A stretch of DNA of 64,000 nt from Mobula birostris (lineage: Eukaryota): NCBI RefSeq assembly GCF_030028105.1, contig NC_092383.1, positions 86,075,921-86,139,920 of the forward strand. The letters are read 5' to 3'. Positions 1 through 64,000 of this stretch are shown piece after piece; within the stretch, counting starts at the first letter, position 1, and each line of letters opens with the position of its first letter. A program made the position numbers and the translations under genes. The notes under the pieces were generated by a model. It saw only the letters and a program-made list of their open reading frames with translations. It had not been told where the DNA came from and searched no databases.

Positions 1-758
1 GTTTTGTACCTTGGCCCCAGAGTAACGCTGTTTCAGTCTGTATTCATGCATATTCGTGTATGGTGGTTGATTGACAATAAAACTTGAACTATGAACCATG
101 AATATGTACCTATCTGAAATGAAATCTTTGAATAATAGAAATACCCAGTAGGTCCGACAGCTTCTGAAGAGATAAAAGTCAAGTGAATACTTCATAAATT
201 TGTTCTGATGGAATGTCAGAATGAGTGATTAACTGCTTCTCTTTCCTGAAGATTCACAACTGTTGACAACAAAGGGAAGTCCAGGGGACTGAATGTGATC
301 TATTTCCCATAAATGCATTTCAGTTCGAAACAAAACCCTTTCTTGATAATATCAGTTTATGAAGAAGAATCGGAATTGATTAGCATTGATTGGTTATTAG
401 AATAAAAAACATCTGCAGACATTTGAATCCATAGAACAAAGTTTAACCATGCAAAAAGGTATTAATCAGTTCAGAGGTATGTAAGGGTTAAATTTTTTGT
501 TGGGGTGATGAAGGAAGCATTGGGAAAACTGCCAGTATATTGATATCCTTGAGGGTAACATGTCAGAGAAGGAATTCAAAAATCAAAGTCACTGCCTTGA
601 AGGATGAGGACATTGTCTTGTAATTTTTTATCTTCACGGAGACAGCAGTTGAATTCTCACAGCACAAAGTGGGCGGAAAAACTAATATTTGTTCTTGATG
701 CAAAATTGCAGCATTCTTGATGCAAAATTGCAGCACAGTCAGTGTAATCTGGGAGTCT

Positions 759-809
759 TCACTTTACCTCCTGGACCACCATGCTGTGAGGATCAGATTC
801 TTCACGTCT
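759..809 (-). CDS. Short cytoplasmic-tail exon RREESDPHSMVVQE(VK*)
   Basis: gccttttccag| acceptor, phase 0, in frame with the TM exon. Ends either at GAG|gtaaag or by read-through GTA AAG TGA. Conserved in copy B. Confidence 0.6.
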   Translation of the reverse strand, partial: RREESDPHSMVVQEVK

Positions 810-875
810 CTGGAAAAGGCAATGATCAATCCATGAGATTTTTCGACAATGGGATCTCTGCTCTATTTCACTCAC

Positions 876-888
876 TACGAAATTCCGT
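876..888 (-). CDS. Candidate 13-nt micro-exon (TEFR)
   Basis: tgcttgtttcag| acceptor and |gtgagt donor conserved at 41221-41233. The downstream intron would be only 66 nt. Confidence 0.35.
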
Positions 889-1008
889 CTGAAACAAGCA
901 TTCCATACATTGACATCAAGCATTCTACACACAAGAGAGCATGTCAAAGCTGAGTTATATCATGAGCAGTATATTTGAAAGTGATTCCACTGATGTCCAT
1001 AAGCCTAC

Positions 1009-1099
1009 CTTAGTTACTCTTGTGAACCACATGACTGAACTGGTGCTGATCATCAGGAGAGCGAAGAGCAGCCAACGGCCCACCTGCCATATCATGAAA
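1009..1099 (-). CDS. Transmembrane exon with intramembrane Arg: (S)FMIWQVGRWLLFALLMISTSSVMWFTRVTK
   Basis: tcttcccctttgctcag| acceptor and AAG|gtaggc donor, hydrophobic helix, conserved in copy B. Confidence 0.8.
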
Positions 1100-1616
1100 C
1101 TGAGCAAAGGGGAAGAGATATAGAATCAGTACGAGGAAATGGGGCAGCGTTGTGTTTTAATCATTTGCCTCCTGATTCTGCTGTAATCTCAGTGGAGTAG
1201 AGTGAGGTAAAGCAGCTGAGCCGGGGGAGTTCAAACTGGAGACTAAACGTGTGTTCAACTGAGAGAGAGAAAATAACCTCTGATCGTCAGTTGCAGACTG
1301 AATTACTGGGACATGAATGCTGGGAAAATGAGGTCTGTGAATCAGAAATTGCAAAGTAAAAATAAATTTTGTGAAGGAAGAGAAAGAAATGGTGAAGTGC
1401 AGAGGTGCGACGATGATAAAGAAATATAATTGAAGGAAGTGGACACTGCCGTAAGGAAGACAGTGATAGAGTGCACATGGATAGATGTGAAAGATAATAA
1501 ATGACGCGTGACTGATGGTGAAAGGGAGAAGGGACGTGAAATAATGCAGACAAATTAGAATGATTAATATGGGGTTGTGGGGTGGAAATACATCTCTACC
1601 AGAGGTGTAAGGCCTG

Positions 1617-4100
1617 AAGACAAAGGAGCATTCATCTATCGAGTCTGCTCTGCCATTTCATCACGGCTGATCCCGGATTCCACTCAGCTCCATACACCTG
1701 CCTTCTTGCCATATTCTTTGATGTCCTGAGCAATCAGCAAACGATCCACTTCGGCCTTAAATATATACACAGACTTGGCCTTCACCACAATCTGTGGTTC
1801 AGCATTCTACAGATTTACTACTCTCTGGCTAAAAATTTCCTCCTTACCTCCGTTCTAAAGAGTCAGAGCTCAATTTTGAGGCTGTGCCCTCTAGTTCTGA
1901 ATACCCCCACCATAGAAAACAGCCTCTCCACATTACCCCTATCTAGTCCCTTCTGCATCTGGTAGGTTTGATGAAATCCCCACATATTCTTCTGAATTCC
2001 ATTTAGTACAGTCCCAAAGCTGCCAGAGGCTCCTCATATGTTATGTCCTTCATCCCAGGAATCATCCTCGTGAACCTTCTCTGGATTTTCTCCAAAGACA
2101 ACATATTCTTTCTGAGATATGGGACCCAAAACTGTAGAGAATATTCAAGTCCAAGTGCAGTGTGATTAGTGTCTTATAAAGACTCAACATTATCTCTTTG
2201 CTTTTATATTCTCTTCCCCTTGAAAGAAATAACAAAATTGCATTTGCCTTCTTTACCACAGTTTCAGCCTGTAAATTAACCTTCTGAGAGTCTTACACGA
2301 GGTCTCCTAAGTCCCTCTGCAACTATGATGTTTGAAATTTCTCCCCAGTTAGGTAACGGTGTGCACTATTGTTCCTTTTAAAAAAAGGCATTATCATACT
2401 TTTCCCAACACGGTAATCCATCTGCCACATTTTGTCCATTCTTCCAATTTGGACTAAGTCCTGCTGCAATTGCTTTGCTTCCTCAGCAGTAACTACCACT
2501 GCACCTATCTTTCTGCCATCCACAAACTTTTCCATAAAGCCATCAACTCCATTATCTAAATCATTGACAAACAATGTGAAAAATTGTAGTTCAATACTGA
2601 CCCCTGAGGAACACCTCTAGTCACTGGTAGCCAACCAGAAAAAGCCCCTCTTATTCTCACTTGCTGCCTCTTGCCGGTCAGCCATACCGCTATCCATGCC
2701 GGTAACTTTATTGTAACCCCATAGGATTTTACCTTGTTAAGCAGTCTCATGTGTGGCACCTCATCAAATGCCATTGAAAGTCCAAGTAAATGACATCCAG
2801 TCCCGCTCCTTTGTCGGTCCTGCTTGTTACTTCCTCTAAGAACTGTAATAGATTTGCCAGGCAAGATTTCCCTTCAGAGAAACCATGCTGTCTTTGACTT
2901 ATTTTATCATTAGACTCTAAGTACCTTGAAATCTTGTCCTTAATAATAGACTCCAACACTTTCCCAACCACCAAGTTTAGGCTAACTGACCTATGATTTC
3001 CTTTCTTTTGCATTCCTCTTTTCTTAAAGAATGGAGTGACAGTTGCAATCTTACATTCCTCTGGGACCATGCCAGAATCAAGTTATTCTTGAACGATCAT
3101 GACCAATGAATCTATTATCTCTTCAGAAACCTCTCTCAGGACTCTGGGATGTAGTCCATCTATTCAAGGTGTCTTATCCATGTTAAGACTTTTGACTTTG
3201 CCTAGCACTTTTTTCCTTTCTAATAGCAATGGCACTCACTCCTGCTCCCTGACACTCACGGACCTCTGGCACACTGCTAGTATCTTCCACAGTGAAGACA
3301 GATGCAAAGTACCTATTAAGTTCATTTGCCATTTCTTTGCCCCCCCCCCCCCCATTATTAGCTCAACAGCATAATTTTTCAGTGGTCGAATATCATCTCT
3401 CTCCTCCCTTTTACTCTTTATATAACTGAAAAAACCTTTGACATCCTGCTTTATATTATTGACTAGTCTGCCCTCATATTTCATCTTTTCACTTCTTATA
3501 GCTTCCTTAGTTGCCTCATTTTGGATTTTAAAAGCTCCCCGATCATCCAGCTACCCACTCACCTTTGCTACCTTATATGCTCCTTCTTTGGCTTTAATGC
3601 AGCCCTTAACTTCCTTTGTCAGCCACAGTTGCCTACGGCTGCCATTTGTAAACTTCTTCCTTTGTGGGACATATCTATACTGTGCCTTGTGAACTGTTCC
3701 CGGAAAATTCAGCCGTCTCTGCTCTGCTGTTATCCCTTCCGGTATCTCCTTCGATCCACCTGCACAAGCTCTTCTCTCATGCCTCTGTAATTCACTTTGC
3801 GATACTGATACATATGAGTCATGCTTCTTCTTCTCAAATTGCAGTGTGAATTCAATCATACAGTCGACCTTCACTAATCCCACTACCTGTATCCGGTTCC
3901 TTCGATAATCTGGCACTGATAATGCTTAACGTGATGATTTTGTAATTTGGCATTTTCACTAATCTGGCACTCCTTAGGTCCCAATGGTGCATGATTAGTG
4001 AAGGTCGACCTGTATTATGATCACTGCCTCCTAAGGCTTCCTTTACATTAAACTCCCTAATAAGATCTGAGTTATTATACAACACCCAATCTAAGGTGCT
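1617..4100 (-). mobile_element. Decayed CR1 LINE (RT and 3' end); orthologous copy at about 42221-45425
   Basis: Fragments QRQHGFSEGKSCLANL, GVPQGSVL and FVNDLD with multiple stops and frameshifts. Confidence 0.9.
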
Positions 4101-4129
4101 CCTTCCTTCTGCTAGTCTGTTGACCACCC

Positions 4130-4415
4130 TTGGGCAAGGTGTAGCATTTGCTTAGCTCTACAGATGAGGGTGCATGAAGCCATTGGACAGGTGCTGGATG
4201 GTCATATGAGCAGCTGGCTATGCGACCAATGATGCCGGGCAGACAATCTCTGAAGTGTCTTGATAATGGCTGGGATAACCTGTCTTATAAAGACACTGCT
4301 CATAAGGGGTCAATGGTAAACAACTTCTGTGGAAAAATTTGCCAAAAACAATCATAGTCTTGGAAAGACCATAATCATCCAAGTCATACAACACGCCACA
4401 AAACAAATGAATGAA
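4130..4415 (+). repeat. Unclassified interspersed repeat (SINE or LINE-tail like); orthologue at about 45460-45740
   Basis: Discrete block ending in (atga)n; family not identified. Confidence 0.35.
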
Positions 4416-4856
4416 TATGGAACTGAGAAAGATAATCATTGGTGATCAGGAAAACAATCTCATTATTCCTGGACTGGTGTTTATGTGGGGATGGAGGAAT
4501 TAGGTTCAACAGATTTCATAACAAATCCAAAAGCCAATAGAGAATTTGCAAATTGAAACAACTGCAGGATCAATCAACCAGAGCATGCATAAAAGCAAAA
4601 AGATGTTCAAACAATAAAATGTATATTATCGTGATTTAAAAAATGATGTAGGCATAAAACAAATTAATGCATTAGAAAAAAACAAATATTGAGTGGCTCT
4701 GCATAGAGATTTGGAAGATAAAGTGTGCAAGAAGAAGGGAGAAGACTCAGAATGCTTGGTCTCAGAGAACATTCAGCATAATATCAGCAAGGGCCAAACA
4801 TAGAACTAGCAATAAGAACATTGTACCATTAAGCAAAACTGAATCAAGTGATTTAC

Positions 4857-4893
4857 CTTACAGATGACACTGTTGTAAATGAATATTCACGTC
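4857..4893 (-). CDS. 37-nt stalk exon: (R/G)REYSFTTVSSV(S)
   Basis: ttccttgcctcaacag| acceptor and AAG|gtaaat donor. Phase 1 to 2 bridges the Ig exons to the phase-2 TM exon. Identical at 46709-46745. Confidence 0.7.
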
Positions 4894-6563
4894 CTGTTGA
4901 GGCAAGGAATGAAAATTCAGTCTCATGTGGATGTGTTTTCCAAATGTTGTCAAGCAGGAGTGCATGACGTCATATTTGGTAGATAAATGTCATTAACATC
5001 AGAGAGTTATACAACAGGATCACGTTTCTGTTCTCAATGACAAAGCAACTCTGGTTTACTACAAAATGCTGGAGGAGCTGGTCAGATCTGGCAGTATCTA
5101 CAGAAATGTATAAACAGTTGACATTTCTGATGAGGGTCTTAACCTGAAACATCAACTGTTGATTTCATTCATAGATGCTGCCTGACCTGCAAATTTCCTC
5201 CACAATTTTATATATGTTGCTCTTGCCGTCCAGCATCTGCAGAATCTCTTCTGTTTCTGTTCTAATATTGGTCAGACAAACGTCATTGAACATCGAAGAG
5301 TTATACCATAAGGGAACAGGCCCTTCAGCTCAACTCATTCACACTGACCAGCCTGAGCTCGTCGTTCCACCTGGTTGGATTAGTCCCATTTCCCTTTTCT
5401 TTATATGTGCTGGTATAGAAATCTTCTATTCATTTTTACTGTACCCATGGCTACCACTTCCTCTAGCAGCTCACTCCATATACCCACTGCCCTCTGTGTG
5501 AAAAACATGCCCCTAAGCTCTTGTTACATCCTTCCCCTCTCTTCCTCAAACTTTAGACAGAACCACTATAGAAAATAATACTGTCAACATTCACATTATC
5601 AATTCCCCTCATGAATTTTCATAATAAAGAATCAAAGTACATTCTTCGACTTGGAACACAGTTATTTGGAAATGCATCATACAGTTTCGAGTCCCACCTC
5701 TCTTGAGTTTTTGGTTTGTAAAGTAACCACTACATTGCCAATGACATAAAAATGTCTGGGTTGATGATGATATCAGGGCTCCTCAACTGTATATAGATAG
5801 ATGAATGTGGAGCCAAAACATGGAGAATGGGACAGTATGAGGTTATGTACCTCAATGTAAGGAACCTAAAAATAGACTGTTATCTACAGTACAGTATTAT
5901 AAACAAAACTGTAAATGAGTGAAAAAAGGCATCCAAGTGTCTTCTGAACAAATAGAAAAAAGTTCTTGCATGAGATTTGGAAGAAAAGCAAATAGTGCAC
6001 AGTCTTTTATTGTAAGAGGTTTGGAATTTTGATAGAATGAATTCTTGTTGCATTGCAGGCAGTGTTGTTGAGACCATGCCTGGAGTACTCTGTGTAATTT
6101 TATTCATTCAGTTTAAGGAAGGATATACTGATTGGAGGAAGTTCATAACAGATTTTTTGGGATGACACCTGACTATTGGACCCACAGCTCCAACCTGCTG
6201 ATTAAATTTGCCGACAACATTACACTGATTGGACTTACCTCAAATAATAACAAGACAGCCTACTGAGAAGAGTCATCACTCTGACAGAGTGGTGTCAAGA
6301 AGCAAACCTCTCCTTCAATGTCGTAAAAACAAAGAAGCTGGTTGTGGACTGCAGGAGAAACGGAGACAGTCTCACGTCTATTGACATCAATTGATCTGGG
6401 GCTGAGAGGGTAAACAGCTTTAAGTTCCTCAGTATACACATCACCAAGGACCAGCTCTATGGTGAAAAATGCACAACAGGACCTCTTTCCATAGAAACCA
6501 TAGAAACTACAGCACAGAAACAGGCCTTTTGGCCCTTCTTGGCTGTGCCAAACCATGTTCTGC

Positions 6564-9490
6564 CTAGTCCCACTGACCTGTACACGGACCATATCCCTCC
6601 ATACACCTCCCATCCATGTATCTGTCCAATTTATTCATAAATGCTAAAAAAGAACCCGCATTTACCACCTCGTCTGGCAACTCATTCCATACTCCCACCA
6701 CTCTCTGTGTGAAGAAGCCCCCCCTAATGTTCTCTTTAAACTTTTCCCCCCTCACCCTTAACCCATGTCCTCTGGTTTTTTTCTCCCCTTGCCTCAGTGG
6801 AAAAAGCCTGCTTGCATTCACTCTATCTATACCCATCGTAATTTTATATACCTCTGTCAAATCTCCCCTCATTCTTCTACGCTCCAGGGAATAAAGTCCT
6901 AACCTATTCAACCTTTCTCTGTAACTGAGTTTCTCAAGTCCCGGCAACATTCTGGTAAACCTTCTCTGCACTCTTTCAACCTTATTTATATCCTTCCTGT
7001 AATTTGGTGACCAAAACTGAACACAATACTCCAGATTCGGCCTCACCAATGCCTTATACAACCTCATCATAACATTTCAGCTCTTATACTCGATACTTCG
7101 ATTAATAAAGGTCAATGTACCAAAAGGTTTCTTTACGACCCTTTCTACCTGTGACGCCACTTTTAGGGAATTTTGTATCTGTATTCCCAGATCCCTCTGT
7201 TCCACTGCACTCCTCAGTGCCTTACCATTAACCCTGTATGTTCTACCTTGGTTTGTCCTTCCAATGTGCAATACCTCACACTTGTCTGCATTAAACTCCA
7301 TCTGCCATTTTTCAGCCCATTTTTCCAGCTGGTCCAAGTCCCCCTGCAGGCTCTGGAAACCTTCCTCGCTGTCTACTACACCTCCAATCTTTGTATCATC
7401 AGCAAATTCGCTGATCCAATTTACCACATTATCATCCAGATCATTGATATAGATGACAAATAACAATGGACCCAGCACTGATCGCTGTGGCACACCACTA
7501 GTCACAGGCCTCCACACAGAGAAGCAATTCCCTGCTACCACTCTTTGGCTTTTCCATTGAGCCAATGTCTGATCCAATTTACCACCTCTCCATGTATACC
7601 TAACGACTGAATTTTCCTAACTAACCTCCCATGCGGGACCTTGTCAAAGGCCTTACTGAAGTCCATGTAGACAATATCCACTGCCTTCCCTTCATCCACT
7701 TTCCTGGTAACCTCATCGAAAAACTCCAATAGATTGGTCAAACATGACCTACCACGCACAAACCAATGTTGACTCTCCCTAATAAGTCCCTGTCTATCCA
7801 AATGCTTGTAGATTCTGTCTCTTAGTACTCCCTCCAATAACTTACCTACTACCGACGTTAAACTCACCGGCCTATAATTTCCTGGATTACTTTTCGATCC
7901 TTTTTTAAACAACTTAACAACATGAGCCACTCTCCAATCCTCCGGCACCTCACCTGTAGACAGGGACATTTTAAATATTTCTGCCAGGGCCCCTGCAATT
8001 TCAACACTAGTCTCCTTCAAGGTCCGAGGGAACACCCTGTCAGGTCCCGGGGATTTATCCACTTTAATTTTCCTCAAGACAGCAAGGACCTCCTCCTTTT
8101 CGATCTGTACAGTTTCCATGATCTCACTACTTGTTTCCCCTAATTCCATAGACTTCATGCCAGTTCCCTTAGTAAATACAGACGCAAAAAACCTATTTAA
8201 GATCTCCCCCATTTCCTTTGGTTCCGCACATAGTCGACCACTCTGATCTTCAAGAGGACCAATTTTATCCCTTACAATCCTTTTGCTCTTAATGTACCTG
8301 TAAAAGCTCTTTGGATTATCCTTCCCTTTGACTGCCAAGGCAACCTCATGTCTTCTTTTAGCCCTCCTGATTTCTTTCGTAAGTATTTTCTTGCACTTCT
8401 TATACTCCTCAAGCACCTTATTTACTCCCTGCTTCCTATACATGTCATACAACTCCCTCTTCTTCTTTAACAGAGTTGCAATATCCCTTGAGAACCAAGG
8501 TTCCTTATTCCGATTTACTTTGCCTTTAATCCTGACAGGAACATACAAATTCTGCATTCTCAAAATTTCTCCTTTGAAGGCTTCCCACCTACCGATCACA
8601 TCCTTGCCAGAGAACAACCTGTCACAATCCACGCTTTTTAGATCCTATCTCATTTCTTCAAATTTGGCCTTCTTCCAGTTAAGAACCTCAACCCTAGGAC
8701 CAGATCTATCCTTGACCATGATCAAGTTGAAACTAATGGTGTTATGATCACTGCAACCAAAGTGCTCCCCTACACAGACTTCCGTTACTTGTCCTAACTC
8801 GTTTCCTAACAGGAGATCCAATATTGCATCCCCTCTAGTTGGTCCCTCTATATATTGATTTAGAAAACTTTCCTGAACACATTTTACAAACTCTAAACCA
8901 TCTAGACCCCTAACAGTATGGGAGTCCCAATCAATATATGGAAAATTAAAATCCCCTACCACCACAACCTTACGTTTCCTGCAGTTGCCTGCTATCTCCC
9001 TGCAGATTTACTCTTCCAATTCTCGTTGACTATTGGGTGGTCTGTAATACAATCCCACTAATGTGGCCATACCTTTTCCGTTTCTCAGCTCCACCCATAA
9101 GGACTCAGTAGACAAGCCCTCTAATCTGTCCTGCCTGAGCACTGCTGTAATATTTTCCCTAACAAGCAATGCCACTCCCCCACCTTTCATTCCTCTGCCT
9201 CGATCACATCTGAAACATCGGAACCCTGGAATATTAAGCTGCCAGTCCTGCCCCTCCTGTAGCCAAGTTCCACTAATTGCTGTAACATCATAATTCCACG
9301 TGTCAATCCACGCCTTCAACTCATCCGCCTTCCCCGCAATACTCCTAGCATTGAAATATATACACCTCAGAGGATTTTTACCACCACTCACAACCTTTCT
9401 ATTAGTGAATTTGCATGAACTTTTAACATCGTTTATTTTCACCCCAGCCACACTGTCAGCTCTGGCACTCTGGTTCCCATCCCCCTGCAA
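6564..9490 (-). pseudogene. CR1 ORF2 (APE-RT), disrupted
   Basis: Consecutive ORFs 9008-9490, 8645-8965, 7535-8632, 7077-7577 and 6564-7070. Confidence 0.9.
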
Positions 9491-9492
9491 AT

Positions 9493-10453
9493 CTAGTTTA
9501 AAGCCTCCCCAATAGCACTAATAAACCTCCCTGAAAGGATATTGATCCCCCTGTAGTTCAAGTGTAACCCGTCTCTCTTGTACAGGTCCCACCTGCCCCA
9601 GAAGAGGTCCCAATTATCCTGAAATCTGAAACCCTGCCCCCTACACCAGTTCCTCAGCCACTTGTTCATCCTCCAGAGCATCCTATTCCTACCCTCACTG
9701 GCACGTAGCACAGGTAGCGATCCTGAGATTACCACCCTCGAGGTCCTGCTTTTCAACTTCCTCCCAAGCTCTCTATACTCACTCTCCAAGACCTCCTCAC
9801 TCTTCCTTGCTATGTCATTGGTACCGATGTGCACCACGACATCTGGCTGATCACCCTCCCACTTCAGAATGTCATGCAATCGATCAGAGACATCCTTGAC
9901 CCTGGCACCCCACCCGGGAGGCAACAAACCATCCTGGATTCTCTGTCACAACCACAGAACCTCCCATCTGCACCTCTAACTATTGAGTCCCCTATCACTA
10001 CCGCTCTCCTCTTTCCCCCCCCCCCCTGCACTGCAGAGCCAGACTCAGTGCCAGAGATCCAGCTAGTGCAGCTTGTCCCAGCTCATCCCCCCCAACGATA
10101 TCCAATGCGGTATACTTGTTGTTGAGGGGAATGGCCACAGGGGAACCCTGCTCTGCCTGCCCTTTCCCCTTCCCTCGCCTGACAGTGACCCAATTTCCTG
10201 TCCTCTGCTCCTTTGACGTAACTACCTCCCTGTAGCTACGATCTATGATCTCCTCATTCTCCCGAATGATCCGCAGGTCATCCAGCTCCTGCTCCAGTTC
10301 CCTGACGCGGTTTGTCAGGAGCTGCAGCTGGATGCACTTCTTGCAGGTGTCGTTGTCAGGGACACCGGAGGGCTCCCTGACTTCCCACATCCTGCAAGAT
10401 GAGCATTCCAACATCCTGCCTGGCATTCTCTCTACACTAGACAACCTAAACAA
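9493..10453 (-). pseudogene. CR1 ORF1 (zinc finger plus esterase), frameshifted
   Basis: Split into ORFs 9998-10453 and 9493-9927. Confidence 0.85.
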
Positions 10454-11454
10454 AAAAACTTACCGGAACCTACCCTGGCCTCTGCCTGTTGAGCCAAAGC
10501 CGTCCCACTCTGACTCAGTCTACTCCAACGATGGCCGCTGTATATAGTGGTCTGCTTTTAAATCTTGGCACGCTACGTCACGTGCCTGGGCAGTGCAGAT
10601 CCTTCTCCCCGAGCAGTGTTAAAAAAAATGACTATTTCTACCCCAGTTCTTCCACTCCCTTCTTCAGCTGCTTGCTTCGACTGAAACAAGAACCGTTGAA
10701 ATTTTCTCTTTTTAAACCTTGGTGCGCTACGTCACGTGCCTGCACAGTGCAGACCCCTCTCCCCGAGCAGTGTTAAAAAGAAAGCGACTTTTTCTACCCG
10801 ATTTCTACCACTCCCTTCTTCAGCTACTTGCTTCAACTGAAAACGGTTGAAGAAGTTTGGCATAAGTCCCTAAATCCTAATGACTTTCTACAGGGGCACA
10901 ACTGAGAGCATCCTGACTGGCCGCATCACTGCTATGGATGCAAACTGTACTTCACTCAATTGCATAGTTTGGTGCAGACTGTCCAGCACATCTGTGGATG
11001 GGAACTCCCCACTATTCAGGACATTTACAGCGACAGGTGTGGACCCAAAGGATCTTTGGGGACCCAAGTCAACCCAATTACAAACTGTTCCACCTGCTAC
11101 CATCCAAGAAACGGTACCACCGCATTAAAACCAGGACCAACAGTCTCTGGGACAGCTCCTTCCACCAGGCCATTAGACTGATGAATTCACACTGATACGA
11201 TTGTATTTCTATGCTATATTGACTGTCCTGGTGCACATACTATTTGCTACAAATTACTATAAATTGCACATTGCAGACTCAGACGGAGATGCAACATAAA
11301 GGTGTTTACTCCTCATTTGTGTGAAGGATAAGGAACAGAGTCAATTCAATTGATTTTGGAGACTAAAGCTGACAAGGCCTTTTGTAGCTTCATAAAACTT
11401 TGGATAGATCACAACGAGAACAATAATATGTAGTTCTGTTTGCAACCCCGTAGA

Positions 11455-12075
11455 AAAATGCCTGTGAAATGTGTATCAAAGGCATGCAAGACAGCTCAAC
11501 CATTTCCACATGACTTGTCTTCGCAGAATATAAGGCATCAGATGGCAAAATAAAGTACCAGACACTGAAGTTCTCTCTAGAGCAAGTGTGCCATCAGTCC
11601 ACACACTGCTGATGAGAGCACAGAACCGGTGGGCAGGTCATGTCATCCGCATGCCGGACGAGCACATACCCAAGCAGCTCCTTTTCAGGGAACTTTCTGC
11701 TGGAAGATGCTCGCATGGAGGGCAGAAGAAATATTACAAAGACACTCTAGAGGCCTCCCTGAAGTCATTTGACATAGACATGACCTCTTGGGAAACGCTG
11801 GCACAAAACCGCCCTACATAGCGCGGCCTCATCCACAAGGGCTGTCAAGCTTACGGAGCCAGGCGCACTGCTGAAGCACAACATAAGCGCAAGCTGCACA
11901 AGTCCAGAGCCACCAGCACAACAACTGCAGTACCTACACATGTGTCCCCAACATGTGCCAGGACATTCCGTGCCTGAATTGGCCTGACCAGTCATCTTCG
12001 GACACACCACATCCAGTCTCAAAGTGACTAATGGTGTTGAGGTCTTCATCGACGACGATGAACGAAGCACAGAAG
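11455..12075 (+). mobile_element. RTE-clade LINE 3' fragment
   Basis: RWAGHVIRMPDEHIPKQLLF..GGQKKYYKDTL plus a C-terminal CPTC..H motif. Confidence 0.8.
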
Positions 12076-14849
12076 GTGGTGCAACAGTGGTCATTAGTAC
12101 TTTAGTGTCTAGAAATCCAGGTGTGATTTCAATAACTGTTGGGATTGGAATGGCTTTTAGGGGGAGAAATCTCTCATCCCTACCATCCTGGTTTACCTTT
12201 GACTCCAGATCTGGTAACGTTCTCTGCTAACTGAACCACTGAAGAGGCCCAGGAAGAACTCTGATTTCAAGAGAACAGTGTGGACTATCATAGTGATTCC
12301 TGCAGAGTGAGATCAGATTCCAGCAATGATAGATCTGATGTTCTCGCTTAACAGGTTGCAGGAGATTTCTCCAGCTGGACATATTCTCCCCTCACCTGGC
12401 TCTACACTATTCCTTATACCTGTTGTTGTGTTCTTCCAAATCTGCCACACTGTTAATTGGTGTAATTGAATTCCACATTGACTGAGAAGACAACAGCATC
12501 GTCCCTCATCACGTGCTCACAGCTCTTCACAAGTAATATCTTTTATTTGATTCGTGTCACCATTGTCACAGCCGACTACTGTCTCGGTGTGTTTCCACAC
12601 TTCTGAGTCAATAGATGACTGTTCCAGTCCCATTCCAGGCAGGTGAGCCCAAGATCAGTGGTGGGTAACTTACTGGGGGCAATTGTGTGAGACAGGATCT
12701 ACTTGAATTTGCAAAGACAAGATCTGATTAGGCATAGTCAACATTATTTTGTGCAAAGGAAATGCTCTCTACAAAAAAAGTCTGAGCTTTTTTAGAAGAG
12801 ATGATTAAAGAAACAGCAGAGGACAGGAAAAAAGAGTTTAGCAAGGCTGATGACAGGATCTTACATAATAGACTGATCTGTAATGTGAAATCACATGGTA
12901 AGATAGCTGGATGGATACTGAAGGGGCTTGGTATAAGGAGTCAGATTATGGTAGTGGAGTGTTGGTTTTCTGACAACATCAGACTTTATCACCAGTGGTA
13001 TACCATCGGGATCGGTGATTTATTTGTTAAAACTCTTATTGTCATCAATATTAATAACTTGGAATGAAAATTTAGGGGTGGCATGATTAATAAATTACAG
13101 GTGAGCAGTGGAAAGAGTAGTGTGGTGGACAGTGGAAAGAGTTGTCTATGGTTAGAAGAAGATTTCAGAAATGAACCAGTGTTCAGTGTTCAGCCACTCA
13201 TTTCTGCAGCCAATTCTGGAGCCCGTTAATTGCAGGCCACAGTTTCAATTCAGCGTAAAGACAAGTAAACCTCATTGAGCAGCAAGCTGAACACTGGCCC
13301 ATCCCTTGTCTAGGGCAGACATACCTTTTGTGTTTTAAATGGGATGTGAAGGTTTATTAGCCTTGACATAATGATGAAATGCAGCAGCCTTGTTCATTTC
13401 TGTATATAGACTTAAATAGAAGGAATGGGTTCCCTTCTCATATCTCAAACGAGTGTCTTATTCAGCAATCAGAAATTCATATTCAGCAGATAGTAATTTA
13501 CCCGGGCTGTTCAAGCACTTCAAAGGTTAGCAATGACCATAAGACATACGAAAATGAGACCATAAGACATACAAGCAGAATTAGGCCACCTGGCCCATAC
13601 AGCCTGAAGGCACACACTCAGTGATTCAGGACAGCATCATCCCCTCTGCCATCTGATTTGTAAATGGACATTGAACCCATGAACACTACCTCACTTGTTA
13701 GGTATATATTATTTCTGTTTCTTCATGATTTTTAATCTATTCAATTTACGTATACTGTTATTTATTTATTTATTTATTTATTTATTATTATTTCTCTTCT
13801 ATATTATGTATTCAATTGAACTACAACTGCTAAGTTAACAAATTTCACGACACATGACGGTGATAATAAACCTGATTCTCATTCTGATTCTGGTAATTCA
13901 ATCAAATCTGTTTTAAGGAACTTGCTGCTGAGGAGGGAGCAAATTAGGGAATAGGTGTGATGTAGAAGGGCTTTCATGCAAACTCAGCATACAGTACTTT
14001 ACTTAATTCCCTCTCCTCTCTGAAAGCTGTGTCTGCTCTTTGAAGGAAATTTTAAAGCTCACGTCTTCTGAATTCTTTCCCATCTGTTGGTGCAATTTCA
14101 AGAGCTCTGATGGAATTTCAGTTTGGATGTGAGGGGAAACCAAGTGAATGGAATTACACAGTCACAATGGAGTAAAATCCATGTCAGATCTGTTCCTAAA
14201 CCAAATCAACTCCATTTTGCAGGAAATTATGTTAAGTAGACGACCCCTGTAGTTTCTATTTCTCATGGATGGGTGACGCCAGGTGGATGGGAATGGTGCT
14301 AAAGGCTGTAAAGAATGAACCTGATAGGAGGGTAGACTGAACCAAAGGAGAAATGGGAGGAAAAGGGGACCCAGGGGGAAGTAAAAGAAAAGTAAGACGA
14401 GGAGAAGAATGACCTTGACCCGAAATATCAACTATCTATTCATTTCCATAGATACTGACTGATTTGCTGCGCTCCTCCAGTATTTTGTGTGTGTTGCTTT
14501 TGGTTTCATTGTATTGTGTGGGATTAGGTGGTGCAAGAATGTGGCTGATTTATATTTTCCTGAATTTTTGTTGCTGACTTTGCAATTGTTTATTAACTGT
14601 TAATTTCACATTGTATATAAAGAGATAAATGATAAAATAATTCAGTATAGATGGAGATCTTTTGTAATTTTGGGTTTGTTACATTTGTTTTAAGGGAAAA
14701 CAGTGCAGTATATTAGCTGTTAATGTATATCTGCTTAAATTCTGTCCATTGTATAGTATGAGTGCTGAGTCTATTGCATCAGTCACTGCTGTCATCAGCC
14801 TAATGTTCACCCTCAGTGAAGGATGTGGTCAGAACTTCTGTTTTCTTTA

Positions 14850-15559
14850 TGTACGGTGTTTCTTCTTTTATGTTACTGCATAGGCTAATTAAAATGGCTT
14901 CTTTGTTATGTTATAATTGAAATGGCTTCTTTGTTATGTTAACTACTGAGAAAGTCCTCCCGCTAGCAGTTTGTTTGGATTATGTTACTAATAACAGGAT
15001 GAACAAACCAATTGGGATAGATGTTATTCTTTCTGTGTGTCTGTAAGTTATTGTGATGTGCGGGTTTTTGGAGAGAAGGCACAAGAGAGAGAGAGGGAGG
15101 ATGGACCAGGTGCTGTGAGTTGGCTAATGGGGTTGCACCCTGATCAGGAGCCCGAGGTGCAGGGTGTTCGGCGAGGAGAGGAGACAGAGACGTGTGGAGC
15201 GTCTGGTCGACCACCGTTGTTGGTCCCAGGCAGCAGGTCGAGGTGGTCCAAGGGGATCACAGGGTGAAGAAGGAGGGTCCTGAGCTCCAACTGTTTGTGC
15301 ATGAAGAGATCGAACTTTGATAAGTGTGGCGCCTTTTATTTTCCTTTTATATTTTATTCTCTATTAATTATATTGTTCCAGTAATATCTATAAACTGTAA
15401 TTCATTTAATCGTATCTGGTGTATTGTCTGTTATCTGGGCAGGGTGAGGTACCTCACACAGCATCCACACAAACTAATTACCCAGTTTGGTGGGGCTGAG
15501 GGCTGTTTCCCTAGACGACAGCGAGCCGAGCGACCCTGAGGGTGGCCAGGGGAGCTACA
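14850..15559. mobile_element. Solo LTR (710 bp)
   Basis: TG...CA termini and 4-bp TSD ttta. The empty site is at about 29955. Confidence 0.85.
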
Positions 15560-15573
15560 TTTAATTGTCTTAC

Positions 15574-15610
15574 CAAACAAAATATAGAGAATTAACAACA
15601 GATGCTACAT
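15574..15610 (-). pseudogene. Leader-like relic exon M*HLLLILYILF(G)
   Basis: 37 nt with a TTG|gtaaga donor, same length and phase as the 33172 leader. Codon 2 is TAG. Paralogue at 29969-30005 begins GTG TAG. Confidence 0.4.
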
Positions 15611-16149
15611 ATTAACCTACTGCTCTGGTCTCTTCCTGCATTGCCCCATCACTTCTCGGAAAACTTCTCAACAACCATGGGTCAATATACTTATGAGAAC
15701 AAATGCAGAGACACAAAACGTTTTCAGCAAAGCATTTCTGTTTCAGCAACTAGATCACTGAATAACAATAACAATTTGGTGAAGCAAAGTGAAAAGGCCA
15801 CTTAACCGTTGTGTTTAAACCTGTTCCCAATCCTGTGCATACTAGTCGATACAACGGTGGGATTGTAAAACGTTCTCTGTTCTGTTGTTGAGAAATCATA
15901 CAGAAATTGCAGCTTTATGAGGTATTGGTCAAACTGCATGTGGAATATGGTGAACAGTTCGAGGCATATATCTTTGAATGGATGTGCTGCAATTGGAGAG
16001 GGTCTAGTGAAGGCAGGGAAGTGGTGATGACTTCTCGATAAAATCTATAAGTTTGATTAGACATGTACTACCACCCACGAAGCCATGCTGACTATTCTTA
16101 ATCCGCCCATGTCTATCCAAATATGATAGATCTATCTGGTCACTTAGAA

Positions 16150-17155
16150 CAGCGGTCCCCAACCACCGGGCCACAAAGCATGTGCTACAGGGCCGCGAGG
16201 AAACGATATGATTTGGCGATATGAGTCAGCTGCACCTTTCCTCATTCTCGTCACGCCCACTGTTGAGCTTGAATGCACACGAGGTCATTACCCGCGCGTC
16301 ACCCATGTCAGCGCGGGAAGAAGGTCAACTCCTGAAGCTTGCAAATGACGACGGGCTGAAAAGTATGTTTGACATAACATCTCTGCCGGTGTTCTGGATC
16401 AAAGTCAAAGCTGAATATCCTGAGATAGCCACGAAAGCACTGAAAACGTTGCTTCCATTTCCAACATATCTCTGCAATGAATGCAACGAAAACTACATTG
16501 CAGAATAGACTGGACATAAGGAACCCCCTTCGAGTATCGCTGTCTCCCATCACCCTTCGATAGGACCATCTTGTTGCAGGAAAACAAGCCCAGGGCTCCC
16601 ACTGATTCAGCGATATTGGTGTGTTGCAATGATTTTATATGTTCATACGAGGAAAATATGTGCTGTGTATTTAATATCCAAACGTCACTTAAAATGTTAT
16701 GATGCTATTGACTTATAAGTGACTTATACAGTAACTGACTTATCACTATTTTTATGCGAGGAAAATATGCGCTGTGTGTTTAGTATTAAATTTATTAGGT
16801 AAACCCTTTTATAAACAAAATTGAGTGTATTAGCCACTAAAAGGTGACCTATAGTTGACTGATCTTCTATATTCCGGTTGTGATTAACACCCCACCTCCC
16901 CAACAGAATCGCCAAAAACGATTTGTAGAAAAAAAATCGGCACGTACATGCATGCGCAAGTCGCACATGCACACAGAGTTGCCCGCGCAAAGCTTCTTGG
17001 TAATTGTAGTCGTCTGGGGTAAACACAATGTATTTGACTTTTACTCTTGTCCATTGGCAACCTTACCCACCCCCTGCACTCCCCAGTCGGCCGGTCCGCA
17101 AGAATATTGTCAATAATAAACTGGTCCGCGATGCAAAAAAGGTTGGGGATCCCTG
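16150..17155 (+). mobile_element. Internally deleted hAT (Charlie/Buster-like) DNA transposon
   Basis: TIRs cagcggtccccaacc / ggttggggatccctg, 8-bp TSD acttagaa, and hAT C-terminal fragment FWIKVKAEYPEIATKALKTLLPFPTYLC. Empty site in copy B near 49425. Confidence 0.92.
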
Positions 17156-17692
17156 ACTTAGAATACATTCCAATAACTTTTCTGCAACTGATGTGAGATT
17201 CACTTCTCTACAATTTCCTAATTTATGCTTAGACCCTTTTTTAAACAGCAGATCAGTATTGGCTACTCTCCGATCCTCTGGTACCTCTCCGGTTGCTAAG
17301 AATAGTTTCAGTATGTCTGTCAGGGCCCAGGTATTTTCTGCACTTGTCTCCCGTCAGATCTGAGGGAACACCTTAGCAGGCCCAGGTGATATTTCCACAC
17401 TGATATGCCTCAGGATAGGAAACACCTCCTCCTCTGATACGTAACATTTCATGGAGTTCAGAGGCAGGAAAACTTGCTGAGCTTTCCGCTGGAAATTGGT
17501 GTCCCATCAGTGGGTCAGAACCTGCACTGGGTGAGAGCAACATGAGCGGGGTTTCTTTACCATTGTTCACTCGCCACAGGGCTCTGCACTGCTGTGGAGC
17601 CTCCGGATATTCCTGCTGCCCTGACTCTTCCCAGAGAAAATATGAATCAGACATTTCATTGGAGACATCAAGTCAATCAAAAAGAAACCTAC

Positions 17693-18007
17693 CGTCAGAT
17701 ACTTGTAGATGCACATCACACACTGGATGATTGCCAGATGTTGTAATTCCCCATCTGTAATGTCCTGTATCATTAGAGACAAGATTCTCCATAGTAACAG
17801 TAAATATTCCCTGGGATGTGTTATCTCTGATTGCCATTCTTCCATACTGCTCATTTGTCCCATTTGTATTCACTAACGGTGTGCATTGGTGACCCCACAT
17901 GCGGCACAAATACTTTGTGTGTGAACGGTACATTGGTGCATAGTGACAATCGATTGTGATCGCTCTTCCCACAACTCCTCTTACTTTATCTTCTGCCCAT
18001 AAAGCAC
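17693..18007 (-). CDS. Ig V-set exon V2, copy A; F-strand Cys replaced by Trp (DTGHYRWG)
   Basis: Same splice sites and length (315 nt, phase 1-1) as V1 with an open frame. The canonical second Cys codon reads TGG. Confidence 0.8.
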
Positions 18008-18280
18008 CTGAAACTGAGGGAGAAGTTTCTCAGAAAACGCACAGGTAAAATCAAATCAACACAGGGAGATTCAAGATTCTAGATCGTTTCATGTCATTTC
18101 TTGTACAAAGGTGTAAAGGAGAACAAAATCATTATCACACTGGAACTGACACAAAAGATAAGAAATGCAATCATTATAATAAAGATATTTAATTTATAAA
18201 TGTCACTGTGTCCTAAGGAATCTGCCACACTGTCAATTGGTGTAATTGAATTCGACATTGACTGAAAAGACAACCGCATC

Positions 18281-18436
18281 AAAAACACAATATAATCTGC
18301 ATATGCTGGGATCAAAGCAACACTTACAACACGCTGGAGGAACTCAGCAGGTCAGGAAGCATCCGTGGAAATGATGAGTTGACTTTTCAGGCCGGAACCC
18401 TTCGTCAGGACTGAAGAGGGAAGGGGCAGAGGCCCT
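18281..18436 (-). mobile_element. Short Penelope-derived repeat with a hammerhead-like core, specific to copy A
   Basis: Reverse strand reads ctgacga agggttccggcct gaaaagtc. Flanked by gcatc duplication; absent near 50520. Confidence 0.65.
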
Positions 18437-19959
18437 AGCATCGTCCCTCATCTCGTGCTCACACCTCTTCACAAGTAATGAATCTTATTTGTTGGAGTCA
18501 TCATTATCATTGCCCACTACTGTCTCAGTATGTTTCCACATTTCAGAGTCAATAGATTACTGATCCAGTCCCATTCCAGGTAGGTGAGCATAAGATCAGT
18601 GGGGGTTAACTTTCTGTAGGCAATTGTGTGAGACAGGATCTCCCTGAATTTGCAAATGCAAGATGTGATTTGGGATAGTCAACATAATATTGTGCATAGG
18701 AAATCCTCTCCCAAAAATATTTGAGTTTTTTTTGAGAGATGATCATAGGAACTGATGACGACAGGACTTTAGTGTTTAGCTGTTTTGTTTAGCAGGGCTT
18801 ATGACCGTACCTTGCATAGCAGACTGATCTGTAATGTGAGATCACATGGTAAGCTACCTGGATGGATATTGAATAGTCTTGGTGGAAGGAGTCAGACTGT
18901 GGTCGTGGAGTGTTGGTTTTCTGACAACATCAGACTTTATCACCAGTGGTGTGCCATCAGGATCGGTGCTGTTATTTGTTAACCACTCTTATTTGTCATC
19001 AATATTAATAATTTGGAATGAAAATGTAGGTGGAATGATTAATAAGTTATGGGTGACACTGCAGTGTGGTGGACAGTGGAAAGAGTTGTGTAAGTTTGCA
19101 TGAGGATCTTGAAAATGAGCCGGTGTTCAGCCCCATTGCTCAGTGCCAGCAAGCTGTCCCCACCTGAGCCTGTATGGTCTGCTTGCATTTGACCTGTCTC
19201 CCTCTCCTCTCGGTACTACCATCAGGTGGAAGGTGCAGGAGTCTTGGGGCTCACACCACGGGGTTTGTAAACAGTTGTCCTGCAGCTATCAGGCTCCCGG
19301 ATTGGTTTCACTCGCCTCAGCACTGAACTGACTCCGCAGCTGTGGACTCACTTTCAGAGACTCTGCCTCTCATGTTCTATGTATTATTTGTTTACGTATT
19401 TTTATTATTTGCATGATTCATCATCTTTTGCACATTGGCTTTTTGTCAGTCTTTGTTGTGTGTGATTTGACATGGATTATATTGTGTTAGTTTGTTTTGT
19501 GGACAAAGGTATGGTGGATAATCACAGTCTTTATCCCAGGATGGGGAAGTCGAAAACGAGAGACCCTTGGCTTAAAGAGTGAAGGGAAATTCTTAGAGAG
19601 CCTGGAGAGGCAGTGTTTTACACAGAGCAGTGTGTGTGTGGAAAAGGCAGTCAGAGGAAGTGCTAGAGATGGTTACAAATACACTATTTAATATACATTT
19701 GGACAAGTTCATATGTAGGAAAGTTCTAGAAGGATACCAGCCAAATGCAGGGAAATGGGAGAAGCTCAGGAAGACACTGTGGTCAGCATGGACGATTTGG
19801 GGTGAAGCTCCTGTTTCCATAACCTATAACTCTCTGACTCTGCAGCATCCTCCCTAAACTGGAACAACAGGAATTCTGCAGATGCCGGAAATTCAAGCAA
19901 CACACATAAAAGTTGCTGGTGAACGCAGCAGGCCAGGCAGCATCTCTAGGAAGAAGTGC

Positions 19960-19995
19960 AGTCGACGTTTCAGGCCGAGACCCTTCGTCAGGACT
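19960..19995 (-). ncRNA. Minimal hammerhead motif in the inverted pLTR
   Basis: agtc-CTGACGA-agggtctcggcct-GAAACGTC-gact with a 4-bp stem I. Confidence 0.7.
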
Positions 19996-21929
19996 AACTG
20001 AAGGAAGAGTGAGTAAGGGATTTGAAAGTTGGAGGGGGAGGGGGAGATCCAAAATGATAGGAGAAGACAGGAGGGGGAGGGATAGAGCCAAGAGCTTCCA
20101 AAATGATAGGAGAAGACAGGAGGGTTCCTGCCCCACTGAACTCGTTTCTGCATACCTCGACACGGTTTTATTCCCCGTTGTTCAATCCCTTCCTACCTAT
20201 GTTCGTGACACTTCTCATGCTCTTGAACTTTTCGATGATTTTAAGTTCCCTGGCCCCCACCGCTTTATTTTCACCATGGATGTCCAGTCCCTATATACTT
20301 CCATCCCCCATCAGGAAGGTCTCAAAGCTCTACGCTTCTTTTTGAATTCCAGACCTAATCAGTTCCCCTCTACCACCACTCTGCTCCGTCTAGCGGAATT
20401 AGTCCTTACTCTTAATAATTTCTCCTTTGGCTTCTCCCACTTCCTCCAAACTAAAGGTGTAGCTATGGGCACCCGTATGGGTCCTAGCTATGCCTGCCTT
20501 TTTGTTGGCTTTGTGGAACAATCTATGTTCTGTGCCTATTCTGGTATCTGTCCCCCACGTTTCCTTCGCTACATCGACGACTGCATTGGCGCTGCTACCT
20601 GCACGCATGCAGAGCTCGTTGACTTTATTAACTTTGCCTCCAACTTTCACCCTGCGCTCAAGTTTACCTGGTCCATTTCCGACACCTCCCTCCCCTTTCT
20701 AGATCTTTCTGTCTCTGTCTCTGGAGACAGCTTATCCGCTGATGTCTACTGTAAACCTACCGACTCTCACAGCTATCTGGACTATTCCTCTTCTCACCCT
20801 GTCTCTTGCAAAAATGCCATCCCCTTCTCGCAATTCCTCCGTCTCTTCCGCATCTGCTCTCAGGATGAGGCTTTTCATTCTAGGACGAGGGAGATGTCTT
20901 CCTTTTTTAAAGAAAGGGGCTTCCCTTCCTCCACTATCAACTCTGCTCTTAAACGCACCCCCCCCCCATTTCACGTACATCTGCTCTCACTCCATCCTCC
21001 CGCCACCCCACTAGGAATAGGGTTCCTCTGGTCCTCACCTACCACCCCACCAGCCTCCGGGTCCAACATATTATTCTCCGTAACTTCCGCCACCTCCAAC
21101 GGGATCCCACCACTAAGCGCATCTTTCCCTCCACCCCGACTGCATTCCGCAGGGATCGCTCCCTACGCGACTCCCTTGTCCATTCGTCCCCCACATCCCT
21201 CCCCACTGTGCTCCCTCCTGGCACTTATCCGTGTAAGCGGACCAAGTGCTACACATGCCATTACACTTCCTCCCTTACCACCATTCAGGGCCCCAAACAG
21301 TCCTTCCAGGTGAGGCAACACTTCACCTGTGAGTCGGCTGGGGTGATATACCACGTCCGGTGCTCCCGATGTGGCCTTTTATATATTGGCGAGACCCGAT
21401 GCGGACTGGGAGACCGCTTTGCTGAACACCTACGCTCTGTTCGCCAGAGAAAGCAGGATCTCCCAGTGGCCACACATTTTAATTCCACATCCCATTCCCA
21501 TTCTGACATGTCTATCCACGGCCTCCTCTACTGTAAAGATGAAGCCACACTCAGGTTGGAGGAACAACACCTTATATTCCGTCTGGGTAGCCTCCAACCT
21601 GATGGCATGAACATTGACTTCTCTAACTTCCGCTAATGCCCCACCTCCCCCTCGTACCCCATCTGTTACTTATTTTTATACACACATTCTTTCTCTCACT
21701 CTCCTTTTTCTCCCTCTGTCCCTCTGAATATACCCCTTGCCCATCCTCTGGGCCCCCCCCCTTGTCTTTCTTCCTGGACCTCCTGTCCCATGATTCTCTC
21801 GTATCCCCTTTTGCCTATCACCTGTCCAGCTCTTGGCTCTATCCCTCCCCCTCCTGTCTTCTCCTATCATTTTGGATCTCCCCCTCCCCCTCCAACTTTC
21901 AAATCCGTTACTCACTCTTCCTGCAGTTT

Positions 21930-21963
21930 GTCCTGACGAAGGGTCTCGGCCTGAAACGTCGAC
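21930..21963 (+). ncRNA. Minimal type-I hammerhead ribozyme motif in the Penelope pLTR
   Basis: gtc-CTGACGA-agg(gtctcgg)cct-GAAAC-GTC-gac: core, stem II and stem I (gtc/gac). Confidence 0.7.
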
Positions 21964-23701
21964 TGCACCTCATCCTAGAGATGCTGCCTGGCCTGCTGCG
22001 TTCACCAGCAACTTTTATGTGTGTTGCTCCCTAAACTGGAACACACTTTTGAAAAGTTAAATTCAGAATTCTATTTCATTGCATAGATGTGACAGCTTAT
22101 GGGATCACAGCCTATCAGATTGCACTTCAGTCTCAAAATTCAAAGTTCAAAGTACATTTATTATCAAAGATTTGATACCATATACAACCTTGAGATTCAC
22201 CTCCTTCCAGACAATCATAAAAAAATAGAACACCCAATATACAGAAAAAAGAGCAAATCAAAGTAAGCAAGTAACATTTGGAACTGAAATTCACAAAACT
22301 GAGGCCACAGCCAAGAAGCCAGTCATGACTGTAGCCAATTCATGAGCCCGTTAATTGCCAACCATGGCCTCAGTTCAGCGTAAAGACACGTAAACCTTAC
22401 TGTGCAGCAAGCTGAACACCAGCCCATCCCTCGCCTTGGACTGACATTCCTTTAGTGATTAAAAGGGACTTGAAGGTTTGTTATCCTTGTTGTAATCATG
22501 AAATGCAGCAGCCTTGTTCATAGAAGAAATGGATTTCCTTCTCATGTCTCAAAGTGAGTGAGGTTTTTTATTTAACAAACAAAAACTCAGTTTCAGCAGT
22601 TAGTAGTTTACCTGGGCCGCTCAGATATTCAAAAGCCAGAGATGACCAAAGACAATGAGCCCATAAGAAATAGGAGAATTAGGCCATTTGGCCCATACAG
22701 TCTGCTCCACTATTACATCAAGGCTGATTTATTACCCGACTCAATTCTATTCTCCCCGTAATCTTTGATGCCTTTCCTAAACAAGGAACTATTAAGTACG
22801 CTTTAAATATACCCAATGTCTTGGTCTCAAAAGCCATGTATGGTATTGAATTCCACAGATTCAACACCCTGTGGCTACAGAAATTCCTCCTCATCTTTGT
22901 TCTAATGTACAGAGCCTGCACATCCTCCATGTGGAATGTATGGGGTCTCCCCGTGTGGTCCTGTTTCCTCCCACAGTCCAAAGACATACTCATTAGGAGA
23001 ATTGGTCTTTGCAGATTGCTCTGTGATGAGGTTTACAGTTAATTGGGTTTGTCGAGAGTTCCTTCAGTGTTGTGGCCCAAAGGGCCGGAAGGGCCTACTC
23101 TGTACTCTATCGGTAAATAAATAAAATAAAGGGATGTTCTTGCATTCTGAGGCTGATTTTTCAGGCATGATTTCCCCCATATGGAAACCATACTTGATCA
23201 TATACATCCAAGTACCCCAAAATCCTGTTCTTAGTAATAGACTCCCACATCTTCACAACCACTAAAGTCCTGCTAACTGGTTGACTATTTCCTTTCTTTT
23301 GCCTCCCTCCTTTCTTAAAGAGTGGGGTGATATTTCCAATTTTCTAATCCCTCGAACAATCCAGAGTCTAGTTATTCTTGAAAGGTGACCACTAATGCCT
23401 CCACGATTTCTTTATAGAACTCTTTCAGAAACTTGGGTATAGTCCATCTGTCCAAATGACTCATCTACTTTCAGATCCCTCAGCTTCCCGTTTTGCTTAC
23501 TAATAGCAACGACACTCATCCCTGCCCCTGCCATTGCCAGATTTCTGTTATTCCCTCTAATATTTGCAATATTATAAGTCTTTCCTTTTGCTTTTCTGAG
23601 AGTGTCATTGAATCAGAAGTCGATACCTAGTCTAGACTTTTCAAAGTAAAGCCAGAAATATTAATGGACTGTTCTCAATTTGTCCAGATGTGCAAGTCCA
23701 A

Positions 23702-23829
23702 CTATGTTTGAGATGCCTCACATCTTCCAGGAGCAAGTGACAGACTTAACTGTTCACTGCACTTTATTTCTACCCCATGGAGGCTGCAATGTGCAGCTTC
23801 TACAAATGCAAAGAAATTCCTTACCCTCA
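23702..23829 (-). CDS. Candidate alternative terminal exon after C2 (soluble isoform), 42 aa with 3 Cys
   Basis: 76-nt GT-AG intron, open phase-1 frame MRVRNFF...RCEASQT ending in TAG. The TAG position is shared with copy B, which also has an earlier TAA. Confidence 0.3.
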
Positions 23830-23905
23830 CTAGAAGTATATGACCAGCAGTAACAGAGTAATTAAAAAACATTTAAATGTATCCTCCCTTAAAATTAGAA
23901 CTTAC

Positions 23906-24226
23906 TAGTGCCATTGATTTCTGTCACATAACTGCAGATATCTCTGTTGTTGAAGATTGTCACATTAACCATTGCACTGGATCTTGCTCCAAGCCGATTC
24001 GAGGCACTGCAGTAATATTGATGGTGTGTGTGCTTGAAGGATTGACAATGTAGAGTCAGTTCATTGGTATCTGAGATCTTTGGATACACAGATGAAGTTC
24101 TTTCATACCATCTGTACTGAATGGGAAGGGATCCCTGGAAGGACTCACAGGAAAGTGACACAGAGCCCCCGAGGCATGAGACATTTGCTGGTGACAGATA
24201 TCGAAGCACAGGAACAGACACAAATA
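23906..24226 (-). CDS. Ig C2/I-like exon, copy A, intact
   Basis: ctttcccacag| acceptor and |gtaagt donor, 321 nt, phase 1-1. Motifs VSLSC..YRWY..QYYCSASN; sequons NVS, NVT and NGT. Confidence 0.88.
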
Positions 24227-24276
24227 CTGTGGGAAAGAATTAAACATTCAGTCACTGAATGAACATCTGAAAATCA

Positions 24277-24830
24277 AACACTCTTCTGCCACTTTATTAG
24301 GTACATATATTAACCTGATCATTAATGAAAATATCTAATCAGTCAATCAGACCATCAGCAACTCAGCCCATCAAAGCATGCAGAAATATTCAATAGTTTC
24401 AGTCAGTGTTCTGGACAAACATCAGAATGCGGAAGTCATGTGATCTCAGTGCCTTTGACCATGCAATTATTGCTGGTGCCAGACGGGGTAGTAAATATCT
24501 AAGGCACTACTAACCTCCTGGGATTTTCACACACAACTGTCTCTAGAGTTTACTGAGAATGGTACGAACAACATGAAAAAACATCCAGAGAGCAGCAATT
24601 CTGTGAACAAAAGTGCCTTGTTAATGAGAGAGATCAGAGGAGAATGGCCAGACTGGTTCATGCTGACAGAAAGGTGACAGGAATTCAAATAACCGTGGGT
24701 TATGACAGCGGTGTGCTGAAGAGCATCTGAAGGTACAACACATCAAAGCTCGAAGTGGATGAGCCACAGAAGCAAGAGACCATGAACATACACTCAGTGG
24801 CCACTCTGTTATGTTCAGGAGGTTTAAAGG
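24277..24830 (+). mobile_element. Non-autonomous Tc1/mariner-like element; other copies at about 33985-34410, 38020-38950 and 55215-55275 + 59098-59445
   Basis: cagtggccactttattaggtac-type ends and a degenerate N-terminal HTH (SDFDRG..GARQG.LSISE.ADLL.FS). Confidence 0.7.
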
Positions 24831-25032
24831 CAGCAACTTGTGAGATATCTGTCACATGTTTGGAGGCTTTCAGGAGAGAATGAAATTGTAACTGGGTTCA
24901 GTGACCTGCCGTATGGTGGGAAACATTTGGCACTGATATTAATGCAGAGATAATGAGGGATGGACAGTGTCTGGCAAAGATCATGAGACATTTATTTTAT
25001 GGAATGCACAAATCAATCACTGAGAAACCTAC

Positions 25033-25347
25033 CATCATTTACTTTTAGAAGTAAATTAAATCTTGTATTGAGACCTGGTGTTTCAATTCCACAGCTGTAC
25101 CATCCTGTATCTCCAGAGTGAAGATTCTCAATTGTAACAGTAAATTTTCTCTGTTCCGGGTTATCTGTGATTGACACTCGTCCACTCCGTCCGTGTTGCC
25201 CATTTGTTTCCACTAAAACTGAACAGTGACGAGTCCATCCATGGCACCAATACTTTGTGTGTGAGCGGTACTTTTCTTCATAGAGACAATCGATTGTGAT
25301 CGCTCTTCCCACAACTCCTCTCACATGTTTCTCTGCCCACAATGCAC
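25033..25347 (-). CDS. Ig V-set exon V1 (CD300/pIgR/CMRF35-like), intact
   Basis: tcagtttcag| acceptor and |gtaggt donor, 315 nt, phase 1-1. Motifs TIDC, KYWC-x6-C (second disulfide typical of CD300/pIgR) and DTGWYSC. Confidence 0.92.
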
Positions 25348-25922
25348 CTGAAACTGAGGGAGGCATTTTCAGATTTGAGGGAAAGGAACAACTTAATGCA
25401 AAAATTATTTTTGAACATGACGGTGAAAACAGGTGCAGGTCATGTTCAGCACGTGGACCATGACACCACAGCCAATAATTTTGGTCTGAGGTGCAGTCAG
25501 TGCTGTTACTGTGTCAGCTGTGTCAGTGCTCTCTCCCCTGTGTCAGTACATTGTGGGTTCACTTCCCACTCCACTCTCACCCACCTCCAAACACCATTCC
25601 TTTTCCACCCCATTCAATTTGCCTGTTCCTCATTCCTCAGCCCTGACTAACTTGAGGACCCAGTTTCATGCCTCCCCCTCCCCTATTTACACGCTCTCCC
25701 TCTCCAGTCACACGTGATGCAGGCTCTCGACCCAAACCATTGACATTTCCCCTCCTCCTGATAGATGCTGCTTAACCCATTGAGTTTCTCCAGGAGTGAA
25801 CTCTGAACTCCAGCTTCCGACATCTTTAGTGTCTACAGGTGTTCAAGTATTGTTGTGGAAACGTTGTACAACCCCCAATCCAACACTGATTATGCAGTTG
25901 TCCAGTGCTGTCTGTAACTCAC

Positions 25923-25962
25923 CAGGTAGGAAACCAATCAGAAGAATCAATGTCCACATCAT
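25923..25962 (-). CDS. Signal-peptide (leader) exon of CD300/pIgR-like receptor, copy A: MMWTLILLIGFLP(G)
   Basis: ATG, hydrophobic 13 codons, phase-1 donor CTG|gtgagt. Joins V1 to give ...FLPGALWA. Confidence 0.85.
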
Positions 25963-27573
25963 TTTAATCACAGAGACACAGCCAGGACCTGACTGTCCTC
26001 AGAGAGAAATGACTGAAATAAAAATAAGGAAGAAGGCAGGTAGGAAGTTTGATCAAAAAAACTACAGTAACACAATTGGTGTGTTGTACGTGACAATCTG
26101 AAAAGCTTTTAGTTATATTTAGCAGAACAGGAACATGTAAACAATTCTCAAAGACTGAATGAAATGCTGAGACATGTTAAAATATTAGACACAAGCAATA
26201 GTAAATGTTCTATTCTGAAGTCAAAATAAACTACTGGAGGTGTCCTGAAGCAGGGAGTTAATCTGAAATGTTGACAACCTGATTCCTGAAGTTCAATTTA
26301 TTTTTTGCTTGATTTATAATGTTAGCTGTGGTGCGTCAATAGGGAAAGTGTTCATGGTGAAAAGTTAATGATGGAAAGAGAAAGAGCCCATGTTGTGTGT
26401 TGTGAGTGTGAGGAGAAAGTTTGATGGCTCTGGACCTGTACTCACTGGAGATTAGTAGAATGAGGGGGAGAGGGGAAATGGTATTCAAACCTATTGAATA
26501 TTGGTAGGACAAGGGAGAGTGGATGTGGAGAAGATGTTCCCTGTGATGGGGAGTTCTAGGATCAGAGGGCAGTGCCTCTGAGTACAAGCACATTCCTTTA
26601 GAATAGAGATGAGGGAAAATCGCTTCAGCTGGAGGGTGGTGAATCTGTCAAATTCACTGCCACAGTCGGCTGTGGAGGCCAATTCACTGAAGATTGTTAA
26701 GTTCTTGAATATTATGGTGATTAAAGATTAAGGGGAGAAGCAGGAGAATAAGGTTGAGAGAGAAAATAAATCAGACATGATGGAATGGTGGAATAGACTC
26801 AAAGGGAAGAATGGCCTAATTCTTCTCCTTTGTCTTTTGGTCTTATGGTCTGATATTACAGGCAAAATCTAGTGAACCTCTTGTGCAAACCCTCCAATGT
26901 TTCCACATCCTTCTTGCTATGCTGCAAACACAACTACACACCAACCTAAAGTGTGTCTTAACCTTGTTTTTATAATTTGCAACATGAATTCTCACATGCA
27001 CAATGCTGGCTTATTGCCATAAGCTCTCTTTATCAGCTACTTTACTATCTCCCTCTGTTCCAAATTTCAGGGAGTTATGGACTTACATTCCAAGATTTGT
27101 ACACCATTCTGGATCTTGCCTCGGTACCCCCAGCACTCAGGGCATACCCTTTTCTCATTGTTACCATCAGTTAGGAGAGACAGAAGCCTGAAGGCACACA
27201 CTCAGTGATTCAGGAACAGCATCTTCCCTTCTGTCATCTGATTTGTAAATGGACATTGAACCCTTGAACACTACCTCACTTGTTAAATATATATTATATC
27301 TGTTTTTGCATGATGTTTAATCTATTCAATATACATATAGTGTAATTTATTTATGTATTTATTTATACTTATTATTTCTCTTCTATATTATGTGTTCAAT
27401 TGAACTGCGACTTCTAAGTTAACAAATTTCATGACACATGCCAGTAATAGTAAACATGATTCTCATTCTGATGCTGACAATTCAATCAAATGTGTTTTGC
27501 GGAACTTGCTGCTTAGGACTGACAAATATGAAAATAGGTGTGATGTAGAAGGGGCTTTTCATGCAAACTCAGC

Positions 27574-28402
27574 TGTTACGTACCCCGTAACTGGGTTACC
27601 AAACCAACAGAAGTGGACCACTTAGTTGGAGTCTGGTTTAACAGAAACTAATAAAGTTTTATTAAAGAAATAAGTAACACAGTACTCTAATCGTAAGGAT
27701 ATAAATGCAACAAGTTAGCGATGATATAACACACATGTACACAGAACTAAGGTAATAGGAATCAACCAAGCTCTATCGCAGTCTAGGGGTAAAATGATCC
27801 CCTAGTGACGCAGAGTTCAGCTTAGCACTGTTCGCAGTAATCGCTGTTGTGCCGTTGGAGAGAGAGAGAGATAGAGATATGCAAATCTGATTCAGCAGAC
27901 CTTTGATATTCTTTGCAGTTGGCTTTCGGGCGGACCCTTTGTTATGTCTTCTGTGGTCACCGACTGTGACCCCTCCACTCCGGATACGACCGTTCTTCCA
28001 CGGTGAACCCAGCACCCAGGCAAGGGCGGACACACACACCAGGTTCCCACCGATCGTACCCTTTCACCCTGTGTGTCTATGGTTGGTTCCTGCGCCAGAC
28101 CTCCAAACTCCCACCAACTTGTGGGGGCACACTGCTCTTCCAGGGTCTCGTTATCTCGTGATCTCGTGGTGTGTGTCGTGCCTTAGCGAACCTGTTCTTT
28201 TTATCCCCCTGCTGGGGTATCGCCTGTCCATCAAACTTCAAGCAGTTCAGGTTCAAAGCAACCGGTCTGTCAATACTCTGAAATGTGTTTCTTTCTCGTT
28301 CATCTCTCTCTTCTCTCTTATTAGCATTTTGAATGTTTCTCCATTGTCTCCCTTATCTCTCTCATCAGCATCAATCTTCTGATAACTTGGTTTGTTGTCA
28401 CA
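27574..28402. mobile_element. Solo LTR (829 bp), same family as 50610-51477
   Basis: TG...CA termini, TSD cagc, empty site near 13988. Confidence 0.88.
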
Positions 28403-28478
28403 CAGCATACAGTACTCCAGTTCATTTCCTCCCCTCTGAAAGCTGTGTCTCCTCTTTGAAGGAAACTTTATAGCTCAC

Positions 28479-28541
28479 CTCTTCTGAATTCTTTTCCATC
28501 TGTTGATGCAATTTCATGAACTCTGATGGAATTTCAATTTG
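28479..28541 (-). other. Candidate 63-nt exon (phase 0 open: QIEIPSEFMKLHQQMEKNSEE)
   Basis: ccatag| acceptor and GAG|gtgagc donor. A donor lies at the homologous position near 14060 and near 38017. Confidence 0.3.
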
Positions 28542-30269
28542 CTATGGTTATATGTGAGGGGGAACCAAGTGAATGGAATTACACAGTCACAATGGAGTAA
28601 AATCCATGTCAGGTCTGTTCTTAAACTAAATCAACTCCATTTTGACAGGAAATTGTCTGTGTTAGGTAGATGACCCCTGTTGTTTCTATTTCTCATAGAA
28701 TCAGAGGGCACAGTAAATGGGCAGGTCACACTTGTCCAAGGAGAAGACATTTCTATTTTACCCAGCTCAGCTCCATGGTCTCCCTTTCTCCTAACCCTGC
28801 ATACCTTTGCTGAGATTCTCAGTCTCTAGCATCACAGTATCTCTGTTCACCAGGTTATATCTTTCTATGTGTTAGTCAAAGTGTGATCTATCCAGATTTA
28901 TGCTGTGCGATTCCCTGGGGCAGATGAAGTCTGAGAACATCAGTACAAGGAATAACAATTCTCACGCGTCACACATATTGGAGAATTAATACAGAATCAG
29001 AATACAAATCTGTTTTAATATCACTGACATACTGTATGTCTTGAAATTAACTACAGCAGTCCTAAATGGGAATATTCGATGATTACCATTGGAGCTCTAC
29101 ACAGAGTCGCCACTTACCGGCGCCATCCTGAATTTTAATTGAACAATGTTAATTGTTTAACTTTAACTTCATTGTAAACACTGGAAGATCTGCAGACACT
29201 AGAAATCAAAACCAACACACAGAAAATGCTGGAAGGAACTCAGCAGGTCAGGCAGCATCTGCGGAAATGAATAGATTTCGACGTTTCAGGCTGAGATTCT
29301 TCTTCAGGTCTGAGAAGGAAGTTGGAAGTTGTCTGAATAAAAAGTTGGGGGAGAGGAGGAAGGCTGTCTGGAAGGTGATCGGTGAAGCCAGGTGGATGGG
29401 AATGGTGGTAAAGGCTGTAAGGAAGGAACCTGATGGGAGGATAGAGTGAACCAAAGGAGAAATGGGAGGAAAAGGGGACCCAGGGGGAAGTAAAAGACAA
29501 GTGAGAAGAGGAGAAGAATGGTCTCGACATGAAATGTCAACTATCTGTTCATTTCCGTAGATACTGACTGATCTGCTGAGCTCCTCCAGTATTTTGTGTG
29601 TGTTGCTTTTGATCTCATTGTAGTGTGAGGGTTGAGGTGATGCAAGGATGTGGCTGATTTATATTTTCCTGAATTTTTGTTGTTGACTGTGCAATTGTTT
29701 ATCAACAGTTAATTTCACATTGTATATAAAGAGATAAATGATAAAATAATTCAGTATAGATGGAGACCTTTTGTAATTTTGGGTTTGTTACATTTGTTTT
29801 AGGGGAAAACAGTGCAGTATATTAGCAGTGAATGTATATCTGCTTAAATTCTGTACATTGTATAGTATGAGTGCTGACTCTATTGCATCAGTCACTGCTG
29901 TCATCAGCCTAATGTTCACCCTCAGTGAAAGATGTGGTCAGAACTTCTGTTTTCTTTAATTGTCTTACCAAACAGAATATAGAGAAGTAACAACAGATGC
30001 TACACATTGACCTCTTGCTCTGGTCTCTTTCCGCATTGCCCCATCACTTCTTGGAAAACTTCTCAACAACCATGAGTCAATATGCTGATGAGAACAAGTA
30101 CAGAGACACAAAACATCTTCAGCAAAGCATTTCTGTTTCAGCAACTAGATCACTGAATAACAATAACAATTTGATGAAGAAATGTGGCAAGATCTTTTAA
30201 CCATTGTGTTTCAACCTGATCCCAATCCTGTGCTTACCTGTAAATAGAACAGTGGGATTGTAAAACGTT

Positions 30270-30960
30270 TTCTGTTTTGTTGTTGAGAAATCATACAGAA
30301 AGTGCAGCTCTATGAGGTATTGGGCAGACTACATGCGGAAAATGGTGAACAGTTCTAACCCACTTATCTTTGAAAGGATGTGCTGTAGTTGGAGAGGGTC
30401 CAGTGGAGGTTCCTGAGAATGATCTGAGGAATGAAAGGGTTAATGTATGAGGAGTGTTTGATGGCTCTGGGTCTGTATTTGCTGGAGTTTTAAAGAATGG
30501 GGTTGGTGGGGTGGGGGTTCTCATTGAAACCTCTTGAAGAGTGAAGGGCCTAGAACTGGGTTGGAGTGTATGTGGAGAGGATGGGGATCTCATAAAAACA
30601 TTCTGAATATTAGAGGGCCTGAACAGATTAGATATGGATAAGTTACTTCACATGTAGGGGATTCTAGGACAAGAGGGCACGATTTTAGGATTGAAGGACG
30701 TCCTTTTAGAACTGAGATGTGGAGAAATTACTTTAGTCAGAGGGTGGTAAATCTGTGGAATTTGTTGCCACGAGTGGCTGTGGAGGCCATGGCATTGGAT
30801 GTATTTAAGGCAGAGATAGACAGATTCTTGATTAGCCAGGGCATCAAAGTGTATGGGGTAAAGGCAGGGGTGTGGGGATGACTGGAAGAATTGGATCAGC
30901 CCATGATTGAATGGCAGAGCAGAAAGTCCTGCTTCCACCTCTAAATCTTATGGTCTATTG
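30270..30960 (+). mobile_element. CR1 3'-end fragments (similar pieces at about 26400-26860)
   Basis: FPHVGDSRTRGH..FSQRVVNLWN-type coding remnants and CR1 3'UTR. Confidence 0.7.
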
Positions 30961-33171
30961 ATCAGTGTCAAAAAGCCAAATTAACTCCACTGTTAGTCAA
31001 TGTTATAAAACATGAAAACTTCCAAGGGGGGAGAATACCTTTTATGGGATCTGTACATGTTCTGTATGTGCCTACGAGTCTCTGAGTGTCCCTGTTGTAT
31101 CTGCCTCTCCCTCCATGTCTGCAGTGTATTCCAGGGACCCACCACTCTCCGTGTAAAAAAAACTTACCTCTTATATCTCCCTGAAACTTTCCTCTGCTCA
31201 CCTAAAATGGATGTCCTCTGGTATTGATCATTGTCACCATGAGAAAGAGGTGCTGGCTGTAGACTCAAGCTATGCTTTATACTCCACAATACAATGATCA
31301 AACCAGAGTTTTATCGAGCTGTAACATTACCTTGTGGTTCTTGAACTCAGTCTACTAATCTACTGAAGTCCAGCTCATCCTACAGCTTTTTAACACCCTT
31401 TCAAATTGTGCGGCAACTTTGTGGAATTTACAGACTTGGAACCCAATATCGCTCTGGACCTCCACATTGTAAGAATTCTGCATTAACTTTGTAATCTGCC
31501 TTCAAGTTTGATCACCCAATGTATATAACTTCACATTTGTCAGAGTTAAACTCCATCTACCGTTTCACCCCCCAGCACTTTAACCTTTCTATGTCCTCTT
31601 GTAACTTACAATAACCTTCTCTACAATCCAGCACACCGACAATCTTTGTGTCACGTGTAAACATATGTACATATGTTGGACTATTCAATTAAGTAACATT
31701 ACAGCGGCTTCTTCAGATGTACAAGTGTCCATAAATCAGGAGTTCATAACCTGGGACTGAACTGTATCGTCTTTTATCTTACACATCATTGCTCTGACCA
31801 GATCAGCTTTCAAAACTGACAGTCTTCCACTTTTTATCCAGATCTGAGGAGGGGTCCCTGACCTGAAATTGGGTTCAATGAAGGGACTTGGCAAAAAGCA
31901 TCAGTTGCTTATTCATTTCTGTAGATGCTGCCTGATCTCCTGAGTTCCTGCAGCACTCGTGTGTCTTCAATCAGCATTTTGGAATGAGATTGTAAATCTG
32001 GCTGAAAGGTGTCATAACAACTATCTCTCACTCAACATCAGCAAAATCAAACACTGCATTAGGAGCTATCCAGAGGTCTATGAGCCAGCCCTCAGCAGGG
32101 TGCTAAGGTTGTGGGAAGGGTCAGTAACTTTAAATTCCTTGGCGTTATCATTATAGAGGATCTGTCCTGGGTCCAGCTTGTAACTGTCATTACAAAGAAA
32201 GTACAGCAGCGCGCTATTTACTTAAAAGCTTGCAAAGATCAAACTGTCATCTAAAACTTCGACAAAGTTCTACAGATCCACAGTGGAGAGTATTCTTACT
32301 GGTTGCAGCATGGCATGGTATGAAAACAGGAATTGCCTTGAATGGAGAAACCTACAAAAGGCAGTGCATACAGGCTAGTCCATCATTGATATGCCCTGTA
32401 CACTGTTAAGTACATTGTCACTCTAAAAACATCATGGATCTCATGGTAGTATATGGTGACATGAATGTATTTTATAATAAATTTACTTTGACTTTGACTA
32501 ATGCAGCAGTTTGTCAAGGCCTTCTGAAAATCCAAGTAAACAACTTCCACTGACAGACAAAGTCTCCTTTCTCTATCCGGCCAGTTAATTCCTTAAAGAA
32601 TTCCAACAGATTTGGTGGGGTAGATTTCTCCTTAAGGAAATCATGCTGATTTAGGCCTATTTGATCATATGCCTCCAAGTACTCTGAAACCTCATCATTA
32701 ATTATAGATTCTAACATCTCACCAACCCACTGCAGTCTGGCTGCCTGGCCTATAACTTCCTGCCCTTGTCTCCCTCCCTTCTTAAAGAGATGAGTGACAT
32801 TTGTTATTTTTCATCCCTCTGGAACCAAACTTACAATATCATTACTCATGCCTCCATAATCTCTTCAGTTACCTCAATCAGTACTCTGGGGTGCTGCCAG
32901 GTAACTGACCCTGTTTCACAATGTCCTCCCTCCTATTTACACCATCTTCCCTTTCCACTCAGATTCAATGCAGGGTCTCAAGCCAAACCATCGACAATTA
33001 CCTTCCCCCTGACAGACACTGCTTGGCCTGCTGAGTTCCTCCAGCTTTCTCGGAACACCAGATTCTGACATATTTAGTGTCTACACATATTCAAGCACTG
33101 TTCTGGATACGATGTAAGACCCTGCAAACGAACACTGATCATAAAAATGTCCAATACTGCTTGTCACTCAC

Positions 33172-33208
33172 CAGGTAGGAAAGTAATTAGAAGAATCGAA
33201 CTCCACAT
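33172..33208 (-). CDS. Orphan paralogous leader exon MWSSILLITFLP(G)
   Basis: ATG, 12 codons, CTG|gtgagt. Flanking intron and upstream DNA are homologous to 25640-26400, but no V exon follows at the expected distance. Confidence 0.7.
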
Positions 33209-34494
33209 TGATTTATTCAGGAGGCCTGTCAGCACTTCACAGGGAGAAATTACTGTCAAATAAAAATAAGGAAGAAGAAGGCAGGAAGTCCGATCAGAAA
33301 CCACGCTGTGCCAGCTTAGGCTGACGTGTGATCATATGAAAAGCAACACGCAGAAAATTCTGGAGGAACTCAGCAGGTCAGGGAGTATCTATGTAAATGA
33401 ACATACAGTCGATGTTTCAGATTGAGACCGTTTATCAGGACTGAAAAGGAAGGGGGAAGACACCAGAATAAAAAGGTGGGTAAGGGGATGCAAGCTAGCT
33501 GGGAGGTGATCGGTAAAGCCAAGTGGGTGGGTAAGGTAAAGGGCTGGAGAGGAGGGAATCTCAGGGGAGAGGAAAGTGGACCATTGGAGAAAGGGAAGGA
33601 GGCAAACACCCAGGAGGATGTAAAAAGTAGGTTGGTTGAGAAAACAGCCCAGGTTATCAAAAGCTCATAATTATATTTACTAAAATAAAAGGTAATTCCC
33701 AATGACTGATAAAAATGATGAGAAAAATCGAATTGTGAGGCACCAGCAACAGCAGATATTATAATCTGGCACAAAAATAAATTGCTGGAGGTGTCATGAA
33801 GAGGTCCATGAGTCAGGCTTAATCCAAAATGTTGACCACTCTACATCTGCAGATGCTGTCTGACTCCCTACGTTCCTCCAGAAGCGTTTTTTCTTGCCTG
33901 AGTTAAAATGTCAGTCGTTATGAGTCCTCAAGGAAAGGGTTCACGGCAAAAAGTTAACTGAGGAAGAGAAAAGACATGATCAAAAGGTTCAGTTGTTGTT
34001 CTGAACAAACATCAGAATTGGCAAGAAATGTAATGTAAATGACTTTGGCTGCAGAATGATTTTAGTTGCCAGATAGGGTAGTTTGAGTATCTCAGAAACA
34101 GGTGATCTCCTGGGATTAGCACACATTACAGTTTCTAAAGTTACAGAGAATGATGCAAAAAAACAAATGAAAAAAACATCTTGTGAGTGGCAGCTCTGTG
34201 GGTGAAAACGCCTTGTTATCAAGAGAGGTTAGAGGAGAATGGTTCAAGTTGACAGGAAGGTGACAGTATCTCAAATAAGCATGCGTTACAACAAGTGGTG
34301 TGCAGAAGAACATCTCTGAATGCATAATACATTGAACCTTGAAGTGGATGGGCTACAACATTTGAAGACGACGAACATACAGTCAGTGGCCACTTTATCA
34401 AGTACTCCTGTTGAGGGTATATTGAGTGTTATTTTGGATGTGAGTGGAATAGTTCCCAACCCCACCCCCTGTATGTTTTCACCGGTGCAGGGGA

Positions 34495-37262
34495 TTTTTT
34501 TTGAACCTTTCAATATTTTTATTAATATTATATAAATTGCATGAATACAAATACAAAATTCATAAGGATACAATTAAGTAACACAAATTACATTACTTTT
34601 AAATCACAGTAATATGATCACAGTATCCATATTCCAAAACAATCATGTAGAAAAAATGATTGAATTATGAAATTCAATAAAATTGTTTTATTTTATTTCG
34701 TTAAAAAAATCTACCCCCACTACCAAAATGAACTGGTTGGTAAAAAAAAAAAGACCTTACCATATAATATTATAATAATAATGGCTCAGATCAATACTTT
34801 AATAGCAGTTCAAAGATTATGAAAATAACTCAGAAAGGGTCCCCATTACATTAGAAAATGATGTTTAGAATCAGAAATCAAACAATGCATCTTCTCTAGA
34901 TCACAGCATAACATAACATCAGATAGCCATTGAGCATGAGTGGGCAGGGCAGCCTCTTTCCACTTGAGCAAGATCAAACTCCCGGCCATAAGAGACATAA
35001 AGGCCAATACCTGCAAATGAGATGGCTTCAGTTTTGTAGCACTATCCGCAACAATACCAATCATGGCAGTCAGAGGATTGGGCCTAAAGCTGACATTGAA
35101 ATGTGCAGAGAAAGTTTGAAATACATCTTTCCAAAATTTTTCAGGCTCAGAAACATATGAATTAGTGTGGCCACTCCATTAGTACATCTATCACAGTAAG
35201 GGGAGATATCTGCGTAGAAACAAGAGAGCTTGTCTTTAGACATATGATCTCTATGTACCACCTTAAATTGTAATAAAGAATGACGAGCACATAATGATGA
35301 AGAATTAATCAATTTTAAAATAATCTTCCAGCTCTCTTCAGATATAAAAATCTGTAAATTCTTTTCCCAGTCTCCTTTAATTTTATCTAAAGAAGCCTTT
35401 TTCAGTCCCAATAGCAGACTGTAAATGTAAGATATTGAACCGTTGTCAAAGGGTTTCAAATTAAAAATTGTATCTATTATATTCTTATCTGGACTTGCAG
35501 GAAGTGCATGTGATTCAGATCTCAAAAAATCTCTCATCTGTAAGTATTGGAAAACGTGGGTGTTGGAAAGGTTAAGTTTTGTTGAAAGTTGCACAAAAGA
35601 AGAGAGATTCCCTCTATCAAACAAATCCTGAAATCGTTTAATACCCAATCTATCCCATTCTTTAAAAGATAAGTCAATTGTAGATGGTTTGATAAATCAA
35701 TTAGAAAAGAATGGACTCGAGAGGGAGAATTGTCAGTTAGTTTATTTAAAGATAACGGAAGCGAGGATCCAAGTAAAGGAATAATGGAAACTTTCATAAT
35801 AGAGTTGACTTCCAAAGAGACCCATATAGGACAATTCTCATGGTTAATGTAATACAACCAGAACGTAATATTTTGTATATTAACTGCCCAATAATATAAC
35901 CTAAAATTGGGTAAGGCAATGCCTCCATTCTGTTTGGTTTTTTGAAGGTGAGCTTTATTTATTTGAGGTTTTTTATTCTTCCATATATAGGAAGAATGAA
36001 TTGAATCCACAGAGTCAAAAAAAGATTTAGGAATAAAAACAGGCACAGCTTGAAAAAGGTATATAAATTTAGGTAAGATATTCAGTTTAATAGAATTAAT
36101 TCGGCCAATCATTGATAAAGAGAGAGACGACCAATTAGGAAGTGCTTTTTTAACATAATTCATTAAAGTTAAAAAAATTTCCTTAAGCAAATCTTAATAA
36201 TTCTTAATAATTGTTATTCCTAAATACGTAAATTGTTTCCTTAAAATTTTAAAAGGAAGGTTAATATCAGTTGGTATTAAATTGTTTAAAGGAAACAATT
36301 CACTCTTATGTAAATTTAATTTATATCCTGAGAACTGACTAAAATTAGTCAGTAAACGGAACACAGATGGTAAAGAGGTTGTAACATTAGATATAAAAAG
36401 CAGTAATTCATCAGCATAAAGCAACACCTTATGAATAGTACCTCTCCTTAAAATACCAGTAATCTCTTTAGACTCTCGAAGAGCAATTGCTAAGGGTTCT
36501 AATACCAAATCAAAAAGCAGAGGGCTCAAAGGACAACCTTGTCTAGTCCCACATTGGAGTTTAAAGGGTTTAGAATTCTGAAGATAAGTAAAAACCCGAG
36601 CGGAGAGAAATAAATAAAGTAATTTAATCCAATGAATAAAATTAGGTCCAAAATTAAATTTTTCTAATGATGTAAATAGATAATTCCATTCAACTCTGTC
36701 AAAGGCCTTCCCCGCATTCAGGGATGTCATGCGTTCCGATATTTCCTTAGTTGGAGAATGCATAACATTTAACAAATGACATATATTAAAATGGGAATAT
36801 TGATTTTTAATAAATCCTGCCTGATCATCCGAAACTATAGAAGATATAATATTTTCAAGTCTGCGAGCCAACACTTTAGATAAAATTTTAGTATCAAAAT
36901 TGAGTAAAGAGGTAGGTCTATATGAAGAACTGTCAGTAAGATACTTATTCTTTTAAAGAATAAGCGAAAGGGAAGATTCGTAAAAAGACTGCGGTAATCT
37001 TCCTACCTTAAAGGAATCTGTAAGGGTAGAACATAAATGTGGTATAAGCAAGGAGGAAAAAGCCTAATAAAACTCTCCAGAGAATCTGTCGGGTCCTGGG
37101 GATTTCCCAGAATGCAATTCTCGAATAGCCTGGGCAATGTCCTCCTGGGAAATAGCTTGATCCAATTGCCTACGATCATTTATCAAAAGATTAAGAATAT
37201 TTAATTGATCTAAAACATTATTAATTGCAATATTATCATTAATAAAGTCAGAACTAGACAAT
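34495..37262 (-). mobile_element. 5'-truncated L1/Tx1-like LINE (ORF2 RT to C-terminus)
   Basis: DQAGFI, KAFDRVEW, GTRQGCPLSPLLF, LYAD and ARHSLLQFKVVHR motifs; poly(T) on the + strand near 34497. Confidence 0.88.
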
Positions 37263-38137
37263 TTGGAATATAAGTGCACAGTTACCTTAAACTTGTATTA
37301 TGAATGTCTGTAATGTTCTTCACTTGTTGCAAGCTAGAGTCACGGAGTCAGAGTGTGAAAGCACGGAAACTCTCCGTTTGGACAAATCATAAATGCCGGT
37401 CACCTGCCTTCAGTTTGCATTGGTTGGAGTAGTCAACAAAATGTATATCATGCTATGGTTAGTTAATAGAACATGAAACAGTAACAAACAGGAAATGGTC
37501 TGCTCTGACTCTGGCAAATAAACTGATCCAATCTGTCTGTAATATTTTCCATATCGATCTATTCCTAACATGTTCATGTGTGTGACTAATTGCCTCTTAA
37601 ATGATATTATGATATCTCCTCCCACTATCTAACTTAGCTGTACATTCCAGGCGTTTACAACTCTGTGTACATATCTTCACTGGTAAATTCATTTATGTGT
37701 CACCACTCTCACCTCTCATATTAGATCCCTAGGAAAAAGAATTTGAGTCTCTGCCCTATCTACCTCTGCTGCTTATAATATCATAAACTTCTGTTTGATG
37801 TCTCCTCAGTCTCCAGAGAAGACAATCCTCATTTGTTCAATCTCTCCATACAGTTTATATGCTGCAATCTAGAAAATAAGCAGGTGAACCTCTTCTGCAA
37901 CCTGCCTCTGAGGAAAGAGCAGAGCAGAAAGCAGGTGTGATGAAGAAAGGGATTTTCATTCAAACTCAGCATGTAATACTTGGCTTCTTTCCCTTTGAAG
38001 GCTATGTCAGTTCTCTGAGGCAACTTTAAAACTTACCAATCATGTGGCAGTAACTCAATGCATGAAAGCATGCAGAGATGGTTAAGATGTTCAATTGTTG
38101 TTCAGACCAAACATCAGAATGGGGAAGAAATATGATC

Positions 38138-38552
38138 AGTACACTGGATGAACTCAGCACGCCAGGCAGCATCAGTGGAAACGATGAGTCGACGTTTCGG
38201 GCCGGGACCCTTGGTCAGGACTGCAGAATGAAGAAGGTGGAAGGATTTGAAGAATGCTTGTAGGTTCAGTTGAAAGATCAGTAATTTGAAAGACAAAGGT
38301 TTGGGATGAGGATGCTTCGAGGATGCTTCCCCTTCCCCTCCCCCTCCCTTTGTCTTTCAAATTACTGGTCTTTCAACTGAACCTACAAGCATTCTTCAAA
38401 TCCTTCCACCTCCTTCATTCTTCAGTCCTGACCAAGGGTCCCGGCCCGAAATGTCGACTCATCGTTTCCACTGATGCTGCCCGAGGTGCTGAGTTCATCC
38501 AGTGTACTGTAAGTGTTGCTTTGATCACAGCATCTGCAAATTATTTTGTGTT
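38138..38552. mobile_element. 415-bp foldback (inverted-repeat) Penelope-derived insertion
   Basis: Arms of about 160 bp are reverse complements. 14-bp TSD gaagaaatatgatc (38124-38137 and 38553-38566). Nested in a Tc1-like element. Confidence 0.85.
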
Positions 38553-41103
38553 GAAGAAATATGATCGAAGTGACTTTGACCGTGGATTGATGATTGATGC
38601 CAGACAGGGCTGTTTGAGTATCTCAGAAAATGCTGATCTCCTGGAATTTTCATACACAAGTTTCTGGAGATTTTAGAGAATGGTGCAAAAAAACCAAAAA
38701 ATAAAACGTCAGAACGTCAGATCTGTGACAAACACACCTTGTTAAAGAGAGAAGTCTGAGGAGAACAGCAGACTGGTTCAAGTTGGGAGGAATGTGACAG
38801 TAATTCAAACAACCATGTGTTATGACAGTGGTGAGTAGAAGAACATCTCTGAAACCACAACAAATCAAACCTCGAAATGGATCGTCTTTAGCAGCAGGAA
38901 ACCACAAATATACTCTCAGTAGTCACTTCATCAGGTATAGGAGATACATAATAAAGAGGCGACCGAAGGTACTGTATATAGAAATATAGAAAACCCACAG
39001 CACAATACAGGCCCTTTGGCCCATAATGCTGTGCCGAACGTGTACTTACTTTAGAAATTACCTAGGGTTACCCATAGTCCTCTATTTTTCTAAGCTACAT
39101 GTACCTATCTAGATGACTCTTAAAAGAACCTAGTAGATGCCCCCAACAGACTCACGGGGCTGCATGAATTGTGTGCATCACATCATATGAACATTGAGAT
39201 TGTTTTATCAGGCAGGCACTCTCATTAGCTGTTTGATGGTTATTTCCAGGAAAGATCTTTGTCTGGAACCTCTGCCCTCTGTACTTTCCTTATGAAACAC
39301 AATGTGGAGATACTGCAGTGGGTACTCCAGAATGACAACTTCTTCCATCCTCTTCCTTGATTGCCCCATCACATCAGAAAAGTGCTCAGCAAACTACAGT
39401 ACCAGGTGCTGATGAGAACAAGTATGTAGATATGAATCACAACCTGTGTTTCACTGGTGGATTAGAGTTTCAACATTTTACAACAATTCAATGAAGTGCA
39501 TAAAAATGTTGTTTAATCATATTTGCACAAAGCAAAACTCAATCCTGTAAACTGAACTATGGAATCTTGCAATGTTTACCACTCTGTGCTTTGTGATGCC
39601 CAATGATAGTGTAAGGCTCCATTTTAAGGCAATCCTTCCCATCAGTGGGGCAACTGCATCTGGAAATACCTGTGGCTAATCAACATTCATGAGATAACAG
39701 TGACCTGAAGAGGTTATGAACTCAAAACAGACTCTGGTCATATTGCATCACTTTCTCACAAATCAGGTGAAGGACGTTATGTCACATGATCATTTGTACC
39801 TGATTAGGAGTAAGTAATTATGTTTTCGAACATCATGATTACAACAATGGAGTTCTCCTTCTGTCATTTTTAAATAAGATGATTTATTGTACAATTTCGG
39901 GTTACAGTCACAGATCGGCTTTGAGATACACCACATCTCCTGTTAGGAATTTCACAACCAGTTGACTGATACAAGATGCAACAAGTTGTGCATCACTCAT
40001 TTTATTCATCTCCCTATACTACTTTCTATTGCTCTCTGTCCTTTGACACCCTTGTACAGTGACATCAATTGTACCTGTATTGAGTAATTCTTCACAGCAA
40101 TCACTGTGTAGCAATATTTCTGAACACAAAAGCAAAATAAGATAGTGGCATGTTCAATTGTTGTGGCTTCTATGAGCTCAACCAAATGTGTCATTGCCCA
40201 TTTTAAATGTAGTTTTTACAAACACCAGACCCTCCTGGACATTAACAATATTTCTGAACACACAAGCAAAATAAGGTGGTGGCATTTTCGATCATCGTGA
40301 CTGTACTTTACTAATATCTTAAATGTGTTATAGGTACTTTGTGCCGTGTGTGACTATTGGTACTATGTTTTGTACCTTGGCCCCAGAGTAACGCTGTTTC
40401 ATTTGTCTGTATTCATGCATATTTGTGTATGGTGGTTGATTGACAATAAAACTTGAACTATGAACCATGAATATGTACCTATCTGAAATGAAATCTTTGA
40501 ATAATAGAAATACCCAGTATGTCCGACAGCTTCTGAAGAGATAAAAGTCAAGCTAATACTTCATAAATTTGTTCTGATAGAATGTCAGAATGAGTGATAA
40601 CTGTTTCCCTTTTCTGAAGATTCACAACTGTTGACAGCAAAGGGAAGTCTTGGAGCTTGAATGTGATCAATTTCCCATTAATGCATTTTAGTTCGAAACA
40701 AGACCCTTTTTTGATAATATCAGTTTATGAAGAAACATCTTAATTGATTATCATTCACTAGTTTTTAGAATAAACAACATCTGCAGGCATTTGAATCTAT
40801 AGAACAAAGTTTAACAGCGTAAAAGGGTATTAATTAGTTCACAGATATGTAAGGGTTAACATTTTTGCTGGGGTGATGAAGGAAACATTGGGAAAACTAC
40901 TGTAATATCGATATCAATGAGGGTAACGTTGGAGAAGGAATTCAAAAATCAAAGTCACTGCCTTGAAGGATGACGACATTGTCTTGTTATTTTTTTATGC
41001 TCATGGAGTCAACAGTTGAATTCTCACAGCACAAAGTGGGAAGAAAATCGAATATTTGATCTTGATGCAAAATTCCAGCACAGTCAGTGTAATCTGAGAG
41101 TCT

Positions 41104-41154
41104 TCACTTTACCTCCTCGACCACCGTACTGTGAGGATCAGATTCATCACGTCT
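41104..41154 (-). CDS. Cytoplasmic exon, copy B: RRDESDPHSTVVEE(VK*)
   Basis: Orthologous to 759-809 with conserved splice signals and stop. Confidence 0.6.
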   Translation of the reverse strand, partial: RRDESDPHSTVVEEVK

Positions 41155-41353
41155 CTGCAAAAGGCAATGGTCAGCCCGTCAGATTCTTCAACAATGTGAT
41201 TTCTGCTTTATTTCACTCACTATGAAATTCCGTCTGAAACAAGCATTCCATACATTGACATCAAGCATTCCACACACAAGAGAGCATGTCAAAGTTGAGT
41301 AGTATCGTGATCAGTATATTTGAAAGCGATTCCACTGATGCCCATAAGCCTAC

Positions 41354-41444
41354 CTTAGTTTCTCTTGTGAACCACATGACTGAACTGGTGCTGATCATCA
41401 GGAGAGTGAAAAGCAGCCAACGACCCACCTGCCATATCATGAAA
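41354..41444 (-). CDS. TM exon, copy B: FMIWQVGRWLLFTLLMISTSSVMWFTRETK
   Basis: Intact splice sites; Arg retained. Confidence 0.8.
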
Positions 41445-41585
41445 CTGAGCAAAGGGGAAGAGATATAGAATCAGTGCGAGGAAGTGAGGTGGCTTTGTGT
41501 TTGAAACATTTGCCTCGTGTTTCCACTGTAATTTTAGTGGAGTAGAGTGAAGTAAAGCAGCTGAGCCAGCAAGTTCAAACAGGCA

Positions 41586-41902
41586 NNNNNNNNNNNNNNN
41601 NNNNNNNNNNNNNNNNNNNNNNNNNNNNNNNNNNNNNNNNNNNNNNNNNNNNNNNNNNNNNNNNNNNNNNNNNNNNNNNNNNNNNNNNNNNNNNNNNNNN
41701 NNNNNNNNNNNNNNNNNNNNNNNNNNNNNNNNNNNNNNNNNNNNNNNNNNNNNNNNNNNNNNNNNNNNNNNNNNNNNNNNNNNNNNNNNNNNNNNNNNNN
41801 NNNNNNNNNNNNNNNNNNNNNNNNNNNNNNNNNNNNNNNNNNNNNNNNNNNNNNNNNNNNNNNNNNNNNNNNNNNNNNNNNNNNNNNNNNNNNNNNNNNN
41901 NN
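41586..41902. other. Assembly gap (317 N)
   Basis: Run of N. Confidence 1.
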
Positions 41903-44215
41903 AGATCTAATTACTGGGACATGACTGCAGAAAAATGAGGACTGTGAATCAGAAATTGCAAAGTGAAAATAAATTTTGGAATGAAAGAGAAGGAAATAAA
42001 GTTTAGAGGTGCGATGATGATAAAGAAATACATTTGAAGGAAGTGGACACTGCCGTAAGGAAGACAGTAATAGAGTGCACATGGATAGATGTGAAAGATA
42101 ATAAATGACGCGTGACTGATGGTGAAAGGGAGAAGGGACATGATATAATGCAGACAAATTAGAATGATTAATATAGGGTTGTGAGGTGGAGATACATCTC
42201 TACCAGAGGTGTAAGGCCCGAAGACAAAGGAGTAGAATTAGGCCATTCATCCCATCGAGTCTGCTCTGCCATTTCGTCACGGCTGATCATGGATTCCACT
42301 CAATTCCACACACCTACCTTCTCGCCATATTCTTTGACATCCTGAGCAATCAGGAAACGATAAACTTCGGCCTTAAATAAACGCAAGAACTTGGCCTCCA
42401 CCGCAATCTGTGGTTGAGCATTCCACAGATTTATGACTCTCTGGCTAAAAATTTCTTCCTTACCTCCGTTCTAAAGGGTCAGACCTCAATTTTGAGGCTG
42501 TGCCCTTTAGTTCTGGATACCCCCACTGCAGGAAACATCCTCTCTACATCCACCCTATATAGTCCTTTCTGCATTTGGTAGGTTTCATGAAATCTCCACG
42601 CTTCCTTCTAAATTCCATTTAGTACAGGTCCAAAGGTGCAGAGCCTCCTCATAAATTAAGTCCTTCATTCCCGGAATCATCCTCGTGAACCTCCACTGGA
42701 CTCTCTCCAAAGGCAACATATTCTTTCTGAGATATGGGGCCCAAAACTGTAGACAATATTCCAAGGGCAGCCTGATCAGTGTCTTATAAAGACTCAACAT
42801 TATCTCCTTGCTTTTATATTCTGTTCCCCTTGAAAGAAATGACAACAATGCATTTACCTTCTTTACGACAGTTTCAGCCTGTAAATTAACCTTCTGGGAG
42901 TCTTACACGAGGTCTCCTAAATCCCTCTGCAACTATGATGTTTGAAACTTCTCCCCGGTTAGATAATAGTGCACACTATTGTTCCTTTTAAATAAATGCA
43001 TTATCATACATTTCCCCACACTGTATTCCATCTGCCACACTCTGCCCATTCTTCCAATTTGGACTAAGTCCTGCTGCAATCGCTTTGCTTCCTCAGCAGT
43101 ACCTACCACTGCACCTATCTTTCTGCCACCCACAAAGTTTGCCACAAAGCCATCAACTCTGTTATCTAAATCATTGACAAACAATGTGAAAAATTGTGGT
43201 CCAATACTGACCCCTGTGGAACACCACTAGTCACTGGTAGCCAACCGGAAAAGGCCCCCCTTATTCCCATTCACTGCCTCTTACCTGTCAGCCATTCTGC
43301 TATCCAAGCCAGTATCTTCACTGTAACCCCATAAGATTTTATCTTGTTAAGTAGCCTCATGTGTGGCACCTCATCAAATGCCTTTGAAAGTCCAAGTAAA
43401 TGACATCCACTCCCTCTCCTTTGTCCATCCTACTAGTTACTTCCTCTAAGAACTCGAACAGATTTGCCAAGCAAGATTTCCCTTCAGAGAAACCATGCTG
43501 TCTTTGACTTATTTTATCATTAGACTCTAGGTACCTTGAAATCTTGTCCTTAATAATAGACTCCAACACTTTCCCAATCACCGAGTTTAGACTAACTGGC
43601 CTATAATTTCCTTTCTTTTACATTCCCCCTTTCTTAAAGAGTGGAGTGACAGTTGCAATCTTACATTCCTCTGGGACCATGCCAGAATCGAATTATTCTT
43701 GAACGATCATGACCAATGAATCCATTATCTCTTCTGAAACCTCTCTCAGGACTCTGGGATGTAGTCCATCTGGTCAAGGTGTCTTATCCATGTTAAGACC
43801 TTTGAGTTTGCCTAGCACTTTTTTCCTTTCTAATAGCAATGGCAGTCACTCCTGCTCCCTGACACTCACGGACCTCTGGCACACTGCTGGTACCTTCCAC
43901 AGTGAAGACAGATGCAAAGTACCTATTAAGTTCATTTGCCATTTCTTTGCCTCCCATTACTAGCTCACCAGCATAATTTTTCAGTGGTCCAGTATCATCT
44001 CTCTCCTCCCTTTTACTCTGTATATAACCGAAAAAAGCCTTTGGTATTCTGCTTTATATTATTGACTAGTCTGCCCCCATATTAAATCTTTTCACTTCTT
44101 ATAGCTTTTATAGTTGCCTTAGTTTTGATTTTAAAAGATCACCAATCATCCAACTACCCACTCACCTTTGCTACCTTATATGCTCTTTCCATGGCTTTAA
44201 ATGCAGTCCTTAACT

Positions 44216-45081
44216 TGTCACAGAGGTGAGGAGCAAGGGTGGACCCAAATGCAAGACACAAACACGTCTTGTGAGGTTAACTAAATTGAGCTTATTGCTT
44301 GTTACAAGGAGAGCATAGCAGAAGCGGGAATAGTGTAAAGGACAAGGACACAGACCCTGGACTAGGCTGGGACTAAGGGTCTGGGCTAGGACGTGGAACC
44401 ACAGACCTCAGAGCCAGGGCTTGATATTTGAAACCCCCAGAGCCAGGGCTTGATACTTGAAAACCCCAGAGCCAATACTTGATACATAGACACAGGACGG
44501 AGTCGGGACTCTTCTAAGTCATGGGACAGACTCAGACACAGGACATAAAACATTGAGCCGGGAATCCTCCTTCGACACAGGACGGAGTCGGGACTCTTCT
44601 TGACACAGGGTCAGGACCCTTCCAGGGTACAGGGCCGGGACCCCTTTTAGATGCAGGACATGGATATGGTGACCACACAGCGACGGACAGTACTATAACT
44701 GGGCACAGGTACGTTCCAAGCAGCGGCAAGCTCTTGACTCACCCTGGCGGGTTAACTTTGACTGACCCGCTCTGGCAAGGGAAGGTGGCTTGCTGGCATT
44801 TGCTTCGGGAGGGGACTTGGTTTGCTCCGGCAAGAAACTTAATTGGCTCTGGCCAGATGACGTTGGCTCGCACTACCTTTGGTGACTTCGTTAACACTCT
44901 TGCGCAGAACGGTTGAAAGCCAGAGACTGTTAAACTGCTGGTTCAGCCGAGAGTAAATTGACTCTAATCACCGAGCCTGAGAGACATGAGAAAACAGGGA
45001 ACCAAAGGGAAATGGAGTCAATGGTCCGGATCGTAACACAAGCAAAGTAAATTTAAATGGAACCCGATCCAGACCATGACA
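44216..45081. mobile_element. Solo LTR (866 bp) with internal tandem repeats, specific to copy B
   Basis: TG...CA termini, 5-bp TSD taact, empty site near 3610. Confidence 0.88.
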
Positions 45082-45769
45082 TAACTTCCTTTGTCAGCCA
45101 CAGTTGCCTCCCCCTGCCATTTGATAACTTCTTCCTCTGTGGGACATATCTATCCTGTGCCTTGTGAACTATTCCCATAAAATTTAGCCATCTCTGCTCT
45201 GCCGTCATCCCTGCCGGTATCTCCACCAATCCATCTGCACAAGCTCTTCTCGCATGCCTCGTTAATTCACTTTTTCCATTGCGATCCTGTTACATTTGAG
45301 TTATGCTTCTTCCTCTCAAATTGCAGTATGAAGTCAGTCATATTATGATTACTGCCTCCTAAGGCTTCCTTTACATTAAACTGTCTAATAAGATCTGGGT
45401 TATTACACCATACCCAATCTAAGGTGCTCCTTCCCTCTGCTAGTCTGCTGGTCATCCTTGGGCAAGGTGTAGCACTTGTTTAGCTCTACAGATGAGGGTG
45501 GCATGAAGCCATTGGAGCAGGTACTGGGTGGTCATATGAGCAGTTGGCTATGTGATCAATGATGCCAGGTAGACAATCTCTGAAGTGTATTGATAATGGC
45601 TGGGATAACCTGTCTTATAAAGACACTGTCCATAAGAGATCAATGGTAAACAACTTCTGTGGAAAAATTTCCCAAAAATAATCATAGTCATGGAAAGACC
45701 ATGATCATCCAAGTCATACGACACGCCACAAAACAAATGAATGAATATGAAACCGAGAACATACATAGA

Positions 45770-46284
45770 ATAGTACAGCACAGTACAGGCCCTTCGGCCC
45801 ACAATGTTGTGCCGACCCTCAAACCCTGCCTCCCAAATAAGCCCCCACCTTAAATTCCTCCATATACCTGTCTAGTCGTCTCTTAAACTTCGCTAGTGTA
45901 TTTGCCTCCACCACTGACTCAGGCAGTGCATTCCACGCACCAACCACTCTCTGAGTAAAAAAACCTTCCTCTAATATCCCCCTTGAACTTCCCACCTCTT
46001 AACTTAAAGCCATGTCCTCTTGTATTGAGCAGTGGTGCCCTGGGGAAGAGGCGCTGGCTATCCACTCTATCTATTCCTCTTATTATCTTGTACACCTCTA
46101 TCATGTCTCCTGTCATCCTCCTTCTCTCCAAAGAGTAAAGCCGTAGCTCCCTTAATCTCTGATCATAATGCATACTTTCTAAACCAGGAAGCATCCTAGT
46201 AAATCACCTCTGTACCCTTTCCAATGCTTCCACATCCTTCCTATAGTAAGGTGACCAGAACTGGACACAGTACTCCAAGTGTGG
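45770..46284 (-). mobile_element. CR1 3' fragment, specific to copy B
   Basis: MLPGLE..YSLERRRM..TRGHG; absent near 4430. Confidence 0.8.
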
Positions 46285-46708
46285 CCTAATCATTGGTGAT
46301 CAGAAAAAGAACCTCATTATTCCTGGACTGGTGTTCATCTGGGGATGGAGGAATTTTCAACAAACTTCATTACAAATCCAAAAGCCAATAAGAGAATTTG
46401 AAAATTGAATCAACTGCAGAATCAATCAACCAGAGCATGCATAAAAGCAAAAAGATGTTAAAACAATAAAATGTATGTTATCGTGATTTAAAAAATGATG
46501 TTGGCATAAAACAAATTAATGCATTAGGAAAAAACAAATGTTGAGCGGCTCTGCATAGAGATTTGGAAGATAAAGTGTGCAAGAAGAAGGGAGTACACTC
46601 AGAATGCTTGGTCTCAGAGAACATTCAGCATAATATCAGCAAGGGCCAAACATAGAACTAGCAATAAGAACATTGTACCATTAAGCAAAACTGAATCAAG
46701 TGATTTAC

Positions 46709-46745
46709 CTTACAGATGACACTGTTGTAAATGAATATTCACGTC
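46709..46745 (-). CDS. Stalk exon, copy B
   Basis: Identical to 4857-4893. Confidence 0.7.
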
Positions 46746-47976
46746 CTGTTGAGGCAAGGAATGAAAGTTCAGTCTCACGTGGATGTGTTTTCCAAATGTT
46801 GTCAAGCAGGAGTGCACAATGTCGTATTTGGCATATAAGTGTCAAGAGTTATGCAACAGGATCACGTTTCTGTTCTCAATGACAAAGCGACTCCAGTTTA
46901 CTACAAAATGCTGGAGGAACTGATCAGATCTGGCAGTATCTACAGAAATGAATAAACAGTTGACATTTCTTATGGGGTCTCAGCCTGAAACATCAATTGT
47001 TGATTTCATTCATAGATGCCGCCTGACCTGCTGATTTCCTCCACAATTTTGTATATGTTGCTCTTCTTGTCCAGCATCTGCAGAATCTCTTCTGTTCCTG
47101 CTCTAATATTGGTCAACCGAATGTCATTGACATCAGAGAGTTATACAATATGGGAACAGGCCCTTCAGCTCAGCTCATTCACACTGACCAGCCTGAGCTC
47201 GTCGTTCCACCTGGTTGGATTAGTCCCATTTCCCTTTTCTATATATGTGCTGGTATAGAAATCTTCTCTTTATTTTTACTGTACCCATGGCTACCACTTC
47301 CTCTAGCAGCTCACTCCATATACCCACTGCCCTCTGTGTGAAAAACATGCCCCTAAGCTCTTGTTAAATCCTTCCCCTCTCTTCCTCAAACTTTAGACCA
47401 AACCACTATAGAAAATAATACTGTCAACATTCACATTATCAATTCCCCTCATGAATTTTCATAATAAAGAATCAAAGTACATTCTTCGACCTGGAACACA
47501 GTTATTTGGAAATGCATCATATAGTGTCACGTCCCACCTCTCTTGAGTTTTTGGTTTGTAAAGTAACCACTACATTGCCAATGACGTAAAAGTGTCTGGG
47601 TTGATGATGATATTAGGGCTCCCCAACTGTATATAGATAGATGAATGTGGAGCCAAAACATGCAGAATAGGTTTGAGGTTATGAACCTCAATGTAAGGAA
47701 CCTAAAAATAGATTGTTATCTAGAGTAAAATATTATTTTAAAAAAACTGCACATGAGTGAAAAAAGGCATCCAGGTGTCTTCTGAACAAATAGAAAAAAA
47801 AGTTTTTGCATGACAGTTTGTAAGAAAAGCAAATGGTGTACAGTCCTTTATTGCAAGAGGTTTGGAGTTTCAACAGAATGAATTCTTGTTGCACTGCAGG
47901 CGGTGTTGTTGAGACCATGTCTGGAATACTCTGTGTAATTTTATTCATTCAGTTTAAGGAAGGATATACTGATTGG

Positions 47977-48239
47977 GAACCGGCTGGTGGCGTAGTGGCA
48001 TCAGTGCCGGACTTCGGGATGAAAGGTCCCGAGTTCTAATCCAGCTGGCTCCCCTGCACACTTCCCATCCGTGCTGGGTTACGAGCTGGTGATCTCTTTG
48101 CAAACTCACCTCGCAGAAGGCAATGGCAAACCACTGCTGTAACTTGCTTCGTACGCGGTTCCCCACTACGTCAGAGAGGCGTGGAGGGAAATCGTCTGCT
48201 AACCGGAGAAACTCCGGATGCGACGTACCTTTCCTTTTT
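47977..48239 (+). mobile_element. tRNA-derived SINE with RTE-like 3' part, specific to copy B
   Basis: A box tggcgtagtgg, B box gagttctaatcc, gaaggcaatggcaaaccact motif, T-rich tail and 12-bp TSD tatactgattgg. Confidence 0.85.
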
Positions 48240-49958
48240 TATACTGATTGGAGGAAGTTCAGCACAGACTTATTGGGATGGCTCCTCACTATTGGAGCCA
48301 CAGCTCTGCTAATTAAATTTGCCGACAACATTTCATTGATTGGCCTTATCTCAAATAATAACAAGGCAGCCTATTGAGAAGAAGTCATCACCCTGTCAAG
48401 AAAACAACCTCTCCTTCAAAGTCGCGAAAACAAAGAAGCTGGTTGTGGACAACAGGAGAAACGGAGACAGTCTCACCCCGATTGACATCAATGGATCTGG
48501 GGCTGAGAGGGTAAATAGCTTTAAGTTCCTCAGTATACACATCACCGAAGACCAGCTGCGTGGTGAAAAATGCACAACAGGACCTCTTTCATCTCAGACG
48601 GTTGAAGAAGTTTGACCTGAGTCCTCAAATCCTAAGGACTTTCTACAGGGGCACAACTGAGTGCATCCTGACTGGCTGCATCACTGCTATGGATGCAAAC
48701 TGTACTTCACTCAATCGCAGAGTTTGGTGAGAACAGTCCAGCGCATCAATGGATGTGAGCTCCCCACTATTCAGGACATTTACAGCGACAGGTGTGGACC
48801 CAAAGGATCCATGGGGACCCAAGTCAACCCAATTATGAACTGTTCCACCTGCTACCATCCGAGAAACGGTACCACCGCATTAAAACCAGGACCAGCAGTC
48901 TCTGGGACAGCTTCTTCCACCAGGCCATTAGACTGATGAATTCACACTGATACAATTGTATTTCTATGCTATATTGATTGTTCTGTTGCACATACTATTT
49001 GCTGAAAATTACTATAAATTGCACATTGCAGATTCAGTCGGAGACGCAACATAAAGGTTTTTAATCCTCTTGTGTGAAGGATAAGGAACAGAGTCAATTC
49101 AATTCAGTTCAATTGATGTTGGAGACCAAAGCTGACAAGGCCTTTTGTAGCTTCATAAAACTTTGGGTAGGTCACATCGAAAACAATAATATGTAGTTCT
49201 GTTTGCAACCATGTGCAAAGGATGTAGATGTTTAGGAAAGGATAAATGCCTTGCTAAAGGTCTACATAAGCAACATCCACTGCCTTGCCTTTATCCACTT
49301 TCCTGGTAACCTTCCCAATAAAATCTACAAGTTTGATTAGACATGTACTACCACACACGAAGCCATGCTGACTATTCTTAATCAGCCCTTGTCTATCCCA
49401 ATATGATATGTCTTTCCGGTCAATTAGAATACATTCCAATAACTTTTCTGCAACTGATGCGAGATTCACTGCCCTACAATTTCCTAATTTATGCTTTGAG
49501 CCTTTTTTCAACAGCAGAACAGCACTGGCTACTCCCCGATCCTCTGGTACCTCTCCTGTTGCTAAGAATAGTTTAAGTATGTTGTCAGGGCCCAGATATT
49601 TTCTGCACGTGTCTCCCACCAGGTCCGAGGGAACAGCTTAACAGGCCCTGGGGATATTTCCACAGTGATATGCCTCAGGATAGCAAACACCCCCTCCTCT
49701 GACAGAGTGACATTTCATGGAGTTCGAAGGCAGGAAAATGTGCTGAGCTTTCCACTGGAAATTGGTGTCCCATCAGTGGGTCAGACCCTGCACTGGGTGA
49801 GAGCAACATGAGGGGGTTTCCACTACCCTTGTCCACTCCCTGCAGGGCTCTGCATTACTGTGGAGCCTCCGGATATTCCTGCTGCCCTGACTCTTCCCAG
49901 AGAATATATGAATCGGACATTGCAGTAGGGACATCAACTCAGTCAATGAGAAACCTAC

Positions 49959-50252
49959 CGACAGATACTTGTGGATGATTGCCAGATGTTGAAATTCCAC
50001 ATCTGTAATGTCCTGTATCATTAGAGACAAGATTCTCCATAGTAACAGTAAATATTCCCTGGGATGTGTTGTCTCTGATTATCATTCTTCCATGCTGCTT
50101 ATTTTGCCCATTTGTATTCACTAACGATGTGCATTGACGATCCCACATGCGGCACAAATACTTTGTTTGTGAACGGTACATTGGTGAATAGTGACAATCG
50201 ATTGTGATCGCTCTTCCCACAACTCCTACTTTATCTTCTGCCCATAAGGCAC
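49959..50252 (-). pseudogene. V2 exon, copy B, with in-frame 3-nt and 18-nt deletions (G strand lost)
   Basis: 294 nt vs 315 nt. Reads GNHP-QVSV instead of GNHPVCDVHLQVSD; retains DTGHYRC. Confidence 0.8.
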
Positions 50253-50609
50253 CTGAAACTGAAGGAGAAGCTTCTCAGAAAATGCACAGGTAAAATCAAA
50301 TTAACACAGGGAGATTCAACATTCTAGATCGTTTCATGTCATTTCCTGTACAAAGGTGTAAAGGAGAACAAAATCATTATCACACTGGATCTGAAACAAA
50401 AGATAAGAAATGCAATCATTATAATAAAGATATTTTATATAAATCTGTCACTGTGTTCTAAGGAATCTGGCACACTGTCAATTGGTGTAATTGAATTCCA
50501 CATATTCTGAGAAGACAATAGCATCGTCCCTCATCACGTGATCACAGCTCTTCACAAGTAATGATTTTTTTTTTGATTGGAGTCATCGTTGTCACTACCT
50601 ACTAATGTC

Positions 50610-51477
50610 TGTTACGTACTCCGTAACTGGGTTGCCAAACCAGCAGAAATGGATCACTCAGTTGGAGTCTGGATTACTAGATCTAAGAAAGTTTTATTAA
50701 AGAAACAAGCAACACAGTAATCGAAAGGATAATAAATGCAACAGTTCAGCAATGATAAACACACATGTGCACAGAATTAAGATAACAGGATCAATCAAGC
50801 TCTATCGTTGTCTAGGGGTAAATGACCAATTTCAAAGTGACACAAAGTCCAGTACAATTTAGTTCAGTTCGCAGTAATCGTTGCCATGGCAATGGACAAT
50901 GTGGGGGGAAGGAGAGAGAGAACAAGAACGAATGATCATTCAAAACGGCTTCCACACACAAACCTGCGATATTGCTCACAAGCAGCTTTCGGGGAGTCCT
51001 TTGTGATGTCACCTGAGGTCACCGACTGTGACCCCTCCTCCAGATGCGGTCGATCCTCTGCAGTGAACCTGGCAGCCAAGCAAGGGTGGACACACACCGG
51101 GTTCCCGCTGATCGTACCTTTCCACCCTGTGTGTCTATGGCTTGGTTCCGCAACCAGCCTTCCAAACGACTCCCGCCGACTTGCGGGGGGGGGGGGGGCA
51201 CCGCTTCCAGGGTCTCGTTACCTCGGGTGTCGTGTGTGTCCTGCCTTAGCGAACCTGTCCCTTTTTATCCCCCTGCTGGGGTATCGCCTGTCCAGACTTC
51301 AAACAGTTCAGGGTTCAAAGGGTGAGCCGCTCTAGACAGCTCTCTCTCCCGTCCCTTCATTACACATCTCCAAATGCTGCTCCATTGTCTTCCTTATCTC
51401 TCTCTCTCCCGAAGACAGGTGGCAGACCAACTGCTGATCACACAGGACAGTTAATATCTATGTGTATTCTTGTCACA
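50610..51477. mobile_element. Solo LTR (868 bp), specific to copy B
   Basis: TG...CA termini, TSD tgtc, homologous to 27574-28402. Confidence 0.88.
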
Positions 51478-54400
51478 TGTCTCAGTGTGTTTCCACATTT
51501 CTGAGTCAATAGATTACCGATCCAGTCTCATTCCAGGCAGGTGAGCACAAGATCAGTGGTGGGTAACTTACTGGAAGTGATTGTGTGAGACAGGATCTAC
51601 CTGTATTTGCCAAGGCAAGATCTGATTTTGGATAGTGAACATGATTTTATGCATGGGAAATCCTCTCTCAAAAATATTTGACTTGAGTTTTTTTTGAGAG
51701 ATGATCATAGGAACTGATGAGGACAGGACTTTAGAATTTAGCAGCTGAGTTTAGCAAGGCTTATGACCATACCTTGCATAGTAGACTGATCTGCAATGTG
51801 GGATCTCATGGTAGGCTAGTAAGATGGATACTGAATAGGCTTGGTGGAAGGAGTCAGATTGCCCTGACGAAGGGTCTTGGCCCAAAACGTTGACTGTGCT
51901 TCTTCCTATGGATGCTGTCTGGCCTGCTGCGTTCCACCAGAATTTTGTGTGTGTGTGTGGTAGTGGAGTGTTGGTTCTCTGGCAACTTCAGGCTTTATTA
52001 CCAGTGGGGTGCCATCAGGATCAGTGCTGTTATTTGTTAACCACTGTTGTTTGTCATCAATATTAATGAAATGAAATGAATATAATGGAATGAAAATGCA
52101 GGTGACATGATTTCTGCTTTATGGTTGACAGTGGACAGTGGAATAAGTTGTCTTAATTTACAAGAGGATCTTGAAAATGAGCCGGTGTTCAGCCCCATTA
52201 CTCTGTGCCAGCAAGCTCCTCTCCCCCCACAACCTGAGCCTGTATTGTCTGCTTGCATTTGACCTGTCTCCCTCTCTTCTCGGTACTACCATCAGGTGGA
52301 AGGTGCAGGAATCTTGGGCCCCACACCACAGGGTTCGGAAACAGTTGTTGTCCTGCAGCTATCAGGCTCCTGGATTGGTTTCACTCGCCTCAGCACTGAA
52401 CTGACTCCGCAGCTGTGGACTCACTTTCAGAGACTCTGCCTCTCATGTTCTATGTATTATTTGTTTGAATATTTGTATTATCTGCACAATTCATCACCTC
52501 TTGCACATTGGTTGCTTTTCAGTCTTTATTGTGTGTGGTTTTACATGGATTCTATTGTGTTACTTTGTTTTGTTGGCAAAGGTATGGTGCATAATCACTG
52601 TCTTCATCCCAGGGTAGAGGAGTCGAAAACTAGCGACCCTCGGCTTAAGGAATGAGGGGAAATTGTTAGAAAGCCTGGAGCAGCAGTGTTTTCCACAAGC
52701 AGCAGTGTGTGCGTGGAAAAAAAATGCCAGGGGAAGTGCTAGAAATGGGTACACACGCACTATTTAAAATACATTTGGACAAGTTCATGTATAGGAAAGT
52801 TTTAGAAGGATTTCGTCCAATTGCAGGGAAATGCGTGAAGCTCAGGAAGAAACTGTGGTCAGCATGGACGATTTGGGATGAAGCTCCTCTTTGCATAACC
52901 TATAACTCCCTGACTCTGCAGCATCCTCTCTAAACTGGAACACACTTTTGAAAGGTTAAATTCAGAATTCTATTTCATTGCATAGATGTGACAGCTTATG
53001 GGATCACAGCCAATCAGATTGCACTTCAATTTCAAAATTCAAAGTTCAAAGTACTTTTATTATCAAAAAATCTATACCATATACAACCTTGAGATTCACC
53101 TCCTTGCAGGCAACCATAAAACAAAAAAAAATAGAACCTTTTTAAAAAAAAAGACTGTGAAAGACTACAGATAAAAGAGGAAATCAAAGTAAGCAAATAA
53201 CTTTTGGAACTGAAATTCACAAAACTGAGGCCACAGGCAAGAAGTCAGTCCTCATTCTAACCAATTCAGGAGCCTGTTAATTGCCAACCACAGCCTCAGT
53301 TCAGCGTAAAGACAAATAAACCAGGCGGTGCAGCAAGCTGAACACCAGCCCATCCCTCGCCTTAGACTGACATTCCAAAAGGGATTTGAAGGCTTATTTT
53401 CCTTGTTGTAATCATGAAATGCAGCAGCCTTGTTCATATCATACATAAACTCAAATAGAAGTAATGGATTCCCTGCTCATGTCTCAAAGTGAGTGAGGTT
53501 TTTTATTCAACAACCAGAAACTCAGTTTCAGCAGTTAGTAATTTACCTGGGCTGCTCAGATATTCAAAAGCTAGAGACGACCAAAGATAATGAGACAATA
53601 AGACATAGGAGGAGAATTAGGCCATTTGGCCCATACAGTCTGCTCCACTATTCTATCAAGGCTGATTTATTATCCCACTCAATTCCATTCTCCCCGTAAT
53701 CTTTGATGCCTTTCCTAAGCAAGAGACTATTAAGTATGTTTTAAATATACCCAATGTCTTCGCCTCAAAAGCCATGTATGGTATTGAATTCCACAGATTC
53801 AACACCCTCTGGCTACAGAAATTCCTCCTCATCTCTGTTCTAATGTACGGAGTCTGCACATCCTCCATGTGGAATGTATGGAGTCTCCCCGAGTGGTCCT
53901 GTTTCCTCCCACAGTCTGAAGACATACTCATTAGGATAACTGGTCTTTGCAGATTGCCCTGTGATGAGGTTACAGTTAATTGGGTTTGTCGAGAGTTCCT
54001 TCGGTGTTGTGGCCTAAAGGGCTGGAAGTGCCTACTCTGTACTCTATCGGTAAATAAGTAAAATAAAGGGACGCCCTTGAATTCTGAGGCTGATTTTTCG
54101 GGCATGATTTCCCCCATATAGAAACCATACTTGATCATACACCTCCAAGTACCCCAAAATCTTGTTCATAATAGTGGACTCCAACACCTTCCCAGCCACT
54201 GATTTCATGCTAACTGATCAGCAGTTTCCTCTCTTTTGTCTCCCTCCTTTCTTAAAGAGTGTGCTGATATTTCTGATTTTCCAGTCTTTTGAACATTCCA
54301 GAGACTAGTTATTCTTGAAAGGTCACCACTAATACCTCCACAATTTCTTTGTGTAACTCTTTCAGAACCTTTGTGTGTAGACCGTTTGGTCCAACTGACT

Positions 54401-54844
54401 TTTCTACCTGCAGATCCCTCAGCTTCCCAAGCACCATCTCCTTAGTAATAGCAACCACACTCACCCATGCCCCCTGACATTGCAAAATTTCTGTCGTTCC
54501 CACCAATATTATAAATTGTTCCTTTTGCTTATATGAGAGTGTCACTGTCTCACAACTCAACACCTATTCTAGTCTTTTCAAACCATAGAGAAAGGTATGA
54601 AAGGAATGTTCTCAGTTTGTCTGGACATGCAAGTACAACTATGTCTGAGATGCTTCACATCTTCGTGCAGGAAGAGACAGACTTAACTGTTCACTGCACT
54701 TTATTTCTATCCCATGGAGGCTGCAATGTGCAGCTTATACAAATGCAAAGAAATTCCTTACCCTCACTAGAAGTATAAGAGCAGCAGTAAGAGAGCAACA
54801 AAAATAAATATTTAAATGTAGCCTCCCTTGAAATTAGAACTTAC

Positions 54845-55165
54845 TGGTGCCATTGATTTCCATCACATAACTGCAGATCTTTCTGTTGTTGAAGGCTGTC
54901 ACATTAACCATTGCAATGGATCTTGCTCCAAGCAAAGTCGAGGCACTGCAGTAATATTGATGGTGCCGCTGGTTGAAGGATTGACAATGTAGAGCCAGTT
55001 CATTGGTATCTGAGATCTTTGGATGCCCAGATGATGTTACTTCATACCATTTGTACTGGATGGGAAGGGAACCCTGGAAAGACTCAAAGGGAAGTGACAC
55101 GGTGCTCCCAAGACGTGAGACATTTGCTGGTGACAGATATCGAAGCACAGGCGCAGACACAGGTT
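54845..55165 (-). pseudogene. C2 exon, copy B; B-strand Cys replaced by Phe (VSLPFES)
   Basis: 321 nt, intact splice sites and open frame, but the first canonical Cys is lost. Confidence 0.75.
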
Positions 55166-55275
55166 CTGCAGGAAACAATTAATCATTCAGACACTAAATG
55201 AACATCTGAAAATCAAACACTCTTCTACCACTTCATTAGGTATAAATGTTCACCTGGTCATTCATGCATATATCT

Positions 55276-58200
55276 CAGGTACATTCCAAGACAGGGAAAG
55301 GATGGGAGAGTACAGGAACTGTGGTGTACAAAGGAAGCTGAAAATCGAGTCAAGAAGAGAAGAAACGCTTATAAAAGGTTCAAAAAACTAGGTAATGATA
55401 GAGATCTAGAAAATTATAAGGCTAGCAGGAAGAAGTTTAAGAATGAAATTAGGAGAGCCAGAAGATGCCATGAGAAGGCCTTGGTGAGCAGGATTATGGA
55501 AAACCCCAAGGATAATCCAGAGAGTTTTTACAGGTATATTAAGAGCCAAAGGAATGTAAGGGATAAAATTGGTCCTCTTGAAGATCAGAGTGGTCGGCTA
55601 TGTGCGGAACCAAAGGAAATGGGGGAGATCTTAAATAGGTTTTTTGCATCTGTATTTACTAAGGAAACTGGCATGAAGTCTATGGAATTAGGGGAAACAA
55701 GAAGTGAGATCATGGAAACTGTACAGATTGAAAAGGAGGAGGTCCTTGCTGTCTTGAGGAAAATTAAAGTGGATAAATCCCTGGGACCTGACAGGGTGTT
55801 CCCTCGGACCTTGAAGGAGACTAGTGTTGAAATTGCAGGGGCCCTGGCAGAAATATTTAAAATGTTGCTGTCTACAGGTGAGGTGCCGGAGGATTGGAGA
55901 GTGGCTCATGTTGTTCCATTGTTTAAAAAAGAATCAAAAAGTAATCCGGGAAATTATAGGCCGGTAAGTTTAACGTCGGTAGTAGGTAAGTTATTGGAGG
56001 GAGTACTAAGAGACAGAATCTACAAGCATTTGGATAGACAGGGACTTATTAGGGAGAGTCAACATTGGTTTGTGCGTGGTAGGTCATGTTTGACCAATCT
56101 ATTGGAGTTTTTCAAGGAGGTTACCAGGAAAGTGGATGAAGGGAAGGCAGTGGATGTTGTCTACATGGACTTCAGTAAGGCCTTTGACAAGGTCCCGCAT
56201 GGGAGGTTAGTTAGGAAAATTCAGTCGCTAGATATACATGGAGAGGTGGTAAATTGGATCAGACATTGGCTCAATGGAAAAAGCCAAAGAGTGGTAGTAG
56301 AGAATTGCTTCTTCGAGTGGAGGCCTGTGACTAGTGGTGTGCCACAGGGATCAGTGCTGGGTCCATTGTTATTTGTCATCTATATCAATGATCTGGATGA
56401 TAATGTGGTAAATTGGATCAGCAAATTTGCTGATGATACAAAGATTGGAGGTGTAGTAGACTGCGAGGAAGGTTTTCAGAGCCTGCAGAGGGACTTGGAC
56501 CAGCTGGAAAAATGGGCTGAAAAATGGCAGATGGAGTTTAATGCAGACAAGTGTGAGGTATTGCACGTTGGAAGGACAAACCAAGGTAGAACATATAGGG
56601 TTAATGGTAAGGCACTGAGGAGTGCAGTGGAACAGAGGGATCTGGGAATACAGATACAAAATTCCCTAAAAGTGGCATCACAGGTAGATAGGGTCGTAAA
56701 GAGAGCTTTTGGTACATTGGCCTTTATTAATCAAAGTATTGAGTGTAAGAGCTGGAATGTTATGATGAGGTTGTATTGGTGAGGTCAAATCTGGAGTATT
56801 GTGTTCAGTTTTGGTCACCAAATTACAGGAAGGATATAAATAAGGTTGAAAGAGTGCAGAGAAGGTTTACAAGGATGTTGCCAGGACTTGAGAAACTCAG
56901 TTACAGAGAAAGGTTGAATAGGTTAGGATTTTACTCCCTGGAGCGTAGAAGAATGAGGGGAGATTTGATAGAGGTGTATAAAATTATGATGGGTATAGAT
57001 AGAGTGAATGCAAGCAGGCTTTTCCCACTGAGGCAAGGGGAGAAAAAAACCAGAGGACATGGGTGAAGGATGAGGGGAAAAAGTTTAAAGGGAACATTAG
57101 GGGAGGCTTCTTCACACAGAGAGTGGTGGGAGTATGGAATGAGCTGCCAGACAAGGTGGTAAATGCGGGTTCTTTTTTAACATTTAAGAATAAATTGGAC
57201 AGATACATAGATAGGAGGTGTATGGAGGGATATGGTCCGTGTGCAGGTCAGTGGGACTAGGCAGAAAATGGTTCGGCACAGCCAAGACGGGCCAAAAGGC
57301 CTGTTTCTGTGCTGTAGTTTCTATGGTTCTATGGTTCTATTCTACAATTATGATGAGGGGCAAGAGAACCCATCAAGTGTGACAGTGGAAAAGTGTGTAT
57401 GGAACCAGAGGAGGTAGCGGAGGTACTTAATGAATACCTCGCTTCAGTATTCACTACGGAAAAGGATCTTGATGATTGTAGGGATGACTTACAGTGGACT
57501 GAAAAGCTTGACCATATAGACATTAAGTAAGAGGATGTTCTGGAGCTTTTGGAAAGCATCAATTTGGATAAGTCACCAAGACCGGACGAGATATACCCCA
57601 GTTTACTGTGGGATGGGAGGGAGGAGATTGCTGAGCCTCTGGCAATGATGTTTGCATCATCAATGGGGACGGGAGAGGTTCCAGAGGATTGGAAGGTTGC
57701 AGATGTTGCTCCCTTATTCAAGAAAGGAAGTGGAGATAGCTCAAGAAATTATAGACCAGTAAGTCTTACTTCAGTGGTTGATAAGTTGATGAAGAAGATC
57801 CTGAGAGGCAGGATTTATGAACATTTGGAGAGGCATAATATGATTAGGAATAGTCAGCGTGGCTTTGTCAATTGAATTTTTTGAGGATGTGACTAAACAT
57901 ATTGATGAAGATAGAGCAGCAGATGTAGTGTATATGGATTTCAGCAAGGCATTTGACAAAGTACTCCATGCAAGCCTTAAAGAGAAAGTAAGGAGGCATG
58001 TAATCCAAGGGGACCTTACTTTATGGATCCAGAACTGGCTTGCACACAGAAGACAAAGAGTGGCTATAGATGGGTCATATTCTGCATGGAGATTGGTGAC
58101 CAGTGGTGTGCCTCAGGGATCTGTTCTGGGACCCCTTCTCTTCATGATTTTTATAAATGACCTGGATGAGGAAGTGGAGGTTTGGGTTAGTAAATTTGCT

Positions 58201-59097
58201 GATGACATAAAGGTTAGGGGTGTTTTGGATAGTATGGAGGGCTGTCAGATGTTACAGCGGGACATTGATAGAATGCAAAACTGGGCTGAGAAGTAGCAGA
58301 TGGAGTTCAACCCAGATAAGTGTGAGATGGTTCATTTTGGTAGGTCAAATATGATGGCAAAGTATAGTATTAATGGTAAGACTCTTGGCAGTGTGAAGGA
58401 TCAGAGGGTTCTTGGGATCTGAGTCCATAGGACACTCAAAGCTGCTGCGCAGGTTGACTGTATGGTTAAGAAAGCATATGGTGTATCGGCCTTCATCAAC
58501 CATGGGATTGAGTTCAAGAGCCAAGAGGTAATGTTATGGCTATATATGACACTGGTCAGACTCCACTTGGAGTTCTGTGCTCAGTTCTGGTCACCTCACT
58601 ACAGGAAGGATATGGAAACTATAGAAAGGACTCAGAGGAGATTTACAAGGATGTTGCCTGGATTGGGGAGCATGCCTTATGAGAATAGGTTGAGTGAACT
58701 TGTTCTTTTCTCCTTTGAATGGCGGAGGATGAGAGGTGACCTCATAGGGTGTATAAGATGATGAGAGGCATTGATCATGTGGATAGTCAGAGGTGTTTTC
58801 CCAGGGCTGAAATGACTAGCACGAGAGGACACGGTTTTAGGGTGCTTGGAAGTAGGTATAGAGGAGATGTCAGGGGTAAGTTTTTTGTGCAGAGAGTGTA
58901 TGGAATGGGCTGCCGGCGACGGTGGTGGAGGCGGATACAATTGGGTAGAGACTCCTGGATAGGTCCATGGAGCTTAGAAAAATAGAGGGCTATGAGTAAG
59001 CTGAGGTAATTTCTAAAGTAATACGTGTTCGGCACAGCATTGTGGGCCTAAGGACCTGTATTTTGTTGTAGGTTTTTCTATGTTTCTATGTTTCTAT
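55276..59097 (+). mobile_element. Host CR1 (subfamily 2), 5'-truncated, containing a nested CR1; specific to copy B
   Basis: RT fragments 57549-58985 and a (tttctatg)n tail; splits a Tc1-like element. Confidence 0.88.
55508..57339 (+). mobile_element. Nested young CR1, same subfamily as 6490-10843
   Basis: 433-aa RT ORF 55481-56782; about 4 differences in a 150-nt sample vs the reverse complement of about 8130-8275; (ttctatgg)n tail. Confidence 0.93.
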
Positions 59098-59616
59098 CTA
59101 ATGTGTCAATCACGTGGCATCATCTCAGCCCATAAAAGCATGCAGACATGCTCAAGAGGTTCAGTCACTGTTCAGGCCAAACATCAGAATGAGGAAGTAA
59201 TGTGATCTGAGTGACTTTGACCATGAAATCATTGTTGGTGCCAGACGGGGTAGTTTAAATATCTCAGGAACTACTGATCTCCTGGGATTTTCACACAAAC
59301 TTTCTGTAGATTTTCAAGAATGGTACGGACAGCATGAAAAGACATCCAGTGAGTAGCAATTCTGTGAACAAAAGTGCCTTGTTAATGAGAGATGTGAGAG
59401 GAGAATGGCCAGACTGGTTCAAGCTGACGGAAAGGTGACAGTTTGGTGGATTTCAGGAGAGAATGAAATTGTGATTGGGTTCAGTGACCTGCTGTAGAGA
59501 GGGAAACATTTGGCACTGATATTAATGTAGAGATAGTGAGGGATGGTCAGGGTCCGGACAAAGACTATGAGACATTTCTTTTATGGAAAGCACAAAGTCA
59601 GTCACTGGAAACCTAC

Positions 59617-59680
59617 CATCATTTACTTTTAGTACTAAATTAAATCTCGTACTGACACCTGTTGTTTACACCCGCTTATA
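59617..59680 (-). pseudogene. 3' remnant of V1 exon, copy B
   Basis: Matches 25033-25095 (...TRFNLVLKVND|gtaggt), has an in-frame TAA and is cut off by a (CATAGAA)n CR1 tail and an L1-like element. Confidence 0.8.
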
Positions 59681-59719
59681 GAACATAGAACATAGAACGT
59701 AGAATAGGACAGCACAGTA

Positions 59720-62700
59720 CAGCAGCTCTACGCTTCACATGGAAAGGAAAAAACAAGTTCTTTACTACTGCTGCAGAAGCAGAGAAATTCATTTAGGAAA
59801 ACTGCGGTGCTGGTACTGACTGAGAGACAGGATATGATTACAGTAATAGGTGGAGATAACTTTTTAGGTATAACAAGGTGGGTGGGGAGTCGGTTAAAGC
59901 GGTCGGATTAGGGCTTGGCTTACTAGCACTTTGTGGACCATATCATGTGTCTTTTTCCTTTCTGTTTCTTTGTGGAGTATATCCTGCCTATTTGTTTTTA
60001 TTTGTTAGTTAATCTGGCAGGAATATATTATTTCTATGTTTTTGGGTTATGTTGGTTGTTTACTTGTTGTTCGAGAACACAGCATTTGCAGTGTTCGTTG
60101 GTAATAATTGAGCATGGGGATAGAGTTCAACAGGTTTTTTTTGGAGTTTTCATTTTATTGCATTCCAGACTCAGCCATCCATGTAAATGTGTATTTTCGC
60201 ACGTGTGCATGAAGTTTAGGACATGAAAATGGTTAATTTCATATCATGGAACATTAATGGGTTTGGAAACCAAATCAAGAGGAAAAAGACTTTATCATAC
60301 CTTAAATGTAAACAAATTGTGTCCAGGAAATATATTTTAAAGATGTTGAAGCACTGAAATTTGGAAGAGATTGGGTGGGCCATGTATTCAATTCATCAAT
60401 TAATAGCAAACAAAATGGGACAATGATTTTAGTTAACAAAAAACTTAGTTTTGTATTGCTTGGGGAATTTAAAGACAAGGAAGGCAGGATAATCTGTTTA
60501 GATGCACTTATTAATGGGGTGAAAGTAGTACTTTGTAACTTATATGCACCTAATAAGAAAGACCCAGACTTTCTTAACAAGGTGAACGAAATTTTAGGTA
60601 CCAAGGAAGGACAAATAATTTTAGCAGAAGCCTTTAACCAAGTAATGGACTCTGTTATTGATAAAAGCAAATTTCAGACATCACCAGTACCTAGGGACAG
60701 GGCTGCTTTACATCAACTTATTGAGGATATCGGTCTGGTGGATATATGGCGATTGGTGAATCCATCCGGAAAAGAACATACATTTTTCTCTTATCAACAT
60801 CAGTCCTACTCTAGAATAGATTTAAATACTGAAGGGGGAAGGAGGGGTAGATGGCGAATGAATACTGTGCTGTTAAAAGATGAGGATTTCAGTGATAAGT
60901 TGGCTGAGGATCTGACTTCATTTTTTTGAATTGAATGTAGGGACCACAGTAAAGCTGTCCTCAGTTAGGGAGGCATTCAAGGCGTATCGAAGAGGAAAAT
61001 TAATAGCACAAACATCTTAAAGGAAGAAAGAAGGTATGGAGCAAATAAAAAAACCTAGAAGCAGAAATAACCACATTGGAAAAGGTCTTATCAAGACATT
61101 ATACCGACGACTTATACAAAGATCTGTGCAATTTGAAATTCCAGCTAAATAACATGTATAACAAAGAAGCAGAACATGTATTATTTAGATTAAAAACAAG
61201 TTTCTACGAAGGTGGTGACAAAACTGGTTAGCGGCTGGCACAATATCTAAAGCAGTAGAAGACGAATAGTGTTATACCTCTAATTAAGAAAGGGGATACA
61301 TTAGTGTCATCATCCAAAGAAATAAACAAAGTCTTTCAACAGTTCTGTGAACATTTATATGCATCACCATTTAAACATGATCATGAGGAGCTGAATCAGT
61401 TTTTTGCTAACATAAAATTGCCTATATTATCCCCACAACAAGCTAAGTCCTTGGATGCCCCAATTACTGAGGATGAGGTTCGACGGGCTATTGTGGCTAT
61501 GAAAATGGGGAATATTATAAGAAATTTCTGGACATGTTGGCTCCTATTCTAACAAAAACCTATTCAGAAGCATTTAATTTGGAGTTTTTACCTAATACAT
61601 TTAATGAAGCATTAATATTGTTGATCCCAAAAAAAATCAGGGATGCAATAGATCCTTCCAATTATAGGCCTATAAGCTTAATTAATGTGGACTGTAAGAT
61701 ACTGACTAAAATACTGGCTGTGATTAGAGTAAGTAAGGCTGAACTCCTCAAGAAGTATCCCAGTTACTGCCATCTCCCTGGGCACCGAAAAGGCCTTTGA
61801 CAGGGTAGAGTAGAGATTTTTAACCACAGCCTTGTCATTGTTTGGGTTTGGCTCCATCTTTAAATCATGAATTAGAATTTTGTATGAAAACCTTAAGGCT
61901 GCAGTATTACAGATGCAATCATATCCCCAGTTTTCAACGTTTCAAGGGGTATGTACCAAGGCTGCCTCCTCTCCCCACTGTTATTTACTACTATTTTTTT
62001 GGAACCGTTGGCAATCATGATTAGAGCAGATCCAAATATTAGAGGGGTGAAGGGAGGTGGAAAGGAACTTAAGCTGATGTTATATGCTGACGATATTTTA
62101 TTACTGATTAGTGACCCTCCTAATTCCTTACCCCCACTAATGAAAACATTTCAATTCAATTCTGAGGTATCTGGTTATAAAATCAACTGCAATAAATCGG
62201 AGGCTATGCCAAAAGTCAAAATTGTGTTATTCAAGTTCAGTATCTCAGTTTAATTTCAGATGGGTGCCAGTTGGAATGAAGTATCTAGGGGTCAAACTCA
62301 GTCAGAATTTGGATGAAATAATTACTTTAAATTATGATTCATTATTGAGTAGGATCAGAAGTAATCTGGATAAGTGGGGGGGCACTGAGACTGTCACTCT
62401 GGAGTAAAGTCAATGTAGTTAAAATGGTCATAGCGCCTCAGTTTAACTATCTTTCTATGATGCTTCCTTTACATATATCAGATTTGATCTACAAGCAATA
62501 CAACAAAATTATCAGTGATTTTCTATGTGATAAGAAGAAGCCCAGAATTAAAATGAGTAAGATGTGTCTGTCCAGGGACATGGGTGGGCTCAGTCTACCA
62601 GATGTCAGGGCATATAAATTATCCTTTGAAGTGACCAAATTAGCTAAACATTGGGACAGGGCTGATGTTGATTTAGATTGGGTGATTATAGAACAGAGCC

Positions 62701-63888
62701 TGGCTGCACCACATTCTCTCCTTAACATCCTCTCACAACATGTGGAAAACAAGACTAATCTAAATCCTATACTATTTCACTCAAGGAGTGTGTGGAGTAC
62801 AATTCATAAAGCTTGTAGAATGTCACACTTAAACCAGTTATACTCCTCGCTCTGGAATATCCCTGAGATATGCATTGGGAAGAGAATGGTGTACTGGAAA
62901 GAATGGAAGATTAAAGGTGTAAATACAGTAGGTGATCTCTGAAAATGGGATTTTTATGTCATATGTGGATTTGCAGAGGAAATATAACTTAGTAGATAAA
63001 GGGTATTTTTGGAAGTATTTACAAATAAGACATTGCATTAGTAGCATATTTAAGAATGGTGACTCCCAAAGTAACTCTTTAACTGAATACTTCACATTAT
63101 CACAGGGAGTTCATAAAGCAACAGTGTTTTATAAAATGTTCAAGCACTCTGTGGGTGAATCGTGTAACAATCTCAAAGCAGCATGGCAGAAGGATCTTGG
63201 AAACGATATTGAAGATAATGAGTGGTCAAATATTTTATCAAATGTGGGTAGACATATTAGGGAAGCGAGAGGGTAATTTATTCAGTATAAGATAGTACAC
63301 AGATATTATTGGACACCAACTAGACTCTAGAAAATGGGGATTGTTGAAAATAATTTATGGTGGAAATGTAAAAATGGGGTGGGCACATATTTTCACATGA
63401 TTTGGGACTGTTAATTGGTTGGTCCATTTTGGTGTAAAGTTCTGGATTTGTTGGGGAATTGGTCGGGTTCCACACTGCCCTTGTGCCTACGGCTTTGTCT
63501 CTTGGGTGATAGGACAATGATACCTAATGTTAACAATGACAAATTTACTATTTTAAAGGTGGGTCTCATCACAGTTGCAAGAATTATATTGCAAAACTGG
63601 AAGAAACCCAGATGTCCTACTGTGAAGGAATGGACTGAGGAAATGATTAAGATTTCATTATATGAACACATGTTGGGAAGAATTAACAGTGAGGGAAAAG
63701 AGCAAGATGCGTGGGATCAATTTTGGTTGTATGTTAATTTAAACTCAAATTAGAACTTCTTTCTGTTTCTAAGTTTTATTTGTTTTCCTGTCATGGGATG
63801 GCTGTGTAAATATGTGTAAATTTTATTCTGCTTTGTAAAACAAGAATAGATAATCATAAAAATTTGAATTATATATAAAAAAAGAAAG
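59720..63888 (+). mobile_element. L1/Tx1-like LINE: ORF1 C-terminus, spacer, disrupted ORF2 (about 60223-63753) and poly(A)
   Basis: LRFTWKGKNKFFTTAAEAEKFI*; ISWNING APE start; NYRPISLINVDCKIL, QGCLLSPLLF and LYADD; degenerate C-terminal WKC..H..WDC. Confidence 0.9.
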
Positions 63889-64000
63889 AGACCCCTCATG
63901 ATGTCTGAAACTGTGCCCTTTCGATCTGAAGCAACTCATACTCATCAGGTCTGGCAGTATCTATGGAAATAAATAAATAGTTGACATTTCTGAAGGGGTC

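Follow-up and report, generated by a model that had tools for sequence, protein, structure and literature searches.

CD300b/c/d/e, FcalphaRI and PIR-A/LILRA combine a charged transmembrane (TM) segment with a short, motif-free tail, and have ITIM-bearing relatives with which they are paired in the genome. The Arg-TM receptors FcalphaRI and PIR-A/LILRA use FcR-gamma. The ectodomains of Ig-type receptors are built in different ways. Mammalian CD300 has a single V domain with an extra C-C' disulfide and no C2 domain, pIgR, with its long cytoplasmic sorting tail, consists of V-type domains only, and FCRL5 has no V domain, the FCRL ectodomain being composed of C2/I-type domains only, with ITAM-like and ITIM motifs in the tail. 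To our knowledge, pIgR has no described orthologue in cartilaginous fish.

The modular domain immune-type receptor (MDIR) family was described in skate in 2006, according to PMC3031540. The same authors relate to the MDIRs a carp receptor, SITR, which joins a V/C2 (I-type) domain to a CD300-like V (PMC3031540). SITR differs from the gene considered here in being soluble, in having two domains in the reverse order, and in belonging to a teleost. The source paper for the clearnose-skate MDIRs, cited in PMC3031540, is Cannon et al. 2006 (Immunogenetics 58:362), in which the ectodomains are reportedly made of one to six Ig domains. Two clearnose-skate (Rostroraja/Raja eglanteria) members, whose entries we take to be cDNA clones, are of particular use for comparison: MDIR5 has four Ig domains (V-C2-V-C2), while MDIR2 has a V-C2 ectodomain and an ITIM-type tail.

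The locus considered here lies in a 64,000-nucleotide stretch of contig NC_092383.1 of the giant manta ray Mobula birostris, hereafter the window. Positions 759-25962 of the window very probably constitute one chondrichthyan MDIR gene, encoding a seven-exon V-C2-V type I receptor that would be the activating half of a receptor pair. A preliminary description had recognised six exons on the minus strand, and these were recovered by sequence reading and by script: they chain into 855 nt, or 284 aa plus stop, with no internal stop codons, and AG|...|GT is found at each internal boundary (donors GTGAGT, GTAGGT, GTAAGT, GTAAAT and GTAGGC). The preferred model adds a second V exon and comprises 1182 nt, or 393 aa, with an intact frame and canonical splice sites throughout. 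Its exons, in the order of transcription, are as follows:

25923..25962, minus strand: leader exon, 40 nt coding (MMWTLILLIGFLP plus 1 nt), donor GTGAGT, from sequence reading
25033..25353, minus strand: V1 exon, 321 nt, phase 1-1, a CD300/pIgR-type V, from Pfam and PDB matches and an RNA-derived joint
23906..24226, minus strand: C2 exon, 321 nt, phase 1-1, an FcRL5-like C2/Ig_3 domain, from Pfam, PDB and contigs
17693..18013, minus strand: V2 exon, 321 nt, phase 1-1, a second CD300-type V, from sequence, Pfam and the X1 contig
4857..4893, minus strand: stalk exon, 37 nt, phase 1 to 2, encoding (G/R)REYSFTTVSSV, from sequence reading
1009..1099, minus strand: TM exon, 91 nt, IWQVGRWLLFALLMISTSSVMWF, with Arg in the outer helix, from sequence and a hydropathy peak
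759..809, minus strand: last coding exon, a 16-aa Tyr-free cytoplasmic tail (RREESDPHSMVVQEVK) plus stop, from sequence reading

The leader has the top-scoring hydrophobic N-terminus in a Kyte-Doolittle scan and resembles the leaders of the Mobula and Hemitrygon homologues. For V1, the 3' end at 25033 given by the preliminary description stands, since it forms the joint 25033|24226, but the acceptor at 25347 (a 315-nt exon) does not. An AG 6 nt upstream moves the start to 25353 and gives 321 nt; this choice fits the motif 'LPVSGALW', which every homologue has, skate MDIR2 and MDIR5 among them. Acceptors 6 nt upstream of those first chosen are used both by the homologues and by the contig that joins C2 to V2. 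The stalk is homologous to the stalks 'GREYSFTTVSSA' and 'RREYSFTTVSST' of two Hemitrygon akajei models, P0014 and P0151, and the tail to the tails of the same two proteins. The TM motif WK/QVGRWLLF is common to skate MDIR5 and to Mobula and Hemitrygon proteins. Stalk, TM and tail exons sit 13-17 kb away behind transposons, and the 3'UTR continues past the last coding exon toward lower coordinates. That the setting is rich in transposable elements was confirmed: the introns hold ORFs for LINE reverse transcriptase, endonuclease and GDSL-esterase, as well as a Penelope-like element with RT and GIY-YIG domains.

Junction reads had been proposed as a check of the gene, and junctions are present in contigs from four sequencing runs, which are presumed to be RNA although one is flagged as probably DNA. 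V1 is joined to C2 at 25033|24226, with GT..AG on the minus strand exactly as predicted, in contigs of all four runs. A single contig, from run X1, leads from the end of C2 (23906) into V2 (18013), taking in its first 32 nt and then running on as the V2 of this gene would; the joint underwent a uniqueness check, which leaves room for a rival copy at least 95% identical elsewhere in the cluster. Contigs covering C2 from 23906/23910 to 24147/24157 match exactly in every run. Read depth is about 100-350 over exons and 5-40 over introns, and the 25900-26099 bin, which contains the leader, has depth in run X1 only. The word shares of 0.27-0.31 and 0.52 correspond to the exon fractions of the two queried stretches; the higher value was obtained for 560-1099 and is consistent with exons from which the intron is missing. 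The V2-stalk, stalk-TM and TM-tail junctions are predicted from homology and word share. Given the Pfam domains, an 84% match to the C-terminus of Hemitrygon proteins and the V1-C2 joint in four runs, we judge the gene to be real, far beyond chance.

The X1 contig also bears on the path by which C2 would be spliced straight to 4893. Were V2 skipped in the main product, the receptor would be of the V-C2 form, with 284 aa (286 aa with the upstream acceptor). Skipping keeps the frame, as both exons are in phase 1, and could be tolerated because V2 has lost a canonical Cys; moreover, the corresponding C2-stalk junction ('GT RREYSF') is present in the Hemitrygon model P0151. However, the sole contig crossing the C2 donor among the joints reported, which are a part of the total, enters V2 and not 4893, the splice sites of V2 are good, and in P0015, P0152, P0153 and P0158 a V2 follows immediately after the first C2. 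We consider skipping improbable as the main path, although a minor V2-skipped isoform is possible. The V exon that had first been given as optional is the one found joined to C2.

The window contains a second, partial set of exons further upstream on the minus strand, as well as an additional leader:

40367..59680, minus strand: copy A, duplicating the gene's 3' two thirds at 86-92% DNA identity, from self-BLAST and exon BLAST
about 59620-59680, minus strand: V1' stump of copy A, a truncated V1, from self- and exon BLAST
54845-55165, minus strand: C2' of copy A, B-strand Cys now Phe, from sequence and translation
49959-50258, minus strand: V2' of copy A, with in-frame deletions, from translation
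46709-46745, minus strand: stalk' of copy A, identical to the stalk exon of the gene
41354-41444, minus strand: TM' of copy A, from coordinates and translation
41104-41154, minus strand: tail' of copy A, including a stop of the copy's own, lying upstream of the gene's leader
33172..33208, minus strand: orphan second leader exon, MWSSILLITFLP plus 1 nt, donor GTGAGT, 77% by blastn

The stretch upstream of the orphan leader is promoter-like and similar to that of the gene. No Ig matches were found between 26 and 40 kb of the window, so that no Ig exon lies between the orphan leader and 25962. Copy A and the orphan leader raise the question of whether exons of separate genes have been joined, or whether the 3' exons are reached only by read-through from upstream units. 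Long multi-unit transcripts are conceivable, because an upstream unit at the window equivalent of 70-78 kb lacks its own TM ahead of copy A. Still, such an arrangement is hardly credible. The leader lies 570 nt upstream of V1 and has a good donor, no other TM or tail exon was found from V2 to 1099, copy A terminates in its own tail and stop before the leader is reached, and homologous proteins show the order V-C2-V-stalk-TM.

The single-gene model encodes domains of two kinds. Pfam recognises a V-set in V1 (9e-13), Ig_3 in C2 (3e-7) and a V-set in V2 (5e-6). The CD300/pIgR type first assigned to the V domain holds: the solved structures matched by the V domains include CD300F and pIgR D1-D5, the latter over four stretches at 8e-49, and their best single-domain relatives are CD300A/C (CD300A, CLM-6; 1e-20). 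The C2-like domain placed next to it, ahead of a short stalk, TM and tail within 25 kb, is likewise upheld; its PDB match is FCRL5 (5.6e-38, over five stretches), and the C2 exon has 1368 relatives in the sequence library. V1 has four Cys (C..YWC..C..YSC), which make two disulfide pairs including the C-C' pair of the CD300/pIgR/TREM type. In V2, Trp stands in place of the F-strand Cys (YRWG). Among 30 V2-type paralogue exons this position is Cys in 28 and Tyr in one, and Trp solely in this gene. A Phe to Cys change nine residues downstream keeps the Cys count of V2 even, and the new Cys could be compensatory.

The loss of the canonical Cys makes functional decay of V2 possible. In the strongest form of this reading, transcription and splicing persist, yet the gene belongs to a birth-and-death cluster in which it is decaying, with a misfolding V2 and no selected function. 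The Trp unique to this V2 is in keeping with decay, as are the visible degeneration of sister copy A (V1 truncated, C2 Cys replaced by Phe) and the lack of an annotated protein for the gene among those retrieved. The dN/dS of the Ig exons, calculated on few sites, is 0.7-1.3, with 1.3 for V2 against its nearest copy, so the copy may be drifting; diversifying immune receptors also show dN/dS near 1, though. Further arguments against decay are the frame preserved over seven exons with canonical splice sites, exon depths comparable with those of neighbouring genes, intact V1, C2 and TM, and the even Cys number of V2. We regard decay as unlikely, if worth bearing in mind. Conceivably, V2 folds with a relocated disulfide, from the B-strand Cys to the new G-strand Cys.

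The favoured reading, an MDIR gene, can be compared with existing protein models. NCBI Gnomon pIgR-like models from Mobula birostris (P0153, P0152 and P0015) and Hemitrygon akajei (P0014 and P0151) are 84-92% identical per Ig domain, and P0014 and P0151 share 84% identity with the manta stalk-TM-tail over 58 aa at their C-termini. P0153 has an Arg-bearing TM, as in the manta gene, whereas P0152 and P0158 have ITIM-type tails, unlike the manta gene. None of the five is the manta gene itself, and most of them have an extra C2 domain for which the 64-kb window holds no counterpart. Automatic annotation appears to have missed the manta gene. The early concern that its small exons may be mis-annotated has some basis, as no retrieved protein fits and the NCBI model for the next paralogue, P0015, 22 kb downstream, ends in a transposon ORF and not in stalk and TM exons.

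Membership of the MDIR family is indicated by both sequence and design. Against MDIR5 (P0166, a UniRef name), identity is 66% in V1, 64% in C2, 63% in V2 and 50% in the stalk-TM-tail; against MDIR2 (P0200, also named by UniRef), it is 70% in V1 and 63% in C2. Both skate proteins share the leader, the 'LPVSGALW' start of V and the alternation of V and C2 with the manta gene, and MDIR5 additionally has the same motif in stalk and TM (..EYSC..; WKVGRWLLF), together with a tail that is short and acidic. The manta gene differs in belonging to another batoid lineage, in its V-C2-V ectodomain and in its V2 without the canonical Cys. A V joined to a C2 had at first been considered atypical. In cartilaginous fish it is not, since this family, in 22 chondrichthyan species, as a rule combines V-set with C2/Ig_3, a combination that also defines the skate MDIRs; relatives retrieved include V-C2, V-C2-V, V-C2-V-C2 and C2-V-V forms and forms with up to six C2 stretches. 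The manta ectodomain is of this modular type, assembled as V-C2-V from a few Ig subfamilies. Names given by NCBI to family members are pIgR-like, CMRF35-like and FcRL5-like.

Like the skate MDIRs, the manta genes make up a large multigene family in which both activating-type and ITIM-type members occur. The cluster extends over about 2.2 Mb of the same contig (C18; 85.9-88.1 Mb). Its V exons number more than 120, and charged-TM forms, with 28 Arg-TM exons, occur in it beside forms with ITIM-type tails, for which there are about 10 tail exons.

The automatic names of the relatives ('polymeric immunoglobulin receptor-like', 'CMRF35-like'), as well as the structural matches of the V domains, which are best to pIgR and CD300, could be taken to mean that mammalian pIgR, or a CD300 gene, has its cartilaginous-fish orthologue here. 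We find this extremely improbable. The V domain type and the extra C-C' disulfide are shared with CD300, but in the manta gene the Ig exons number three, including a C2-type one, instead of a single V, and no orthology to CD300 is apparent. Its FcRL-like C2 between two Vs, its Arg-TM and its 16-aa tail likewise set it apart from the V-only ectodomain and long tail of pIgR. In addition, more than 120 V exons lie in a lineage-specific cluster, and matches outside chondrichthyans are confined to the V part, at 33-43% identity. Nor is it an FCRL, as it has two Vs and a Tyr-free tail. In effect, the gene unites one module of pIgR (V) with one of FCRL5 (C2).

As an MDIR, the gene would encode a 393-aa type I membrane glycoprotein with a signal peptide, V, C2, V, a 12-residue stalk, a TM and a 16-residue tail. 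It has the hallmarks of an activating receptor: its TM helix (IWQVGRWLLFALLMISTSSVMWF) includes a basic residue, and its tail (RREESDPHSMVVQEVK) is short and has no Tyr motifs. The product is likely to be an activating paired receptor that signals via an FcR-gamma-like adaptor, acting as one half of an activating/inhibitory system. Its ectodomain would bind a putative ligand, and the Arg near the outer end of the TM helix would pair with an aspartate in the TM of an ITAM adaptor, which would then signal in leukocytes. The position of the Arg points to an adaptor of the FcR-gamma type; the genome carries both an FcR-gamma-like and a CD3-zeta-like TM exon.

This analysis provides a hand-checked, RNA-supported 393-aa V-C2-V Arg-TM model for a manta MDIR gene. 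The gene is an ordinary member of its family, and no new question is opened by it, as MDIRs have already been described as a family, along with their modular V+C2 design and the members with a charged TM; for comparative immunology, the gain is one data point. It also illustrates how automatic models fail, with tiny, distant exons behind transposons and a neighbouring model that runs into a transposon ORF. Because the modules are a pIgR-type V and an FcRL-type C2, and no pIgR orthologue is known to have been described, the expanded batoid cluster, with this Arg-TM gene in it, could represent the Fc receptors for IgM, IgW and IgNAR, or the polymeric-Ig receptors, of cartilaginous fish. The chance of this is slim; if true, the cluster would be a way of sensing antibodies that is either independent or ancestral. 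More generally, batoids retain a very large cluster of paired activating and inhibitory MDIRs, which evolves by segmental duplication and decay.

The gene on the minus strand at 759-25962 is a member of a known receptor family, the MDIRs (modular domain immune-type receptors), and its architecture is typical of that family. Pfam identifies a V-set domain in the exon at 25 kb (9e-13), an Ig_3 domain in the exon at 24 kb (3e-7), and a second V-set domain in the exon at 17.7 kb (5e-6). Among solved structures, pIgR matches the first V domain (V1) over several domains, and the best single-domain matches to V1 are CD300A (CMRF35-H) and CLM-6 (1e-20), with CD300F, pIgR D1, TIM, NKp44, and TREM2 ranking behind them. 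The C2 exon is matched by FCRL5 over five stretches (5.6e-38). Given these Pfam and structural matches, the preliminary description was correct in recognising a CD300/pIgR-type V domain joined to a C2-like domain.

The same description regarded this combination as atypical. This view does not hold, since the MDIR relatives and the published work on them show the same combination; a V domain with a C2 domain is the family norm in cartilaginous fish. In skate and zebrafish, the MDIRs comprise multigenic activating and inhibitory receptors that are relatives of CD300, TREM, FCAR, and pIgR, and carp SITR represents a further combination of V and C2 domains with a CD300-like V domain (PMC3031540). 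In a library of 1.8 billion proteins, the C2 exon has 1368 relatives. A separate homologue search with this exon, confined to proteins of 58-185 aa and thus to sizes below those of full-length relatives, gave no match. When the closest full-length relative was used as the query, 107 clusters were matched, nearly all of them chondrichthyan, from 22 species. NCBI names these clusters pIgR-like, Fc receptor-like 5, or CMRF35-like, and UniRef names two clearnose-skate proteins among the matches "Modular domain immune-type receptor 5" and "2". Per domain, the skate MDIRs share 63-70% identity with the gene, whereas models from Mobula birostris, M. hypostoma, and Hemitrygon akajei share 84-92%. Over the 58 residues of stalk, transmembrane (TM) segment, and tail, identity is 84% with two H. 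akajei proteins and 50% with MDIR5, and a WKVGRWLLF core is present in both the gene and MDIR5.

The exon structure that had been proposed was reproduced when the six exons were read from the sequence and joined by script (40+315+321+37+91+51 = 855 nt). The join encodes 284 aa and a stop with zero internal stops, and all internal boundaries have AG before and GT after the exon. After the leader, all homologues read LPVSGALW, including the cDNA-derived skate MDIR2 and MDIR5, and most homologues in which a second V domain (V2) directly follows C2 read G(T/I)ISGALW at its start. Because of these two motifs, the acceptors of the V exons are placed at the AG 6 nt upstream of those chosen previously. 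With the upstream acceptors and V2, the coding sequence has seven exons and 1182 nt (393 aa):

Exons of the revised seven-exon model
25962-25923, minus strand, leader exon
25353-25033, minus strand, V1 exon
24226-23906, minus strand, C2 exon
18013-17693, minus strand, V2 exon
4893-4857, minus strand, stalk exon
1099-1009, minus strand, TM exon
809-759, minus strand, tail exon

The intron between C2 and V2 is 5892 nt long. A type-b C2 exon, as found in MDIR5 and in P0152 and P0153 (two M. birostris NCBI pIgR-like models), was sought across the window and none was found. The 393-aa protein has a hydrophobic leader and six N-glycosylation sequons.

Evidence for splicing comes from four small runs of one study, presumed to be RNA, whose contigs were aligned to 20100-26099. 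Between 0.27 and 0.31 of the sampled words of 23850-26050 are present in the four runs, which is exactly the proportion of 23850-26050 that is exonic. The predicted splice from V1 to C2 is borne out by a contig joint (24226/25033) in all four runs, which skips 806 nt with CT..AC ends, equivalent to GT..AG on the minus strand. Contig depth, which is not a measure of expression level, is about 100-350 over exons vs 5-40 over introns. In one of the runs, X1, a contig joins the C2 donor at 23906 to 32 letters that are the reverse complement of the V2 exon start and include the TTTCAG of the acceptor 6 nt upstream. Beyond these letters, the contig carries sequence common to V1 and V2; V2 lies outside 20100-26099, and the V2 part of the contig had been placed on the homologous V1. 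In the 84 kb around the gene, the 32-mer is confined to 18013 and one upstream unit. The contig fits the gene under study, because the C2 end and the subsequent V2 letters of the upstream unit differ from it.

The receptor of the preliminary description is a real gene and its exons were correctly found, but the direct path from C2 to the stalk, with V2 as an optional exon, is not supported by the X1 contig, which joins C2 to V2. It is possible that C2 is also spliced directly to the stalk, so that the 284-aa product is a V2-skipped isoform of the gene. Such a junction is present in P0151, an H. akajei model, but was not observed for this gene in the contigs aligned to 20100-26099. Further downstream, the word share of 560-1099 is 0.52 in the four runs, where about 0.55 is expected when nothing but the TM exon and the tail with the 3'UTR is present, and 1.0 if the stretch is unspliced. 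The junctions from V2 to stalk, stalk to TM, and TM to tail are predicted from homology and this word share.

V2 itself is unusual. At the F-strand position, 28 of 30 V2-type exons encode the canonical Cys and one encodes Tyr; Trp is found only in this gene. Nine residues past the lost Cys, its V2 has a Cys where the other paralogues have Phe. The cysteine number stays even, and this Trp/Cys swap pair is unique among the 30 paralogous exons. It is conceivable from the sequence that V2 has a relocated disulfide (candidate pair Cys250-Cys326) or a repacked core. The dN/dS values against the nearest copy, from few sites, are 0.86 for V1, 0.70 for C2, and 1.34 for V2; the value for the TM exon against copy A, a duplicated partial unit of the gene, is 0.25, also from few sites. 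The cysteine change and these ratios are compatible with diversifying evolution and equally with incipient decay, the latter being an unlikely state for the gene.

The introns are rich in transposable elements, as previously described, with LINE ORFs, reverse transcriptase (RT) fragments, and a Penelope-like element:

Transposable elements in the introns
6564-9927, minus strand, LINE in the V2-stalk intron, ORFs with GDSL esterase, endonuclease, and reverse transcriptase
2.7-3.1 kb, further RT fragments in introns of the gene
19913-21636, plus strand, Penelope-like element (RT and GIY-YIG) in the C2-V2 intron

Summed contig depth over the Penelope-like element reaches 1e5 in the runs.

Window positions 1-24680 are duplicated at 40367-59441 with 86-92% identity, and parts of the resulting copy A reach 59680 on the minus strand. 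In copy A, the exons for stalk, TM, and tail are intact and V2' is in frame; the B-strand Cys of C2' has been lost, and of V1' just the last ~55 nt are left. Further upstream lies another unit (window-equivalent positions):

Upstream unit
77.7-78.0 kb, V1''
76.6-76.9 kb, C2''
70.5-70.8 kb, V2''

No TM exon for this unit was found before copy A (window-equivalent 64001-84000). Because the unit lacks a TM exon of its own, a longer gene may have its 3' end in copy A, with five Ig domains when the upstream unit is included; alternatively, copy A may be a relic. An intron of copy A contains 317 N at 41586-41902. An orphan leader lies at 33172-33208 on the minus strand, with a good GTGAGT donor, no Ig exon behind it, and a promoter-like stretch upstream to ~33300; together with this stretch, it shares 77% identity with the leader region of the gene. 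A similar orphan leader is found at window-equivalent 83.9 kb.

These units belong to a large cluster. At least 123 V1-like exons exist genome-wide, all but a handful at 85.9-88.1 Mb of the same contig (C18). Exons for an Arg-bearing TM segment (28) and for ITIM-type tails (about 10) lie in this region as well. Part of the V1-like exons lie in repeats of ~105 kb, and the 103-110-kb repeats form a higher-order tandem array within the cluster. Near-identical V1-type exons occur at C18:86202155, 86307834, 86417345, 86520682, and 86624955 (five times, spacing 103-110 kb), and several other exon types have the same period. Intronless retrocopies, which would indicate that the cluster harbours processed copies, were considered at two V2-type exons elsewhere in it (open frames of 370 and 252 aa) and rejected, the frames being read-through into intron or transposon.

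Among 235 proteins compared, no annotated protein identical to the gene was found, and the top match is at most 91%. P0015, an M. birostris NCBI pIgR-like model, represents the next gene downstream. Its leader and V1 are 91% identical to those of the gene, and its V2 corresponds letter for letter to the exon 44 kb downstream. Its residues ~385-536 are a coiled-coil ORF (C18:86044303-86044617). Because this ORF has more than 8000 first-look candidate copies on all chromosomes, the C-terminus of P0015 is a transposon ORF, a false 3' end that takes the place of the exons for stalk, TM, and tail. An ITIM-type tail exon is located 16 kb beyond the P0015 gene (C18:86032738-86032971), and the two together constitute a paired-receptor layout.

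The TM peak of the 393-aa protein, at residues ~346-375, has an Arg inside, and the tail has no Tyr. An FcR-gamma-like adaptor TM exon (C18:98440460-98440546), encoding fewer than 30 residues, shares its chromosome-scale contig with the cluster, at a distance of 12 Mb, and a CD3-zeta-like adaptor TM exon is found at C7:39292028-39292111 (peptide LCYILDGVLFVYGIIITALYLKLR). In FcalphaRI and PIR-A, the position of the TM Arg goes with the use of FcR-gamma. By analogy with these receptors, the adaptor would be FcR-gamma rather than DAP12. The gene product would be a type I receptor of leukocytes. Its ligand is probably bound by V1, the CD300-type domain farthest from the membrane, and a dimeric ITAM adaptor would contribute the Asp that pairs with the Arg, which lies in the outer third of the TM segment.
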